Source: a virus
Direction: 5' to 3' (one strand)
DNA length: 64,000 bases
IMG/VR virus record: IMGVR_UViG_3300022200_000032
Coordinates: 1 to 64,000 of that record
The translations under genes were made by a program, and so were the position numbers. Below the pieces are notes generated by a model that worked only from the letters and a program-made list of their open reading frames with translations, was not told the DNA's origin and did not search any database. The stretch's first letter is position 1. The number at the start of each line of letters is the position of its first letter. Positions 1 to 64,000 of the stretch are shown piece after piece.

Positions 1-42
1 GCAGTCAAGCATTACATGATAACCCCAATATTCAAACGCCAT
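1..42 (-). CDS. Partial (runs off window) second S-adenosylmethionine decarboxylase-like protein
   Basis: Not in ORF track. AAGGAG SD then ATG at 42: MAFEYWGYHVMLDC; GxHxxLDC is the typical N-terminus of class 1B pyruvoyl AdoMetDC. Overlaps end of 32..325. Confidence 0.6.
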   Translation of the reverse strand, partial: MAFEYWGYHVMLDC

Positions 43-325
43 CGTGTGCTCCTTTTGCTCTGATGAAATCAATATATTTTTGTTCAATACATGAACTTAA
101 TTCCCAGTAGAATTTGTTTTCTTCGGGGAACGTGTGAATCGCAAAATGCGACTCGCTCAAAAGCCATAGTGCTGTCCAGCCAAATGGCTCAAAAGTATGT
201 TCAACATAATTTAGGACATTAAATCCTGATTCATTTAACATACTAGAAAACTCGCTTTCGAGCTGAGAATCAGTTTTGTTATCAATTGTTTCCCAACCTT
301 GAGCGTTCCACATTTTCGCTTCCAT
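32..325 (-). CDS. speD: S-adenosylmethionine decarboxylase proenzyme (pyruvoyl-dependent, SpeD/SpeH-like)
   Basis: FEPFGWTALWLLSESHFAIHTFPE with the E-S self-cleavage site; ELSSC. Confidence 0.85.
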   Translation of the reverse strand: MEAKMWNAQGWETIDNKTDSQLESEFSSMLNESGFNVLNYVEHTFEPFGWTALWLLSESHFAIHTFPEENKFYWELSSCIEQKYIDFIRAKGAHDGV

Positions 326-398
326 TGTTTTTACATCCTTATAAGAATAAAAAAATCCACACCCCGATATAAATCAAAGTGTAGACAAAAAGTTAATT

Positions 399-405
399 TA
401 TTTAT
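399..405 (-). promoter_or_regulatory. Possible late-promoter core (TATAAATA/ATAAATA) upstream of speD
   Basis: Minus strand reads TATAAATA in an intergenic AT-rich region; matches T4-type late promoter core, but could be chance. Confidence 0.35.
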
Positions 406-439
406 ATAGAATATTAAAAAATCCTAAACTATGTATATT

Positions 440-468
440 ATTATACAAAATAATTTGGTACTTATCAA
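440..468 (-). promoter_or_regulatory. Sigma70-type early promoter for the speD operon
   Basis: Minus strand TTGATA-N17-TATAAT. Confidence 0.65.
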
Positions 469-536
469 CCCTTTCTGGTCAAATTAAAGTAAATAGCGTT
501 GTTAATATTCTTTTAACCTAGGAGGATCTATTTAAA

Positions 537-767
537 ATGAATTATGATTTTGCCACCGTTTTTAACCGTGGTTGGGATGCCGTCTTGGCAGAAGCCCAGC
601 ATAACAACGAATTTCACGCTGTCAGCCGCGATAAACTTCGTTGTATTATTAAAAACAATACTATTGCTCGCTATCCAATATGGGCAGACTGGGGTGGTAT
701 CAAGCGCGATCTAAAGAAAAACTATGGTGATACAGTAGCAGAAAAACTGCTTTATTCAATGATCTAG
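537..767 (+). CDS. Hypothetical protein (76 aa)
   Basis: GGAGG SD upstream; fills intergenic space. Confidence 0.7.
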   Translation: MNYDFATVFNRGWDAVLAEAQHNNEFHAVSRDKLRCIIKNNTIARYPIWADWGGIKRDLKKNYGDTVAEKLLYSMI

Positions 768-813
768 CGCATTAATGTTGTAAAAATACAACACTAAAAT
801 CAACAAGAAAGTG

Positions 814-842
814 TTGACGCCGCTCGTCTGTTCCCGTATAAT
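814..842 (+). promoter_or_regulatory. Sigma70-type early promoter for the MoxR operon
   Basis: TTGACG-N17-TATAAT, A-rich UP-like sequence upstream. Confidence 0.8.
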
Positions 843-915
843 ACTAGAGTAAGTTAACAAGTACATAGCACTTTCCAGGCACTTACACTTATTACACACA
901 GACAAGGAGTACGAT

Positions 916-1998
916 ATGTCCGAAGGACGCACACTTTCCGCCAAAGAGGTCAAAACCTCCATCATGCATTGCTTCAATAAGAAGCGTCCAGTATTTTTAT
1001 GGGGTCCTCCAGGCATTGGTAAGTCAGAGCTTGTTGAAGAAATTACTGATGAGCTTAATGGCTACATGATTGATATGCGTTTGAGTCAGATGGAACCCAC
1101 TGATTTACGCGGTATCCCATTCTACAATAAAGAAATTAACAAAATGGATTGGGCTGCACCAATTGATCTTCCTACAGAAGAACTAGCCAGTCAATACCCT
1201 GTTATTGTACTATTCCTTGATGAGTGTAACTCGGGTGCACCGAGTGTTATGGCAGCGGCTTACCAGCTTGTACTCAATCGTCGCATTGGCAACTATCGTT
1301 TGCCAGATAATGTTGTGATTGTCGCAGCTGGTAACCGCGAAAGTGACAAGGGCGTAACTTATCGTATGCCTATGCCACTGAGCAATCGTTTTGTACACTT
1401 CGAAATGAAGGTAGATTACGAGTCTTGGTTAGATTGGGCGGTGGAGAACAAAATCCACAAGGACGTTGTCGGTTACATTTCATTTGCTAAACAGGACTTG
1501 TATGACTTTGACTCTAAGTCAAGTTCACGTGCGTTTGCTACTCCACGTTCTTGGACGTTTGTGTCAGAACTGCTTGAAGATGATCCGGACGAAAAGACTA
1601 TGACCAATTTGGTATCTGGCGCAGTTGGTGAAGGACTTGCGCTCAAGTTTATGGCGCATCGCAAAGTAGCAGGAAAACTACCTAAGCCAGAAGACATCCT
1701 TGCTGGTAAGATTAAAGAGCTTGAAACCAAAGAAGTTTCAGCAATGTACTCACTAGTAACTTCTATGTGCTACGAGCTCAAAGATGCTGTAGAAAAGGGT
1801 GTAAACGAGAAAGATTTCCATACTATGGCCGACAACTTCTTTGGTTTTATGATGGACAACTTTGAAGTAGAACTAGTTGTAATGGGTGCTCGTGTGGCAC
1901 TTACTACATATGAGTTGCCTTTTAAGCCCACCAAGCTCAAGAATTTTGACAAATTCCATGAAAAATATGGCAAATACATCCTAAATGCTAATAACTAA
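916..1998 (+). CDS. MoxR-family AAA+ ATPase
   Basis: Walker A GPPGIGKS, Walker B VLFLDE, sensor AAGN, ATPRSW; AAGGAG SD. Confidence 0.9.
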   Translation: MSEGRTLSAKEVKTSIMHCFNKKRPVFLWGPPGIGKSELVEEITDELNGYMIDMRLSQMEPTDLRGIPFYNKEINKMDWAAPIDLPTEELASQYPVIVLFLDECNSGAPSVMAAAYQLVLNRRIGNYRLPDNVVIVAAGNRESDKGVTYRMPMPLSNRFVHFEMKVDYESWLDWAVENKIHKDVVGYISFAKQDLYDFDSKSSSRAFATPRSWTFVSELLEDDPDEKTMTNLVSGAVGEGLALKFMAHRKVAGKLPKPEDILAGKIKELETKEVSAMYSLVTSMCYELKDAVEKGVNEKDFHTMADNFFGFMMDNFEVELVVMGARVALTTYELPFKPTKLKNFDKFHEKYGKYILNANN

Positions 1999-2003
1999 TA
2001 TAA

Positions 2004-3107
2004 ATGGCACTTAGAATAATATTTGACAATACAAAAAGTAATTCATCAGCTATTGATGAATATCTAGACTTTAATAATATTGCATACAGTACACGTTCGT
2101 TTTACGACGATAATTTTAATGAATTTGGTGGTGCTTACATTATACCAGAAGATCTGTTTAACACATCAACTGTGTTAATAATTACAGTCGATGTGTTATT
2201 TTCTTTTATATCATTTGCCCCATCCAGAAAGAATTTTATAGATTTTCTGGAACACGGAAGCACCATTGTTTTTCAAGATATGGATTCGTTTGTTAATTTA
2301 AATTCTGATGAATTTAAAAAAGAAATCATTAAAATCGATGAATATATTAACGCCAATTCTTTGCATATCTTTGTTGACGCTTTGCCATCAGATAGGCACT
2401 GGATCAACAATTTAAAAAATATTTCTATAGAATATTTTAACAGTCAATTTTTTCAGATGTATAGCAGAATCACCAATGCAACTGTTGCAAAATCACCATT
2501 AGCGAAAGATTTTTTAGTCACAACTATACTTAGAAAAACTAGACCGCATAGATATAAGTTATACAAAAAACTTGAATCAAAAGAGTTTTTTGACAATAAA
2601 GGAATTTGTGTTTTCCACAATAATGGGCCTCAAGCTAGAAATAACTGGAACGGGCAAATGCGAGGGGAAAACAATTGGAACGATGGTCATGCCAGCATGG
2701 ATTTATATCTGAATGCAAATATTGAAATTGTACCAGAGACTTGTTATAAAGATGGGTATTTTTTCACAGAAAAGACTATGAAACCAATTATCACAAAAAC
2801 TCCATTCTTGATGGTGTCCAATTGTGGTTTTTTAGAATATCTTAAAAATCTAGGATTTAAAACATTTGATTCTCTTATTAACGAAAAGTACGACAAAGAG
2901 TATAATATCGATAATCGCATAGATTTACTTCTTGAATCTCTTGCTGATATTATCAAAAATGGAACAAGAGAATTTTATCTGGCAGCAGAGGATATATTAG
3001 AACATAATCAAAATCGATTATTTGAAATATCAGGGAAATATCAATATAATTTAGATATACAATTTCATAATGTATTCGAAAAATTAGAGGGATCTGGACC
3101 AAGTTGA
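2004..3107 (+). CDS. Putative GT-B glycosyltransferase (GT10/fucosyltransferase-like C-terminal motif)
   Basis: IVPET...FFTEKTMKPIITKTPFL...LGFKTFDSLINEKYD; paralogous to 11624..12745 and 12732..13940. Confidence 0.5.
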   Translation: MALRIIFDNTKSNSSAIDEYLDFNNIAYSTRSFYDDNFNEFGGAYIIPEDLFNTSTVLIITVDVLFSFISFAPSRKNFIDFLEHGSTIVFQDMDSFVNLNSDEFKKEIIKIDEYINANSLHIFVDALPSDRHWINNLKNISIEYFNSQFFQMYSRITNATVAKSPLAKDFLVTTILRKTRPHRYKLYKKLESKEFFDNKGICVFHNNGPQARNNWNGQMRGENNWNDGHASMDLYLNANIEIVPETCYKDGYFFTEKTMKPIITKTPFLMVSNCGFLEYLKNLGFKTFDSLINEKYDKEYNIDNRIDLLLESLADIIKNGTREFYLAAEDILEHNQNRLFEISGKYQYNLDIQFHNVFEKLEGSGPS

Positions 3108-3132
3108 CTTCTGTTTCAGATCCAAGTATAAT
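3104..3132 (+). promoter_or_regulatory. Sigma70-type early promoter for the vWA gene
   Basis: TTGACT-N17-TATAAT; the -35 overlaps the upstream TGA stop. Confidence 0.8.
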
Positions 3133-3165
3133 ACCTACATTAGTTAAGCATAAAGGAATTTATCT

Positions 3166-4428
3166 ATGGCCTCTGGTAACACAACGCAAAACAATGAAAG
3201 CAAAAAATTTGATAATTTAATTGGATCTACCGATCCTGCTGTTGATCGTTCCAGCCGTGAAAAACTTATTGGTGCTCGTGTGGGACTACTTCTTAACAGT
3301 CCTTTTTTTGGTAATATGGCGACTCGTTTGCAATTAAAAAATGCAGACGATTGGTGCCCTACTGCCGCCACTGATGGTCGCAATTTTTACTATAACAGTC
3401 GTTTTGTAGAAATGCTCAAACCCAAAGAGCTAGAATTTCTTTTTGGACACGAAGTATTGCATTGTTGCTATGACCACTTTGGTCGCCGTGGCGATCGTGA
3501 TCCGCAACTCTGGAACGTTGCAGACGATTACGCAGTAAATTCAGATTTAATTAAATCTAAGGTTGGTACTCGTATTACTACTGTTCCTTGTTTATACGAT
3601 CCGCAATTTGATGGTATGTGTTCCGAAGAAATTTACGATAAGCTCTACGAAAACGCTGAAAAAATTGATATTAACAAACTGTTAGAGCAAATGATCGACG
3701 AACATCTAGACGGTGATTCTGAAGGCGAAGACGGCAATGGGAAAAGTAAACCCAAGCTGAGCAAAGAAGAACGCGATTTAATTCGCGAAGAACTCAAAGA
3801 AGCAATGTTAAGTGCTGCCGAACAAGCAGGTGCTGGTAATACTCCTGCCGGGGTAAAACGTTTAATTAAATCGTTTACCGAACCAAAAATGAACTGGCGC
3901 GAACTATTACGACAACACATCCAGTCAACTATTAAAACTGATTTTAGTTGGATGCGTCCTGGTCGCAAAACTTGGCATATGGATTCAGTAATGCCAGGCA
4001 TGATTAATGGTGAAACAACCGATGTTGTAGTCGCTATCGACACATCAGGATCCATTTCAGAGACCATGTTGCGTGATTTCCTGTCTGAGATCCGTGGCAT
4101 CATGGAAGAATTTGAACAGTTTCGCTTGCATTTGTTCACATTTGACACCGATGTATACAATCCTGTAACTTACAGTTCAGAAACACTGGATAATGTAGAA
4201 GATTACGATATCCAAGGATACGGTGGCACAGACTTTACTGCTATCTTTAATTACCTAAAGCGAGAAGCTATCGAACCACAACGTCTTGTTGTATTCACAG
4301 ACGGCTATCCTTGGGGTAGTTGGGGAGATCCTGATTACTGCGACACACTTTGGATCGTACACGGCACTCGTGATGTGGAAGCACCATTTGGTATCACGGT
4401 TTATTATGATGATTCAACCAGGCATTAA
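3166..4428 (+). CDS. Metallopeptidase-like (HExxH) plus vWA domain protein (DUF2201-type), MoxR partner
   Basis: TAATDG, GHEVLH (HExxH), MIDAS DTSGS, GGTDF, VFTDG. Confidence 0.85.
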   Translation: MASGNTTQNNESKKFDNLIGSTDPAVDRSSREKLIGARVGLLLNSPFFGNMATRLQLKNADDWCPTAATDGRNFYYNSRFVEMLKPKELEFLFGHEVLHCCYDHFGRRGDRDPQLWNVADDYAVNSDLIKSKVGTRITTVPCLYDPQFDGMCSEEIYDKLYENAEKIDINKLLEQMIDEHLDGDSEGEDGNGKSKPKLSKEERDLIREELKEAMLSAAEQAGAGNTPAGVKRLIKSFTEPKMNWRELLRQHIQSTIKTDFSWMRPGRKTWHMDSVMPGMINGETTDVVVAIDTSGSISETMLRDFLSEIRGIMEEFEQFRLHLFTFDTDVYNPVTYSSETLDNVEDYDIQGYGGTDFTAIFNYLKREAIEPQRLVVFTDGYPWGSWGDPDYCDTLWIVHGTRDVEAPFGITVYYDDSTRH

Positions 4429-4433
4429 GTTTA

Positions 4434-4721
4434 ATGAAAATTGATCCGCGAGAATGGTTTGAAACACGCAAGGTGGATTGGATGCCTGTTCATTTTACTC
4501 GTATTAGTATCGATAATATAGATATTTTTATGCACGGTGAAGCCGAACAGTGGATACAAGATAATACCATTGGGAGGTATGCTATTGTTACATGTGCCGT
4601 GAGGCAAGGAAATAAGTTACTGTCCAAAGTATATGCAGGATTTGAAGAATCTGCCGAAGCAACTTACTTCACTTTATCATTCTTATCTAAATACAGAAAT
4701 TATCGTAATGATACCTTTTAA
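4434..4721 (+). CDS. Hypothetical phage protein (C-terminal ATYF motif)
   Basis: Operonic spacing; FEESAEATYFTL resembles end of 7401..7640. Confidence 0.75.
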   Translation: MKIDPREWFETRKVDWMPVHFTRISIDNIDIFMHGEAEQWIQDNTIGRYAIVTCAVRQGNKLLSKVYAGFEESAEATYFTLSFLSKYRNYRNDTF

Positions 4722-4789
4722 AAATTTTATTGGGTTCATATACACTATTAAATACACACACGCTAAAATTAAAACATCAGGAGATATAA

Positions 4790-5050
4790 ATGAGCGAAGA
4801 AAACAATATCGAAACTACCGAAACTACCGAAGCAGCCAACGCAGACGCAGTTGGCTTAAATGTTGGCGATCTAGCTGGACTGCGCCAGATTATCGCCGTT
4901 GCTGCACAACGCGGAGCATTCCGTGCAGAAGAAATGGAAGTAATTGGCCGTGTTTATAACAAGTTGAATACTTTCTTAAACAGCCTTGCGCCACAAGAAG
5001 AAGCAGCAGCAGAAGAAACAACAGAGGAATCAGCTTCCTCAGAGGAATAA
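4790..5050 (+). CDS. Hypothetical phage protein (acidic termini, QRGAFRAEE core)
   Basis: AGGAG SD; TAAATA at 4749-4754 upstream. Confidence 0.8.
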   Translation: MSEENNIETTETTEAANADAVGLNVGDLAGLRQIIAVAAQRGAFRAEEMEVIGRVYNKLNTFLNSLAPQEEAAAEETTEESASSEE

Positions 5051-5053
5051 AAT

Positions 5054-5716
5054 ATGGCATTTGTTAAACACATTGGCAAGCATGGTGATCGTAAGGTTGC
5101 TGTAATTTATCGTAAAGTTCCAGGTGAAGATCATATGGCGTTGGTTACTTATACCGAAAGTATCCCAAGTCATTTTCACGATTCAGTAATTAACTGTATC
5201 GAAAGTGCAAGTGGACAACAGGCAGAAAATCTTGCCGATGCATTAGACAGAGAGATCCTTCCAGACGGCAGAAACACTCTGCATGCCCTTCACAAAGAAG
5301 GCATGATCAAAAAAATTCCTACTAACCAAGTAGTAATTACACCAAACGCTAAAAGTCATATTCGTTTAGATGAACTTAATAGCGTTCTAGATGATCTAGC
5401 AACCGGTGGTGAAGCTGCTGAGAAATTAGCTGAAATGGACCGCAATGCTGGTTTGGTTGACCCAACTGCTAAAAAAGTTGCAGAAACTGTGCAACAAACA
5501 GCGGCAGAAGCAGGCGTAATTACTGATGAAAGTATGGCCAATGATTTGTTACAACAAAGTCAGAAAATGGCTGCCGAAGCAGAAAGTTTGTTAGCTGAAA
5601 GCAAACGGTTAGAAACAGAAGCATACGCAATGAATCCTTCATTAAAACCAAAACGTGCAACTGCAAAAAAGAAGGCCGCGACAAAGAAAAAGGTTGCTGT
5701 TAAAGCGAAAGCATAA
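5054..5716 (+). CDS. Hypothetical protein with coiled coil and Lys/Ala-rich C-terminal tail
   Basis: GAGGA SD; ends KPKRATAKKKAATKKKVAVKAKA. Confidence 0.8.
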   Translation: MAFVKHIGKHGDRKVAVIYRKVPGEDHMALVTYTESIPSHFHDSVINCIESASGQQAENLADALDREILPDGRNTLHALHKEGMIKKIPTNQVVITPNAKSHIRLDELNSVLDDLATGGEAAEKLAEMDRNAGLVDPTAKKVAETVQQTAAEAGVITDESMANDLLQQSQKMAAEAESLLAESKRLETEAYAMNPSLKPKRATAKKKAATKKKVAVKAKA

Positions 5717-5750
5717 AAACAGTCCTCACTTAACATGAGAAAAAGAATTA

Positions 5751-6062
5751 ATGTATCTGAGCGAGGACTTTTACGATAGATGGCAACACATAATCGATAA
5801 CATCGATAAAACCAATGTGCCTGTTGAATGTATTGAACGTCTTGTAATTAAACTTTATGGTGATATTGGCCCTAAGCAAAAAACAGTCAATGTTAAAATG
5901 CTTAGAGATAATGGTCTAGATCCAGAAGAAATTGAAACAATTATATCTAGAACACTTACTGAGTGGCAGGATGATATTCGTAAAGTAGATTTTTTCTTGG
6001 ATCTAGACGCCGTTGCTGATATTATTCAACCTGACACTGAACATTTTTTAAAAAATCTATGA
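5751..6062 (+). CDS. Hypothetical protein
   Basis: ATGA-coupled to the DHFR gene. Confidence 0.75.
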   Translation: MYLSEDFYDRWQHIIDNIDKTNVPVECIERLVIKLYGDIGPKQKTVNVKMLRDNGLDPEEIETIISRTLTEWQDDIRKVDFFLDLDAVADIIQPDTEHFLKNL

Positions 6063-6523
6063 AAGCAATTTTTGCATGTGATGACAAAGGTGGAATTGGT
6101 AAAGATGGTGCTATGCCGTGGCCAAAAGTTTCCGCGGATCTAAAACGATTCAAAGATCTTACAAAATATGGCGTGGTTATTATGGGCAGAGGCACCTGGG
6201 AAAGCAAGGATATGCCAACCCCACTACCAAGTCGTCGCAATGTTGTTATTAGCAGTAGAGATGATCTGGAATTGCCCAATGATGTGATCCATATGTATGA
6301 CACGTCGATGCTACACGCAACTCCGACTGCATGGATTATTGGCGGAGCAGGATTAATTAATAGCGTTTTTGATGATCTAGATTATATCTTTTTAACCCGT
6401 GTTCCAGGCGACTATGATTGTGATACACACGTTGACTTAGATAAAATTTACGAAAACTTCAAAATTGTTCACGAAGAAAAGTTTGATGATCACACATTTC
6501 AGGTATTAAACAGAAAACAATGA
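6059..6523 (+). CDS. folA: Dihydrofolate reductase
   Basis: GGIGKDGAMPW, DLKRFK, VIMGRGTWES, PLPSRRNVV, WIIGGA, CDT. Confidence 0.95.
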   Translation: MKAIFACDDKGGIGKDGAMPWPKVSADLKRFKDLTKYGVVIMGRGTWESKDMPTPLPSRRNVVISSRDDLELPNDVIHMYDTSMLHATPTAWIIGGAGLINSVFDDLDYIFLTRVPGDYDCDTHVDLDKIYENFKIVHEEKFDDHTFQVLNRKQ

Positions 6524-7404
6524 AGGAATATAATGACGCTCTTAAAGAAGTTCTCGATCGCGGGCAAGACCGCACTGACCGCACTGGTGTCGGGACTCGC
6601 AGCATATTTGGTCTTCAAACTCGTTATAATATCCGTGGGCATTTCCCTGCTGTCACTACTAAACGGTTAGCATGGAAGGCTGTTGTTTCAGAACTGCTAT
6701 GGTTTATCGAAGGGTCAGGTGATGAACGTAGACTAGCAGAAATTCTACACGGCACACGCGATCCAGAAAAGAAAACTATTTGGACTGCTAACGCAGAAGC
6801 AAACTACTGGGCGCCAAAAGCACAATGCCCAGGCGACTTAGGTCGTGTTTATGGCGTACAGTGGCGGACTTGGCGCAAGTTTAATAATTATTCCAATGAA
6901 TCAGATTTAGAAGTTGGTCATTATCAAGAAATTGATCAACTTCAAAATTTAATTGAAGGTATCAAGCGCGATCCATTTGGACGCAGACATATTTTAACTG
7001 CTTGGAATCCTGGTGAATTAGACCAAATGGCACTTCCGCCATGTCACGTGTTAAGCCAGTTTTATGTAAGTGACGATGGCGAATTAAGTTGCCAAATGTA
7101 TCAGCGTTCAGCAGATATGTTCCTAGGTGTTCCATTTAATATTGCTAGCTATAGTTTGCTCACATACATAATTGCACAGGTATGTGATTTAACACCTGGT
7201 ACATTTGTACATACCATTGGTGACGCTCACATCTATCTCAATCACATAGGTCAAGTTAAAGAACAATTATCTAGAGATCCATTACCTCTGCCAACTTTAT
7301 GGCTTAATCCAGATATTAAACGTATCGACAACTTTGCAATGGATGATATTCAGCTTCAAAATTACGAATCCCATCCGCCTATCAAAGCCCCGATGGCAGT
7401 ATGA
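6520..7404 (+). CDS. thyA: Thymidylate synthase (ThyA)
   Basis: DRTGVGT, ELLWF, YGVQWR, MALPPCH, YQRSADMFLGVPFNIASY, GDAHIYLNH, C-terminal MAV. Confidence 0.97.
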   Translation: MKEYNDALKEVLDRGQDRTDRTGVGTRSIFGLQTRYNIRGHFPAVTTKRLAWKAVVSELLWFIEGSGDERRLAEILHGTRDPEKKTIWTANAEANYWAPKAQCPGDLGRVYGVQWRTWRKFNNYSNESDLEVGHYQEIDQLQNLIEGIKRDPFGRRHILTAWNPGELDQMALPPCHVLSQFYVSDDGELSCQMYQRSADMFLGVPFNIASYSLLTYIIAQVCDLTPGTFVHTIGDAHIYLNHIGQVKEQLSRDPLPLPTLWLNPDIKRIDNFAMDDIQLQNYESHPPIKAPMAV

Positions 7405-7640
7405 CACGCATTAAAATTTTAGAATTTAATGTTGGCGATGTAGATAATCTCGATCTCGTTGCTAGCATGATTGTTGAAAGCAAACTTAAAGGCACAAAGC
7501 AAGGGCAATGGGCTCTTGACAATTCTAAAGATATACGTTATAGTATTTCAGAACAAGCTGAAGTTTTAAACTATATTATTCGCGTAGAAGCAGAAGTAGA
7601 AGATTCTGCTGCGACTTATTTTAATTTGCGTTGGGGATAA
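7401..7640 (+). CDS. Hypothetical phage protein (C-terminal ATYF motif)
   Basis: ATGA-coupled to thyA; ends AATYFNLRWG. Confidence 0.75.
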   Translation: MTRIKILEFNVGDVDNLDLVASMIVESKLKGTKQGQWALDNSKDIRYSISEQAEVLNYIIRVEAEVEDSAATYFNLRWG

Positions 7641-7641
7641 C

Positions 7642-8598
7642 ATGAGAGCAATGGTTGTAGGTGGTGCTGGGTTTATTGGGCACCACGTAGTCAAAGAACT
7701 TCGAGATTTAGATCACGAATGTATCGTCCTAGATAATTGGACTACCTACGGTATCCTAGAACCCAAAGCACATCAAAAGTTAATCGACGAACGCATTGAT
7801 TATATGGGACACCCTACAATGTGTCCGTGGGATATTGCTAGTACCAATCATATTAACTCGAGTTTTGAACGACATAACCCCGACGTTGTTATCCACTTAG
7901 CAAGTTTTCCACGTGCTAAAATTGTGAACACTAATCCATTGATGGCTCGTCATACTATGATTGATGGGCTAGAAAACCTGTTAACTGCGTCAGTTAATAC
8001 AGGTGTTAAGCGTTTTGTGTATATTAGTTCATCTATGGTATATGGCGACTTTGAAGGTGGCGTCACTGAAGATACTCCGTGTAAGCCTGGAAGCATTTAT
8101 GCTGCATACAAACACGCAGGCGAACTATTAACTAAACACTTTGCAGATAAGCACGATATGGATTATGCTGTTGTGCGTCCAAGTGCTGTGTATGGTCCTC
8201 GCGATGTCGAGGATCGCGTAGTAAGCAAGTTCTTTATGAACGCCATTCAGGATAAACCACTTAATGTAAATGGTATAAATGAAAAACTAGACTTCTCATT
8301 TGTAGAAGACGTAGCGCACGGTATTGTACTTGCTGCTACACATCCACTTGCTATGAATGAAACATTTAATATCACACGGGGCGAAGAGGACACTATCCTA
8401 CGTGCTGCTGAACTTGTTCGAGCAATTGTAGGCAAGGGCGATATTAATGTGCGCGAACGTGATATGAGTATGCCATCCCGTGGATACCTGAGTACAGACA
8501 AAGCATACCGGTTATTAAACTACGAACCACGTACTAACATAGATCAAGGATTCCCGCTTTATTATGAGTGGATTCAAAATTCCCTTCTTCGGGCTTGA
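7642..8598 (+). CDS. NAD-dependent NDP-sugar epimerase/dehydratase (extended SDR)
   Basis: GGAGFIG, HLAS, ISSSMVYG, YAAYK, RPSAVYGP, DFSFVED. Confidence 0.92.
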   Translation: MRAMVVGGAGFIGHHVVKELRDLDHECIVLDNWTTYGILEPKAHQKLIDERIDYMGHPTMCPWDIASTNHINSSFERHNPDVVIHLASFPRAKIVNTNPLMARHTMIDGLENLLTASVNTGVKRFVYISSSMVYGDFEGGVTEDTPCKPGSIYAAYKHAGELLTKHFADKHDMDYAVVRPSAVYGPRDVEDRVVSKFFMNAIQDKPLNVNGINEKLDFSFVEDVAHGIVLAATHPLAMNETFNITRGEEDTILRAAELVRAIVGKGDINVRERDMSMPSRGYLSTDKAYRLLNYEPRTNIDQGFPLYYEWIQNSLLRA

Positions 8599-9625
8599 AC
8601 GCCAGCACGCTTATTTAAAAGACGAATTACTAGAAGCAACCGACCGTGTTCTTGCTAGTGGGCAATGGATGGCTGGCGAAAACACAGAACAACTCGAGCA
8701 GTGGCTAGCACATAAAAATCATAGCCAGTACGCAATCACTACACACTCGGGCACTATTGCACTAGAAGCAATCGCAAAATACTACGAACGTTCTAATTAT
8801 ATTCCTGTTAAACGTGTGTTAATTCCTACACTAACATTTCCTGCTACTGCTAATGCATTTATTAATTCAGGATGGGATGTTGAGTTTTTAGATTGTAATC
8901 GTAATGGACAAGTGGAATGGCACAAACATGTGGATGGTAGCACAGAAGGTATTGCTGTTGGAGTTGGGTTATATGGCGAGTCAGTTTGGAATCATCCGCA
9001 TCTACCATTTATTGAGGATGGCGCACAGCATTGGTTAGCAGATGATTGCAGGCATCAAGGGTTAGCAACCACTATTTCATTTGATCCTACTAAAAACTTA
9101 CCTAGCACAGGCAACGGTGGCGCTATTGTTACTAATTCGGAAGTTATGTATGAATGGTTAAAGGGATACTTTAATCACGGAAAACATCACGTTCCATTTG
9201 CAGGCACAAACGCACGCATGAGCGAATTAGAAGCAGCACACTTATTGGTTCGTAAGAACTACTTGTTGGATTGGCAAAATAAGCGTCGGGCTATTGCTAA
9301 ACACTGGATCTATCGCTTTTCAGATACACCAGTTCGTGTTGTTATGAGCGATGTTATGTCGCACGGACTACAGAAATTTGTTATTGAAGTTGATAATAGA
9401 GATTATATACGAGTTCAGCTAGCAAGTGATGGTATCGAAACTCGCATTCATTATGAAAAGCCATTGCACGAACTAAAGCAATATGAAAAGTATAAAGGGC
9501 CAAACATGATGAGTGTTGCTAGTAGTTTAACTAGACGTGTATTAAGTTTGCCGTTTTATCCTGATTTGTCCGGCGACGAAGTAGAGTTTATAGCTGAACG
9601 GGTTCTACATTATACACGGAAATAA
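8564..9625 (+). CDS. DegT/DnrJ/EryC1/StrS PLP-dependent sugar aminotransferase
   Basis: SGTIAL, TFPATANA, IEDGAQ, SFDPTKNL (PLP Lys), GTNARMSE, LSLPFYP. Confidence 0.92.
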   Translation: MSGFKIPFFGLERQHAYLKDELLEATDRVLASGQWMAGENTEQLEQWLAHKNHSQYAITTHSGTIALEAIAKYYERSNYIPVKRVLIPTLTFPATANAFINSGWDVEFLDCNRNGQVEWHKHVDGSTEGIAVGVGLYGESVWNHPHLPFIEDGAQHWLADDCRHQGLATTISFDPTKNLPSTGNGGAIVTNSEVMYEWLKGYFNHGKHHVPFAGTNARMSELEAAHLLVRKNYLLDWQNKRRAIAKHWIYRFSDTPVRVVMSDVMSHGLQKFVIEVDNRDYIRVQLASDGIETRIHYEKPLHELKQYEKYKGPNMMSVASSLTRRVLSLPFYPDLSGDEVEFIAERVLHYTRK

Positions 9626-11615
9626 AGTACTCGCTTAACCATTTCCATTCGTAAGTTTTGCGAAGTTCATCAAAGTTTCCATCAACATTTTCATAGTAAG
9701 CAACACCATCTGCTGCGCCGCGCTTACTCCATTCTCCAATTGCACCGTCGCCTTTAGTTAACCATTGCTTTAAACGATACTGTGTATCCATTGTGGGGTC
9801 TGAATCCTTCAATTTAATCGCTTCACGGAATGCTGAACGCCATGCCGTCCATGGATCGTCTGCATAGTTAGCAATGCCACTTAACACAGGGACCACTTCG
9901 TGTTCCTGATCTAGTGTAAAGTCAAGACCTTGTGCTTTATTGTGTAGTGTTAAATCTTTGTGGTATGCAATCATTGCCATGTGTCCATATTCCAAACCAT
10001 TGACCGGATTTCGTGCATGAAAGATATAATGCTTATTCTTTTGCATGCGATCTGGTTGCCATGACCAATCAAAGTTTTCATCTACAGTCAGTTTAGCAAA
10101 CACACAAAATGCCCATGGTGTTTCGCTTAAACGCAATGCCGCCTGATATGCTTCCACACGTCCATTGATTCCATCACTGCGTACTACTCTATTGGGTTTG
10201 CCGCGCATTATTTCTTGTAGATGCTTCCAGTTTTTTTCAGCAATTTTTTCTCCATTAGAAATAAACACAACATCTAGTGGTTTGTCGATTAGCGTACTAC
10301 TATATGTTTTGTCAATATAAGGATAATCATACAATTCCCCAAAGATATGCGTTTTTGCGTCTCTAGGCACTACTACTACACTATTTCCTGTAGAAAGAGG
10401 CGTAATAGTGCGTGTTTTTTCTCTCCATAACGGAATAACTGGAGTGTTATCAACGAATCGGTCAGTAAATAATGTTAAAGGTTCCAAAAACGTATGTTCT
10501 TTAACAGCATCAACAATTGAATTACCATCTGTGTGTACTTCAGGAATATGCCAACGGGGAACATCGATATTGTCAACAAAATGGATCGTATCGTACCATT
10601 CAAGCAATTCAGTATTGGTAATGCGAACATTAAACGTTGGTATATTAATTAGAAACGTATCGCCAAACTTTTCGCCATTGCTTGGAAAAACATGTAACAT
10701 GGTTCCTTGCCATAATTCTGGATGCCAGGTGAAATCAAATTTAGAATAGTCACATACGCTTGAACATACCCATACATACTCGTGTTCTTCGCGTGATAAT
10801 ATACGCTGCAATGTGCCTTTATAGCTTGATATAAACCGAGCTATTTTTTTAACTGTCAATCCTTTTGATTCTAGCTGTTGTTTTACCTGTTCTGTTTCTT
10901 TGTTGCCGTGATCAATAAGATACACTTCTTTAGCAATAGAAATGTTTTTAACATTTGCTTGTGTCACGTATTTGGTTGCGCTGGCACCTTTGATTTCATA
11001 TAACGGTCCGCCAGTTTTTTGCCATTGTGTACCAAACTGGTAATTGTATGGTGGCTCTGTATTATCTGGATGCCAGGTATAATCAAATCCTTCGAGCTCA
11101 ACTCCTGCTGGAATCACCCAATTTGGGTCAATTGATATTTTACTTACACGAGGTTCCGTGACATACTTTATAGCGGAAGGATCTGCACCTGAACAAATAT
11201 ACACAGGACCTCCAGTTTTTTGCCACTGTGTACCAAATTTATATATCATTGGTCCTTCTGTTGGATCTGGATGCCATGAATAATCGAAGTCTGTATATGT
11301 TGTATCGTCCCAGTTTAAATAATCTGTTCTGCGAACGGCTATCATGTCATTGTGATAATTTGTGTCTGACCATCCTGCTTTTGGATATAAACCGGTACCA
11401 GAATCTTTCTGGTGTTGGCTGGCAAATACATGTCGCTGGTGTGCTTCCCAGGGTTTAGGTTCCCAAAGAAAATCAAACTCAGAATAGTCACATAAGTAAT
11501 GTATGATCCAGAAATACCTGGTTCTGCTTAACTCTTGTGCTTCTTCTATAGACTTTACTTCACGTTCGTGAGCAAATTGATTTGGTTTTTGTCCTATATA
11601 AAATACGTCAAACAT
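9588..11615 (-). CDS. Multi-module glycosyltransferase-like protein (internal repeats; C-terminal GT-A-like domain)
   Basis: C-terminal ~230 aa aligns with 28287..29201 (LDVV(F/Y), DG..G, NG L.YG, AWR..FRE..K); repeated FD..W.P motif. Confidence 0.6.
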   Translation of the reverse strand: MFDVFYIGQKPNQFAHEREVKSIEEAQELSRTRYFWIIHYLCDYSEFDFLWEPKPWEAHQRHVFASQHQKDSGTGLYPKAGWSDTNYHNDMIAVRRTDYLNWDDTTYTDFDYSWHPDPTEGPMIYKFGTQWQKTGGPVYICSGADPSAIKYVTEPRVSKISIDPNWVIPAGVELEGFDYTWHPDNTEPPYNYQFGTQWQKTGGPLYEIKGASATKYVTQANVKNISIAKEVYLIDHGNKETEQVKQQLESKGLTVKKIARFISSYKGTLQRILSREEHEYVWVCSSVCDYSKFDFTWHPELWQGTMLHVFPSNGEKFGDTFLINIPTFNVRITNTELLEWYDTIHFVDNIDVPRWHIPEVHTDGNSIVDAVKEHTFLEPLTLFTDRFVDNTPVIPLWREKTRTITPLSTGNSVVVVPRDAKTHIFGELYDYPYIDKTYSSTLIDKPLDVVFISNGEKIAEKNWKHLQEIMRGKPNRVVRSDGINGRVEAYQAALRLSETPWAFCVFAKLTVDENFDWSWQPDRMQKNKHYIFHARNPVNGLEYGHMAMIAYHKDLTLHNKAQGLDFTLDQEHEVVPVLSGIANYADDPWTAWRSAFREAIKLKDSDPTMDTQYRLKQWLTKGDGAIGEWSKRGAADGVAYYENVDGNFDELRKTYEWKWLSEYFISVYNVEPVQL
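10965..11290 (-). repeat. Two tandem ~67-aa (201-nt period) repeats FDYxWHPDxTE..FGTQWQKTGGPxY..KYVT
   Basis: ccagttttttgcca at 11011 and 11212; protein repeat visible in translation. Confidence 0.85.
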
Positions 11616-11623
11616 TATAAATT

Positions 11624-12745
11624 ATGATTAGAATTGATGAGTTATATGATAATACATTTTGGCCTTGGATGCAAGAAAATATTCCTGGAGTTAGAATGTT
11701 TTACTGCGATCCTCCGGGACACACCGGTGTTGAAAACTTATTTAACCGCGGTGAAGACTTTATATTAGAAAGTGATTATCTGTTTTTACATGATCAAGAA
11801 CCTGTAAACTTTGAAATATATAAAGATTTGTTTGATGACGTTGTTAGAAGAAATGATGATATTCAGCCGATTCCCGGTAATTGGAAGATAAAAGCACAAG
11901 GTGGTGTACTGGTTAGCGAGCGCGGCGAATATGTTGATCAGTTACGCCAAAGATACGGGTGGAAATCATATTATTATTTCTGGCACGGATGGGCTGCTCT
12001 CGATTGGTACAGAGGATACAACCGATCATTTTTAATCAAACGGGCCGCAGAACGAAAACCAACAAAAACCTTTATGTCTCCTAACCGCATTATTGGAGGT
12101 TATAGAGACCATCGTGTGTTGTTCTTATACGAAATATTCAAACGTGGTTTACAGAACAATCATCTCAGTGCACCACGAACTTGTCCGGTTGAGCATACTG
12201 ATATTACACATATTGCATCAAAATACCAAGATCAGATCCCAGATATCACTCGTGTGTTATCAACCGAAGAATTACCAATAACATTCGCTGGAGAAGATAC
12301 ACAAAAAATGTCCAGTTGTTGGCTAGATAATTTTAATATCGCTGCAGATAGTATGTTTTATGTCCCTACAGAAACCGTATACTTTGGCAAACGATTGCAT
12401 ATTACAGAAAAAACGTTTAAAGCAATAGCATTAGAAATGCCATTTATACTCGTGGCACCAGCACACAGTTTAGAGTATCTGCGTAGTTACGGATTTAAAA
12501 CATTTGGAAGTGTGATAGATGAAAGTTATGACGATGAAGAAGACGATTTGATTCGTTTACAAAAAGTCGGACAACTATTGGAAAACATAGAAAAATTACC
12601 AGAAAAAGAAAGAAAAAGTATCTGGAACCACTGTGTATCAATCGCAACATTTAATTATAATCATTTTTACAAAGGATCATTTGAACACATTCTTTGGAAA
12701 GAATTTGAGCTAATGCTAACTCATCTCAAGCATGATTACACATAA
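11624..12745 (+). CDS. Putative GT-B glycosyltransferase (GT10-like motif)
   Basis: VPTET...HITEKTFKAIALEMPFIL...YGFKTFGSVIDESYD. Confidence 0.5.
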   Translation: MIRIDELYDNTFWPWMQENIPGVRMFYCDPPGHTGVENLFNRGEDFILESDYLFLHDQEPVNFEIYKDLFDDVVRRNDDIQPIPGNWKIKAQGGVLVSERGEYVDQLRQRYGWKSYYYFWHGWAALDWYRGYNRSFLIKRAAERKPTKTFMSPNRIIGGYRDHRVLFLYEIFKRGLQNNHLSAPRTCPVEHTDITHIASKYQDQIPDITRVLSTEELPITFAGEDTQKMSSCWLDNFNIAADSMFYVPTETVYFGKRLHITEKTFKAIALEMPFILVAPAHSLEYLRSYGFKTFGSVIDESYDDEEDDLIRLQKVGQLLENIEKLPEKERKSIWNHCVSIATFNYNHFYKGSFEHILWKEFELMLTHLKHDYT

Positions 12746-13940
12746 ATTTTATATAGAACGCATGGGAAAAAGCACCATGGGTGCTGCTAAACCTTATCCT
12801 AATCTGGCAAAACATCAGGCACAACCGTATACCGCCGAGTGGAGGCAGTTTAGTGTAAACTGGCCATTTTCAGAACCTGTTATGCTATTTGAGTATATGG
12901 ATTATTGGAATGTTCGCTATGAATTAGTTCAACTTAAAGATACAAACAATAACACATTTTATCCTATTGCGCTTTCATTTTTTGACTTCTCTATAGACTG
13001 GTTTACACTATTTCCTGAAGAAGTTTTAAAGCGTGTACGAAATCAAAAACTGCGAGTCCTATTTTATTATAGCGAAGGCGATAATCCTGAATTAATCAAT
13101 GAACACTTAACTCAACAATGCATTCGCTATAATATTCCTAGAGAGCAAATACTATTTGTAAGCGCAAATTCTGCGTGCAGGGATATTCCATATTTCTATC
13201 ATGTTGTTGACGATGAACTTTTGTATAACTTTCGGAATAGAAAAATTTCCCCAGTACAGTATCACGACATGTACCGTAGTAAAAAGTTTACAGCACTTGT
13301 TAGAATGCACAAATACTGGCGGGCAAATGTCATGGCACGTTTATGGGAGCATGGAAATAATCAGGAAGGATACTTTGGGTATGGTAACAAAATTACCGCA
13401 GGCGAAACAGAGGATGACAACCCTATTGAAGTAGATAGTTTTGGTAATCTACGTGAACTAACTAGATTATTTTTAAAAGAACTCCCATTCAAAGCAGATA
13501 ATTTATCCTCTGCTGAACATAATACACATACTCGCAGCGTAATAGAACATTTCCATGACAGTTATTTAAACATTGTATTAGAATCACACATGGACGTGGA
13601 TCAAAGTTATGGAGCATTCCTAACCGAAAAAACATTTAAACCAATTAAAAACGCACAACCGTTTATTATATTTGGCGGTCCTTCTAGTTTGCGCTTATTA
13701 AGAAGAATGGGTTATAAGACGTTTGAAGGCATCATTGATGCCTCATATGACGATATTGTTGATACCTCAAAGCGTTGGAAAGCTGCAATTAATTTAACCT
13801 TAGACTTAATCAACTTAAATAACAAACAGTTAAACGACTTGTACAGAACATGTCGTAACGATTTAATACACAACCAAAATTTGTTCTTAGAGAACAAACA
13901 AAACAGATTACTAAAATTATTAGAGGATATACATGAGTAG
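12732..13940 (+). CDS. Putative GT-B glycosyltransferase (GT10-like motif)
   Basis: NIVLES...FLTEKTFKPIKNAQPFII...MGYKTFEGIIDASYD. Confidence 0.5.
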   Translation: MITHKFYIERMGKSTMGAAKPYPNLAKHQAQPYTAEWRQFSVNWPFSEPVMLFEYMDYWNVRYELVQLKDTNNNTFYPIALSFFDFSIDWFTLFPEEVLKRVRNQKLRVLFYYSEGDNPELINEHLTQQCIRYNIPREQILFVSANSACRDIPYFYHVVDDELLYNFRNRKISPVQYHDMYRSKKFTALVRMHKYWRANVMARLWEHGNNQEGYFGYGNKITAGETEDDNPIEVDSFGNLRELTRLFLKELPFKADNLSSAEHNTHTRSVIEHFHDSYLNIVLESHMDVDQSYGAFLTEKTFKPIKNAQPFIIFGGPSSLRLLRRMGYKTFEGIIDASYDDIVDTSKRWKAAINLTLDLINLNNKQLNDLYRTCRNDLIHNQNLFLENKQNRLLKLLEDIHE

Positions 13941-14985
13941 TCCAATCAACGCTTATACTTCCTGGGATCCATTGGAAGAAGTTATTGTGGGTCGTTGTTA
14001 CCCACCTGAATATTTTGAGTTCATTCAAGATGACCAAGTACGCAATCAATTGCAAAAAGTTCTGTCAGAAACAGAAGAGGATTTAGATAATTTACAAAAG
14101 GTATGTGAAACACACGGGGCTACTGTTCGCAGACCTGAACTTTGTATCACCAAAGACCAATTCTATATCTGGCAAACAAAGAATGGTGGCGCCCCATTAC
14201 CACCATTAACTCCAAGAGATTGGCAAATTACATTAGGCGACAAATTATTGCGTGTACTACAGATGCACGAATTAGATCATATTTGCAACGATTATGAAGC
14301 TCAAGGTGGCAATGTAATTAATCCGCATAAAGCAGCAGGCGGGTATGATGAAAACTGTATTTTAAATGGTGGTTCAGCCTCATGTATTGTGCGTGTGGGT
14401 CGAGATGTGTTTTTTGATAATTCAGAATTTTTAACCGAGGCGCAAAGCGGTTGGATTAAAGAAAACGTACTAAATGACCAAGACTATCGTTTTCATGAAG
14501 CTCGTACAGAAGGTCACGGCGATGCTGTGTTTGCAATTTTAAAGCCTGGAGTTATTCTTAGCACTTATCATGCAGATGACCTTAACTTAGAAGCAGAGTT
14601 TCCTGGTTGGGATTTCTTACGTCTAAACGATAGTTCTATTATTGCTGCACAAATGATCGGACGTGTTAAAGAAGAAAATCGATTAGACGAAGCATGGTAT
14701 CTTCAGGGAGATAAACCAACTGATCAATTCCGTGACTATGTTAACAACTATCTAAGCCATTGGTTAGGATATATTGAAGAAACTGTGTTTGATGTTAACT
14801 GTTTAGTGTTAGATGAACAAAACGTTGTTTTTTCTGCTGAAAATAAAGAAGTATTCAAGTTTTGCGAAAAGCACGGCATTAATCCTATTGTATCTCCGCT
14901 GCGTCATCAGTATTTCTGGGATGGTGGTATTTCTTGTTGCACCCAAGATATTAGACGTCGCGGTGGATTAGAAACTTATCTTTAA
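13933..14985 (+). CDS. Amidinotransferase (glycine/inosamine-phosphate amidinotransferase family)
   Basis: WDPLEEVIVG, PRD, GHGD, FDVNCLVLD, GGISCCTQD (catalytic Cys); GAGGA SD. Confidence 0.85.
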   Translation: MSSPINAYTSWDPLEEVIVGRCYPPEYFEFIQDDQVRNQLQKVLSETEEDLDNLQKVCETHGATVRRPELCITKDQFYIWQTKNGGAPLPPLTPRDWQITLGDKLLRVLQMHELDHICNDYEAQGGNVINPHKAAGGYDENCILNGGSASCIVRVGRDVFFDNSEFLTEAQSGWIKENVLNDQDYRFHEARTEGHGDAVFAILKPGVILSTYHADDLNLEAEFPGWDFLRLNDSSIIAAQMIGRVKEENRLDEAWYLQGDKPTDQFRDYVNNYLSHWLGYIEETVFDVNCLVLDEQNVVFSAENKEVFKFCEKHGINPIVSPLRHQYFWDGGISCCTQDIRRRGGLETYL

Positions 14986-15734
14986 AACGGTTGCATTGAA
15001 AACGGATGTGGGGGCAATTGTTTTCCGGTACAGATTGGATGATCTAGAACATGCAATGCATAAAAGTTAGGGATATTATATATCGAAGACTTTTTGCAGA
15101 TTTTCCTAAATTCATTTTTTTGGTTAAATTCTGTTATGGCCAACTCTTCTCCACAATAATCATTAAACATAAAACTGGTCTCTACGTCATCAAAATATAA
15201 AGGTAGAGCAGGTAGATATTTTGTTGCATCCATTTGAAATAGTGCTAATGCATTTTTTGTACTTGTATATTGATCTAAATCAACACTAACAAACCCCAAC
15301 ACTCTAGAAAAATTCTGGCAGAATTCTGGGATAGTATCATTAACGTCTCCAATCACAAGATTAGCCCGATTGTCAATCTTTTCAAATAATTCGTCAATAT
15401 CAATACGAAAATCTCCAGGTAACCAAAGTTCCGGATGATCTCTATGGTCGACTGGTTTAGGCATTCCACTCCCAACATCAAATCCAGTTATTGTAAAATC
15501 TATATCAAACTCTTTTTTATAGAACTCAGTGTATTCAATTAATGATAACAACCCATTGCCGTTCGCCACTCCTAGCTCGATCACATCTATATGATCTAAA
15601 TCTAGGCACTTTGCTTCCCAGATGCTCATTAACAATCCCAAAGATGTGCTGCGATTTCCGTGAATTCCCAATCCATTTGATCTGATATGACTTGCAATGT
15701 CGCGTATCTTATTCTCAATATTTTTTAGCTGCAT
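14982..15734 (-). CDS. TylF/NovP-like class I SAM-dependent O-methyltransferase
   Basis: VIELGVANG, GFDVGSGMP, LVIGDVNDTIPEF, FVSVDLDQYTST, YFDD. Confidence 0.7.
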   Translation of the reverse strand: MQLKNIENKIRDIASHIRSNGLGIHGNRSTSLGLLMSIWEAKCLDLDHIDVIELGVANGNGLLSLIEYTEFYKKEFDIDFTITGFDVGSGMPKPVDHRDHPELWLPGDFRIDIDELFEKIDNRANLVIGDVNDTIPEFCQNFSRVLGFVSVDLDQYTSTKNALALFQMDATKYLPALPLYFDDVETSFMFNDYCGEELAITEFNQKNEFRKICKKSSIYNIPNFYALHVLDHPICTGKQLPPHPFSMQPF

Positions 15735-17215
15735 ACAGTAACTCCATATTTCTTTTCAAAACGATCAGCATCCTTGCGATCGTTTACCATTGGTTCACCA
15801 CGAATATTTAAACTTGTGTTTAACAACATTGGACAACCTGTTAAATTATACCATGCTTCAAGTAATTTGCGAATACCTGAATTATCTTTAGAAACTGTCT
15901 GCACCCGACTCGTTCCATCAACATGAACAATAGCAGGAAACTCATCTGGACGAGTGCAACGTGCGACTACTTGCATGTAAGGACTATTTTCAAAACCATG
16001 CGGCATATCGAAATATTCATGCACGTATTCTTCTAATATAATAGGAGCAAACGGGCGGAAACGTTGTCTACGCTTAATATCATTTACACGATCTTTAATG
16101 TCTGGGCCTCTTGGATCTGCTAATAAAGATCGTGTACCTAATGCACGAGGGCCAAACTCAGCACGACCGCTTGCTACGCCTACAATTTTGCGAGACAATA
16201 ACTCATCTAACAATTGTTTAACTGGATATTCTCCTGGAATATTGTGTCCTAAAAACGCATCAGTCCAGTTTAACTTTTTACCGTATGCAAGTGCGGCTGT
16301 ACCAAGTGAACTACCGGCGTCACCAGGATTAGGCATAATCCAAATATTATCATAAAAGTTGCCTAAGTTACGATTTGCCAAACAATTAAGTGCAACTCCT
16401 CCCATATATACTAGATTCTTACTAGTACCTAGTTGTCGAGCTTTGCTCATAATATTGTAAATCATTGACTCGGCAATCTCTTGTGTTGAGCAAGCAATGT
16501 TTTCTAAATTAGCACTTTCATCTAAGAATGTACCTGTACCAATGTGCATGTTATGTTTGAATTTTGGTGGATTTATTGTTTCTACAAATTCTTTTAGAAT
16601 TTCGTTTGTGTAATGGGGTTTTCCCCAACCAACCATACCCATTAAAATATATTCTTCGTCCAGTGGGCGCAATCCACAACGTTGTGTAAATGCAGAATAA
16701 AACAGTCCAATACTTTGCGGATAACGCATAGTCCATAGACGTTTATACTTTGCTACACCTTTTTTGTTATATTCTGCGTGCCATATACTAATTGTATCCA
16801 ATTCGCCAATTGCATCAATAACAACTACTGTTGCATCTGTATATGGACTTGTTTGAAATCCCGCTGCTGCATGTGATTTGTGATGTGAGAAATAAGTTAA
16901 ATTGCAATTTAATAAATGGGTGTGTGTTGAAAATTGATCAAGTAATACGTCTCTAATGTTAAAGTGCCATTGTGAAACACGTTCGCCACTGCGGATTTGC
17001 CTTAATTTTTTAAGCCAATGATTTTCATAGTATGCAACAGTGTCAATATCACCATAACTTTCAGCATCATTAAGTATATCGGCACACAGGTTAGCATCGT
17101 GCTTTTGTTTGCTGTAGCGTTCTGAATGGCTAGCGAATAATATATCGCCATTGCGATCAATCACACTTACACCGGCATCATGAAATCCGCAGCTTACACC
17201 TAGTATGTTACCCAT
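15725..17215 (-). CDS. Carbamoyltransferase (NodU/CmcH/NovN/TobZ family)
   Basis: GFHDAG, ERYSKQKHD, HHKSHAAAG, DAIGE, GGVALNC, PGDAG, EFGPRALGTRSLLADPR, FRPFAP, HVDGTSRVQTV, LLNTSLN. Confidence 0.95.
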   Translation of the reverse strand: MGNILGVSCGFHDAGVSVIDRNGDILFASHSERYSKQKHDANLCADILNDAESYGDIDTVAYYENHWLKKLRQIRSGERVSQWHFNIRDVLLDQFSTHTHLLNCNLTYFSHHKSHAAAGFQTSPYTDATVVVIDAIGELDTISIWHAEYNKKGVAKYKRLWTMRYPQSIGLFYSAFTQRCGLRPLDEEYILMGMVGWGKPHYTNEILKEFVETINPPKFKHNMHIGTGTFLDESANLENIACSTQEIAESMIYNIMSKARQLGTSKNLVYMGGVALNCLANRNLGNFYDNIWIMPNPGDAGSSLGTAALAYGKKLNWTDAFLGHNIPGEYPVKQLLDELLSRKIVGVASGRAEFGPRALGTRSLLADPRGPDIKDRVNDIKRRQRFRPFAPIILEEYVHEYFDMPHGFENSPYMQVVARCTRPDEFPAIVHVDGTSRVQTVSKDNSGIRKLLEAWYNLTGCPMLLNTSLNIRGEPMVNDRKDADRFEKKYGVTVCS

Positions 17216-17963
17216 TTCTTACCTTGTTGTTGTATATGCATGCTTGCTCCAACACAGTAAACGGTGCTCCAGCTTCGCGTGCTTGTTTAATCATTGCACG
17301 TGTATCTTTAGGGAAGCAATGTCCTCCCCAGCCACGTTCAGCAGTTACGTGCGAATGATCTGGGCCGATGCGTTCATCTCTACACAAACTATACCGTACA
17401 CTTTCAAAATCTGCACCTACATTTTCACATAGATCATATAGTTGATTAAAGAAACTTACTTTAGTTGCTAAGAAACTATTTTCAGCATATTTAACTAGAC
17501 TTGCTTCAATGTCGGTGATTAAGTGTGCTTCAATATACGGAAATGCTAGTGTCCATATATCAAGCCAAAAATCTTGATTGCCGCCACCTAGAATAACATA
17601 ATCTTGCGTAGCAAAATCTCTGTCTGCTGTTTCAGCGCGAAGAAACTCTGGGCTATATGTGATTTCATGATTGGGAAATTGTTGTTTTAGATCTAGTACG
17701 CCTTTAACATCAACTGCTGATTTAATCACAACCGGAATAGTACTGTCTATGGTTGTTAACACTTGTGCTACATGCGAATAATCGCACGATCCATCAGCAG
17801 CACTTGGTGTGTTAACGCAAATAATAACCCCGTCGACATCGTTATAATCCTCTACGGTTTCTAGTCCAATTTTAGGATCAACAACAATAATGTCCATGTG
17901 CTTGCTAAACTTAGCAGCAACAGCATGCCCAACAAATCCGTATCCTGCGATTGCTATACTCAT
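17208..17963 (-). CDS. UDP-glucose/GDP-mannose dehydrogenase family protein (short, no C-terminal domain)
   Basis: GYGFVG, ICVNTP, IKSAV, SPEFLR, KYAENSFLATKVSFFN, GWGGHCFPKD. Confidence 0.9.
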   Translation of the reverse strand: MSIAIAGYGFVGHAVAAKFSKHMDIIVVDPKIGLETVEDYNDVDGVIICVNTPSAADGSCDYSHVAQVLTTIDSTIPVVIKSAVDVKGVLDLKQQFPNHEITYSPEFLRAETADRDFATQDYVILGGGNQDFWLDIWTLAFPYIEAHLITDIEASLVKYAENSFLATKVSFFNQLYDLCENVGADFESVRYSLCRDERIGPDHSHVTAERGWGGHCFPKDTRAMIKQAREAGAPFTVLEQACIYNNKVRNG

Positions 17964-18061
17964 TTGTAGATAAATGGATCGCGCTTACGTAATTCTTTTA
18001 GTTTCTTTCTGTAACGGATTTCGAGTTTAATCTTGTTCCAGAGTCGTTTAAAAATATTCAT
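17960..18061 (-). CDS. 33-aa basic microprotein ending DPFIYK (SxtK/DUF5989-like ends)
   Basis: Below ORF-track cutoff: MNIFKRLWNKIKLEIRYRKKLKELRKRDPFIYK; TAATG overlap upstream and ATGA overlap downstream. Confidence 0.8.
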   Translation of the reverse strand: MNIFKRLWNKIKLEIRYRKKLKELRKRDPFIYK

Positions 18062-19149
18062 TAATGTTTTCCTATTGCTTCTATCTGTCTTTGCACAAAA
18101 TCTGGATCGCTCCAGTGATAATCATATTCAGCATAAGCATCTGATGTACGAATACTATATACGTCCAAATACTTATAGAGAGTGTTCCAGATATCCTGAT
18201 AATCTGTGCTATTAAAACTTTTTTGTAAATCAACCTGACCGATTTGTGGGTGTCCGATAGTCAGTGTTTTATCATCAGGATCAAATCCATTAACTATTAA
18301 CCACTGTCTAAAATCCTGTAGTTTTTTCTGCATAAATTCGAAATGGCTTGGATCTCTGGCCCATTCAATATCGAAATCACCAGCAGCAAGCGTTTGTCCT
18401 CTGAGGGTGGTTGACACTAGCTCACCAACCCGGGAATCTCTGCCTTCGTCATTAAAAACTTCCCAGTGATGTTTTCCTACTGCCTTGTTGACGCCCACAA
18501 ATACACCACCCAATGGCCTGGAAATGGTATCAATACCAAATAAATCAAAATCATTCTCATCTAGTTCAAATCTGGGTGCATTAATCCAGCACATGAGTTG
18601 ACTGGGACGCATCCATTCAGGCATATGGAATTTTTTGCCGTAACTCAGTGCCCAAGATTCAAATTCATGACATAATAGATTGGTTTGTCTTATATACCAT
18701 CGTTGTTCGTCATTGGCCTTTAACGCATATGGTGATGGTTCTTGTGCAGTTCCCTGAAGTTCTTCAAAATATAAATGCAGTCGATTGAAATGATCGTGAT
18801 CAACCACAATTCTTTCTTTTCCATCATTTTCTGAAATTTCAGTTGTTAGTGAATTGCTTAATGTGAAGTGATCATCAATCTTATATCCAATATTGCTATT
18901 ATTAATATATTCGATTACCTGATTAATTTTGTCAATTAAGAAGTTTCCGTTACGATCACCATCAGCAAACCCAAAAAAGCAATAATTTTTTTCTAAATGT
19001 AGGTTATTGTTCAGTATGTTATTAAATGCATCTAACCATTTACGAGACAGGCTGTTGTCATACACATCAAAAAACACAGAATGGAATTGTCCGGTAGTAT
19101 AATTACGTAATTTTATTTCAACGCTATCTAATATTTTGCCACCACTCAT
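18061..19149 (-). CDS. Hypothetical protein (362 aa) within tailoring cluster
   Basis: Long ORF overlapping both neighbours; motifs NRLHLYFE, LCHEFE, VGKHHWEVFNDE. Confidence 0.85.
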   Translation of the reverse strand: MSGGKILDSVEIKLRNYTTGQFHSVFFDVYDNSLSRKWLDAFNNILNNNLHLEKNYCFFGFADGDRNGNFLIDKINQVIEYINNSNIGYKIDDHFTLSNSLTTEISENDGKERIVVDHDHFNRLHLYFEELQGTAQEPSPYALKANDEQRWYIRQTNLLCHEFESWALSYGKKFHMPEWMRPSQLMCWINAPRFELDENDFDLFGIDTISRPLGGVFVGVNKAVGKHHWEVFNDEGRDSRVGELVSTTLRGQTLAAGDFDIEWARDPSHFEFMQKKLQDFRQWLIVNGFDPDDKTLTIGHPQIGQVDLQKSFNSTDYQDIWNTLYKYLDVYSIRTSDAYAEYDYHWSDPDFVQRQIEAIGKH

Positions 19150-20446
19150 ATATTCTTATATCCTGTTTTAATATTTCGTCCATCGTAATTGGTTGTGATC
19201 TGATGCTTTCCAGAGTTAAAATTCTTTCTTTGCCCTTGCGCATACCATCCGCATATTCATCTATCCACTGCTCTGCAAGTGTGGGCCTATTTAGTAGTTG
19301 TTCTAGAACATCAATCAACGGCTGTTGATGTTTGTCGGCGTGCGGTTTGATCCGTTCTAACACAGAAGAAACATACGGTCCTAATATGTGTCTTGGCAAA
19401 GAGAGAGGACTCATTACAATGTCCGGGCTAAATGCAAAGGTAACCTTTGCAAGTAACTGTGTATTTAATTCCTTAGATAGCCAGAACATATTTTCTAGTT
19501 CAAAAAGTCCTGGCAATGTTAAAGTAAAGTCCAGTCGCATCTGACGGTCATTGGTTTGTATTGCTTGCGCATCTTTGTAATTTTGCAGCCATTGATCCCA
19601 CTTTAGTCCTGTACGAATATATTCTCCAACTTTGCCTGTGCCATCAATACTTGCACAAATTTGCCAATCACGCAAATGTGCCAAAATATCTGTGTATAAG
19701 TTCAGCCCTTTGTAGTCAACTTGAGATAAGTTTGTGTTATAACGTGCATATACACGATGACCTTGGTTTAATTCTACAATGCGTTGCATTACACGCCAAT
19801 GTTCTTCAAACATAAGTGGCTCGCCGCCCACCCAGTATATTTCTTCTACACGGTTTTCTTCAACGGCATCATATAACTCCTGTGCGGCAGTTTCGGTCTG
19901 GAATTGTTGAATTTGTTTTTTGATATCTGGCTTCATCCAGTTGTTTTTGGGGTCATTCCAGTTAATCATATTGTGCTTGCGTTGTTCTGATTCCCAAGAA
20001 CTAGAAAGCATATCTCCACACATACGGCATTTGAAGTTACACAAATTAGATATACGATAGTCCCAGGAAACAGGACGCATTGTGGTGTGACCCGATTCGT
20101 CTGTGGTTTCCCAGATACGATCGTAATGATGAGATGTTAAATGCCAAAAATAACTACGATACACGTCTGTGTTCAATAACTTATGATTGCATACCTGACA
20201 TTCATCAGGTATTTCTCCATTCATCATCTGAACACGCACATCACGTATCTGTTTAGAGTTCCAGTGTTCTTCAAGTGTGCGTGGTTTGTAATCACCAGTG
20301 CCTGATTCAATATCAATATATTGTGTAAAGTTTTGTGCGGGTTCTCTGGATGCACAACAGAGACGGCGCTCTGTTTGTGGCGATAGATATGTGTGCGTCC
20401 AAGGCGCCATACACAGGAATTCTGGTTTTGTATCAGGCTTTCTCAT
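19124..20446 (-). CDS. Radical SAM protein with N-terminal twitch/SPASM-like domain
   Basis: CMAPW..LCC..ECQVC, then CNFKCRMC, GGEP, YNTNLS, ASIDG. Confidence 0.92.
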   Translation of the reverse strand: MRKPDTKPEFLCMAPWTHTYLSPQTERRLCCASREPAQNFTQYIDIESGTGDYKPRTLEEHWNSKQIRDVRVQMMNGEIPDECQVCNHKLLNTDVYRSYFWHLTSHHYDRIWETTDESGHTTMRPVSWDYRISNLCNFKCRMCGDMLSSSWESEQRKHNMINWNDPKNNWMKPDIKKQIQQFQTETAAQELYDAVEENRVEEIYWVGGEPLMFEEHWRVMQRIVELNQGHRVYARYNTNLSQVDYKGLNLYTDILAHLRDWQICASIDGTGKVGEYIRTGLKWDQWLQNYKDAQAIQTNDRQMRLDFTLTLPGLFELENMFWLSKELNTQLLAKVTFAFSPDIVMSPLSLPRHILGPYVSSVLERIKPHADKHQQPLIDVLEQLLNRPTLAEQWIDEYADGMRKGKERILTLESIRSQPITMDEILKQDIRIYEWWQNIR

Positions 20447-21638
20447 ACAAGCAATCTGCTAACTCCGGCAAGTAATCGTGCATAGACTGCCCTCTACGTT
20501 TATCCATACGCAGACTATCTTTGCGCAGAACTTCTGGATCAGTATCCTTGCTATTCATAAAAAACGCAATTTGTTTAAATTCTTTATAGTGACTAGAATT
20601 TACATTGGCACTTAAAAGTCTTTCTGTTGCACGTAGTTTTGCTGTTTTTGGTAGACTTGTAATACAATGCTGCGGTGCGTCATGCAACATGTTCCAATAT
20701 ACAAAGTCAAACCCTTGTATATCAATCCAATTAGCAAGTTCTTCTAAATACATTACATTAAAGACATTAACAGTAGAACAGACTTGTAATGTTATATTGT
20801 CTGAACGCTCACGCAGCTTTTTAAATTGGTCTAAGTTTTTATTAACTGTCTTCCAATCTGCACCATAACGTTGATATTCAAAACGTCTTCCTAGATCATC
20901 GATTGAAAGTGCGATCTCAACATGTTTAAAATGCTTCCAGACTTCGTGCTCTTCTGGAAACAACGTACCATTTGTGTTGTAATGAATTTCAATGTCTTTA
21001 GCATATCCTTCGTCAACTAATCGTTGTAAGTAATCAAAATGAGGTCCGATCATAAATGGTTCGCCGCCAGTGAATTCCAAGTAACGAATATTCTCTGAAT
21101 TGTTGGCAAGACTATCCCAAAATGTTAAACTATTTTTAGGCCAAGCACCTTTGCGATTCATTGTGTAAGCAAAACTTTCTTTGCGTTTTGCCACAGGCAG
21201 TTCTTTTAGTTCTTCGCCAGCGTAAGTTGAAGAACTCCACGATCCGCAAATGCGGCAAGCGATGTTACAAATGTTTCCTAATTTTAAATCTAGAAACTTT
21301 AGAGGTTTAGGATGAGTGGACCACTCTGTTTCTTCTTTAAGTATATCCTTTAATCTGTCTAACGTATGCATACGCTTAGACGTTCTGTTGGCGTCCTCTT
21401 CTGCCCAGCAACGTCGGCATTCTGCAGGCTGTTTACCTTCTAAAAATGCGGTTCGCAATTGATACATATACTCAGAATTTTGTACTTCTGTTAAATTAGT
21501 TTTAGTTAAATCAAACTTAACAGATTGGCTGTCAACTACCTCTCCATCATACATACAACACGGGCGTACAGTTCCAATCGGGCTAGTTTCTAAACTAATC
21601 CAAGGCAATATGCAAAATTTGTTATGTGGTAGATTCAT
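20433..21638 (-). CDS. Radical SAM protein with N-terminal twitch/SPASM-like domain
   Basis: CILPW..PCC..ECRRC, CNIACRIC, GGEP, YNTNGT; start moved to 21638 (ATGA overlap). Confidence 0.92.
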   Translation of the reverse strand: MNLPHNKFCILPWISLETSPIGTVRPCCMYDGEVVDSQSVKFDLTKTNLTEVQNSEYMYQLRTAFLEGKQPAECRRCWAEEDANRTSKRMHTLDRLKDILKEETEWSTHPKPLKFLDLKLGNICNIACRICGSWSSSTYAGEELKELPVAKRKESFAYTMNRKGAWPKNSLTFWDSLANNSENIRYLEFTGGEPFMIGPHFDYLQRLVDEGYAKDIEIHYNTNGTLFPEEHEVWKHFKHVEIALSIDDLGRRFEYQRYGADWKTVNKNLDQFKKLRERSDNITLQVCSTVNVFNVMYLEELANWIDIQGFDFVYWNMLHDAPQHCITSLPKTAKLRATERLLSANVNSSHYKEFKQIAFFMNSKDTDPEVLRKDSLRMDKRRGQSMHDYLPELADCLYEKA

Positions 21639-22603
21639 GGTTTCGCACCTATTATTTCTTTGAAATAAATCCATAGAGATTTTTCTTCATCTGATAGACT
21701 TTCTACTCTATTATAAACAATCTTGACATCAGACGCAATGCCCAATTGAATTATTTTTTTAATAATATCAATATTGCCATGTCCTCTAAATTCGATAACC
21801 CGAACATGATCCAGATGTCCATTCAGATATTCATCCCAGTTAACCTTTTCGTGATATTTTAAATCCAAAATATGCAATTGGTTTTTTTCTTTGGTCCATC
21901 GAGATCCCAATAATATATCTTCATACGTTACTACACTATCCAGAGTATCTGATCGTTTGCTTGGCTTACCATTTTGCTCATCATCCCAACATTTTGAACA
22001 CGCGATCGGTTTTTTGCCTTGTACAAATTGTTGTCTTAAATTCATCATATAATCTGAATCTAAAACTTCATTTAAAGAATGCTCATGTATATTAAAATTC
22101 CCAATGGTATCATTGGATCCGCAGCAAACCTGAAATTTTCCATCCCTGGTGATCACTATACCAATCCAAGGAAAAACGCAAAACGCATCACTGTTAGGGA
22201 AATTGTATTTGTCGTGGCAGTGTAATGTCTTTTTTTGTAAAGGATGGCCCGATACAATCTTGTTATCTTTAAAATAATTCATTGGCGTCGGATCATAACT
22301 AATCACACGTGTAACATCAATAATTTCCTGTGCGATGTTAGCACTGTTGCTTACTATTATCACAAAACAATTACTTATATCTGCTATGTTTAGTGCTTCT
22401 TGTATTCTGGACAAATGATCACCATAATCAGATATTTCATATTTTTCTTCTGGTATGAAAAACACTAACCTGTCGGTAGGACCATAATAATCTTTGCGGC
22501 TTTGTTTAACAATAGAATTCAAACGTCTAATATTTGCATCAACAACACAGGCAAAAACAACATTATAATCTTCGCTGATATGTTTGAGTACGTTATTATT
22601 CAT
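21635..22603 (-). CDS. Degenerate radical SAM homolog: accessory N-domain plus twitch domain, CxxxCxxC absent
   Basis: CVFPW..VCC..ACSKC kept; ILDLK runs into W..YL..VIEFRGHG without the cluster motif or GGEP. Confidence 0.75.
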   Translation of the reverse strand: MNNNVLKHISEDYNVVFACVVDANIRRLNSIVKQSRKDYYGPTDRLVFFIPEEKYEISDYGDHLSRIQEALNIADISNCFVIIVSNSANIAQEIIDVTRVISYDPTPMNYFKDNKIVSGHPLQKKTLHCHDKYNFPNSDAFCVFPWIGIVITRDGKFQVCCGSNDTIGNFNIHEHSLNEVLDSDYMMNLRQQFVQGKKPIACSKCWDDEQNGKPSKRSDTLDSVVTYEDILLGSRWTKEKNQLHILDLKYHEKVNWDEYLNGHLDHVRVIEFRGHGNIDIIKKIIQLGIASDVKIVYNRVESLSDEEKSLWIYFKEIIGAKP

Positions 22604-24257
22604 TTAACAATAATGCCTCTAACTCAGGAATATGATCTAAAATATTTTCTTTACGTATGACATCCAGTTGATGTGTTTTATCCCAAAACTTTTGTAACAA
22701 ATAAGTTTTATCACACGATAGCATGTTTATTGCTGACATGAATCCATTGGTTGCCCTACGTAAATGATCATTAGGCTCTAACCATTCCAGATGTGCCACG
22801 AACGATTTTCTTATTTTTTCTTTATATGCAGGAGTAGCAATATCAATTCGGTAGAACAGAGGATCTTGCAAAATGTTAACATTAAAATCTTGTGGCTTAA
22901 TAAATCCTTTTTCTACCCAATTTTTATGAAAATCTGTGATGTGTAATGCATTCATAATGCTTAATGTAGGACTAACATAAAAATCTACATGGGGACACAT
23001 TTCCATCATTAATTGTCTATTCTGTTCTACATCTTGCCACTTTGTTCCTGAACGAATATATTCTGCATGTTTTCCCATTCCATCAAGACTTGCACCGACA
23101 GCAACGTTCGAAAAATGTTGCCATTGTTCAAACGCATGCTTGTCTTTGAGTTTGACTTGTGTGAAATTTGTATTATATATTAACCTAACATCAGTCATAT
23201 TGCGTTTAATAAGTTCGTCAAGTATAATATAATGTTCTTCCATGACCAGAGGCTCGCCTCCCGCAAAATAAATCTGTTCTACGCAATCAATATGTTCTAA
23301 CAATTGTTCGAGCATGTCTGTCTCGTAACGACCAGCATATACTTTTGGTTTATTATTGCTTGCCCATTCTGGACCTGCCAAAAGGGCTTGATCCTTGTAC
23401 CATTGACTACTGAAAATATGACCACAGCTACGGCATTTCAAATTACACAAATTACTAAATCGTATATCCCAATATGCCAGTTCAAATTTCTCGTACGTTC
23501 CATCTGGTTGTGTTTCTAAAACACGTTCGATTAGATGTCCGTGATGCTTATTTGCACTCTGTCTTCCAGAAAAGAAGCCATAACCCTCTTCTTCATAACA
23601 TCTGGAGCAAGCAACACTTTCTTTATCACGTAACATGTTCAAACGTAATTCTTTCATTGCGTTTGAATTCCAAATTTCCTCCAGTGTATTGTCTCTGCAA
23701 TTTCCTACTGTTCCTGCTGGGTCTGCCATACAACATGGCATGGCCTCTCCAGTTGGATAAGCATGTAAATGAATCCAAGGATATATGCAAAATACTTTGC
23801 TATCAGTAAGTAAATATTTTTCTTTATCAGAAATATTTTCAAGTGAAATTTTCAAAGGATTGATTGATCCATATGCGTATGCTTCTTTTTTACTAGATGG
23901 ATGCAGTTGTAAAATTTTTCTTTCAAAATCACCATCTACAATTTTGTAAGAAATTGGCACTGGATCATGACTAATTTGTTGTAATAATGTTAATTCATGT
24001 GCAATATGTGTATTTGTTGATTCTATTATGACGAACGCATTGCTGATATCAACTTCGTTAAGAATTGTTTGTATATTACGCAACACTAGTCCAAGATTAG
24101 ACTTTTTAACATACATATCCCCAGTATGTTTCAAAATAATTCTTTCTTCAGGCTGGTATACTTCTTTGTAAATTTCTCGCAATTGTTGTTCAAATTTTTG
24201 CTGGGAACGTTGGTATGTTTCGTTCATCCAATAACTCAACTCAATTTCATAAATCAT
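22596..24257 (-). CDS. Radical SAM protein with accessory N-domain and twitch domain
   Basis: CIYPW..PCC..ACSRC, CNLKCRSC, GGEP, YNTNFT, ASLDG; likely start MIYEIEL at 24257. Confidence 0.92.
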   Translation of the reverse strand: MIYEIELSYWMNETYQRSQQKFEQQLREIYKEVYQPEERIILKHTGDMYVKKSNLGLVLRNIQTILNEVDISNAFVIIESTNTHIAHELTLLQQISHDPVPISYKIVDGDFERKILQLHPSSKKEAYAYGSINPLKISLENISDKEKYLLTDSKVFCIYPWIHLHAYPTGEAMPCCMADPAGTVGNCRDNTLEEIWNSNAMKELRLNMLRDKESVACSRCYEEEGYGFFSGRQSANKHHGHLIERVLETQPDGTYEKFELAYWDIRFSNLCNLKCRSCGHIFSSQWYKDQALLAGPEWASNNKPKVYAGRYETDMLEQLLEHIDCVEQIYFAGGEPLVMEEHYIILDELIKRNMTDVRLIYNTNFTQVKLKDKHAFEQWQHFSNVAVGASLDGMGKHAEYIRSGTKWQDVEQNRQLMMEMCPHVDFYVSPTLSIMNALHITDFHKNWVEKGFIKPQDFNVNILQDPLFYRIDIATPAYKEKIRKSFVAHLEWLEPNDHLRRATNGFMSAINMLSCDKTYLLQKFWDKTHQLDVIRKENILDHIPELEALLLNE

Positions 24258-25605
24258 TATACCATGCTCCAATGTGTGCAAATGTATCAGTTATACTCTT
24301 TCCACGTCGACGATCATACTGTGCATAAAATTTCTTAAAATCGTTGTGTAATGCTGACATATCAAATGTGTCCGAATGCGGTGTCTTAACTACATCCAGA
24401 TAATCAATTAACCGCTGTACTTGGTTAATTTCCATTTCGTGCAACAGTATGTTTTTATATGCGTGTTCTTCTAACCAAGTGTCTAATTTATCTGCATAAT
24501 CCATACGTAGATCTTCTGGCAACACCAACGGTGACTGAAAACTCGGAAAACGTAATATGTTTAATGTGAAAGTTGGATAATTTTTTCCGTATTGCTTTTT
24601 TAATTCTAACATCCAATCCAAAAACTCAGTCAATGATTCTAAACACAACGCATTAATAGTACACATAACATGAAATCCATTTACGCTACCTTCTGTAATA
24701 ACACGATGTACGTTACGCTCCCATTGTTCCCAATTTAACCCATCACGTATATATTCTGCATGAGCACTCATGCTTTCTTGCGACGTGTATAACTGGAAAT
24801 CTTTAATGTTGTGACTTGCTTCAATTAACTTATCAATCTTTTCATCTTCGATTCCAAGATTAGAGTTAAGTGCAAACGACACTTCTGATTCATTATTAAT
24901 ATACCAATCAATGAGTCGCATAGTATGCGGGCTCATCATTGGCTCGCCACCAGTTAATCGTAATTCTTGTAACGTTTTATGTAAGTCCGATTCCCACCAT
25001 TTAAAGAATGCTTCTACGTAGGGATTTTCTTCTTTGGGTTTAAACAACTGTGCTGAATCGTGTGTGTGGGTGAAATGGTTACGCCCATCTGATATTAGAT
25101 CTGTGTAAGGTCCGTTCTTTTTCAAATCCGTTACCCAACTTGTACTGAATGCTGGATTGCAGTATGAACACGAAAATTGACACGTCCTGTCAAATGCAAT
25201 TTCTAATGTTTTTAAGTCAATATCTGTTTCAGGATTTGCTGCCATTGCTGTAACAACATCCCACTCATCGTAGATCACAGTTTTATAAACACGATCTGAA
25301 ATGTTGTCGCGGCCGATATCTTCAATTTTCCAGCAATATTCACAACCCGCCGGACGTTCTGAATGCTGCATCATACGGCGTTCATCTTTCTTTTTGCGTG
25401 TATTGTGTAGCGCCTTCGGATTAGCAGTTACTTCATCAACACTCACATGATGCGGAAGTGGATGATGACAACTCGTGGTCATACCAGATCCTAACCAAAT
25501 GGTAGCATTATACCATTTAGCCGCACAAAAACTTGTACTGAACTCATCTATCCATTTTTTAATTTCAAGATCCGTTTCTCGACCTGGTTTACGCAATTTA
25601 CTCAT
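24247..25605 (-). CDS. Radical SAM protein with N-terminal twitch-like domain (CxAKW subtype)
   Basis: FCAAKW..SCHHP..GCEYCW, CQFSCSYC, TGGEP, NSNLG. Confidence 0.92.
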   Translation of the reverse strand: MSKLRKPGRETDLEIKKWIDEFSTSFCAAKWYNATIWLGSGMTTSCHHPLPHHVSVDEVTANPKALHNTRKKKDERRMMQHSERPAGCEYCWKIEDIGRDNISDRVYKTVIYDEWDVVTAMAANPETDIDLKTLEIAFDRTCQFSCSYCNPAFSTSWVTDLKKNGPYTDLISDGRNHFTHTHDSAQLFKPKEENPYVEAFFKWWESDLHKTLQELRLTGGEPMMSPHTMRLIDWYINNESEVSFALNSNLGIEDEKIDKLIEASHNIKDFQLYTSQESMSAHAEYIRDGLNWEQWERNVHRVITEGSVNGFHVMCTINALCLESLTEFLDWMLELKKQYGKNYPTFTLNILRFPSFQSPLVLPEDLRMDYADKLDTWLEEHAYKNILLHEMEINQVQRLIDYLDVVKTPHSDTFDMSALHNDFKKFYAQYDRRRGKSITDTFAHIGAWYNDL

Positions 25606-25614
25606 ATGTTTTAC

Positions 25615-27036
25615 TTAATTAGACTGTGATTGTTGTGCAAAATATTTGCACTCGTTCCACCAGGTAGACATTTCTGGAAAAGTTTTCAAAAAATTAAACT
25701 CGTGTCGTCTGTCGTATTCGTTGAAGAAACGATAAAAATCTGCCTTATTTTGTTCTAGATTTTCAGCAGGCTGGCGCATCCATGCGATATCTCTATCCAT
25801 TCGATTAATTTCGTAATCTTTAAACCCTTTAAACCGTGTATCTGGAGTTTCACAATGCTCGATCATCCAGGTCATCAATTCTTCCAATCTATCTGCATAC
25901 ATATCTGGGAGTAAACGCATACTTTGCCAATTGGGCGTGTGTAATACAGGGGTATCAAACCACACACGCTGATATGTGTCTGAGTAAACCTGCCTTAATC
26001 CGTGTATAGCAGGAATGAGTTTATCCAGACTGGTAATCGATAAGTTATTCATAGTGATGATAAACGTTAGACTACTTCTATACGGTACTTCTGTTAAAAA
26101 TTGATTAACCCGATCCCACATTAAATCAAAATTTAGCCCTGCTCGCATATATTCTGCTTGCTTTCCGAATCCGTCAAGTGACACGTACTGCATAAAATGC
26201 TCAACATTTTCGCCATCATTGCAAATACGCTTAACATAATCTAGATACTTGTTCCATAGTTTCTGTTCTACAGATAAGTTAGATGTCACGTTAATATGCA
26301 AGTCAGGTTTTGGATTTTCTAATACATAATCAAATACGCGATATGTATTTTTATCCATTAAAGGTTCGCCACCAGTCATACGGAAGTGTTTTAGGTCTTT
26401 ATATAATTCTGGCCACCATTCCCAGAATGCTTCTACATACGGGTTATATTCAGAATGCGGAATAGGTCTACGGTCGCCTTGGAAATAAGCAGGATCGTTG
26501 TGCGGTTGGCTTGTAGGATAGGCGCCATATTCTTTTGCTTGACGCATCCACGAGCTGCTAAATTGAGGTGAACAATAACTACACTCTAAATTACAAGCAG
26601 AGTTGAAGTTCACTTCAACATACGCAGGATTAGTGTCTGCCATTGGGTCAGACACAACCTCATCAAACTTTTCAATAGCCCACGGTTCTCCCGAACGGTA
26701 GTGTCTATCAGAAAGTTTTCCGTTGTCTTCCATTGCCCAGCAATAAAAGCACTCCTCGGGTCTCCTCCCCTCCATCATGTGTTTGCGTTGTAGTTTTTTA
26801 TAATCGGTGTTATGCAACTTACTGGGATTTCCAGTAAGTTCATCTACAGGAATTTTATGCAATGGCGGATGATAACATGAGTTATTCATGCCATTAGTTA
26901 GATGTAATGAAACTTGTTTCCATTTAGCCAAACAAAAGCTCGGACTCACAGTATCTAGCTTTTGTTGTGCTATTTCAGCATCAGATAAGAACTTTGATTT
27001 AAAATCCTTGTCTACCTCATCACCTTTGTTTTGCAT
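25615..27036 (-). CDS. Radical SAM protein with N-terminal twitch-like domain (CxAKW subtype)
   Basis: FCLAKW..SCYHP..ECFYCW, CNLECSYC, TGGEP, TSNLS, VSLDG. Confidence 0.92.
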   Translation of the reverse strand: MQNKGDEVDKDFKSKFLSDAEIAQQKLDTVSPSFCLAKWKQVSLHLTNGMNNSCYHPPLHKIPVDELTGNPSKLHNTDYKKLQRKHMMEGRRPEECFYCWAMEDNGKLSDRHYRSGEPWAIEKFDEVVSDPMADTNPAYVEVNFNSACNLECSYCSPQFSSSWMRQAKEYGAYPTSQPHNDPAYFQGDRRPIPHSEYNPYVEAFWEWWPELYKDLKHFRMTGGEPLMDKNTYRVFDYVLENPKPDLHINVTSNLSVEQKLWNKYLDYVKRICNDGENVEHFMQYVSLDGFGKQAEYMRAGLNFDLMWDRVNQFLTEVPYRSSLTFIITMNNLSITSLDKLIPAIHGLRQVYSDTYQRVWFDTPVLHTPNWQSMRLLPDMYADRLEELMTWMIEHCETPDTRFKGFKDYEINRMDRDIAWMRQPAENLEQNKADFYRFFNEYDRRHEFNFLKTFPEMSTWWNECKYFAQQSQSN

Positions 27037-27045
27037 AATGGTATA

Positions 27046-28209
27046 TCAGAGATATTTGTTGGGGCCTGATCCATCACGATGTAAATCATTCGTAATACAG
27101 TGAATACCAGCATCCCAAAAATATTTGTGTCTAAATGGCGATACATGGACCTCAACTCCGTGTCTTGCGCATGCCTCTTCAACTTGGTCATTATGTGCTG
27201 ATACAATTACATTCTTTTGATCTATCACTAGCATGTTTACATCAAATACAGTTTCATGTACTTCCCCAACCCATTCATCAAAATAATGGTCTACCATTGC
27301 TGTCATGTTAGGATCTTTTTCAAAACCTGGAAAGAACCAACGACCTTTATTGCGCTTCATTGAAAATTCAAATTCACGCATATGAGCGTAATTTGAATCT
27401 GGCAAATATACAACTTCCCAATCTGGGAAGGTATCTTTATATGTTGGAATATCATGTAAACTAATAATTAAACCAGGTGTTACTGGACAATATACAGCGT
27501 CACCGTGACCACCTGCATTTACGATCTTATTAGTGGTATTAGGGAAATACTCGTTAACCTGATCGAGCAATGTTTTCTTATCATCATGAAATGTTTGTGT
27601 TGCAAACATCAAGTCTTGTCCCAGTCGGCTAACAAAGCATCCATTGATAAAATCTAGATCAGTATACTCAATAGTATTACTGTTATTTCTTAAATCATCA
27701 AAAATATGATCATAGAATTTTAATTTGGCATCCAGATGATTCTGATCAAATTTTTGAAATTGTTCAAATTTCGCACGGACTTCATCAGCAAATTGTGGCC
27801 AGTCATTATAGAAATCTAATGGACGAACATAATCTGGCCAGTATTCTTGTTTATTTTGTCTGTAAAAAACTGACCAGGCATGACTGCCATTGGGTATTTT
27901 GGGTACCCAAAATTTGTCCCCAATCATGATAAAGTAATCACGAGGTGCGGTCGGTGGCTGCACCCACTTACCATCAATATAAAGTTCATTCATATTTTCT
28001 GGAAATTCTGGACGCACAGTTCGTACACCGAACTTGCCTTCTAGTAATTTAATTAAGTTTTGGTAATCTTCTTCTGTTTCTTCTGCTAATTTTTCAAAAA
28101 TACCCCGTGTTTGGGTATTTTCAATCCAAGAATAAAACTCTGGTGGGTAAGTCTTCCCTACCATGCAATATTTCAAAGGATCCCAGTGTTGATATACTGA
28201 ATATGACAT
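27046..28209 (-). CDS. Amidinotransferase, second paralog
   Basis: WDPLKYCMVG, PRD, GHGD, FDVNMLVID, AGIHCITND. Confidence 0.85.
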   Translation of the reverse strand: MSYSVYQHWDPLKYCMVGKTYPPEFYSWIENTQTRGIFEKLAEETEEDYQNLIKLLEGKFGVRTVRPEFPENMNELYIDGKWVQPPTAPRDYFIMIGDKFWVPKIPNGSHAWSVFYRQNKQEYWPDYVRPLDFYNDWPQFADEVRAKFEQFQKFDQNHLDAKLKFYDHIFDDLRNNSNTIEYTDLDFINGCFVSRLGQDLMFATQTFHDDKKTLLDQVNEYFPNTTNKIVNAGGHGDAVYCPVTPGLIISLHDIPTYKDTFPDWEVVYLPDSNYAHMREFEFSMKRNKGRWFFPGFEKDPNMTAMVDHYFDEWVGEVHETVFDVNMLVIDQKNVIVSAHNDQVEEACARHGVEVHVSPFRHKYFWDAGIHCITNDLHRDGSGPNKYL

Positions 28210-28286
28210 TAAAGTTTTCTCATTTTATATGTTTCGATGTAATTAGTCAATTGTTGTAGGAGCATAATAATTTTTATTTCCTGTCA

Positions 28287-29201
28287 TCAATGGATAACAT
28301 CTATTTCGCGCACAGTGGCGCCCATGTTGTACCAGTTACTACGATAATGGTGTTTGAAGAATTTACTTGTTGTTTCGTCCATATACATAACAGGCAAGTC
28401 TAAACGTTCTTGCAATGCATGTCCATAATATTCGCTTTGTTCTGCAATTTGATCTGTGTGTACTTGTTCGTCGAAAATACGCTCTAAATTGTCAAACCAC
28501 TGTACTTCAGTATGATCCCAATCCGAAAGCATAGTCATGCACGTTCCCATTCTTGCGCCAAGAATGGCATATTCGCCAAACTCTACATCACGACCAACGT
28601 TCTGCCATACCGTTAAATGATCCATGTTACGCTTGTGAACAGCATCTTTAAATTCTGTTTCTGTTGGTTTGCGTCCGCGGTCTAAACACATTTTAACACC
28701 TTCTCTAAAGCCTGCTCTCCAAGCATGAAATGCTGATCCATTTGGGTATGTTGTAGAATAACAGTCGTGCATTGGCCAATACAATGGATCAAAACAAAAC
28801 TCAACATTTGTATCAGCAGAACCGTCAGATGCTTCGTGAGTTTTCATATTCATAATAAACTCACGTGTCCAGCAACTTAGTCCACCGTTACCGTACATGA
28901 GTCCATTAATATGATTAACTGCCCTCCAACGAAATACAGCTTTCTCATATTCAGGTGTTTTCATTTCCAATTGCAGATTGAAAAATTCTGGGTTTGGCAA
29001 ATTGTCACCATCAATAAGCACAAAACGTTCTGTTGTGCTTGCTTCTGCTGCTGCTTTGTGTGCTGCATCTGATCCTTTTACTCCGTCAACACGAACTGCC
29101 CAGGGCACCATGTTTTTAATTTTTACCCAAAATTCTTCTTTCTGTGGCTCGTCATAGCTCAGGTATACGACGTCCAAATCGGCGATATCAATCAAGTTCA
29201 T
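28287..29201 (-). CDS. Putative GT-A fold glycosyltransferase
   Basis: LDVVYLSYDE, VRVDGVKG..AAHKAA, FVLIDGD (DxD); likely start MNLID at 29201. Confidence 0.65.
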   Translation of the reverse strand: MNLIDIADLDVVYLSYDEPQKEEFWVKIKNMVPWAVRVDGVKGSDAAHKAAAEASTTERFVLIDGDNLPNPEFFNLQLEMKTPEYEKAVFRWRAVNHINGLMYGNGGLSCWTREFIMNMKTHEASDGSADTNVEFCFDPLYWPMHDCYSTTYPNGSAFHAWRAGFREGVKMCLDRGRKPTETEFKDAVHKRNMDHLTVWQNVGRDVEFGEYAILGARMGTCMTMLSDWDHTEVQWFDNLERIFDEQVHTDQIAEQSEYYGHALQERLDLPVMYMDETTSKFFKHHYRSNWYNMGATVREIDVIH

Positions 29202-29526
29202 ATGTTTTGTTCTTCCAGTATATTGATTTAGTTGTGTTTGATACAATGGTCACATCTTTGGGATGTGTTGGAAAACCACTGTCTCCAGGAACCAGTTTTC
29301 CAATCGATTCGTGTCTGATATACACAATCTTGTTATTTTTTATGCAGATGTCATATCGAGATTCATTATATGTTTTTTTATCAATCACAATGTACACTCC
29401 CGGTTCGTCTTGTGTAGTATAAAATAAAGGAGTCCCAGATTGATCATCATAATACAAGCGATATTCTAATTCAATCAGCTTCTGATTTTGATCAACCTGA
29501 TCGAGTGCTTCCCAAAAGTGTGTCAT
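29188..29526 (-). CDS. Hypothetical protein between glycosyltransferase genes
   Basis: Overlaps both neighbours; EYRLYYD motif. Confidence 0.75.
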   Translation of the reverse strand: MTHFWEALDQVDQNQKLIELEYRLYYDDQSGTPLFYTTQDEPGVYIVIDKKTYNESRYDICIKNNKIVYIRHESIGKLVPGDSGFPTHPKDVTIVSNTTKSIYWKNKTYELD

Positions 29527-30328
29527 AATGTTTGTTTACTATTTTACTAAATTCTTTAATATTATAATGGAACGGATATTCTTGGTCAACTGTGTTAATT
29601 CTGATATTGGAACCATCTAATTCCCAAATTAATTCTCGTGTCCAATCTTCTTGTAGTAATCCATTAATTTTTCCCTTCATGTGAATTAAACTTGGGTAAC
29701 TGACTGATGGTGGTAATGTTACATTTTCCACACCAATAATTTGCGCAGCAAGTGCATATACAACATCGGTTGTTCCTGGATCATCACTTCCACCTTTGAT
29801 TGTTGCTTGAAAAGCTGGCCAATTTTCAAAAATATTTCTGACTAAATTAAAGAACTGTTGTGCTGTTCTACTTAGGCGCCAATAAGTAATGGCGTTATAA
29901 ACATCAGGTAAACCATTTAAATCAAATATTTTACGATAATGTCGCATATTTGACCGCTGATTCAAATAATTGCGTGCGCCTGTTGTTAATACAACGTCTT
30001 TGTGCTCAAACATTGTCCACCAGTGCCAGATACTATGCGGAATAATCATATCTGCTTCCAGCTTAATTGTTTGCCTAAATGGACTCGCCGTAAAAATTTG
30101 CCAATCATTTTTAAGTTTCCACTGGCTATCTGATGCCTGATCTCCATATGGCAATGGCTTTACAAAGTCAAATACTGGATCAGTAACTTCAGATGAAGTT
30201 ACCAAGCACACTTTTGCTTGCGGAGTATGATACTTTAGAGAACGTGCCAGAGCGCGAGCGCAGTCAATATAATCAACTTCGCTTGTATTTTCTGCCACAA
30301 TCAAATAGCCGCGTTCTGCTTCAACCAT
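29492..30328 (-). CDS. Putative nucleotide-diphospho-sugar transferase (GT8-like, GT-A)
   Basis: RGYLIVA..DY..CARALARSLK, SPFRQTIKLEADM, TTDVVYA, IHMK; paralog of 30321..31142. Confidence 0.65.
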   Translation of the reverse strand: MVEAERGYLIVAENTSEVDYIDCARALARSLKYHTPQAKVCLVTSSEVTDPVFDFVKPLPYGDQASDSQWKLKNDWQIFTASPFRQTIKLEADMIIPHSIWHWWTMFEHKDVVLTTGARNYLNQRSNMRHYRKIFDLNGLPDVYNAITYWRLSRTAQQFFNLVRNIFENWPAFQATIKGGSDDPGTTDVVYALAAQIIGVENVTLPPSVSYPSLIHMKGKINGLLQEDWTRELIWELDGSNIRINTVDQEYPFHYNIKEFSKIVNKHYDTLLGSTRSG

Positions 30329-31142
30329 TTATCATCTTCTCCAGTGAAAACTTGTTTAAAAAATGTATATCATGATCATCAACTACGATGCGCACAGGAC
30401 GTTCGATATGATTTTTATACTTAACATATTCTATCTCAAACTTACGAGCATCTAACTGGTTAATCTCTGCATTATCACTAATCATTGGCATATTCCAGGG
30501 AATTTCGGGAATAGCATTGATGCGGTGTCCGTAAACAATGCCTAATGCAATGCTTACAACATAGTCATTTCTAAACGGACTTGACCTAAACTTGTAGATA
30601 CGTGAATAATGTGCATAATTCTCACGTATCATTTTAATTGTATCAAATATTGTTTTAGCGAACTCTGTTTTTCTAAAGAAGATAACGGTTGCCCAGTAAT
30701 GTGGGAAATAATATTTAGGTAAAAAGTCGTATGGTTGGAAACTTTTTCTATCTGTAATATCGTATGGTTTACGATGTACTAAAAAATCTTCAGGAGATTC
30801 AAATAGAGCAAGTAGCTGTTCGCTATTAACAATATAATCTGAATCGATAACAACAGTTTCGTCATATGGAGTCAAGTCAAATGCTTGGAAACGATTAACA
30901 TTCTTCCATTCAGCAACGTTTCCATCTTTGTGTATATTAAAATTACGTTGATGTCCTGCTAGTGCTTCTGTTAAAATTAAATTGTGTTTGACGTTTTCTT
31001 TTGTGCTAGCACTTGCTTCATCGGTAACAATACTTGTTGGCAATTTTAAGATAGATTCAATGCGGTCAGCAATCCACAAAGCATGTCCTAAATAATCAAT
31101 CACTTCATTGTTAAACGCAAATATTAAAAAACCACGAGTCAT
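30321..31142 (-). CDS. Putative nucleotide-diphospho-sugar transferase (GT8-like, GT-A)
   Basis: RGFLIFA..DY, TPYDETVVIDSDY (DxD), WATVIFF, FRNDY, IHFLNK. Confidence 0.7.
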   Translation of the reverse strand: MTRGFLIFAFNNEVIDYLGHALWIADRIESILKLPTSIVTDEASASTKENVKHNLILTEALAGHQRNFNIHKDGNVAEWKNVNRFQAFDLTPYDETVVIDSDYIVNSEQLLALFESPEDFLVHRKPYDITDRKSFQPYDFLPKYYFPHYWATVIFFRKTEFAKTIFDTIKMIRENYAHYSRIYKFRSSPFRNDYVVSIALGIVYGHRINAIPEIPWNMPMISDNAEINQLDARKFEIEYVKYKNHIERPVRIVVDDHDIHFLNKFSLEKMING

Positions 31143-31321
31143 TTAATTTCTAACGCCTTGCCAATCGTAGAATCAAGATCTTTCATTGTAGTCTGTAGAT
31201 CTTGTTGAATTTCTAGTACACGACGTTTTGGGTTTAAGTTAAGTTTAGATGTAAACCAGATGTTGACACGATCTGCAACATCAACTAAAAACCTAAACAA
31301 TTTACGTTTATTAATTTTCAA
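31139..31321 (-). CDS. Hypothetical protein (60 aa)
   Basis: ATGA-type overlaps at both ends. Confidence 0.65.
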   Translation of the reverse strand: MKINKRKLFRFLVDVADRVNIWFTSKLNLNPKRRVLEIQQDLQTTMKDLDSTIGKALEIK

Positions 31322-31707
31322 AATAACTCCCGTTCAGTTAATACTTGAAATTCCATATTGTTATTAACACAATATTCTTCTGCTGCTGCCCATTTTGCCT
31401 TATTAACATGCCACTTCATTTGATAGCGTGGTTTGATCTCAATTAGTTTTTTACGTGGATTGCCATATTTGTCAATGTAATCTACATAAAAGTCTGGATA
31501 ATAATTACGCATACGCTTTTCTTTAGGATGCATATATGGAATATGAAAACTTTCCGAGTCCCAGAATTTAATAGCTTCAGACCGATCGCAATACATCATA
31601 AATCTACGTTCCCATAGGCTACGATAAATTGGATCTTTCTTTCCTAAAAATTTATTTTTATTATTTGGAGTAAACTTACCTTTGACGGCCGAGTTCTTGA
31701 AATTCAT
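31318..31707 (-). CDS. T4 gp4-like head-completion / TnsA-like PD-(D/E)xK endonuclease
   Basis: GKFTP.N..K, IYRSLWERRFM.YCD, W.SE...IPY, YYPDF, LIEIKP, AKW.AA, TERELF. Confidence 0.85.
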   Translation of the reverse strand: MNFKNSAVKGKFTPNNKNKFLGKKDPIYRSLWERRFMMYCDRSEAIKFWDSESFHIPYMHPKEKRMRNYYPDFYVDYIDKYGNPRKKLIEIKPRYQMKWHVNKAKWAAAEEYCVNNNMEFQVLTERELF

Positions 31708-31981
31708 TTAGCCACCCATTCATCTGTTCTTGCCAACGCTGTTGTGCTAATAGCTCTAAATCTCTAACATTTACTTTTACAGGATTACCGTATTCATCTA
31801 ATAATACACATTCCTCTTCGAAGCAAATATCTAATGTTTTTAGTAGTTCTGGACCTGCTCGCCACATTCCGCCAGCATGCGCAAAAAGCATCTTTGCTTC
31901 GTACTTTTCTTTAAGCACACGTTTGGCAGCATCGTGATCAAAACGACGGCGAACTGTTTCTACAAGTTGTTCAGTATTCAT
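31676..31981 (-). CDS. Hypothetical protein, first gene of the minus-strand tailoring operon
   Basis: Directly downstream of promoter 31992-32020; AGGMWRAGPEL and LLDEYGNPVKV motifs. Confidence 0.8.
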   Translation of the reverse strand: MNTEQLVETVRRRFDHDAAKRVLKEKYEAKMLFAHAGGMWRAGPELLKTLDICFEEECVLLDEYGNPVKVNVRDLELLAQQRWQEQMNGWLNEFQELGRQR

Positions 31982-31991
31982 AGTGTTACTT

Positions 31992-32020
31992 ATTATACAG
32001 GAAGTTGAGTCAAAAGTAAA
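31992..32020 (-). promoter_or_regulatory. Sigma70-type promoter overlapping the terminator; near-leaderless transcript
   Basis: Minus strand TTTACT-N17-TATAAT, then 10 nt to ATG at 31981. Confidence 0.55.
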
Positions 32021-32040
32021 GGGCCGTTAAGCCCTTTACT
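32011..32040 (-). terminator. Rho-independent terminator ending the structural operon
   Basis: Perfect 10-bp stem AGTAAAGGGC/GCCCTTTACT, 6-nt loop, followed by TTT on minus strand, 24 nt after stop of 32065..33054. Confidence 0.85.
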
Positions 32041-32064
32041 AATTTCAATGCAACGCTTGAATTA

Positions 32065-33054
32065 TTAACTACCTGACCATGCAGTTGAACTCATAGTTGG
32101 AGTTCCCCATGTGTTTGAAATATACGTAGTTGCAGGTGGTTTAATAGTCATTGTGGCTGTTAAGGTGCCATCAACGTTATCTAATGCCGATGCTGAACCA
32201 TCCGGGAAGGTAGTTGTGTCTGTTGCTGCGTCTACTAACGTAATTCTATAGTAAATATTTGCTGCTGATTTGTATGCTTCAACAGTTACATAGTTTGTGG
32301 TATATAGATATGTCGAGTCATATTTCTGCCAAAGTGTAACATACGTTCCGGTGTAATCACGCCATCCTGTGTTTTCTAAATAAGTGGTAGGGGTTCCCGA
32401 ACCACCAACACGTGTTGTGCCTGAATATATTGCGCTGCCAGCAATGCTAACATTCGATGTACCACCGCCCCCAGTAAAATATAATGTACCGCACGATGTT
32501 AATAGGTTTGACCATCCGGTATTTTTGTCATTGGTTGTACCACCTGAACGACTTAGTGTTAACGCAATACGTCCGCCTGCATTAAAGAAATAACGTGCTG
32601 CTGTTTCACTAGTAAATGTAACAGTATATGTTGTTTGTTGCTGCGTATACCAGGTATTGGTGCCAGAACGTGTGCCGCCTGTTGTGATATCAGTACCACT
32701 TGCTGCACAATTTAATCTGTTATTAAAAATACTGGTAATGTTACCACTTAGTGCTGTATATGCGCTAATAGTATCACCAGTAGTAGGGTTAGTGATTGCT
32801 GTAATTGAAGTGCCTTGGTGATTGGCAATTGTGCTTACTCGATTAAGTAAGTTTACCCATTGTGTTGCAGTAATTGTTGAACCCGTACTTACTGTGGAAA
32901 GGTTGCCAGATTGTCCATAACCTTTATCACCAGTCGCAACTGTTCCCCATACGGTGTTTACGTTTGCAACATTATGATCTACTGCACTAGCGCCACCTTG
33001 TACAAAAGTGTTGTAGTGATCATCTAAAATTGTATCGCCTGCTGTATATGCCAT
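32065..33054 (-). CDS. Virion structural/fibre-like protein (Thr/Ser/Gly-rich)
   Basis: MAYTAGDTI..., GYGQ, ARYFFNAGGRI; composition and location in the tail module. Confidence 0.7.
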   Translation of the reverse strand: MAYTAGDTILDDHYNTFVQGGASAVDHNVANVNTVWGTVATGDKGYGQSGNLSTVSTGSTITATQWVNLLNRVSTIANHQGTSITAITNPTTGDTISAYTALSGNITSIFNNRLNCAASGTDITTGGTRSGTNTWYTQQQTTYTVTFTSETAARYFFNAGGRIALTLSRSGGTTNDKNTGWSNLLTSCGTLYFTGGGGTSNVSIAGSAIYSGTTRVGGSGTPTTYLENTGWRDYTGTYVTLWQKYDSTYLYTTNYVTVEAYKSAANIYYRITLVDAATDTTTFPDGSASALDNVDGTLTATMTIKPPATTYISNTWGTPTMSSTAWSGS

Positions 33055-33080
33055 GTTATATTATTCCCTTTGTATTAGTT

Positions 33081-33190
33081 GATTTAACAACGCTATAATG
33101 TGCGGCGTTCTGCTTTTGCAGTAAAGTACTATACTTTTATTGTATTTCTACAAGCGTCACAACAATTTATTATAGCTGGGTATGTAAATC
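33081..33190 (-). ncRNA. Candidate structured RNA (multi-branch) in the 5' leader of 32065..33054
   Basis: Nested stems GATTTA/TAAATC, GCTATAAT/ATTATAGC, TGTGACG/CGCCGCA enclosing hairpins TTGTA-GAAA-TACAA, AAAGTA-TAG-TACTTT, CTGC-AAAA-GCAG. Confidence 0.6.
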
Positions 33191-33195
33191 TTCTT

Positions 33196-34677
33196 TTAAA
33201 AATTAATTTTAACGACTGCTTCAACTGTGCCTTCGCCGGTTGTCTCTTTATTATTTAACGCACGACCAATAATATTACGTGCTGTTGCTTCACCGTCTTG
33301 TGCTGCACGGGCAAAGCCATTGCCTGCAGAAACTAAGCGATCGCCTTTATTCACAGTTCCAATAACTTTAACCGGCACACGTCCATTCATAGCGATTGGT
33401 GGGTGTGTAGCATCTGTACCTGCTTTTGCGTTCATTAAGTACGCCGCACGGTCTGAGATAACGCCAAAAACGTTTTCTGATAATTCTTCTACAGCTTTAG
33501 TAATTTCAGCAATACCGCCTAATTCTACAACAGTACCTGCTTCGTATTCAGCATCAGCTTCGAAGCGTTCTGCCAAGTCAGCGTATTCTGCTGTTGTTGC
33601 TGTACCATTAAATTCTGTGGCATAAATGGTAGCAAATTTAGCACCACCACTACCAAAATTTCGAGTACCGTCACCATCTGGCACAATATTGCCAGAAATT
33701 GTATTTGTACCATCACGATATAATAGATCGCCTACTGTACTTGTGGCAGCGTCTACATATTGTTTTGTGGCAGCACCCAACGCCGTTGTTGGATCTCCGG
33801 CTAAAATAACACGACTAGTTGCACCATCAAGTGTCATAACGGTTGTTACTACGCTATTATCGTTTACACGGAAAATAATATCACCATCTAGCGTGGCATT
33901 TTGTACTGTTACGTCCGATCCGCTAACACTAACACGGAGGTCTTGATCTTGACCAACACGGAATCCAGTGTCGTTTAACACATATAATGATCCGGTTGTG
34001 CTATCGTTACCAATTGCGCTTAAGAAATCAGTGCTATTTAAATTATCAAGTGTGTCTGCATTTGTTGCAGTACCTTGGAAATATGAATTTGAAATAGCTG
34101 TACTTAACTGGATACCTGGTTTAATGCTTTGTAAATTCCAATCTCCCCCAACAGCACTGCCAGGAGTAAATGTTGGATCTTTACTTACCATTGCTACGAT
34201 CTTATCTTCAACCCAAAGTTGGACCACAACATGGTCTGCACTTCCGTCATTAATAGTATCAACAATTGCACCTGATGTGTCTGTGCCACTAGTAAACGCA
34301 GGTCCTACTAGAATAAAACTTGATCCGTCGTATACTTTTAGTTGGCTGTTAGTCGAATCAAACCACAAATCACCAGCAACATTGCTGCTAGGTGCGCTAG
34401 CACTTGATGTGGCTGCACCTAAATTTTTCCAGGTAGTGCCGTTATAAACTTTTAACAAACCATTGCCAGTATCAAACCACATTTGACCACGCAGTGGTGC
34501 ACTTGGTGCTGTACTATTTGCACTATTTTCCAATAGTTTAATAAAGTTTTCACCTAAAAACTCACCATAACCAGCATAGTTTTTACCAATAATAGTCATG
34601 CTTGATGATGTGTTTACTGTACCGTCAGCTACCGAAGCAAAAACTGTACCGTCTGTTTTGTTTATAGTATAAGCCAT
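33196..34677 (-). CDS. Tail fibre/appendage protein with C-terminal intramolecular chaperone (peptidase G2/IMC-like)
   Basis: GKNYAGYGE..ENF.KLLEN, GQMWFD/GDLWFD repeats, AATKQYVD, C-terminal YADLAE..GTVV..GVIS..GRVPVKV.G.V.KGD.LV. Confidence 0.8.
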   Translation of the reverse strand: MAYTINKTDGTVFASVADGTVNTSSSMTIIGKNYAGYGEFLGENFIKLLENSANSTAPSAPLRGQMWFDTGNGLLKVYNGTTWKNLGAATSSASAPSSNVAGDLWFDSTNSQLKVYDGSSFILVGPAFTSGTDTSGAIVDTINDGSADHVVVQLWVEDKIVAMVSKDPTFTPGSAVGGDWNLQSIKPGIQLSTAISNSYFQGTATNADTLDNLNSTDFLSAIGNDSTTGSLYVLNDTGFRVGQDQDLRVSVSGSDVTVQNATLDGDIIFRVNDNSVVTTVMTLDGATSRVILAGDPTTALGAATKQYVDAATSTVGDLLYRDGTNTISGNIVPDGDGTRNFGSGGAKFATIYATEFNGTATTAEYADLAERFEADAEYEAGTVVELGGIAEITKAVEELSENVFGVISDRAAYLMNAKAGTDATHPPIAMNGRVPVKVIGTVNKGDRLVSAGNGFARAAQDGEATARNIIGRALNNKETTGEGTVEAVVKINF

Positions 34678-34704
34678 TTTTGACTAACTCCAATTCTTTA
34701 AACT

Positions 34705-34730
34705 TATTTATCAATTATTCAATCTACGCA
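34705..34730 (-). promoter_or_regulatory. Putative late promoter, bipartite
   Basis: Minus strand TGCGTAG-N12-ATAAATA; same spacing as 53994-54019 and 63564-63589. Confidence 0.65.
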
Positions 34731-34732
34731 TA

Positions 34733-35392
34733 TTATGTTGCGCTTAAATTCGTTAATGTCTGGATACGAACTGTATAATCAATTTGTATCTGTCTGTTCA
34801 ATGATTTTTGAACAGGGTGGAAGATAACATGAGTGATTAATTTCAAATCACTTGCTGAACCATTCCACGATTTTAATCCTAATTCATCAAATACAAACTC
34901 GCCATCTAGGTTGGTGCTATTATCAAACGCCTGTTGACCACTTGGTTCGCCATAATCTAGCAAACAACTTACAAGAATATCTGTATATACACGTCCTGAT
35001 GTGTGCAGTACAGTTAAGTTATTGCGACTGGTATCTGTGTTTGTTGATGAGTTATCGTCAACCACCTTGCTATAAGTCTCGTTATATAGATCTGCATTTT
35101 GTCCGGTTGTGTTGGCTGGCAAGTAAGTGATGACTCCAGTTGGATCAACACTAGTGCCGCCGTTTCCAAAACTCATTTGATAAATGTATCCTAAGTTTTT
35201 GTTAGCAAGACTTTGTGCTAACGCTTCACTCATGTTTTCATAATGAATAGCGTTACGCTTGTCAATAAACACTTCGTTGGTATTAGGATCAAAAATCTTA
35301 ATGTGTCCTTGAATAGTTACCGTTCCTGATTCGTTAGGTTTTGTCTCTTTGCTATCCATTTTCTTTTCTTGTTGTGCGTTTGTTTTTTGCAT
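34733..35392 (-). CDS. Virion structural (baseplate-associated) protein
   Basis: GHIKIFD, NAIHYENMS, FGNGG, LDYGEP, FDELGL, HVIFHPVQKSLNR; in tail module; ATAAATA at 35399-35405 upstream. Confidence 0.7.
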   Translation of the reverse strand: MQKTNAQQEKKMDSKETKPNESGTVTIQGHIKIFDPNTNEVFIDKRNAIHYENMSEALAQSLANKNLGYIYQMSFGNGGTSVDPTGVITYLPANTTGQNADLYNETYSKVVDDNSSTNTDTSRNNLTVLHTSGRVYTDILVSCLLDYGEPSGQQAFDNSTNLDGEFVFDELGLKSWNGSASDLKLITHVIFHPVQKSLNRQIQIDYTVRIQTLTNLSAT

Positions 35393-35415
35393 TTTTATTA
35401 TTTATGCAACCGGTT

Positions 35416-38400
35416 TCATAGGCCTTTCAGGAATTTAGCCGCAATGGTTGTTTGCTGTTGCAATGCAATTCCATCACTTGCGGTTGTTGCACCTTGAGCG
35501 TACCAGATCTCATTGTACGGTGTTTGCAATAACTGTCCGCGACTTAGATCAGTTACTACAGATCCTGCTGAATGCTCTCGATGCATACCTGTTCCGGCTG
35601 TTCCTCTGCGTAATCCGCTTACTGTATTGTTGTCTAAGTCAACATCGCGATACGTAATTCGTTCACCATTTATTTCCAAAATACCAAAAATAGCAGCATC
35701 TAGATTAGGTGTACCCAATTTACTTGCATCATCGACATAGATAACATCATCTGTCCATTTTAGTGTACGTGTTAAGAATGTCTGACTACCGGTATTATTT
35801 CTATAAACTGCTACATTATCACGCATATCCTTGAATATGCGGAATCCTACTGCATCTGGGACAACGCTGTCGGTAAACGTTGTGATCGCAATTACATCAG
35901 TGTCGCTTATTGAACCGCCAGCAATAACTAATGTGGTTCCTTCATTTGTAACACTATAATCTGATCCTGGAAGCAGTCTACGTCCATTTAATGTCACCCA
36001 CATTCTATCAGTATTCTCAACTACAGTTTCTAAGTCAAACACGTTAATTGTTGCATAGGCACCGGTAGATCTATCAAATAAATCCATGTCAAACCCATAT
36101 GTATCGAATAATTCTCGAGTCGCTTCTAGAACCGTAACTGGACCTTTGAAAATCTGTGTGAACACATCTTGTTCTCTCACATCTCTCCAGGCAGTTACAG
36201 CAAGCGTGTCTCCAGCGTTTAAATCAATTCCATATCCAGTCGCAATCACCAGTGTTTCTGAACTATCACCGCCCAATTCATATCCAGCGTGTGTGCCTTG
36301 TTGAATACCATCAATAATTTCGCCTTCAGTCTTGGTAACATAAATGTCAATTATATCATACGGGCCCGGAACTTCTGCTAAGAAACTAATAGTACGATAA
36401 CTACTTCCGTCTGCTGGATCTAATTGATAATCAATTCCGCTCACTTGTCTAACTTGATTAACGTATACCACAACTTCATCGTCATCTACTTCGCTCATAT
36501 CGATACCAGTAGACATGCCATCTGGTAATTCGTATGTTGTAATACTAGAGCCGTCACCAACATGACGTTTAGCTGTTGGTGGCTGCAATCTGCGGCCATT
36601 TAACTCAACAATTAAATTTTCTCGATTCTTATTATCAACGTCAATGCTCAATGTAAACGTATTTGTTGATCCATCACAAGTGAAAATTTCAGTTTCTGGA
36701 TAACTGTATTCCAGATCAGTTATAGTTGATCCGTCTTCTGCAGGATTAGCACCAAATACTGTGATGTTAATATAGTTGCTGTCTGTGTATGCATTGTCAA
36801 ATTCAATTATAGTTTGGCTGACAAAAGAACCTTCTGCATAACTGTAGGACAAGATTTCATCACCATCAACCAAAACCAGCACACTTTCGATACTATCATA
36901 GTTAATTGGAAGCACCAGAGTATTGCCTACAATTTCACCGCCCAAGTAAGAATTGCGATATAATTGATTTCCGCCGCCGATCCCATACACAAAAATCTTA
37001 ACTTCATCAAGAATACCCAACCCACTATTTAACTGCACAGTTTTGTCTGCCCAGTTGACTGTATAATTAATACCTTCGTACAATCTTGTTCCGGTCGTTG
37101 CATTATATACGATTAATTCTGCTGGGTGCTGTACCAGATTACGATTTTCCAACGCAGACGTTGGTGCACATCTTGCATCAAGACCACCCCAGGCTACTAT
37201 ATTTCCTGCACCCGGATTAGCATAAACTATGCTCTTAACTTCGAATCCGTGACCGTTACCAAGGTAATCATAACCTGGAAGTGTATGGACTTTTAAGTCA
37301 AGTGTGTCAAAAATTGCTCCAGGAATTAATTCTTCTGGTGCATGTGAATTATATACATCAATGAATTCACCACCAACAATATCAGCATCAGGATCAATAT
37401 CACTTGGTGGACCAATTGTAACAGTTGGAGTTCGTAAGTATCCAAAACCTGGATCAGTAATAGTGATGCCAATAACGGATCCACCAACAATAACAGGAAC
37501 ACCGGTTGCAGGTTGTGTCGTGCGGGTGGGCGCACTAATAGTAATGGTTGGTGCTAGATCATATCCGGTGCCTGGATTAGTGATTGTGATACCAGTGACT
37601 TGTTCATTAACAACAATCGCAGTCGCAGTTGCTCCGGTTCCATGACTCGCCGTACCCGTTGGATCACTAAATGTTACACTCGGTGCGGTTGCATAATTTG
37701 CCCCTGCATTTGTGATTGTAACACTATACACATTACCGTTTGTCATTACCGCTGTGCCTGTGGCAATATCATTAGATACGCTTGGATCTACTGCAATTGT
37801 TAGTGTTGGTACTGTTAAATAACCAGCACCTGCTGTGTCAATTGTCAATGATGTTACTGCGTCGCCAGTTAAGTTTGCTGTAAATGCGGCTGTTACCGGT
37901 GTGACATCTGGTGCTGCAATAGTGATACTTGGAGTTTCTAAATACCCCCAACCGTTATCTGTAATTGTAAATCCTGTAACAACACCGCCACTTACGATCG
38001 AATCAACTGTTGCTGTGGTAACAGTTGTTGGAGGATCAATAGAGATTGTTGGAGCAATATCATAATAACTACCACCATTACTAACAGCAATACTAATAAC
38101 CGCGGTATCATCTAATGTTGCAGTAGCGGTTGCACCAGTACCATGATTAATATTTGAATCTGGAGCAGCAATGCTTACTGTAGGCGCAGTTGTATATCCT
38201 GAACCAGGTTCAGTAACTGTAATACTTGTAACCCTTCCTTGTCCAGCATATAACGGTGCAGTTTCGCCGCTTACTGTTGCAGATGCCGTTGCTTGTGTGC
38301 CTCCACTAATGTCTGGGGCACTAATGGTAACTACAGGAGCAGATGTATACCCATCACCTTCAACAAGAATAGTAAACGTTCCAATTCCGCCTTCAGTATC

Positions 38401-41400
38401 AAAAGCAACAGCATCAAATCCGTCACCGTCACCATCTACCCCATCAAAACCAACTGTAGTTGTATCTAATGCTACTGTTGCCGCAGCATTGGTACCAGCC
38501 GTTGGCGATGCCGGGGTAATAGTTACTGATGGTGCAGTTTGATACATATAACCCGGTTGATCTACACTGATACTTTGTACCTGATTGCCCCCAATTGTTG
38601 CTGATGCTGTTGCTTGAGCAGCAATTGCAGTTGGTGCCGCTACTGTTACAGTCGGGGCTGAACTATAATAATTACCAGCCACATCTAAAGTAACTGTGCT
38701 TAATTCATATCCGGCAATCGCAGCGGTTGCGGTTGCTGTTACACTTGCAGGCGGAGGAGTAACGGTTACTGCTGGAGCACTTGTATAACTGTTTCCTCCG
38801 TTCGTAATTGTAGTTGCTGTTACCCCACCAGTGCTACTCAGTGTAGTTACTGACGCTCTTGCACGTGATGTTACAATGCTTGGCGGATCTGAGAATGTAA
38901 CTGTCGGTGGACCTGTGTATCCGGATCCATTATTTGATAACGTTACTCCGGTTACGCTGCCGGCTGATATTAATGCGTATCCTGTGGCCGTTTCACCTGG
39001 CGAATTTGGTTGAGCCGTGATGGTCACAGTCGGAGTCGTAATATATCCGAATCCACTGCTTGTAACCGCAATATCATCTACTGTTAGTGTGGCAAAATCA
39101 ATAGTTGCAAGTGCTGTTGCTGTGATATTGTCGCGAGGTGCGCTAATAGTTACACTTGGTGGTACATCTGCCGAATAACCTTTGCCTATTTCTGTGATTG
39201 TGATTTCAGAAATTTCAGTAGTGCTAGTATTAACAGTTGCGGTCGCTAATGATTGTACTGCGTCAATGCCAGATAAATCAACGCCCACATACGACCCGGT
39301 AAACGATGTAAATATTTCGTTATCAAGAATGCTTTCACTGTATGTTGGTAATCCTTCTGGTCCATAATCCAAATTATCAAATAAGTTGATATCATAATTG
39401 CCAACATCAAATCCAGTATTTGCGCCGAATCCTGGGCCCATTAATTGTACCCCTGGATAGTCTAATCCATCGATCAACAACGCTAAATCTAGGCCCGGAT
39501 TGTTCACATCAGAAACATAAAATCCTGTTGTACGATCAATGCCCGAAAGTGTATCAGCAGCCACAATTTGATATTCGGCCGGATCAAATGTGGAATCACT
39601 TGCTGTAGATCCATCTGCATTGATTGCCCTGTATACACGATCATTAAATCTAACTAATTGGTTTTCATCATAAACTGTATTTGCTTCCCAATTAACAATT
39701 TGTGATGTGTATTCATATCTGTCGTATTTGATTGTGGTGTTTAATGAACGCACAACAGAAGGTTTCATATATGCAGTCGCAGTTGCGCCTGTACCATTTC
39801 CGCCTGTGATAGTGATTGTTGGTGTTGTTCTGTATTCCCCATAACTACTACCAACGATATTAACAGCAGATACCTCGCCATCTTCGTTAATAATAGCAAC
39901 CGCAGTTGTTAAAATTTCAGAATCTCCAACGATCTCAACTTGCGGAGCAACAGTATATCCTGATCCGCCATTGGTTACCACAATATTATCAATTATTAAT
40001 AATCTGTTGTCGTACCATTGGTTCCAAGGAACTGTACTCCAAACAGTATCCTCAGTTTTTCTGTTGCTGATGTCTGTTTCTAATATTGCAATACCGTCGT
40101 CGAGTACCGGGCTTACAAATTTACTATATGTGGTATCATAAGCGGCTGGAACATCAAAGTCCATAACAGTACCATCGATCGTGTCAATGCCTTCGTAACG
40201 TAATAGGAATTCTTTAATTTTTACGTGATATGGTTTTGATTCGTTGATATAATCAAGTACAAAATCTTGATTATCCTTACGATATATTGCATATTCTTCA
40301 AGATTTCTAACCTTGTGGTTTACATCGATTAGTGAAGTTTTGTACAGCCAATCAACACGACCTTGTTCAGCCAGAATGTAATTAAACACACTAATTAACA
40401 ATTGATTGCGATGGTCTAAGAAGTCACCCGTTAAGAATTCTTCATTGATTGAACGAATAATATTACGCAATTCAAGAACTGGTTCTTGATCAAAATATTG
40501 TGCATCATAAACTTCACTGTCAAACCCATATCGATCAATAGTGTAATCGTATAAAGAATTCTTAAATTGAATTGTGCCATCTTGTAATCCAACACGGACC
40601 CAAGATCCACTCAAATATGCATATAATTCCCATTTGCCGTTACTGTTGGTATTAACTTTTATAACTGTTCCTTCATCAGGAAAGTTAGTCAATAATTCAC
40701 TATACGTGTTAACAATCTTGGACGGTTTCGTTAGGTTATCATAATTTGTGGCGTACCAGTTTGTATATTCCCAATATCTGTTGGTATCATAGCTTTGTAC
40801 TCTGACTAGATCTAAACCTAAGCTATTGTTAACTTCATAAATTGTCCACAGCCCATTGTTGTTTTCATCAACCTCGACTAGGTAACGATAACCCACTCCT
40901 GCAACTGCTAAATTTTGATACCCTAACTCAACCAAATCTGCAACAGTCGCATTCCATGCTCCTGAAGATGCTGTTGGAATTGATTCTTGTGCTGTCAGAA
41001 GGCTAAATGTTCTTAATTCGCTAAATGGGTGATCTTTAATTAATAAATTTGATTTGTCAATATACGTTTTGAGGGCCGCAAAGTTATTACGGAATAAACT
41101 CTTGCGAGGACGGAATTCAACACCGTATTTGTCCGTTGGACTTAAATTAAAATCAGGAACTTTATTTCCAAGTGTGTCTACCCCGCATAAGCTATCTTGC
41201 AATTTGCGATATAGCAAATCTGGTAAGAAATCATTGGAGTAATTTTCGCGAATTAAATCATACTCAACAAAAACATTATTATCTGTTAATGTACGATTAT
41301 ATTCAATATGCAAGATGCTATCATAATTGTCTGCAATGTACTCATCGGAATTATATAACGCAACAACATTCTTGCGAATCAATGCTGCATATGGTATTCC

Positions 41401-44400
41401 GGATGCTTGTGGATTTTCAATATAGCTAGCAATTGCACGTGCGCTTAATGTTTTGTTCGCAGCTTTGTTTGTTATTGATCTGTTTTTAACCCAGAAGTAA
41501 TAACGAGTGGTTACTGTGCGTGATGCATCAAGTCCACTAACTGCTGAAAATTCAGTACTATTTCGAACTGTACCTGTGCCGGTATATTGATTTGGTGGAA
41601 CCGAACTTTCAATCCATTCATAAACATCAACAGAGCTACCCGGGAACAACTGTCCCCAATTTTTAGAACTATAAACAATGTCTTCTTGATTATAATTTAG
41701 ATAACGTACCTGTGTTGTGTCCCACCATAAATTTCCCACGTGATCTTGAGCCCAATAAATTCCTGATCCTGCTCTGCCAGCATTATATACAGCTGGATTA
41801 ACCGCACCGATATAATCTAAATTTTGCTTGACTGGGCCTAGTAATTTTCCGTTAATTGGATCGATAAAATCTAAATAGACAGAAACCAGATCAGTATCTT
41901 TGTTGTAAATATACAGATAGTTTGTTAAACGACTATCGACTACGGTGGGTTCTGATTGTATTTCTTGCCAAGCCTGTACTCTGGTTGGGTTTTCAAATAC
42001 AACTAACCGACCAATATTTTCAACTGTCGCATCATATCCTGGACTTGTTACTACTAGCAGATTGTCAGTAAAGTTTACTGCTGTGCCGAATTGATCAAGC
42101 TCATTAATATCAGAATCATAAATTTGTTGTCCAAATACAAATTTGCCTGGTGTCTGGTAATTTGAACTTGGTAATAAATCAAACGTATATGCTGTGCCAC
42201 CTTCAATAATTGGATCAACAAACCGTGTCGTATCTGAATCATAAACTGTTTCAGTTAAGTTCTTGTTAAATGTTGTTGGAATACGTGCAATGGCACGATT
42301 AGCGCCAACAACTAGATTTGTCGAAGAATAATCAACATGGATGCTACTACCAAAGTGATCATATTCATTTGGTGCTGGGCTAACAATTGTTTGAACATTT
42401 TCAAATGGCACTAGGCCCAAGTCATCAAACGCTGTACCAACACCAGGCATGACTGTTAATTTGCTTAATATCGGTGCTTCGTCTTGATTAACGACACTAA
42501 TAACAAGTTGCCCATCACTGTTTACATTTGCTTGCACATTTGGAATAATAGCGGCGTTGATATCTTGCGCTACTTGCTCTACAGTGGTATTAGTAAAGAA
42601 CACATCCTTGTTGTCGATTCGAATTGAATCGCCAACTGATATGGTTGGATTTGATACTGTTCCTGTAATTGTACCAAATACACGACTTCTATTTAAATAT
42701 CGTGTCACTGACCCTGCTTCTGGTAGTGCCCAATTATCTCTTGGTGCGCTAACATATATTGAACAATCTGTTCTACAAATAGTTTGCGCTTCACCAAAAT
42801 GTGCCCCTTGATTGTTGTTGGTTAATGATAGTGTTTGGACAAGTTGAAACGTATTGATATCAATATCAATCTCGTCACCAACGTGCAACGTAACACCATT
42901 TGAAAAAGTCACAGTGTTCAAAGTTTCATTAATTGTATATGTTTGCGTACCCACATTATTGATTGAATTTAACTGATGGACGTTATTAAGGTGTACAGAG
43001 TTTGTATCAGAGACGGATCTGTAGGTTTCATATGTTTTTACTGATGCGTTAGTTACTACAAATCGCTCAACTGTTCTTTCGTAAACGTATACCTTGCCTG
43101 AATTTAGTAATGCACCGTTTGTGGCAGTTGGAGCGCCTACCACAAGTTGCTGTCCATCACTAGTGGTGCCAACAGTTTGACCAAATCCTTCGCTAACAGA
43201 TCCTGATATGGTATCTGTGTATCTGTAATAATCTTGTGCTCTGAACACAATTGACGCATCTTCGGCTGGCGCTGTTGCAAAATCGATTGCAACCGTACTA
43301 TCAATGTTAAAACTATAATCATAATATGGGCGTTGTAGTACACCATCGACGTATACCTGAACCGCTTCTTCATCAATTGCGGTATATAATTCCGTGACTT
43401 CTGCAAAAGTAGTAGTACTGCCATCGCCGATGGCACTCACTAGTTTTTTGCGAGAAACCTCAACCACGAGTCCAGCGGCCGGAACGTCATTAATAGTTAA
43501 TATGTTTGATGTGAGATTATATTCACTGGCAGTTAATGTTTCACCATTTAGAGTTACTGTTATCTGCGTTTTGTTATCAACTTCGATGTAATTTGTAATA
43601 TCATAACTAGCAGTGTTACCATTGGTTATAAATGATGCGGTCTGATCTTGATAATCATTGCGGTTGTATGCGTATACTTTCCCAATGCCTGCGGCTGAAA
43701 TATATATCCACTTCTCGTCTTCGGAAATCACTACATCGTAACCAAATAATGCACCTTCTGTGCCTATATCGGCATCAGGAAGGGTTAACACTTGATATTC
43801 TTGGAATAAATTAAGAGCTGGATCTTTGTGTATTACAACAGCGATACCCTGGTTATTTTCGGTTTGTTTGGCACCAGCAATGAACCAATCAGATGCCATG
43901 GACACCGAATTGCCCAGATATGCGATATCTTTAACATCCTTCAGTACATTGCTAAATGTATATCCAGAATTAGTTTTATTGTAGCAATACAATCCTCCAT
44001 TTCCACCCAGGTGTCCAGGAGCGCCAACAATACACCCAGTACCGTTCAATCCTTGGGCAACGCTGGTACCAAATCCAATATCAGACGATGCACCGGTAGG
44101 AGTCTGACTCTGACTTAACGAAAATGGTACTTTCTTTTCATAAACTTTCCATTTTCCATTAACATCACTGTTTACCCAAATTTTGTCGCCTTCAAACAAA
44201 CGTGTATTGAATTCACTATCTGCTGCGTCACTTGCTTGATCCAATCTTGCAGTAACTAATTTAAACGCAATACCTAGTCCAGTTAACGTTGACTCGTTTC
44301 CGGAAATATTCCCATTAATAATAACTGAAGTTGCATCGTTAATTTTTCTAATACGGTGTGCACCGTTGATGGTTTCGTTGAATTGTTTGATTATGATAAT

Positions 44401-47400
44401 ATCATTGGCAGCTAAACCAGTTGGTTCATTAAAAATTAGAGTTAATGTACCATTCAGATTATCAATTACCGTGGTAACATCTGGAGAAATGCTATCACAA
44501 CGGTATACATTCCAATCATATACGTTAGAACGTGCGACCCAAATATTTGTTCCGTCTCGCACGTCTTCTAATTGTGTGTTTATGGATGTTAAATCTGAAA
44601 GATCAAAAAGTGTGATGTCAACATCATCAGAATTAACAAAACCTGCGGTTGGAAGACCAATGTCTGTTAAACTTTCTGTTAACTCGGGTAAGATATTTGT
44701 TGTTGTATTCTTAATGCTTTGTTTATAGATGTCATTTACAAAGATAAATTGATCTGCATCTGATTCTGCGTCAAGTAATCCAATTTCGATTGTACTTGGA
44801 TTCGAACGCAGAGATTCATTATCAAGAGCAACCTCTACAAAACGTTTATTGTCATTCGCACCATATGTCGCACGTTTAATAGCCCAGTTTTCGTAAATGT
44901 CATATTCAGCTTGCTCTTTGTCAAATTCAACGCCTTGGAATAGTTTGGCATTTGCTGGTGTTCCTTTTTGTCTGATCAGGTTTCCGTATACCTGTACCTG
45001 ACTTATATCATCTAAATTTAGAGATTCTAAATAATCTCTTGTACGGAAACCTGTCAGTCCTAATCCAAGTAAATCAGCATCAGATTCTAAATTAGCAACC
45101 GAATTATTATAATAATTGCGCATCTGATCTGATTTATTACTAATGTTTGGTAATAATCCTTTACTAAAGCTATCATAGTCTACTTTAGTCCATTCATCAA
45201 AATCAAACTCCTCGCTTGGTTGAATTTTAATGGCTGCTGTCCAGTATGCATTCTTATATTTGACAATGTCACCTTTATTGTAATTTTGGTTTGCATTCCA
45301 TGTTGCCACATTATCTTGGTTAAGAATAAAACCTTGTGCATCAAGCTGACCAGTCCATTCAAATGTTTTATAACCGTCAATACGCAAACGCTGTTGACGT
45401 AACCCTGTTACTGGTTGGTACATTAAATCATTGAAAATGCTAACATTATCAAAAACCAATAAATGTTCGTAAGCAGTAGCACGTATGCGCAAATAGCTGA
45501 TTCCTTTATCGGCCGCAAGAGAAGTTATTTTAAAATTATTATCCAGGCGTGTAATTGCATAATCTTTTTTCAGCAGTGGTTGGCGATTTTGATCTAATGG
45601 TTGTTCATTAATTGCTAAATTTCCCAAATCATCAACAACAGCGCGAGCACGTTGATATTGTAATTGATTGGCAGCCGGATTTAAGTTTATTAAACTGCCT
45701 GTACCCCAGCTTTGGTTCGCCCAATACAAGAATTCATTAGACATCTGACCCCAATCAAGAGTGTAATTATTTTCAATATCTTCAAATACCAACCCAGAAC
45801 TCTTTAAAAACTCTCCATAACTTGCAAGAAAGTCAATGACACTATTAATATTGGTGAATGTATACCCATAAGGAACACGAACTACACGATTGGTGAAACT
45901 ACGAGGTAATCTGTATCTGTTGGATCCAAAATTGATTGTTTCGTAATCTCCACCAGTGTTACTTTGTAAGATTCTAAAGTATGCTTCAGTTTGGCTATTA
46001 CCATACACAGCATATCCACCATCTGTTTTTTGAACCATTACACCCGAGTATTGTAGATCACCAAATGGTTGGTTTTTGTATAATAAAACACTATAACTTT
46101 CATCTGGAATCAGTAAGCTAGTGTTAGAACTATCTGGACTAGATTTGTCTGTGAAAACTTTTAAATATTTTTTATCAGTAAAACCAGCTACACGATAACA
46201 CAAACGAACATCAATATTAGATAGATAATTGCCTAATGCTACTGATGTTTCAATTCCGATATTTCTATTATGTTCCACAATCCAATTAATATAACTATGC
46301 TTTGGATTCGCCTCATCAAAAATCTCCACGGTACGTGTATCTAACCGTTGACGGCGATCATAAACATACTGTAAAACAGAATCACTATATTTGTATCTGT
46401 CGCAGTCAATCATTAACGAGAAATATTCTGCTGGTTTAGTCAATGCAAGTAATTTTTGTACAGCAAACGGCCAATTGCTCGAGCGTCTCCATGCTGATTC
46501 GACTGGGCCAATGTCACCAGCAATCCAACTTTTTCTTAAATCGGTTTGATTAAAATTCGCTACCAGTGTTTCCATTGGATGCTGAAGATTACCTTCAGAA
46601 TCAACTGGAATAATAGTGGTTAAACCAGGACGCACAAATCGTGAATCGTATCGTTGATTGCCAGGTTCATTAATAAATCCAGCTTCTAGATCTTCCCACA
46701 TTACCAGGTTACCAGAAGTCCATGGTGCCGGACCATAACGATCTTCCCACCAAGTGGGTTCATCTGTTATACCCAACATTTCCCAAGGATGAGTATGAGG
46801 ACGATCTGTATCGTAATAATGCTTATAAATTCCTCGCCATCCACCTTTCAGTAGGCTACCATCTAATCGGCTGGTTGCAGTGCTGTAATTCCAAGTAAAT
46901 TCATTTGTGGCATCATAACTTTGTGTCTTATAATCAAGTTTGTGCCAGCCTACCCAATTTAGTAGACTTTCCGAAAGTATTTCTGTTATTTCCGTATCTG
47001 TGTAGTCAGTTTCACGGAATTTACCTGGAATAACATCACTAACTGTTAGCGGGACATCTCCGCTGTCTAAACTTTTGAGGTTATTATAAATTCTACGTTC
47101 AAATTCTAACAGAACATCATCTCGAACATCACCAAATGCAATCGTAATAGATCCATCATGACCTTGAATTACATTACGAGGAGTCACATAAGTGTCATCC
47201 TCATAAATTTCTGGATCAAAGCGAGGGAACAAACCCAATTTAGTTGGTGTTTCCGGAACATAGCTACCATAAGTGGATGCATATTCTCTGATCGTAATTG
47301 TATCACCAATTGACGGCGTTATTAATAATGTAATACGTGGCCCATCAGTTGCAACAGTATAATCAGTGTCTTTGAGCAGAATGGTATCATTGTGATATAC

Positions 47401-50400
47401 CAACAATCCAAAACTATTAGCGTTTGAAAAATCATAAACATTGTTAATTGAATAGTTTTCAGTGCTAATAACGGACACCGTGTACTCAATCTCAGTATAA
47501 TCGCCCCCAAACGGTAGCATATCGCTCCAATAGTAGGCACTATTGCTTGATTTACCATGATTAATGGCCGCTAGTGCTGCATCAAGAATTTGATGCGTAG
47601 TTAACCCATAAGTATCATTTTGTTCTATCCAGTTAAGAATCTGATTCTTAAACTTTTCATACTGTTTTGCATTATAATCAAGTGCATTGAAGAAGTCATA
47701 CTCTGACTTACGTAGAAAGAACGCTGCTGGCGCAACAGGTGCAGAATGTTGTACAATCACATCACCATATGCTGGTACATTTCCTTTGTCACGTAGATTG
47801 TTTGCACCATTGATTTCCCCAATAAACCCATCAATGTTTTCAACTAAACGATTAAAGTGATTTCTAACAGTACCAAGTGTAAACGTTGCTGGATTTTCAT
47901 TAAAGATATTGCTTTCCAAGTTACTAGGAACTTCGTAATAAGCCACTGTGCTTGCTGACTCACTTATAATTTTTACCTGTATCAGATCACCAACACTGAC
48001 AGTATTATCATTGAATACAACAAATGTTTGATTGTTGTAAATGTTTGTGTTATATGAAGTTGGATTTACAAACTTATTATTAACATAGATCTTGATAGCA
48101 GGTATTGATAAATCTGTTCTAGGCAGAACATCCAAAGATAGTGGTGATCCGTTATACTCATAAGTAAAGACCTGTCTAGACCAGTTTCTCTCAGCACTTG
48201 GCGTCCATCCGATCTCATTGGTGTATGCAGTTCGTGTTGTGTATTTTCTTGCAAAGCCGTTCTTGGTTTCTCCATTAACACTAGCTGAATCAATTACGTA
48301 AACAAAACTATCAGTATATTGGTTATTATCAAACACAATGTCACCAATATTATCAATGTTTAGATAGGATAAACTAAATCCCAGAACTGTATCTACAGTG
48401 GAACTAGATCCAGGTTTATATGAAAACAACTTTGATCCTGTAAATGTAGTGCTTGGGTATACTGATGTATCACCATAACTATATCCATTGCTATCAAAAA
48501 TATCAAACAATGGTGCTTGGTTTACTGATGTCTTTTCTTGCGATGCTGACCAACCAGATCCGTCAAATGTAAAATGTTTTCCGATTTGTGTATTTCCACT
48601 GGAACAGAAAACAACTTGATCTGCAAGTATTTGTGCATCATCCGCTGGATAGAGATTTATAATTTCTCCATATGCTGTAGAATCATCATCTGGATCAACA
48701 ATCTGTACAGTATAAATTTTATTTTTTACTTCTGGGTCAGTGTCAGCCGCAAAAATAACTCTTGAACCGTTGGTCAATGTATATCCATCAACTGAATAAC
48801 CTGAACTACCATGTACATTTGATAGTGCATCAGTTTCTGTGAAATCAATGACATTGATTGGTGCAGTTGATTCTGTACCAAAATTGTATAATCTTGTACC
48901 AGCATTAAACTCAATAATAGGACGTTTTGCTCTATAGGCATTGTCTAAACTAACAACGGTATTATTATACTCAGCAGTTGCATTAATGACATCAATATGA
49001 AACCAACGATTGCTTCGTGTCCATGGATTCAAATCTGAGCTGGAACGGTTAATTGTTAGATAATCTAAATCTTGTGGTGCATTATTTTCACCAGAAACAT
49101 TATTAACATATAAGTCTGGTGTTACTAAATCGGTAACAGGAACTAAAACAATAGAACTGCCAACCCCATCAACATAGTATTCGTTTCCGCTATATGTTGA
49201 TGGGTCAGTTGTTCCCTGAAACTTAACTCTTAATCCATTTGTAAATATAACACCATTCGGTGACGTATACTCTGTTTTTCCTATAATATCATCATCAACG
49301 TACAGTTGTTCTGATCCTTCCTGATCAACAAGTTTAATGACACCAAATTTGTTTGCTGTAGTGCCGTCTTGGTAATATAAAACATCATTGGCTGCGGTTA
49401 ATAATGGTACTTCTTCAAAAAATCCACTAGAATTCTTAAAAAATGTTCTATTACTATATGTTGCACCATAACGAATAGTAAACTTTTCTTGAATAGATGT
49501 AATGTCGTCAATTTTTACCAGATTTATAAATGCACCGTCATCAGTACTGCCATCTGGTCTTACATATTGAATTCTGTAAAGACTGTAACGATCGCCACGG
49601 CTATCAATTGTGGTTTCAATCCCAAATTCTGGAGAAATTGGATCAAACATTGCTTCACGCACCCATCCAAGATCCTCGCTATCACCTTCTTGTGTGTTTA
49701 GAAATACTAGAGTACGTCCTTCGAGATCACTGATACCATCAATTGTGACGTTTTCAACAAGTTGTCTATCAATCGAATTAAATTTAGCCATTGTTGCTAA
49801 ATCAACATCTGATCGGTCAGTTAAATCATAATAAAATTGTTGCGCATCTGCATTAGGCACATTAAAGATAACTGCACCCACGTCCTCGCCATTATTAACA
49901 ACACCCAACACACTGCGGCTGCTGATGTTTGGAGAATAGTTTAATGTTCCGTCTACACCAGCCTCGCTTTGAATCCAAAAACTTGATTCTTGATTTACAT
50001 TAAAGGTATACGTGCCTCCGCGAACTAATGTTAATGTTGGGTTATCACCAGCAATATCGCTTAGATTATATGAACCGTCGACTGTAGTGACATCAAAATC
50101 GTCAACCACAGCTATTGTGGTTGCACGCACATCAACGGCATCCGGGCCTTCTGGTAACCAATAATATTGCCCATAATTGATAAATTTATCAAAATCAATT
50201 AGTGGATCCCACGAGTATGTTTCACTAGAAAACAATCTGTCATGTCTTGTTACATTTGCACCTTTAACTGCAAGTGAATCGATGATACCAGGGTATGTGA
50301 TTGCATCTGTAACTTTGTTATCATCATCAGTAAAAACAACACCTGGTTCAAGTTGATAATTGGAACGTATGGTAGATGATTCTAATAGATATCCATTTCC

Positions 50401-50559
50401 TGACGTTACTCCTGGGCCAAAACGACGACCGATATAACCCTGAGTTCTTTTCAGTTTAGGTTGTTGTGTCAACTGATCTAGAGTTGCGCTTAAGAACTCA
50501 CGATTGACGTCTGTTCTAAAAATTTCAGGTAAAAAATCAACTGAACGAATACGTGCCAT
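35416..50559 (-). CDS. Giant (5047 aa) baseplate wedge/fibre structural protein
   Basis: Uninterrupted ORF downstream of gp6; FLPEIFRT N-terminus, KPYHVKI motif, Ig-like modules, FG-GAP-like blades, GxGY repeats, RRGTAGT..H..GS.V C-terminus. Confidence 0.85.
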   Translation of the reverse strand: MARIRSVDFLPEIFRTDVNREFLSATLDQLTQQPKLKRTQGYIGRRFGPGVTSGNGYLLESSTIRSNYQLEPGVVFTDDDNKVTDAITYPGIIDSLAVKGANVTRHDRLFSSETYSWDPLIDFDKFINYGQYYWLPEGPDAVDVRATTIAVVDDFDVTTVDGSYNLSDIAGDNPTLTLVRGGTYTFNVNQESSFWIQSEAGVDGTLNYSPNISSRSVLGVVNNGEDVGAVIFNVPNADAQQFYYDLTDRSDVDLATMAKFNSIDRQLVENVTIDGISDLEGRTLVFLNTQEGDSEDLGWVREAMFDPISPEFGIETTIDSRGDRYSLYRIQYVRPDGSTDDGAFINLVKIDDITSIQEKFTIRYGATYSNRTFFKNSSGFFEEVPLLTAANDVLYYQDGTTANKFGVIKLVDQEGSEQLYVDDDIIGKTEYTSPNGVIFTNGLRVKFQGTTDPSTYSGNEYYVDGVGSSIVLVPVTDLVTPDLYVNNVSGENNAPQDLDYLTINRSSSDLNPWTRSNRWFHIDVINATAEYNNTVVSLDNAYRAKRPIIEFNAGTRLYNFGTESTAPINVIDFTETDALSNVHGSSGYSVDGYTLTNGSRVIFAADTDPEVKNKIYTVQIVDPDDDSTAYGEIINLYPADDAQILADQVVFCSSGNTQIGKHFTFDGSGWSASQEKTSVNQAPLFDIFDSNGYSYGDTSVYPSTTFTGSKLFSYKPGSSSTVDTVLGFSLSYLNIDNIGDIVFDNNQYTDSFVYVIDSASVNGETKNGFARKYTTRTAYTNEIGWTPSAERNWSRQVFTYEYNGSPLSLDVLPRTDLSIPAIKIYVNNKFVNPTSYNTNIYNNQTFVVFNDNTVSVGDLIQVKIISESASTVAYYEVPSNLESNIFNENPATFTLGTVRNHFNRLVENIDGFIGEINGANNLRDKGNVPAYGDVIVQHSAPVAPAAFFLRKSEYDFFNALDYNAKQYEKFKNQILNWIEQNDTYGLTTHQILDAALAAINHGKSSNSAYYWSDMLPFGGDYTEIEYTVSVISTENYSINNVYDFSNANSFGLLVYHNDTILLKDTDYTVATDGPRITLLITPSIGDTITIREYASTYGSYVPETPTKLGLFPRFDPEIYEDDTYVTPRNVIQGHDGSITIAFGDVRDDVLLEFERRIYNNLKSLDSGDVPLTVSDVIPGKFRETDYTDTEITEILSESLLNWVGWHKLDYKTQSYDATNEFTWNYSTATSRLDGSLLKGGWRGIYKHYYDTDRPHTHPWEMLGITDEPTWWEDRYGPAPWTSGNLVMWEDLEAGFINEPGNQRYDSRFVRPGLTTIIPVDSEGNLQHPMETLVANFNQTDLRKSWIAGDIGPVESAWRRSSNWPFAVQKLLALTKPAEYFSLMIDCDRYKYSDSVLQYVYDRRQRLDTRTVEIFDEANPKHSYINWIVEHNRNIGIETSVALGNYLSNIDVRLCYRVAGFTDKKYLKVFTDKSSPDSSNTSLLIPDESYSVLLYKNQPFGDLQYSGVMVQKTDGGYAVYGNSQTEAYFRILQSNTGGDYETINFGSNRYRLPRSFTNRVVRVPYGYTFTNINSVIDFLASYGEFLKSSGLVFEDIENNYTLDWGQMSNEFLYWANQSWGTGSLINLNPAANQLQYQRARAVVDDLGNLAINEQPLDQNRQPLLKKDYAITRLDNNFKITSLAADKGISYLRIRATAYEHLLVFDNVSIFNDLMYQPVTGLRQQRLRIDGYKTFEWTGQLDAQGFILNQDNVATWNANQNYNKGDIVKYKNAYWTAAIKIQPSEEFDFDEWTKVDYDSFSKGLLPNISNKSDQMRNYYNNSVANLESDADLLGLGLTGFRTRDYLESLNLDDISQVQVYGNLIRQKGTPANAKLFQGVEFDKEQAEYDIYENWAIKRATYGANDNKRFVEVALDNESLRSNPSTIEIGLLDAESDADQFIFVNDIYKQSIKNTTTNILPELTESLTDIGLPTAGFVNSDDVDITLFDLSDLTSINTQLEDVRDGTNIWVARSNVYDWNVYRCDSISPDVTTVIDNLNGTLTLIFNEPTGLAANDIIIIKQFNETINGAHRIRKINDATSVIINGNISGNESTLTGLGIAFKLVTARLDQASDAADSEFNTRLFEGDKIWVNSDVNGKWKVYEKKVPFSLSQSQTPTGASSDIGFGTSVAQGLNGTGCIVGAPGHLGGNGGLYCYNKTNSGYTFSNVLKDVKDIAYLGNSVSMASDWFIAGAKQTENNQGIAVVIHKDPALNLFQEYQVLTLPDADIGTEGALFGYDVVISEDEKWIYISAAGIGKVYAYNRNDYQDQTASFITNGNTASYDITNYIEVDNKTQITVTLNGETLTASEYNLTSNILTINDVPAAGLVVEVSRKKLVSAIGDGSTTTFAEVTELYTAIDEEAVQVYVDGVLQRPYYDYSFNIDSTVAIDFATAPAEDASIVFRAQDYYRYTDTISGSVSEGFGQTVGTTSDGQQLVVGAPTATNGALLNSGKVYVYERTVERFVVTNASVKTYETYRSVSDTNSVHLNNVHQLNSINNVGTQTYTINETLNTVTFSNGVTLHVGDEIDIDINTFQLVQTLSLTNNNQGAHFGEAQTICRTDCSIYVSAPRDNWALPEAGSVTRYLNRSRVFGTITGTVSNPTISVGDSIRIDNKDVFFTNTTVEQVAQDINAAIIPNVQANVNSDGQLVISVVNQDEAPILSKLTVMPGVGTAFDDLGLVPFENVQTIVSPAPNEYDHFGSSIHVDYSSTNLVVGANRAIARIPTTFNKNLTETVYDSDTTRFVDPIIEGGTAYTFDLLPSSNYQTPGKFVFGQQIYDSDINELDQFGTAVNFTDNLLVVTSPGYDATVENIGRLVVFENPTRVQAWQEIQSEPTVVDSRLTNYLYIYNKDTDLVSVYLDFIDPINGKLLGPVKQNLDYIGAVNPAVYNAGRAGSGIYWAQDHVGNLWWDTTQVRYLNYNQEDIVYSSKNWGQLFPGSSVDVYEWIESSVPPNQYTGTGTVRNSTEFSAVSGLDASRTVTTRYYFWVKNRSITNKAANKTLSARAIASYIENPQASGIPYAALIRKNVVALYNSDEYIADNYDSILHIEYNRTLTDNNVFVEYDLIRENYSNDFLPDLLYRKLQDSLCGVDTLGNKVPDFNLSPTDKYGVEFRPRKSLFRNNFAALKTYIDKSNLLIKDHPFSELRTFSLLTAQESIPTASSGAWNATVADLVELGYQNLAVAGVGYRYLVEVDENNNGLWTIYEVNNSLGLDLVRVQSYDTNRYWEYTNWYATNYDNLTKPSKIVNTYSELLTNFPDEGTVIKVNTNSNGKWELYAYLSGSWVRVGLQDGTIQFKNSLYDYTIDRYGFDSEVYDAQYFDQEPVLELRNIIRSINEEFLTGDFLDHRNQLLISVFNYILAEQGRVDWLYKTSLIDVNHKVRNLEEYAIYRKDNQDFVLDYINESKPYHVKIKEFLLRYEGIDTIDGTVMDFDVPAAYDTTYSKFVSPVLDDGIAILETDISNRKTEDTVWSTVPWNQWYDNRLLIIDNIVVTNGGSGYTVAPQVEIVGDSEILTTAVAIINEDGEVSAVNIVGSSYGEYRTTPTITITGGNGTGATATAYMKPSVVRSLNTTIKYDRYEYTSQIVNWEANTVYDENQLVRFNDRVYRAINADGSTASDSTFDPAEYQIVAADTLSGIDRTTGFYVSDVNNPGLDLALLIDGLDYPGVQLMGPGFGANTGFDVGNYDINLFDNLDYGPEGLPTYSESILDNEIFTSFTGSYVGVDLSGIDAVQSLATATVNTSTTEISEITITEIGKGYSADVPPSVTISAPRDNITATALATIDFATLTVDDIAVTSSGFGYITTPTVTITAQPNSPGETATGYALISAGSVTGVTLSNNGSGYTGPPTVTFSDPPSIVTSRARASVTTLSSTGGVTATTITNGGNSYTSAPAVTVTPPPASVTATATAAIAGYELSTVTLDVAGNYYSSAPTVTVAAPTAIAAQATASATIGGNQVQSISVDQPGYMYQTAPSVTITPASPTAGTNAAATVALDTTTVGFDGVDGDGDGFDAVAFDTEGGIGTFTILVEGDGYTSAPVVTISAPDISGGTQATASATVSGETAPLYAGQGRVTSITVTEPGSGYTTAPTVSIAAPDSNINHGTGATATATLDDTAVISIAVSNGGSYYDIAPTISIDPPTTVTTATVDSIVSGGVVTGFTITDNGWGYLETPSITIAAPDVTPVTAAFTANLTGDAVTSLTIDTAGAGYLTVPTLTIAVDPSVSNDIATGTAVMTNGNVYSVTITNAGANYATAPSVTFSDPTGTASHGTGATATAIVVNEQVTGITITNPGTGYDLAPTITISAPTRTTQPATGVPVIVGGSVIGITITDPGFGYLRTPTVTIGPPSDIDPDADIVGGEFIDVYNSHAPEELIPGAIFDTLDLKVHTLPGYDYLGNGHGFEVKSIVYANPGAGNIVAWGGLDARCAPTSALENRNLVQHPAELIVYNATTGTRLYEGINYTVNWADKTVQLNSGLGILDEVKIFVYGIGGGNQLYRNSYLGGEIVGNTLVLPINYDSIESVLVLVDGDEILSYSYAEGSFVSQTIIEFDNAYTDSNYINITVFGANPAEDGSTITDLEYSYPETEIFTCDGSTNTFTLSIDVDNKNRENLIVELNGRRLQPPTAKRHVGDGSSITTYELPDGMSTGIDMSEVDDDEVVVYVNQVRQVSGIDYQLDPADGSSYRTISFLAEVPGPYDIIDIYVTKTEGEIIDGIQQGTHAGYELGGDSSETLVIATGYGIDLNAGDTLAVTAWRDVREQDVFTQIFKGPVTVLEATRELFDTYGFDMDLFDRSTGAYATINVFDLETVVENTDRMWVTLNGRRLLPGSDYSVTNEGTTLVIAGGSISDTDVIAITTFTDSVVPDAVGFRIFKDMRDNVAVYRNNTGSQTFLTRTLKWTDDVIYVDDASKLGTPNLDAAIFGILEINGERITYRDVDLDNNTVSGLRRGTAGTGMHREHSAGSVVTDLSRGQLLQTPYNEIWYAQGATTASDGIALQQQTTIAAKFLKGL
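37400..39245 (-). repeat. 14 tandem ~40-aa Thr/Ser-rich repeats (ATATA..G.V..ITIT..GxxY..APTVTI..P)
   Basis: GxxY cores counted in translation: GKGY, GFGY, GSGY, GNSY, GNYY, GYMY, GDGY, GSGY, GSYY, GWGY, GAGY, GANY, GTGY, GFGY. Boundaries approximate. Confidence 0.85.
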
Positions 50560-50562
50560 TTA

Positions 50563-53500
50563 TTATACTACTCCACTAGTGTTTGTTAATCTTAGTTGGC
50601 TTGCTGTTAAACTATCAACAATTTGAATGTCATTTACTGTTGCGGCGCTAACAAAAATTTCGTTAGCATCACAACCAATTTCGTATAAATCGCCAAAACT
50701 CTTACTTGGATCTTTTGGTAATAGGATTACACTACCAATTATTCCACCGAGCTCTTCGTGAATGTAGGCTGCTAACTCCGAAAAATAAAAAGTTTCACCA
50801 AAGTCCCAATTATCAACATTAAAAAATGTATTAATTGTTTCAATTACACGACTTTTAATTTCTGAATTACTTACCACTGTATTCTCAAGTTTAACTACTT
50901 TGATGTATGCTTGTAACGCTGTTTCTGCTTTGCTACCAAATAGCGGTTTAAATTCAACACTATTAAAAATCATGTTATCACTAACCATTTTATAATTGTT
51001 TAGAGATTCATATAATGTAGTTAATTCGTCTGTGGTTGGTTGTGCAGGTTCTGCAACTGTGGCTGTTGTATCTTGAATATAACGCTGATATGCAGTATAA
51101 TAATCAGCAGTAACCAAATACAAGTCAATAATATTTGTTGATCCAGGATTAATGCGCCTTGTTTCGGGACTGTTATGTTTGTATTGGAATTGAATATCAC
51201 CACGCCCAATCTTAGAAATATAGCCTGTATCTTCTGCAATAGTACGCACATTATTACTAACAGTTAGAACAAAGAATTTATCTTCATTATACGCATAAAA
51301 AACCTGACCACTGCTATATTCTGCCTTAACTAATTCAATTTCGTCCTGCGATCCATAAATTGTATTAACAACTGATGTCGCTAATGGCAGATAACGCTCT
51401 AAATTATCAAAATCAACTGTTTGTTCAAAAAAGACTAGCTTATTGTTGGCATTCACGTCTGGTGCAACCAGTGTGTTGAAAAAATCTGGATCGTCTGGAA
51501 CACCATCATCATCAGTATCCGCAAAGCTAATTTCAACATTGAAATCATTAACAAATCCGTCTGTTTCAACAGTTTGACCGATGATGTCAAGACGCACTTC
51601 TCCAACCAATGGACTATTGCTATCTGGTTGACTGTTAGTTTTTAAAACCATTATATAATCGTTTACGGTTTTGCCAGTCTTAGGATCGTAAATCTTTTGG
51701 TTATTTTCGTAAAAGAAACGTGTTTCTGCTACACTTGAGAAATAGTAGTTCAGTGTACGACTTGTGACTGTGTAAGTCGTGCCAGTGCTAATAAACTTAA
51801 CTAACCAACTGGAATCCAGATTTAAATTTGATGTATCACCTGCGTTAGTCAATGCAAACGCACTAGTTTGATCTAAATTGTTAGCACTAATAATATACCA
51901 TTCACCAGTTGCATTGTTGTAACCTAAACCAAAATCTCTATATAATTCAATTTGTGCTAACAAGCTCTGTTCCAGTGCAGTAGGCAGGTCTGTGTTGAAT
52001 ACTGGAATCACTTCATCAGCAATTGCACCGGTTGGTACATAATTGTTAATTGTCACTGGACCAAGACCGTTAGCATCATTACCGGCACCACTGTTTGTGC
52101 CATCACCTGACAATACTTTAACACTTGCCCACAGATATGTTCTTTGTCCTGGGCCTGTTGGGGTGCCTGTTTGCAATCTGTTATTGCGATCAAAGTATTG
52201 CCCTGTTGGAGCCACAAATTTAATCAAACAATTCTGATCAACAAATTGGCGATCATCGCCAACTGTGCTACCAATGGAAATTGGTGTTTCATCTGCATCA
52301 TAGAAATAACCAGTAGTTTCATTAATTAGGCTTGTACTGCGGTTCCAGTTCATACCAAATATTTCTAAGTTCTTGCGATTATACTGGTTATAATAAAAGT
52401 GAAGCATTTGTCTACCAGCAAGTACTGGTTCTACCTGATTGCGAATAACATTTTCAATATCATTTTTATCAACAAATGTGAATCCAAATGCCGCTTCTGA
52501 AAATTCTTCATAAAATAAACCGTCACCACCAAACGCATTGATGCTGGAATATTTTCCAGTTGGATCAACCAAATCAAGATATCTGCTTGCACCAATGTTA
52601 CTGCGGTTAACTGCTTTTGATTTAATAATAGAACTGAACTGTGTATATGGGAAGTTATTGTAATCTTCTCCATTTACCATTCTATTTTGTGTATAATAAC
52701 GAGCAGGTGCTCTGCGTTTAATATCAGCAATAGTTTCTCTTGCACGACTGTTGCTTATGTTGTTTTGTAACCCAAGTGTAAATGTTGCAGTTTCTAAACG
52801 TCCACGACGACTAACATATGTGACACTAATGTCAATGTTTTGCATTTCGTTAGGATTTATAACATATTCAAGACCGTTAGAGCTTCGGGTGTAACTACGG
52901 AATGTGCCAACTGGAATTTCTGAGAAAACACCATCACCGAAGTTCATAGTAATTTGATCATTGGCACGACTTGATACTGAAAATAACTTTCTGCTCGCAC
53001 CTTCCTCTTGGGAACTGCTGCCATAAATGTTCTCAACTTGTGTCCATTGCTCAGTAATTGCACCAGTTGAACTATTAATTTTGTATAGCCACACATCGTT
53101 GTTATTGGTGCCTTCAATGTTAATATCAACCGTGCGATTAGCGATACGTTCTGGTAAACTAAATTCACGGGTTTCCAAAGAACCTTGTTTAAAATAAAAG
53201 AAGTATCCGGTTTCTGTGCTACCGAAACCTAACCCATCATTACGATATAATAAATTAAAATCACCACCTGGTCTCGGAATTGCTTCATAGATATAGGTTT
53301 TATCAACGCTTGTTCCACTCACTGCCTCAAACGACATGTTAACACCATCAACCTGAGCAGTAAACGGAATAACTGGTAATAAATTTGGTGCCAAGTTGAT
53401 TGTGTATTCGCTAGTGTTTACGCCCAGAATGTTTTGTGCATTGCCTGGATTGCCTACGGTTTGGCTGTCAATTAAAATGGCATTGATAATTGTTTTAAAT

Positions 53501-53964
53501 TGTTCTTGCCAATCTGGGTTAGTGCGATCGTTCCATTTAACAGTAACATTTGCTAGGCTATTACGATTGTAATCTAGCACAGATTCTGTTGTGCTAACTG
53601 CGGTTACTTTCAGATAACCACGAGCTGCTTGGTTACGCTTTGGTGTATATCCAACTAGTTTTGCTAGATTAACAACGCTATCACGGCGCTCTGCTGTGTC
53701 TAGGAAGTTTTCGCGACTATTTAAATCAACACGGAATGAAAGACTCTGGCCCATAAACGCCATTAAGTCAAGCATAGCTACAAATTCTGATGATTCTACA
53801 AAATCATTAAATGATTCTGGATAGTATTGACGCAGATAATCCACAAAACTTTTACGTAATGTTTCAAAGTTATAACTTTGAAAATCTGCTTCTCGATAAG
53901 TCTGATAGATTCTTTTCCAGTCTTCGATACCAAAAATAGTAGTTTGACGTGAAGTTGTGGCCAT
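50563..53964 (-). CDS. Baseplate wedge subunit (T4 gp6-like)
   Basis: FNDFVESSEF, ENFLDTAERRDSV..LA..VGY.PKR, FGDGVF, QNRMVNGEDY, WDFGETFYFSEL. Confidence 0.9.
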   Translation of the reverse strand: MATTSRQTTIFGIEDWKRIYQTYREADFQSYNFETLRKSFVDYLRQYYPESFNDFVESSEFVAMLDLMAFMGQSLSFRVDLNSRENFLDTAERRDSVVNLAKLVGYTPKRNQAARGYLKVTAVSTTESVLDYNRNSLANVTVKWNDRTNPDWQEQFKTIINAILIDSQTVGNPGNAQNILGVNTSEYTINLAPNLLPVIPFTAQVDGVNMSFEAVSGTSVDKTYIYEAIPRPGGDFNLLYRNDGLGFGSTETGYFFYFKQGSLETREFSLPERIANRTVDINIEGTNNNDVWLYKINSSTGAITEQWTQVENIYGSSSQEEGASRKLFSVSSRANDQITMNFGDGVFSEIPVGTFRSYTRSSNGLEYVINPNEMQNIDISVTYVSRRGRLETATFTLGLQNNISNSRARETIADIKRRAPARYYTQNRMVNGEDYNNFPYTQFSSIIKSKAVNRSNIGASRYLDLVDPTGKYSSINAFGGDGLFYEEFSEAAFGFTFVDKNDIENVIRNQVEPVLAGRQMLHFYYNQYNRKNLEIFGMNWNRSTSLINETTGYFYDADETPISIGSTVGDDRQFVDQNCLIKFVAPTGQYFDRNNRLQTGTPTGPGQRTYLWASVKVLSGDGTNSGAGNDANGLGPVTINNYVPTGAIADEVIPVFNTDLPTALEQSLLAQIELYRDFGLGYNNATGEWYIISANNLDQTSAFALTNAGDTSNLNLDSSWLVKFISTGTTYTVTSRTLNYYFSSVAETRFFYENNQKIYDPKTGKTVNDYIMVLKTNSQPDSNSPLVGEVRLDIIGQTVETDGFVNDFNVEISFADTDDDGVPDDPDFFNTLVAPDVNANNKLVFFEQTVDFDNLERYLPLATSVVNTIYGSQDEIELVKAEYSSGQVFYAYNEDKFFVLTVSNNVRTIAEDTGYISKIGRGDIQFQYKHNSPETRRINPGSTNIIDLYLVTADYYTAYQRYIQDTTATVAEPAQPTTDELTTLYESLNNYKMVSDNMIFNSVEFKPLFGSKAETALQAYIKVVKLENTVVSNSEIKSRVIETINTFFNVDNWDFGETFYFSELAAYIHEELGGIIGSVILLPKDPSKSFGDLYEIGCDANEIFVSAATVNDIQIVDSLTASQLRLTNTSGVV

Positions 53965-53972
53965 GGTATAAT
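53944..53972 (+). promoter_or_regulatory. Sigma70-type promoter antisense to the baseplate operon
   Basis: TTGACG-N17-TATAAT with extended -10 TGn and the GTATAATAC context of the early promoters; straddles the gp6 start codon. Confidence 0.5.
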
Positions 53973-53993
53973 ACTCTTATTTTATAATCGTAT

Positions 53994-54019
53994 TATTTAT
54001 GGTAGTTATAAACTGCGTA
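53994..54019 (-). promoter_or_regulatory. Putative late promoter, bipartite
   Basis: Minus strand TACGCAG-N12-ATAAATA; upstream element lies in palindrome TATAAACT-GCGT-AGTTTATA (54007-54026). Confidence 0.7.
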
Positions 54020-54021
54020 GT

Positions 54022-54396
54022 TTATACAAAAGATGCTGTTTGTGATTCTTCGTCAAATTTAATTTGAAGTACTTCTGGATCTAAACCAGAAACGAATGTC
54101 ACTACCAGTTCTAATATCACACCGCTTGGATCAGTAGTAACAATTATATCATCAATGCTGATCCGTGGATCATAATTTGTTGTGCGTTCAAGTTCTGCCG
54201 TTATTTGTCGTACAATATCTGGTGTGTTTGGTTCAAAAATAAAATTCCATAAACGTGTACCAAATGCTGGGCGTCCAGGCAACTCGCCTTCGCGAATCGA
54301 GAGTGCATTAAGTAGGTCTCGTTTAATTAACTCGCTATCAGTTAATGTAAACTTTTTATATTTGTCTATTGTACTAAACCCTTTAAAACGTGCCAT
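54022..54396 (-). CDS. Baseplate wedge subunit (T4 gp25 / GPW-gp25 family)
   Basis: FKGFST, LIKRDLLN, REGE.PGRPAFGTRLW.FIFEP, YDPRI; likely start MARFKG at 54396. Confidence 0.9.
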   Translation of the reverse strand: MARFKGFSTIDKYKKFTLTDSELIKRDLLNALSIREGELPGRPAFGTRLWNFIFEPNTPDIVRQITAELERTTNYDPRISIDDIIVTTDPSGVILELVVTFVSGLDPEVLQIKFDEESQTASFV

Positions 54397-54401
54397 AATG
54401 T

Positions 54402-55877
54402 TTATATCCATGTACCGGAAGCACCGGTTCCTTTATTATTTACTGTATAACAAGTCCATTTACCACCAGCAGCCTCACATTCTGCCTGTGTTGGGCCAAT
54501 TAATGTTGGATCAGAACATGAACAAACTTCAATCGGTTGATCGCTGGCTACCGCATTACTAAATGTATCTGTTATCCCACTTAACGATGGTAACTGGAAG
54601 TTACTTGCTTGCACAATGCCTGTGTAATTTGGTGATGGTACCTTGGGATTGCCAATTAAATTTGTTACTACATTATCAATACCCGATCGTTGAACGGTTT
54701 GTGTTACTGCCGGTGGTGTAATAGTTACAGGTCCGGAACTACCTCCACCAAACAAGCCACCAATTCCACCTAACAGGCTACCAAAAACATTTCCAAGAGC
54801 ACCGCCGATTGCACCACCAACGCCGCCAATTAAATTTCCAGCAACATCACTAATCGCACTGATTCCTCCGATACTTCCTGCCAGATCGCCTAGACTGCCT
54901 GTTAAACTCCCTGTTAAGTCGCCAAAGATTTCGCCGCCAAGATCTGCAAACCCACCTGTAATTTGCCCTAGTAATTCTCCAGCACCCCCAGTAACAAAAC
55001 TACCCAGGTCCGATCCAAACTGCCCTAACGCATTACCAAAACCGCCCGCAAAATCACCAAGACTACCAGTTATGTCACCAAATCCAATATCTCCAAAACT
55101 AACATCACCTAAACCAACTGTATCTGTTAACCCACCAGTAAAATCTCCGATGTCGCCTGCTACGTTTCCTAATACATCTCCGGTACCGCCTACTATTCCA
55201 TTGATACCGTTGCTAACTATGCTGCTGTCTCCAAGGCTTGGCAGTAGTTTAGTATCAACAAAATCAATCGCATATTGTCCACCACGGCCGGTTAAATCCA
55301 TTGCTGCACCTTGCAGTGGTCCTGGCACATTACCTGAAATCCAATCATTAGCAGCACCTACACCAAATTTAGACGCTACGTTTGTAACGCCTGCTACGAT
55401 GTCTGCATCTTCAAATCCTGTAATCGTGCCAGTTGACTTTAACCCAGACAATGAATTACTCATTATATCTGTTTGTACTGTACTTTGCAGTGATCCATTA
55501 CTTAATAGCGTGTCTACCGCGGTAATTCCTTCCTTGCCTGTCCAAACATTTGGGCTATTTAAAACTGTTTCGAGTTGGGCAGGATCATCAAGAAAACGTT
55601 CTACTGTTCCTGGTTTAATATAATTGTTATCTTCAAGCGCCTGTGCTGAAATTCCGTACTTACCTACTCCGGCTCCAAGAACACTTTCTGCTGTGCTTCC
55701 GGTTTGTGAAACAATTCTGTTAGTCATTTCATCAACGGTTAAACTGTTAGCACTTGCAACAGACTTTGATTGTTGGGCCATAACTGTGCCCAACTGATCA
55801 GCAGTTATTGATCCCAGCCCTTCTGTGATTCTGTCTTGTTTTGCTAGATCTGATATTTCAACACCGAGAATTGCCAT
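54402..55877 (-). CDS. Spike-associated protein: possible degenerate lysozyme-like domain, Gly-rich repeats, Cys-containing C-terminus
   Basis: GKYGIS..ALE...YIKPG..WTGKEG; GDLTGSLGD-type repeats; CSCSDP...CEAAGGKWTC; TAATG-coupled to gp5. Confidence 0.55.
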   Translation of the reverse strand: MAILGVEISDLAKQDRITEGLGSITADQLGTVMAQQSKSVASANSLTVDEMTNRIVSQTGSTAESVLGAGVGKYGISAQALEDNNYIKPGTVERFLDDPAQLETVLNSPNVWTGKEGITAVDTLLSNGSLQSTVQTDIMSNSLSGLKSTGTITGFEDADIVAGVTNVASKFGVGAANDWISGNVPGPLQGAAMDLTGRGGQYAIDFVDTKLLPSLGDSSIVSNGINGIVGGTGDVLGNVAGDIGDFTGGLTDTVGLGDVSFGDIGFGDITGSLGDFAGGFGNALGQFGSDLGSFVTGGAGELLGQITGGFADLGGEIFGDLTGSLTGSLGDLAGSIGGISAISDVAGNLIGGVGGAIGGALGNVFGSLLGGIGGLFGGGSSGPVTITPPAVTQTVQRSGIDNVVTNLIGNPKVPSPNYTGIVQASNFQLPSLSGITDTFSNAVASDQPIEVCSCSDPTLIGPTQAECEAAGGKWTCYTVNNKGTGASGTWI

Positions 55878-57403
55878 TATTCATTCCTCACAGGAATATT
55901 ATTACTAAGTGAATTCATTTTATCAACCACCGCTTGATCTGCTGCAACAGATGTTGTGCCTCCAGCATCAAACTCGACATTAGTTGCTACACCTTTATTA
56001 TGATGCGGATATGGTTCATGAGTTGGTGCTCTGGTTACGATACTTTCAAGATCACCTTCTGTTGATGTCCATCCCGTGCTACCATGATTTACATCTGGCA
56101 ATGTTGTGCGTGTTCCATAAATTCCCGGACTGGTTGGTAGTGCCGGTCCTGTGTTTAACAATACAAGCGCACCCTTAACGCTGGTTGGTCCCACGGCACT
56201 TAAACTTGCCGCGGTTGTACCAGCGAGTGCTAACATACCATCAGACTTAACATTGATTTTGCTGTTACTGTTAATAGATACCATTTTGTCGCCAATTAAA
56301 CTCAGTACTTCTTCACCTTCGACAAATGTTGCTTTTTTACCATGCAACGCTGCTGTTACACCACCATATAAATTTAAACTCTGATCAGCGTGAATGTTTA
56401 CATCACCCTGTGAACGCAAGTTAATAGAGTTAGCAGCATACATATCAATGGTGCCTTCTTTGCCTAACTCTACCCATGATTGACCATTTGCATGCATTAT
56501 GTGCAAACAGTTACCATCGTCGCTTAGTGTGATTTGATGTCCTTTTGCAGTACGAATGCGTACCAAATTATCATTGCCTGTGATGTCTCCATCGTCCATG
56601 ATAAATGAATGTCCGCCACGACGCCCGACCACTTCCAGATCATCTTGTGTTACACCACCACTTGCGAAACTTTGTCTAATATTGTATTCTGAAATACCTG
56701 ATTTATAAATTGGACGCCCGGGTGTTAAGATGCCAAATACATTACTTGGAGATTCCCTGTAAGCACTTGATCCAATTGGTCCGCGTACTCTATCATTAAT
56801 AACACCTTGTTGATACATTGTTGCTGCGGTCACAGCATGAACTGGTCTGGGAGCAGCAAATGCCTGGTTGTTTTCTCTGATCTGTTTGTTTTCCACATTC
56901 ATTTCTGCAACTGGCAGACGTGTTGCTCCAGCGAATCGTTGTGCTTGTTCTTCATTATCTGTTACGAATGCCGCACTAGCACCTACCGCAGGAACCATGT
57001 GCATTAAGTCTGGATCCGGAATACTACCAAAGTAATAACCTTGATTTGGATCTCCTTGCACAAAAATGCACATTACTTTAATTCCAACATCAGGAACAGT
57101 AAACCACATGCCATATGAGTTAGAATTGCCTTCGCCGTTACCTTTTCCAAACCCATCACTGGTACCAGCATGGGGAGTATTACCAAAAAACGGACTCATA
57201 TAACGCACTGTGCGCCAACTTGACGAATCTTCTCGATCTTGACCGCCAAGCTCTGGAATGTATACCTGTATACGCCCAATGCGTGCTGGGTCCCTGTTAT
57301 TCATTACTTCGCCAATAAAAGGACCAGGATCACTAGGGAATCCACCACGTTCTATTTTGTAGTTACTTGGGCGTCCTCGGGTACGTTGTATATTCTCTGC
57401 CAT
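55877..57403 (-). CDS. Baseplate hub/central spike (gp5/VgrG-like)
   Basis: OB-fold DP..IGRIQVYIP, YGMWFTVPDVG..V.C.FVQGD; GHSFIMDDG, RTAKGHQI; beta-helix region; PTHEPYPHH. Confidence 0.85.
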   Translation of the reverse strand: MAENIQRTRGRPSNYKIERGGFPSDPGPFIGEVMNNRDPARIGRIQVYIPELGGQDREDSSSWRTVRYMSPFFGNTPHAGTSDGFGKGNGEGNSNSYGMWFTVPDVGIKVMCIFVQGDPNQGYYFGSIPDPDLMHMVPAVGASAAFVTDNEEQAQRFAGATRLPVAEMNVENKQIRENNQAFAAPRPVHAVTAATMYQQGVINDRVRGPIGSSAYRESPSNVFGILTPGRPIYKSGISEYNIRQSFASGGVTQDDLEVVGRRGGHSFIMDDGDITGNDNLVRIRTAKGHQITLSDDGNCLHIMHANGQSWVELGKEGTIDMYAANSINLRSQGDVNIHADQSLNLYGGVTAALHGKKATFVEGEEVLSLIGDKMVSINSNSKINVKSDGMLALAGTTAASLSAVGPTSVKGALVLLNTGPALPTSPGIYGTRTTLPDVNHGSTGWTSTEGDLESIVTRAPTHEPYPHHNKGVATNVEFDAGGTTSVAADQAVVDKMNSLSNNIPVRNE

Positions 57404-57413
57404 TGTTTACCTA

Positions 57414-60400
57414 TTATAAATCTAAAAATGGGTCTGGATTGCTCTGACGTTCGTAGGCCTGATTAAAATAATCCATGGTTTGTTTAATTTGTGATGGTAA
57501 TGTTCCTGGATCAAACTCCTTGAGTTTACCATCTTGACCATACACACCAATCACTGTTTGTGTAATATTTCCTGAGTTGTCAATGTCGACTTTCTTACGA
57601 ACTTTAGCGTCATAGTATGGATCGTAATCTTCAATATATCTTGGTTTAAATCCTTTCTTCTCTTGTGCGTATTTAATAGCGCGAATGTTACTGTCGTAAG
57701 CATCTTGGGTGTTGGCATTAAATTCTATACCATTATAATTAAATGTGTTGTTACCAAGTGCCTGTGCGCCGGCAGTATTATTGACCGTTTCAGCACGTGC
57801 GGCCGGTGGAGGAGGCACAGGATTAGAGAACTCAGGTTCTGCTTGTGGTTCTGTCGTGCCATTAACTACAACATCATGTGCTGGATCAGCTGGTGTTGTT
57901 GGTTGTGGTGTAGGCGGATCAGAGGTTGCATCAGGGGTGAGTAATGGAACAGTACTATTTGTCGCTGCTGTATCACCAGTATTGTTAGGTGCTAACATTA
58001 ACTCTTGTTCATCAAATGCTTGCTCAAATTCAACATCAGTGATTTCACCACTTGGTGACGTAATTGGCTGCGTATTGACTACACTTGGTGTATTTAGGTC
58101 AGCCTCATCAATGTCATCACGCTCTTGTGCAGCCATGTCTCTAGCATATTGATATCCAGCATCATATTCTTCATAATCTGTATCTTGTGCTTCTAGGTTA
58201 GTAGCAACAACGGATTGACGATATTTTGCATCAACATCGATAGCAAGTGTTCCATCAGCTAATCGTTCTGCATCTTTGTCATCTCTCCAGGTCATTAATG
58301 TCCCTTTGAGGGTTTGTTTAAATTCACCATTGTGTAATAATGTTGTAATTTCATTTGCACGATATGCCAGGACAACTGTAGCTGTTGCACCAGATATGTC
58401 AACTACACCTTTGTTAGGATTGTTATATCCAATATTTTGTAAGCCGGTATCCTGATAATCCGCTGGTGTATTATATTCAACAGAAAAATATATTTCTGAT
58501 GCATCATAATTTACACTTCCATCTGGCAAGAACGGAGAGTTACCAACTTTCTGTTTGCTTATTTTAGGTGAATAGAAAACTTCGCTTTGTGCAATCCAGT
58601 CTGGGTCTCCAACGATGGTAAGTTCGGCCATTGCCATATCAGCAGGACTATATAACACGCTTGCTGCACTGGATGTTGCTTCGCTAGATTTATTAACACC
58701 ACCAAGATTTGTTTCATTTGACCGAGGCATATAAAAGTTTTTGGTTACATGTATTGTATTAATTTCCACAGGATTAGTTAAACGTTCCGGTCCAAACTGC
58801 TGAAAATACAAATAATTAAAATCTTGCCTGAAATCTATAATTTCAGTATTTTCTCCAGTGAACCAATATGGATAACGTTTGTGTACTCCTCTATAATATG
58901 CACCAGGGAAGTATGGACTTTTGACATCACCAACACCATAACGCTTAATAGTATATTTGATATTATATGCATAATCCATTGTTTGTGGATTAATTTTATC
59001 TGATCTCGGTGTTACTGTTGTTACAACTTTAAACCATTGAAATACCTTGCTGGACCCTTCTTTAACAATGGGTTTACCGGTGCGTTTGTCAACGTCAATG
59101 TTTCGTTGTGCTGTTACAAATTCACTTTCGCGCACCACTAATTCAATTGCCTGAATAATACTTGTGCCTGCTGGTAGACTTTTACGCCCTTGATTTTTGT
59201 CAACGCGATCAGTGTTTGGTGCGGTTGGGTTTGTTTTATCTGAAGGCATAGCAGATTGGTTTTTATCGACATTCTGATCTACAACCACTTTCTTAGTGTC
59301 GATCTCGGACCCTTCTTCTACCTCAATAATATATTTGTTGGCAAACTCTTTTCCATAGGCACGTTCGCTCTCAGCATTTAGTGCATTGGCCAAACCAGTA
59401 TAAATTGAAAGATTTGCCTGGGTTGTAATATCATCTCTTCGCTGATCAAATTCTTCAGGGAAATATTCTTCGCCTGCGCCACCAATACCCAAGATGCTCC
59501 CCACTGTGCCACCTTGCAGTTCAATGTTGAATGGTAACGCACCATGTGTTCCGATCTGTGAGTAAAAGCTCATCGGAGTAGCACACGTGCAGCGATATTC
59601 GATCATTTCTGCCGCCATTGAAAATGTAATTCCAGTAAAAATGAATGGTATAAACTTTTCGCTAAACGCACGAGCATCAGAGGTGGGCTCTGCTTTTGAA
59701 ATTTTTGAACCATCAACTAAATTACCGTATTCGTCATATCCGTAAAAACGAATAACCATCAGATAATTTTGTGCTGCATAATTGATCTTATCTGACGGAA
59801 ACCCTTTGCTTATTTTATAATCTTTAACTGCTTTATGTAAACTATCTAAAAACGTCAGCCCATTAGGTTCTCTGACAGTAAAACTCATCTCAAATGAATT
59901 ATGTACAGATTGGGTTGATGTACCAGATATTAATCCTTTGATCTCAATATTATCAAGATAAAAGTCTAAATGAAAATTAGGATCCCTTAGTGCTCCATAT
60001 GTTCCTGTACCAACACTTGCTGCACCACCACTTTGCATTAATAATGGAAGCCCAGCAACGCTTTTGATGCCTTGATTATAAATTCTATCCATCGCTGGTT
60101 TATCAAGCATGTAAAGGCTGATTGCATATGTCATTGTGGCAAACCCTTTAAATGGGTTTGGTTTTGCCACAATCTTTTCTAAAAATTCTTTTGGAATCGG
60201 ACTTGCGCCATCTGATCCACGTGCAACATTTGGGTCAGAAACAGCATCTTGCTCAGGTGCAATTGGTTCTTCCTTATTTGGCCCATAAACTTCTGGACCA
60301 ACACCAATCGGAAGTGTTCCTGCACCAGTGCCCAACCCATTGCCTGGTAATGCCGCATCTTCAGCTAATGCAAGTTGATCAATATCTGCTGGTTGAGCAT

Positions 60401-61409
60401 TCGTTTCTCCGCCTTGAATTCTGCCATCAGTAATCAATCCATCTGTATCAATATTTGCATCTTCAGGATTACCTAAATATTCTGCAGGTTCTGATTGCAG
60501 TAGTTCTCCGGTACTGACCGACGGTGGGGTAAATGCAGATCCGTCCTGTGTTTCATTCTGTAATACTATTGTATCTGTATTTCCAGCCACATGTGGCATA
60601 AGCGTCGCTGATGACCCAGGTTCCATTACAACTTCTGTGTTTGGTGGTAACACAGCGACGCCACCGGTGGTCACAACATAGTCACCATTTGCTGCTTGTT
60701 GCACTCCGGTACCAAGTTTTACTTCTGTTGCAGTATCTGGTGTAATTTGCAACGTTCCATCAGAGGTCAATCGTACTTGTGATGCTGGTCCAACCTCGAT
60801 GCTACCCGTGGTTGTGTTAAATTCTGTAGCTCGGGTGGGAGCAAACACAGCCTGAGCTGTATCAGGCTGTACTGTAATGTTACCTAAAGCTGGATTAGAG
60901 TCATAATTGGCGTTAATTGCGCTGCCTGGCATTGCGACTGAAACTGGAGTTGAGCCAGTGCTGAAACTTGGTAATGCTGCACTAGCATTGTAACTGGGTG
61001 CAAGCTCTGGTGTAATTGCCTCGGTGGACTCCCCAGTAAACGTATAAGTATTCGCATTTTCAGGAAGCCCTGGCACTGCTGTATTTGGTGTAGGAGGTGG
61101 CAATACACCAGTTGGTCGCGAAATTGTTGTAGGCGGTACATTCACGTTACCGACTGCGTTAGATGATGCAGGTGTAGCACCTGATAGTGGATTGTAATTT
61201 GATCGTGTGAAATTAAACCCGTTTAAATTAACAACAGTTTCTCCTGACGGCCATCGTTTTGCTTCAAGTGGTCGTCCAGCAGTTGTAAAATCTCCTGCTT
61301 TGGTTGGGAGATTTTCAAACAAAACGTTGTAGTAAAGATCACCGTTTGGATCAACGTAAAAGTTCTTGTTATCTACGTTTCCGGCACCTGAAATCGTAAT
61401 ATTTGCCAC
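57414..61409 (-). CDS. Baseplate hub-like protein (gp27/gpD-like) with long low-complexity termini
   Basis: GTG start; F.VREPNG.TFLD.L, Y.Y.FTGEN..I..F, LTIVGDPDWI; lies between gp53 and gp5. Confidence 0.65.
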   Translation of the reverse strand: MANITISGAGNVDNKNFYVDPNGDLYYNVLFENLPTKAGDFTTAGRPLEAKRWPSGETVVNLNGFNFTRSNYNPLSGATPASSNAVGNVNVPPTTISRPTGVLPPPTPNTAVPGLPENANTYTFTGESTEAITPELAPSYNASAALPSFSTGSTPVSVAMPGSAINANYDSNPALGNITVQPDTAQAVFAPTRATEFNTTTGSIEVGPASQVRLTSDGTLQITPDTATEVKLGTGVQQAANGDYVVTTGGVAVLPPNTEVVMEPGSSATLMPHVAGNTDTIVLQNETQDGSAFTPPSVSTGELLQSEPAEYLGNPEDANIDTDGLITDGRIQGGETNAQPADIDQLALAEDAALPGNGLGTGAGTLPIGVGPEVYGPNKEEPIAPEQDAVSDPNVARGSDGASPIPKEFLEKIVAKPNPFKGFATMTYAISLYMLDKPAMDRIYNQGIKSVAGLPLLMQSGGAASVGTGTYGALRDPNFHLDFYLDNIEIKGLISGTSTQSVHNSFEMSFTVREPNGLTFLDSLHKAVKDYKISKGFPSDKINYAAQNYLMVIRFYGYDEYGNLVDGSKISKAEPTSDARAFSEKFIPFIFTGITFSMAAEMIEYRCTCATPMSFYSQIGTHGALPFNIELQGGTVGSILGIGGAGEEYFPEEFDQRRDDITTQANLSIYTGLANALNAESERAYGKEFANKYIIEVEEGSEIDTKKVVVDQNVDKNQSAMPSDKTNPTAPNTDRVDKNQGRKSLPAGTSIIQAIELVVRESEFVTAQRNIDVDKRTGKPIVKEGSSKVFQWFKVVTTVTPRSDKINPQTMDYAYNIKYTIKRYGVGDVKSPYFPGAYYRGVHKRYPYWFTGENTEIIDFRQDFNYLYFQQFGPERLTNPVEINTIHVTKNFYMPRSNETNLGGVNKSSEATSSAASVLYSPADMAMAELTIVGDPDWIAQSEVFYSPKISKQKVGNSPFLPDGSVNYDASEIYFSVEYNTPADYQDTGLQNIGYNNPNKGVVDISGATATVVLAYRANEITTLLHNGEFKQTLKGTLMTWRDDKDAERLADGTLAIDVDAKYRQSVVATNLEAQDTDYEEYDAGYQYARDMAAQERDDIDEADLNTPSVVNTQPITSPSGEITDVEFEQAFDEQELMLAPNNTGDTAATNSTVPLLTPDATSDPPTPQPTTPADPAHDVVVNGTTEPQAEPEFSNPVPPPPAARAETVNNTAGAQALGNNTFNYNGIEFNANTQDAYDSNIRAIKYAQEKKGFKPRYIEDYDPYYDAKVRKKVDIDNSGNITQTVIGVYGQDGKLKEFDPGTLPSQIKQTMDYFNQAYERQSNPDPFLDL

Positions 61410-61410
61410 G

Positions 61411-61710
61411 TTAGAACCCTAATGCTTCTCGTAATGTTTCCAGTGCGGGTAAATAAATTTGTGTGCCAATCCTAAAATCATAAAGTGGATCAACAAGAGT
61501 GTTTGGATTGCGTTGTGCAAATACCCACCATAGTTCACTGTTTCCATACAAATCATGTGCCAATAAATCAGGACGTAAATTATATACCTGATTAATTGTA
61601 AACAGTCGATCATCTGACTTTTTTGGTATCTTTCGATTGACCATTAAATCTAAATAGAACTCATTGTTGCGAGTTTCATAATATGGACTTGTTGCTGTAT
61701 ATGATGCCAT
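61411..61710 (-). CDS. Baseplate wedge gp53-like / LysM-like tail protein
   Basis: RPDLLAHDLYGNSELWWVFAQRNP...G..IYLP; likely start MASY at 61710 (TAATG overlap). Confidence 0.85.
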   Translation of the reverse strand: MASYTATSPYYETRNNEFYLDLMVNRKIPKKSDDRLFTINQVYNLRPDLLAHDLYGNSELWWVFAQRNPNTLVDPLYDFRIGTQIYLPALETLREALGF

Positions 61711-63542
61711 TACCAAATACCTTTCTTAATTAAGTTACCGTTAGAAAATTCACGCAGACTGAATTCTTTACTGATTTGTGTGCGTGTATTGATTGGCAAG
61801 AATGTTAGACTAAAATTAATTCTTGTTGGCACATAGGTATCACCACCGGTATTTTTAGTCATTCCGCTAATTGAAGGGTTAATAGGACTCAATGTTTGCG
61901 GACTTCCGAACAGATAGTCTAATCCAGCATTCACTAATCGACTCAACACACTGCTGTTCCCTGAATATCCACCTGAAGTGTTCTTGCTCATAAACTGATT
62001 ACCAGTTGTTGTTGAGTTGGTTGTTTTAATGTAGTCTACGTTGTCTGGCAACGTATACTGGAAAACAGTCAAAGCACACGGATGTTCATTAAATTGATAC
62101 TCACCAAGCCCAGTCATGTATAACAACGGAGGCGGTGTGCCACGCTCTTTGTCTTGCCCGTAAAACATTTTAGTTGCTGATTTGAAAAAATGCATAGTAG
62201 CTAACAAATAATTCGCTTCTGCTGTGTCTTGTGCGGTAAATTCTGCATTTACAACGATATTTGAAACATGACTTCCTGAATAAAAATATCCACGATAATT
62301 GCTGTGTGTTAAATCATAACTTGCATATCTTGCTTCGCTTGATACAGTGATTTGGGGCATGTACGGAAATATAACACCGTCAGTATCACGCAATGGAGAA
62401 AGTATCCCAGGACTGGCGCTATTATACAGATAGTCAGCAAAAGGACTCAGTCTTACACGGAAACGCCAATCACCACGATTAATTGTCTTACGTGCGTCTT
62501 TGATACTACGTTGTTTTGCGTATGCTTGCTCTGCTGCAACGGTTACCGGATCATAGAGTTCTGGAGTGGTACCAATAGGCACACATTCCATTGTTTCATC
62601 ATCATAATATTCTGATCCAATCAAACAGCCATTCTCGTCACGTTCGTCAACCGGCAATGGACTGCCTAAGTAATTTGATGTTTGACCAATTGGTACACAA
62701 ATACCATCAGTATCATCATAAACCTCTAACCCAACTCTACATCCAAATTCATCATATTCTGGTCCACCTTGCGGGTCTGCACCATATTGCCAGTTATCGG
62801 GCATATCTTCCCGTGCTACCCATTCGCCTAAGTCATCATTATAAACAAATTCATTTTGATTACGTGCTTGCCAATCTTCAGGGCGATCATCGCGAGGCAC
62901 ATATTCACCTAAACTATCGTCATACCACAAATTTGGGTCATTCGCAGGACTAAACTCGTCGTCGTATAGTGTAGTACCTTGTCGTTGTGCCAACAATTCA
63001 TCAATACGTGCTTGTTGGTTAGCTGCATAGTCATCAGCAGTAAATTCAGCCAAATCGTCTTCATATCTTTGCTGTATAAATTGATCTGTTTCTTCAGGTT
63101 GTGTATAGTAGTTGTACGTTCCTGGAACATCAAACACATCAAATGCAGAATCTGGAAGTTCTGCAGGTGGCGTTGATAAGTTTTGTTGTGCAGTTGTTGC
63201 AGACGCTGCTGGTTCAACATACGAAGGGACTTGTGCTGGAACAGCACCCGCTTGGAAATTACTACCAGCAGCACCGAACTGACTAGAAACTTGTCTTTCT
63301 ATATCCGGGCCGTTATTATATTGAAGTATGCTTGAATATAAACTAGCTTCGTAACTTTCGGCCTCTCCAATTGCTTCTTCCAAAGCATTATAATCCGGAT
63401 GGTTAAACAACGCTGAACCAGATAGTCCTTTGGCAGACAACTGATCTGCAAGAGCATCTAACTGATTACCTAAACGTATTCTGTTTTCAATTGCTGCTGC
63501 ATATTCGCCTGCTAGATGTTGTGGTACCGGTGCGTTTGCCAT
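61710..63542 (-). CDS. Tail tube initiator / baseplate-tube junction-like protein (gp48/gp54-like) with acidic repeat N-terminus
   Basis: C-terminal GVIFPYMPQI, THSNY, FTAQD..EA.YLLA..HF, GTPPP; likely start MANAP at 63542 (AAGGA SD). Confidence 0.65.
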   Translation of the reverse strand: MANAPVPQHLAGEYAAAIENRIRLGNQLDALADQLSAKGLSGSALFNHPDYNALEEAIGEAESYEASLYSSILQYNNGPDIERQVSSQFGAAGSNFQAGAVPAQVPSYVEPAASATTAQQNLSTPPAELPDSAFDVFDVPGTYNYYTQPEETDQFIQQRYEDDLAEFTADDYAANQQARIDELLAQRQGTTLYDDEFSPANDPNLWYDDSLGEYVPRDDRPEDWQARNQNEFVYNDDLGEWVAREDMPDNWQYGADPQGGPEYDEFGCRVGLEVYDDTDGICVPIGQTSNYLGSPLPVDERDENGCLIGSEYYDDETMECVPIGTTPELYDPVTVAAEQAYAKQRSIKDARKTINRGDWRFRVRLSPFADYLYNSASPGILSPLRDTDGVIFPYMPQITVSSEARYASYDLTHSNYRGYFYSGSHVSNIVVNAEFTAQDTAEANYLLATMHFFKSATKMFYGQDKERGTPPPLLYMTGLGEYQFNEHPCALTVFQYTLPDNVDYIKTTNSTTTGNQFMSKNTSGGYSGNSSVLSRLVNAGLDYLFGSPQTLSPINPSISGMTKNTGGDTYVPTRINFSLTFLPINTRTQISKEFSLREFSNGNLIKKGIW

Positions 63543-63563
63543 TCTTACGTTTCCTTGTGTCAT

Positions 63564-63589
63564 TATTTATGGCACACATAAACTGCGTA
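63564..63589 (-). promoter_or_regulatory. Putative late promoter, bipartite, heading the baseplate operon
   Basis: Minus strand TACGCAGTTTAT-N5-GCCATAAATA; nearly identical to the 53994-54019 copy. Confidence 0.7.
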
Positions 63590-63607
63590 TATAATGTGCT
63601 GAAAATA

Positions 63608-63637
63608 TTGACATCATACATAAAAATAGTATATAAT
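63608..63637 (+). promoter_or_regulatory. Sigma70 consensus promoter for the gp55-like gene
   Basis: TTGACA-N18-TATAAT, then AGGAG SD at 63652-63656. Confidence 0.8.
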
Positions 63638-63662
63638 ACGTGTATTGATATAGGAGCCCTTA

Positions 63663-64000
63663 ATGGCACAACCAGGACAAAAGAGAGTAAATTATCTAAA
63701 CAATAAAGATATTTTAGCAGAAATTCACAAAAGTAAGAACACATTTTGCTCTTATAGAGACAAGATTATAGATAGTGATTTTGATTTAATTTTAGAACCA
63801 GACGAGAACGGCAAAACCGGACTTGAAAAGATCAACGTTCGCACCCTAAAAGAAGCACGTGATAATCGTGCTACACGTTTGTCTAAACTTACAGGAGAAA
63901 CTGTTGATCCAAAGTCTATTACTAATGAAGACATTGTTATTCGTGTAATGACCGATGAACATATTCCGCTAGGTCCTAAGAAGCGCACAAAAGCAAGCAC
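63663..64000 (+). CDS. Partial T4 gp55-like late-transcription sigma factor
   Basis: Not in ORF track (no stop in window). MAQPGQKRVNYLNNKDILAEIHKSK...; NY(L/V)NNK(D/E)(I/L)L is the gp55 N-terminal signature. Confidence 0.75.
   Translation, partial: MAQPGQKRVNYLNNKDILAEIHKSKNTFCSYRDKIIDSDFDLILEPDENGKTGLEKINVRTLKEARDNRATRLSKLTGETVDPKSITNEDIVIRVMTDEHIPLGPKKRTKAS

Follow-up and report, generated by a model that had tools for sequence, protein, structure and literature searches.

The window, meaning the whole stretch of 64,000 nucleotides that was analyzed, comes from a fragment of an uncultured freshwater giant phage. Beside the tail-fibre genes, a 23.5-kb cluster (7642-31142) contains 21 tightly packed ORFs and one 33-codon ORF. 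Neighbouring ORFs mostly overlap or are 9 nt apart on each strand, in agreement with the original prediction of about 22 contiguous, mostly coupled genes. The minus-strand block is interrupted only by a 77-nt gap (28210-28286) and a 97-nt gap (17964-18060), the latter occupied by the 33-codon ORF. No cluster ORF contained a 19-residue window with a Kyte-Doolittle mean of at least 1.6, and the cluster proteins are soluble, without a membrane segment. The Ser+Thr content of the fibre-side neighbours was 30%, 19%, 19%, and 18% compared to 8-14% in the cluster enzymes, which confirmed the earlier description of the neighbouring virion proteins as Thr/Ser-rich. One end of the cluster abuts the genes for DHFR and ThyA; ThyA follows DHFR and is canonical, as predicted (Pfam 5e-105). 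The short features of the locus were as follows.

17961-18062, minus strand: 33-codon ORF for a basic helix ending P-F-I-Y-K; its start and its stop overlap the adjacent ORFs (intergenic sequence)
31992-32055, minus strand: G+C hairpin, then a sigma-70-like site, TTTACT-17-TATAAT (sequence; promoter scan 10/12)

Hairpin and promoter-like sites were located at 32055-31992, 29589-29561, and 28250-28222. The first is placed just upstream of the first cluster-side gene, between the cluster and the fibre genes, which need not be co-transcribed. TTTACT-17-TATAAT is a consensus match only, and promoter-like sites were no more numerous over the region than expected by chance. The arrangement suggests that the cluster has its own transcription starts rather than read-through from the fibre genes.

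The sugar-making and sugar-decorating enzymes were identified at the following positions.

7642-8598, plus strand: NDP-sugar SDR epimerase/4,6-dehydratase, accessory cassette (Pfam Epimerase 1.3e-44)
8564-9625, plus strand: DegT/DnrJ/EryC1-type sugar aminotransferase, accessory (Pfam 1.2e-48)
13933-14985, plus strand: StrB1/AGAT-type amidinotransferase 1, accessory, 3/25 loci (profile A4)
14982-15734, minus strand: putative sugar O-methyltransferase, weak call (phrog_6608 methyltransferase 7.8e-8)
15725-17215, minus strand: NodU/CmcH/TobZ-family carbamoyltransferase, core (Carbam_trans_C 1.5e-51, Carbam_trans_N 1.8e-34)
17208-17963, minus strand: UDP-glucose/GDP-mannose dehydrogenase-like protein (Pfam central domain 1.9e-27, N domain 6e-13)
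27046-28209, minus strand: StrB1/AGAT-type amidinotransferase 2 with a ~50-aa insertion (profile A4 member; 30% identity, 7e-52 to 13933-14985)

The predicted epimerase, DegT aminotransferase, two amidinotransferases, and carbamoyltransferase were all recovered. The best NCBIfam matches of the SDR were dTDP-glucose 4,6-dehydratase, GalE, and LegB, and that of DegT was PseC (107 bits), all below cut-off; each gene was present in 9/25 loci covering that side. Both amidinotransferases were missed by Pfam. Their profile matched StrB1 (1bwd, 3e-42), AGAT (4e-39), SxtG (2e-32), and also HsvA in the PDB, with invariant catalytic His, Asp, and Cys columns; the residue preceding the catalytic Cys in 13933-14985 is Ser, not His. 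The carbamoyltransferase carries both Pfam domains and has 38 related IMG/VR loci at 49-88% identity. The UDP-sugar dehydrogenase call stood in part: the N and central domains were matched, and GxGxxG and the catalytic Cys motif G-G-H-C-F-P-K-D are visible in the translation, but the C-terminal UDP-binding domain is absent by Pfam. The supposed TylF-like enzyme had weak methyltransferase matches but no stronger support than phrog_6608, with CalS11 TDP-rhamnose 3'-O-methyltransferase at 0.0037 (residues 113-171) and Pfam Methyltransf_24 at only 0.19; it has one orthologue among the loci.

Six glycosyltransferase-like genes had been predicted, and the ORFs concerned are listed below with two other conserved core proteins.

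9588-11615, minus strand: 675-aa core protein, paralogous in its C-terminal third to the GT-A protein 28287-29246, without DxD
11624-12745, plus strand: TEK-motif protein, paralogue of 12732-13940 and 2004-3107 (blastp 1e-11)
12732-13940, plus strand: second TEK-motif paralogue (paralogy with 11624-12745 by blastp)
18061-19149, minus strand: core protein with a predicted cyclophilin-like beta-barrel and an inserted helical bundle (AF2 pLDDT 89.9)
28287-29246, minus strand: GT-A-fold glycosyltransferase-like protein with invariant D-G-D (predicted fold, Foldseek, VIA)
29188-29526, minus strand: conserved 112-aa core protein (41 loci, median 38% identity)
29492-30328, minus strand: GT8-like (glycogenin-like) glycosyltransferase (profile A3 versus glycogenin 1.5e-5; phrog_1903)
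30321-31142, minus strand: GT8-like paralogue of 29492-30328 (blastp 1e-6 to its neighbour; phrog_1903)

A glycosyltransferase assignment was supported for three of these. Both GT8-like proteins match glycogenin (GT8) by profile at 1.5e-5, and in 29492-30328 two residues are invariant, an Asp within L-E-A-D-M and a distal His. The model of 28287-29246 (AF2 pLDDT 90.7) gave 28 PDB matches at E<=1e-3 in Foldseek, all of them GT-A and headed by PBCV-1 A64R (6e-5), and a VIA Z of 9.6 to B4GALNT1. This gene is the most conserved in the core outside the radical SAMs (65/76 loci). The 675-aa protein (25/31 loci) had no sequence match in Pfam, NCBIfam, or PDB. Its C-terminal third was aligned to 28287-29246 by hhalign (A2 versus A6: 99.8%, 4.9e-28), with A-K-L replacing D-G-D. 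The count of six was thus reduced to two GT8-like proteins and one GT-A protein with DxD, plus one paralogue without it.

The assignment of the two TEK-motif genes as GT10-like is based on a motif and was not supported by any profile. None of 27 family members matched GT10 or any other Pfam entry, the PDB profile search gave nothing relevant, and an Atlas lead to GT10 scored only 0.78-0.79.

For the cyclophilin-like protein 18061-19149, 28 columns are invariant over 36 orthologues. Its model had no Foldseek match in the PDB, its best VIA Z values of 7-8.4 were to cyclophilins and helical bundles, and its BFVD matches were ten uncharacterised phage proteins only, Atu_ph07 among them.

The radical SAM array was compared to the NCBIfam family NF033640 (N_Twi_rSAM; cut-off 170 bits), with which it shares twitch cysteines ahead of a CxxxCxxC barrel.

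19124-20446, minus strand: N-terminal-twitch radical SAM, orthogroup 1 (290.6 bits; CxxxCxxC; its own orthogroup in the tree)
20433-21674, minus strand: N-terminal-twitch radical SAM, orthogroup 2 (338.9 bits; orthogroup support 100)
21635-22603, minus strand: degenerate radical SAM paralogue (83 bits, model positions 1-118 only)
22596-24281, minus strand: N-terminal-twitch radical SAM, orthogroup 3 (387.6 bits on residues 161-557; support 100)
24247-25605, minus strand: N-terminal-twitch radical SAM, orthogroup 4 (299.5 bits; support 99)
25615-27036, minus strand: N-terminal-twitch radical SAM, orthogroup 5 (325.4 bits; 106 related IMG/VR stretches)

Five of the six predicted radical SAM genes are intact, with 290-388 bits and CxxxCxxC present, whereas 21635-22603 is degenerate: in the alignment it keeps the twitch cysteines and has lost CxxxCxxC and most of the barrel. 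Orthogroup 2 reaches more than 7,300 database clusters at E<=1e-10, and orthogroup 3 has an extra N-terminal extension of ~150 aa. Each orthogroup contains one gene from each of four complete relatives (SH-aLRT 96-100), so the radical SAMs represent old, separately kept functions and not recent copies. The family itself is catalogued only, while in the phage cluster it forms an array of five old orthogroups. Neither a characterised member nor a paper on the family was found in the literature, and no PDB relative was detected (best E 0.28); the sugar chemistry therefore rests on gene neighbourhood.

That neighbourhood was also analyzed in bacteria, where NF033640 was above cut-off in only 2/401 sampled Pseudomonadota. 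One genome carries four copies on a chromosomal contig, in a Wzm/Wzt (Wzt_C) O-polysaccharide cluster, between RmlC/RmlD/Wzm and a TylF methyltransferase, a second methyltransferase, and a WbsX glycosyltransferase; one of the copies lies in the same ORF as Wzt plus Wzt_C. The phage cluster, in contrast, has no Wzm, Wzt, or membrane segment. In the other genome, the gene stands beside a GT2 and an SDR epimerase. The family members found here in cells belong to polysaccharide clusters. Since these homologues sit in an export pathway, they fit a host-surface glycan as well as a virion glycan.

The synteny survey across related phages showed that the genes co-occur and keep their order. From the fibre genes, the conserved core runs through two GT8 genes, the small ORF, the GT-A gene, an array of 5-13 radical SAMs, the cyclophilin-like protein 18061-19149, the carbamoyltransferase, and the 675-aa protein. 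Five relatives with a completeness of at least 91% (316-352 kb) share this order, and the core is syntenic in about 100 IMG/VR loci. Among the IMG/VR loci, the GT-A gene was present in 65/76 and GT8 in 63/71; 35/47 had 5-6 radical SAMs, and one relative had up to 13. The position next to the fibre genes, stated in the original prediction, was the same in 59/64. The amino-sugar, amidino, methyl, and TEK-motif genes are accessory, being present in 3-9/25 related loci covering that side; the guanidino/O-methyl chemistry is thus a lineage-specific add-on to a simpler conserved core.

A minimal version of the cluster, in the same position and order, is present in a cultured phage, the Ralstonia jumbo phage RsoM2USA (ORF348-353 and ORF358; MG752970; PMC8504454). 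Its genes, all annotated as hypothetical, are arranged as giant virion protein, SDR, fibre-like gene, two GT8 genes, small ORF, GT-A, one N-twitch radical SAM, and a GT-A-like gene. The GT-A protein 28287-29246 is 39% identical to ORF350, the GT8-like 30321-31142 is 30% identical to ORF353, and the radical SAM 25615-27036 is 37% identical to ORF349, the single RsoM2USA radical SAM, which falls in the subfamily formed by orthogroups 4 and 5. In RsoM2USA, in contrast to the present cluster, the radical SAM is a single gene, and the 33 kb examined lack a carbamoyltransferase, an amidinotransferase, and DegT. ORF361, ORF359, and ORF356, which flank its cluster-like genes, were detected in virions by LC-MS/MS (PMC8504454).

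The cluster most likely builds a heavily edited sugar chain, and glycan tailoring is well supported as its function, because most family calls hold, the gene order is kept, and the cellular radical SAMs lie in polysaccharide clusters. With a probability of about 60%, we favour a membrane-free pathway by which a sugar chain is put together and chemically edited in the infected cell, with virion protein as the likeliest acceptor. We infer the following steps, in this order. The two GT8-like and one GT-A transferases would lay down a short glycan from host nucleotide sugars. The five anciently diverged radical SAMs may each make a different hydrogen-abstraction edit on sugar carbons, for which epimerisation, oxidation to a ketone, and deoxygenation are precedents, and the NodU/TobZ-type enzyme would O-carbamoylate the glycan. 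As accessory steps in the present phage, the SDR and DegT would make an amino-deoxy sugar, the two StrB1-like enzymes could convert amines to guanidino groups, and the weakly called O-methyltransferase could add methyl groups. The predicted guanidino/carbamoyl/O-methyl glycan is accordingly upheld as to sugar building and decorating, but its amidino and methyl genes are accessory. The likeliest single acceptor would be a virion protein, such as a fibre or the giant structural protein of the neighbouring gene. This favoured acceptor, also proposed originally, is consistent with the position of the cluster and with the interleaving of the RsoM2USA genes with virion-protein genes, although the hairpin and promoter-like site stand between the cluster and the fibre genes.

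Host-surface remodelling is considerably less probable. The soluble enzymes would act at the cytoplasmic face on a host lipid-linked O-antigen or capsule precursor, and a host exporter would carry the altered polymer out, blocking superinfection or the loss of progeny on debris. The Wzm/Wzt context and the Wzt fusion of the bacterial relatives agree with this. Beside their fibre module, the T4-like pelagimyophages and cyanomyophages have a hypervariable host-recognition cluster with GT8 genes, sugar genes of the LPS type, and radical SAM cassettes, for which the pelagimyophage authors favoured a role in changing the host O-chain (Zaragoza-Solas et al. 2020, PMC7029224). That region is variable, whereas the present core keeps strict synteny throughout a deep clade of phages of 316-352 kb; it comprises a carbamoyltransferase and an unchanging set of radical SAM orthogroups and lacks membrane proteins. 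The cluster also has no initiating transferase, flippase, or transporter, and both the fixed placement beside the fibre genes and the mass-spectrometry-detected virion proteins around the RsoM2USA genes argue against it. Temperate phages are the typical agents of surface conversion, and the 78-kb contig showed no integrase, a weak point given that the contig is only 22% of the genome. It is distinctly unlikely that the radical SAM array acts on protein, forming cross-links or epimerised residues in a fibre, the giant structural protein, or a small peptide, with the glycosyltransferases separate. SPASM/twitch enzymes are more often peptide maturases, the cluster adjoins structural genes, and weak NCBIfam matches to the SCIFF, PapB, and YhhB maturases were obtained (8e-8 to 2e-5, far below cut-off). 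However, no RRE/PqqD domain was reported in any cluster radical SAM by Pfam/NCBIfam-type domain searches, and no Cys-rich or repeat-rich small ORF lies within the cluster: Cys, Ser, and Thr are all missing from the 33-residue ORF, and a single Cys occurs in the 112-aa ORF. The bacterial homologues, moreover, are embedded among sugar genes, and one is a fusion with Wzt, a glycan-binding protein.

A diffusible small molecule of the aminoglycoside/aminocyclitol or saxitoxin kind, acting on the host or on competitors, is very improbable. The amidinotransferase and NodU/TobZ carbamoyltransferase families are shared with the streptomycin, tobramycin, and saxitoxin pathways (StrB1, TobZ, SxtG, SxtI), DegT and BtrN-style twitch radical SAMs fit as well, and a similar trio in a cyanophage has been labelled 'antibiotic synthesis genes' (PMC12801897). 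Yet among the cluster ORFs, Pfam and NCBIfam gave no cyclitol synthase or toxin scaffold gene, exporter, or self-resistance gene, and the amidinotransferases (3/25) and DegT (9/25) are accessory whereas the glycosyltransferases and radical SAMs are core. DNA hypermodification, with a modified base as the target of the transferases, carbamoyltransferase, and radical SAMs, is the least probable; it was among the alternatives in the original prediction. Carbamoylation of 5-hydroxymethylcytosine by phage NodU-type enzymes has been reported, as have radical SAM steps in the hypermodification of thymidine, and the cluster end abuts DHFR and ThyA. This ThyA is nevertheless a canonical thymidylate synthase paired with DHFR. 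In the five relatives of at least 91% completeness, the ThyA family has one member at most (none in three), and TET/JBP gave no match, a weak negative as that search also matched no control genome. To our knowledge, GT8 and GT-A are not folds of DNA glucosyltransferases.

Virus-encoded glycosylation of virions is known from mycobacteriophage capsids and tails. PBCV-1 A64R (PDB 2p6w) is, like 28287-29246, a virus-encoded soluble GT-A enzyme, although the likeness is of the general GT-A fold only (TM 0.29-0.41) and many unrelated GT-A enzymes score alike. We know of no radical SAM, carbamoyl, or amidino tailoring in either system.

T4-like phages also carry numerous radical SAM genes and a glycine/inosamine amidinotransferase for which no explanation was given, as radical SAM modules in Campylobacter phages CP220/CPt10 (PMC2853527) and as a DegT, radical SAM, and amidinotransferase trio in cyanophage S-SCSM2R (PMC12801897); neither paper ties these genes to glycosyltransferases or fibres. 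A tblastn search with a cluster radical SAM at E<=1e-5 did not reach these phages, whose radical SAMs are accordingly no close relatives. Between the S-SCSM2R amidinotransferase and 13933-14985, identity is 30%.

The window covers the first 64 kb of an IMG/VR virus contig of 77,855 bp. CheckV put the completeness of this contig at 22%, from which a genome size of about 350 kb follows. The window encodes a T4-type portal and baseplate protein and an AAA ATPase with 48% identity to the PA5oct-group ATPase. Near-identical DNA was present in freshwater metagenome sequencing runs, of which one may derive from the source sample, and no RNA run with near-identical sequence was found among the runs listed. 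Megablast of the whole cluster (7642-31142) against cultured phages gave no match. The cluster comprised 21 ORFs of 112-675 residues each and one 33-codon ORF in four strand blocks, and nearly all ORFs overlapped or lay 9 nt apart, as expected from the contiguous, mostly coupled gene block of the original prediction. The ORFs and their profile and fold family calls confirmed the glycan gene cluster and supported its role as a glycan-building and glycan-tailoring system. Two ORFs of the window were noted in particular.

35416-50559, minus strand: giant ORF of 5,047 residues with patchy 21-40% identity to ORF361, a >288-kDa virion protein of the cultured Ralstonia jumbo phage RsoM2USA
17961-18062, minus strand: 33-codon ORF, basic helix with C-terminal P-F-I-Y-K, its start and stop overlapping those of both neighbours

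The giant ORF had orthologues at 43-47% identity in the complete relatives, five IMG/VR phages that are at least 91% complete. The 33-codon ORF was located between 18061-19149 and the dehydrogenase-like gene, near the carbamoyltransferase gene. The structure model of 18061-19149 was confident, and its matches were uncharacterised phage proteins only; a Foldseek search for its fold returned no result, and the VIA Z values of at most 8.4 to cyclophilins and helical bundles were in the tool's stated noise band. Profiles of 18061-19149, 28287-29246, 9588-11615 and the TEK-motif family were also run against PDB sequences and yielded nothing useful.

The radical SAM array was examined with the NCBIfam family NF033640 (N_Twi_rSAM, N-terminal-twitch radical SAM). 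Five genes scored 290.6, 338.9, 387.6, 299.5 and 325.4 bits against a cut-off of 170. Six radical SAM genes had been claimed, but the sixth (21635-22603) was degenerate: at 83.2 bits it is not a full member, and it kept the twitch cysteines while CxxxCxxC and most of the barrel were gone. In the alignment, the twitch region had four invariant cysteines and the five genes carried CxxxCxxC, and Pfam placed SPASM ahead of Radical_SAM in these proteins. In a quick maximum-likelihood tree, which left out the degenerate copy, ORFs of <250 residues and ORFs without an ATG start, the five intact window genes fell in five separate orthogroups (SH-aLRT 96-100). In every orthogroup, four complete relatives were represented by a single gene each; therefore the array is old and each member separately maintained. 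In metagenomes, >7,300 protein clusters matched one member at E<=1e-10. No close PDB relative of the family was detected (best E 0.28), and our literature searches found no characterised member, structure or paper on NF033640 and no paper joining jumbo phage, radical SAM and carbamoyltransferase or glycosyltransferase.

Several further features of radical SAM genes were observed. The degenerate 21635-22603 (-) and its intact neighbour 22596-24281 (-) share an N-terminal extension of ~150 residues, and the orthologues in four complete relatives are without it. A duplicated barrel remnant was considered for the extra N-terminal 160 residues of 22596-24281 and rejected, because the extension alone gave E 0.41 in BLASTP against a bacterial radical SAM-SPASM protein and the tblastn matches were borne by the twitch/SPASM part. 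A seventh radical SAM gene of another kind, with an N-terminal radical SAM domain and a weak short-chain dehydrogenase match, lies outside the window at contig 67322-69076 (+), after the Mre11/Rad50-like genes; copies of it occur within the radical SAM arrays of some relatives. The cultured Vibrio phage K566 (255 kb) has, at 14013-20749, four N-twitch radical SAM genes that are divergent and surrounded by hypothetical genes; homologues of the window's GT genes were not detected near them.

Bacterial members of the family were rare: NF033640 scored above cut-off in 2 of 401 sampled Pseudomonadota genomes, and a bacterial genome scan with a single radical SAM protein recovered only ordinary radical SAM-SPASM proteins. 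The first genome (G110) has four tandem copies, and dnaE and accA are encoded on the same contig. On one flank of the copies are RmlC, RmlD and Wzm; on the opposite flank are a TylF-family methyltransferase (4e-106), another methyltransferase and a WbsX glycosyltransferase. One ORF of this locus (8579-11143, minus strand, 854 residues) fuses a Wzt ABC ATPase and a Wzt_C glycan-binding domain to an N-terminal-twitch radical SAM domain, and three further copies follow it within the rml/wzm O-polysaccharide cluster. In the second genome, the neighbours of the NF033640 gene were a GT2 and an SDR epimerase. The bacterial setting of the family is thus cellular and one of polysaccharide genes, and this context is the strongest argument in our analysis that the family acts on sugars.

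The GT-like genes of the cluster fell into four groups. The paralogues 29492-30328 and 30321-31142 had no Pfam match; their profile matched glycogenin (GT8) at 1.5e-5, over the first ~100 of 272 positions only. Their consensus contains L-E-A-D-M with an invariant Asp as well as an invariant His254, candidate counterparts of the DxD metal site and distal His of GT8 enzymes. Foldseek was run on 28287-29246, which was modelled as a GT-A domain plus a helical domain (pLDDT 90.7). All 28 matches at E<=1e-3 were GT-A enzymes, headed by the PBCV-1 capsid glycosyltransferase A64R, a likeness at fold level only. VIA gave Z 8-9.6 over residues 18-170, and nucleotidyltransferases of the same superfold also reached about 8. 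D79 and D81 of the DxD motif (D-G-D) were invariant in 36 orthologues. The modelled protein thus combines a predicted GT-A fold with DxD, but its Pfam GT2 score (Glyco_tranf_2_3, 16.5 bits) was below the cut-off of 27.

The last third of 9588-11615 was a clear homologue of 28287-29246 (hhalign 99.8%) with A-K-L in the D-G-D position. In its N-terminal part the motif D-Y..F-D-F.W.P recurs, followed several residues on by H-V-F, and a related form of the motif was seen in the GT-A-like C-terminal domain. This recurrence suggests that 9588-11615 may be built from degenerate GT-A-like repeats. One relative had four tandem hits. The TEK-motif pair (11624-12745 and 12732-13940) has a third paralogue at 2004-3107. 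None of the 27 family members matched PF00852 (GT10) at E<=1, the family profile found no GT in the PDB, and the GT10 link consisted of a TEK-type motif and a sub-threshold Atlas feature score of 0.78-0.79. In the Protein Atlas, the TEK-motif protein and 9588-11615 matched unnamed viral clusters only. Among the six GT-like genes proposed, 28287-29246 stood, the GT8-like pair is putative, the last third of 9588-11615 is homologous to 28287-29246 without D-G-D, and the TEK-motif pair lacked profile support.

Profile HMMs agreed with the earlier calls of an NDP-sugar epimerase (SDR epimerase/dehydratase), a DegT aminotransferase and a carbamoyltransferase. The last, of NodU/CmcH/TobZ type, exceeded both gathering scores (Carbam_trans_N 120.1 bits, cut-off 24; Carbam_trans_C 174.8 bits, cut-off 27). 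Both amidinotransferases (13933-14985 and 27046-28209) were overlooked by Pfam. A profile of the two and six orthologues matched StrB1 (1bwd, 3.1e-42), AGAT (1jdx, 3.9e-39), HsvA (1.5e-34) and SxtG (1.9e-32) in the PDB, and the similarity to these solved members was full-length. H195, D197 and C335 were invariant in the 8 sequences and aligned with the H-V-D and H-C motifs of StrB1, so both predicted amidinotransferases were upheld; in 13933-14985 a Ser precedes the catalytic Cys. With this pair the phage would have a way to make guanidino sugars, which seldom occur in nature. In the proposed UDP-sugar dehydrogenase, a Rossmann start and the motif with the catalytic Cys were present, and the C-terminal UDP-binding domain was absent. 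For the TylF-like methyltransferase (14982-15734), similarity to methyltransferases was weak in Pfam and other profile searches.

A synteny survey recovered 38 related IMG/VR stretches via the carbamoyltransferase and 106 via one radical SAM. In the five complete relatives (316-352 kb) the gene order was constant: the giant protein and fibre genes, two GT8 genes, a small ORF, GT-A, the radical SAM array, an 18061-type protein, the carbamoyltransferase, a 9588-type protein and an ATPase/HNH/ThyA module. Co-occurrence extended across IMG/VR loci with enough flank, where GT-A was present in 65 of 76, the GT8 genes in 63 of 71 and an array of five or six radical SAMs in 35 of 47. Of 25 loci, 9 had SDR and DegT, 4 had TEK-motif genes and 3 had an amidinotransferase. 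Therefore, the conserved core of the predicted 'hyper-tailoring' cluster was retained, but the hyper-tailoring genes themselves form an accessory cassette upon it. In one relative (G002, 352 kb) the corresponding syntenic slot contains a run of about 13 radical SAM genes (composite positions 8673-29047), and an orthologue of 18061-19149 is absent.

Self-encoded glycosylation is found in giant algal and amoebal viruses and in some mycobacteriophages. To our knowledge, none of these systems has an array of radical SAM enzymes. RsoM2USA carries a minimal version of the cluster, with SDR (ORF358), a fibre-like protein (ORF355), GT8 (ORF353/352), ORF351, GT-A (ORF350), a single radical SAM (ORF349) and a GT-A-like protein (ORF348). 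The surrounding ORF361, ORF359 and ORF356 encode proteins that LC-MS/MS detected in virions (PMC8504454), and the presence of this minimal version in a cultured phage makes the question directly testable. Precedents in gene content are purely descriptive: pelagimyophages have a variable region beside the fibre genes (PMC7029224), CP220/CPt10 have radical SAM modules (PMC2853527), and S-SCSM2R has so-called 'antibiotic synthesis genes' (PMC12801897).

The virion is our best single guess for the glycan acceptor. The transferase genes are encoded with structural genes, in RsoM2USA interleaved with those for virion proteins identified by mass spectrometry. The adjacency to fibre genes that had been described held in 59 of 64 loci with enough flank (fibre genes within 10 kb). 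The fibre-side neighbours were Ser/Thr-rich, as had been noted, and such richness is common in fibres. A host-surface polysaccharide is the leading competing target. No membrane segment was predicted in the cluster proteins, which excludes a self-contained lipid-linked export pathway; Pfam found no ABC transporter domain, and the cluster ORFs included neither a Wzm/Wzt exporter nor the membrane-bound initiation step of ABC-transporter-dependent O-polysaccharide synthesis. Protein-directed chemistry by the radical SAM enzymes is somewhat less probable, and neither an RRE/PqqD domain in them nor a candidate precursor peptide in the cluster was found.

A small-molecule product ranks behind these two. 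With an aminocyclitol or aminoglycoside pathway in view, searches with Pfam and NCBIfam families found no cyclitol-forming enzyme among the cluster ORFs, of which the unassigned ones may hide one. DNA is the least probable target. As originally stated, the window has one canonical ThyA and no base-hydroxymethylating enzyme; the ThyA is paired with DHFR. The five complete relatives had 0-1 ThyA-family genes and no TET/JBP match in a search run without a positive control. Together these results argue against glycosylated hydroxymethyl bases.

In the boldest reading, to which we give roughly one chance in five, the glycan of the phage particle would be assembled on protein, and each of the 5-13 N-twitch radical SAMs would then make a different radical edit on it (epimerisation, oxidation or deoxygenation). 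In the window's lineage, the glycan would also be cationic by guanidino groups and capped by carbamoyl and methyl groups, and it would serve adsorption or protection in very abundant freshwater and marine jumbo phages. If true, radical SAM enzymes would for the first time be seen to edit an already assembled glycan, and a virus to wear a guanidino-sugar coat. If NF033640 enzymes edit sugars, unexplored carbohydrate chemistry would be opened up, and the large conserved investment (15-30 kb) by an abundant aquatic jumbo phage clade would be explained.

Promoter-like sites were also surveyed. The stretch between 32065 and 31981 contains a G+C hairpin and a promoter-like site, and two more good promoter-like sites occur a short distance upstream of 29526 and 28209; all three sites are consensus matches only. 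The hairpin and these sites count against simple co-transcription of the cluster with the fibre genes. The sigma-70-like scan total was not above chance (70 vs 76), and only the three best minus-strand sites sit just upstream of gene starts. The T4 late-promoter motif TATAAATA was rejected as the phage's signal, being depleted to one site in 64 kb vs 7.3 expected. Near-perfect sigma-70-type promoters (TTGAC-17/18-TATAAT) were located at 836, 3126 and 63632 (+) in the window and at contig 65540 (+), where they precede the ATPase, HNH-like, 63663 and Rad50-like genes.
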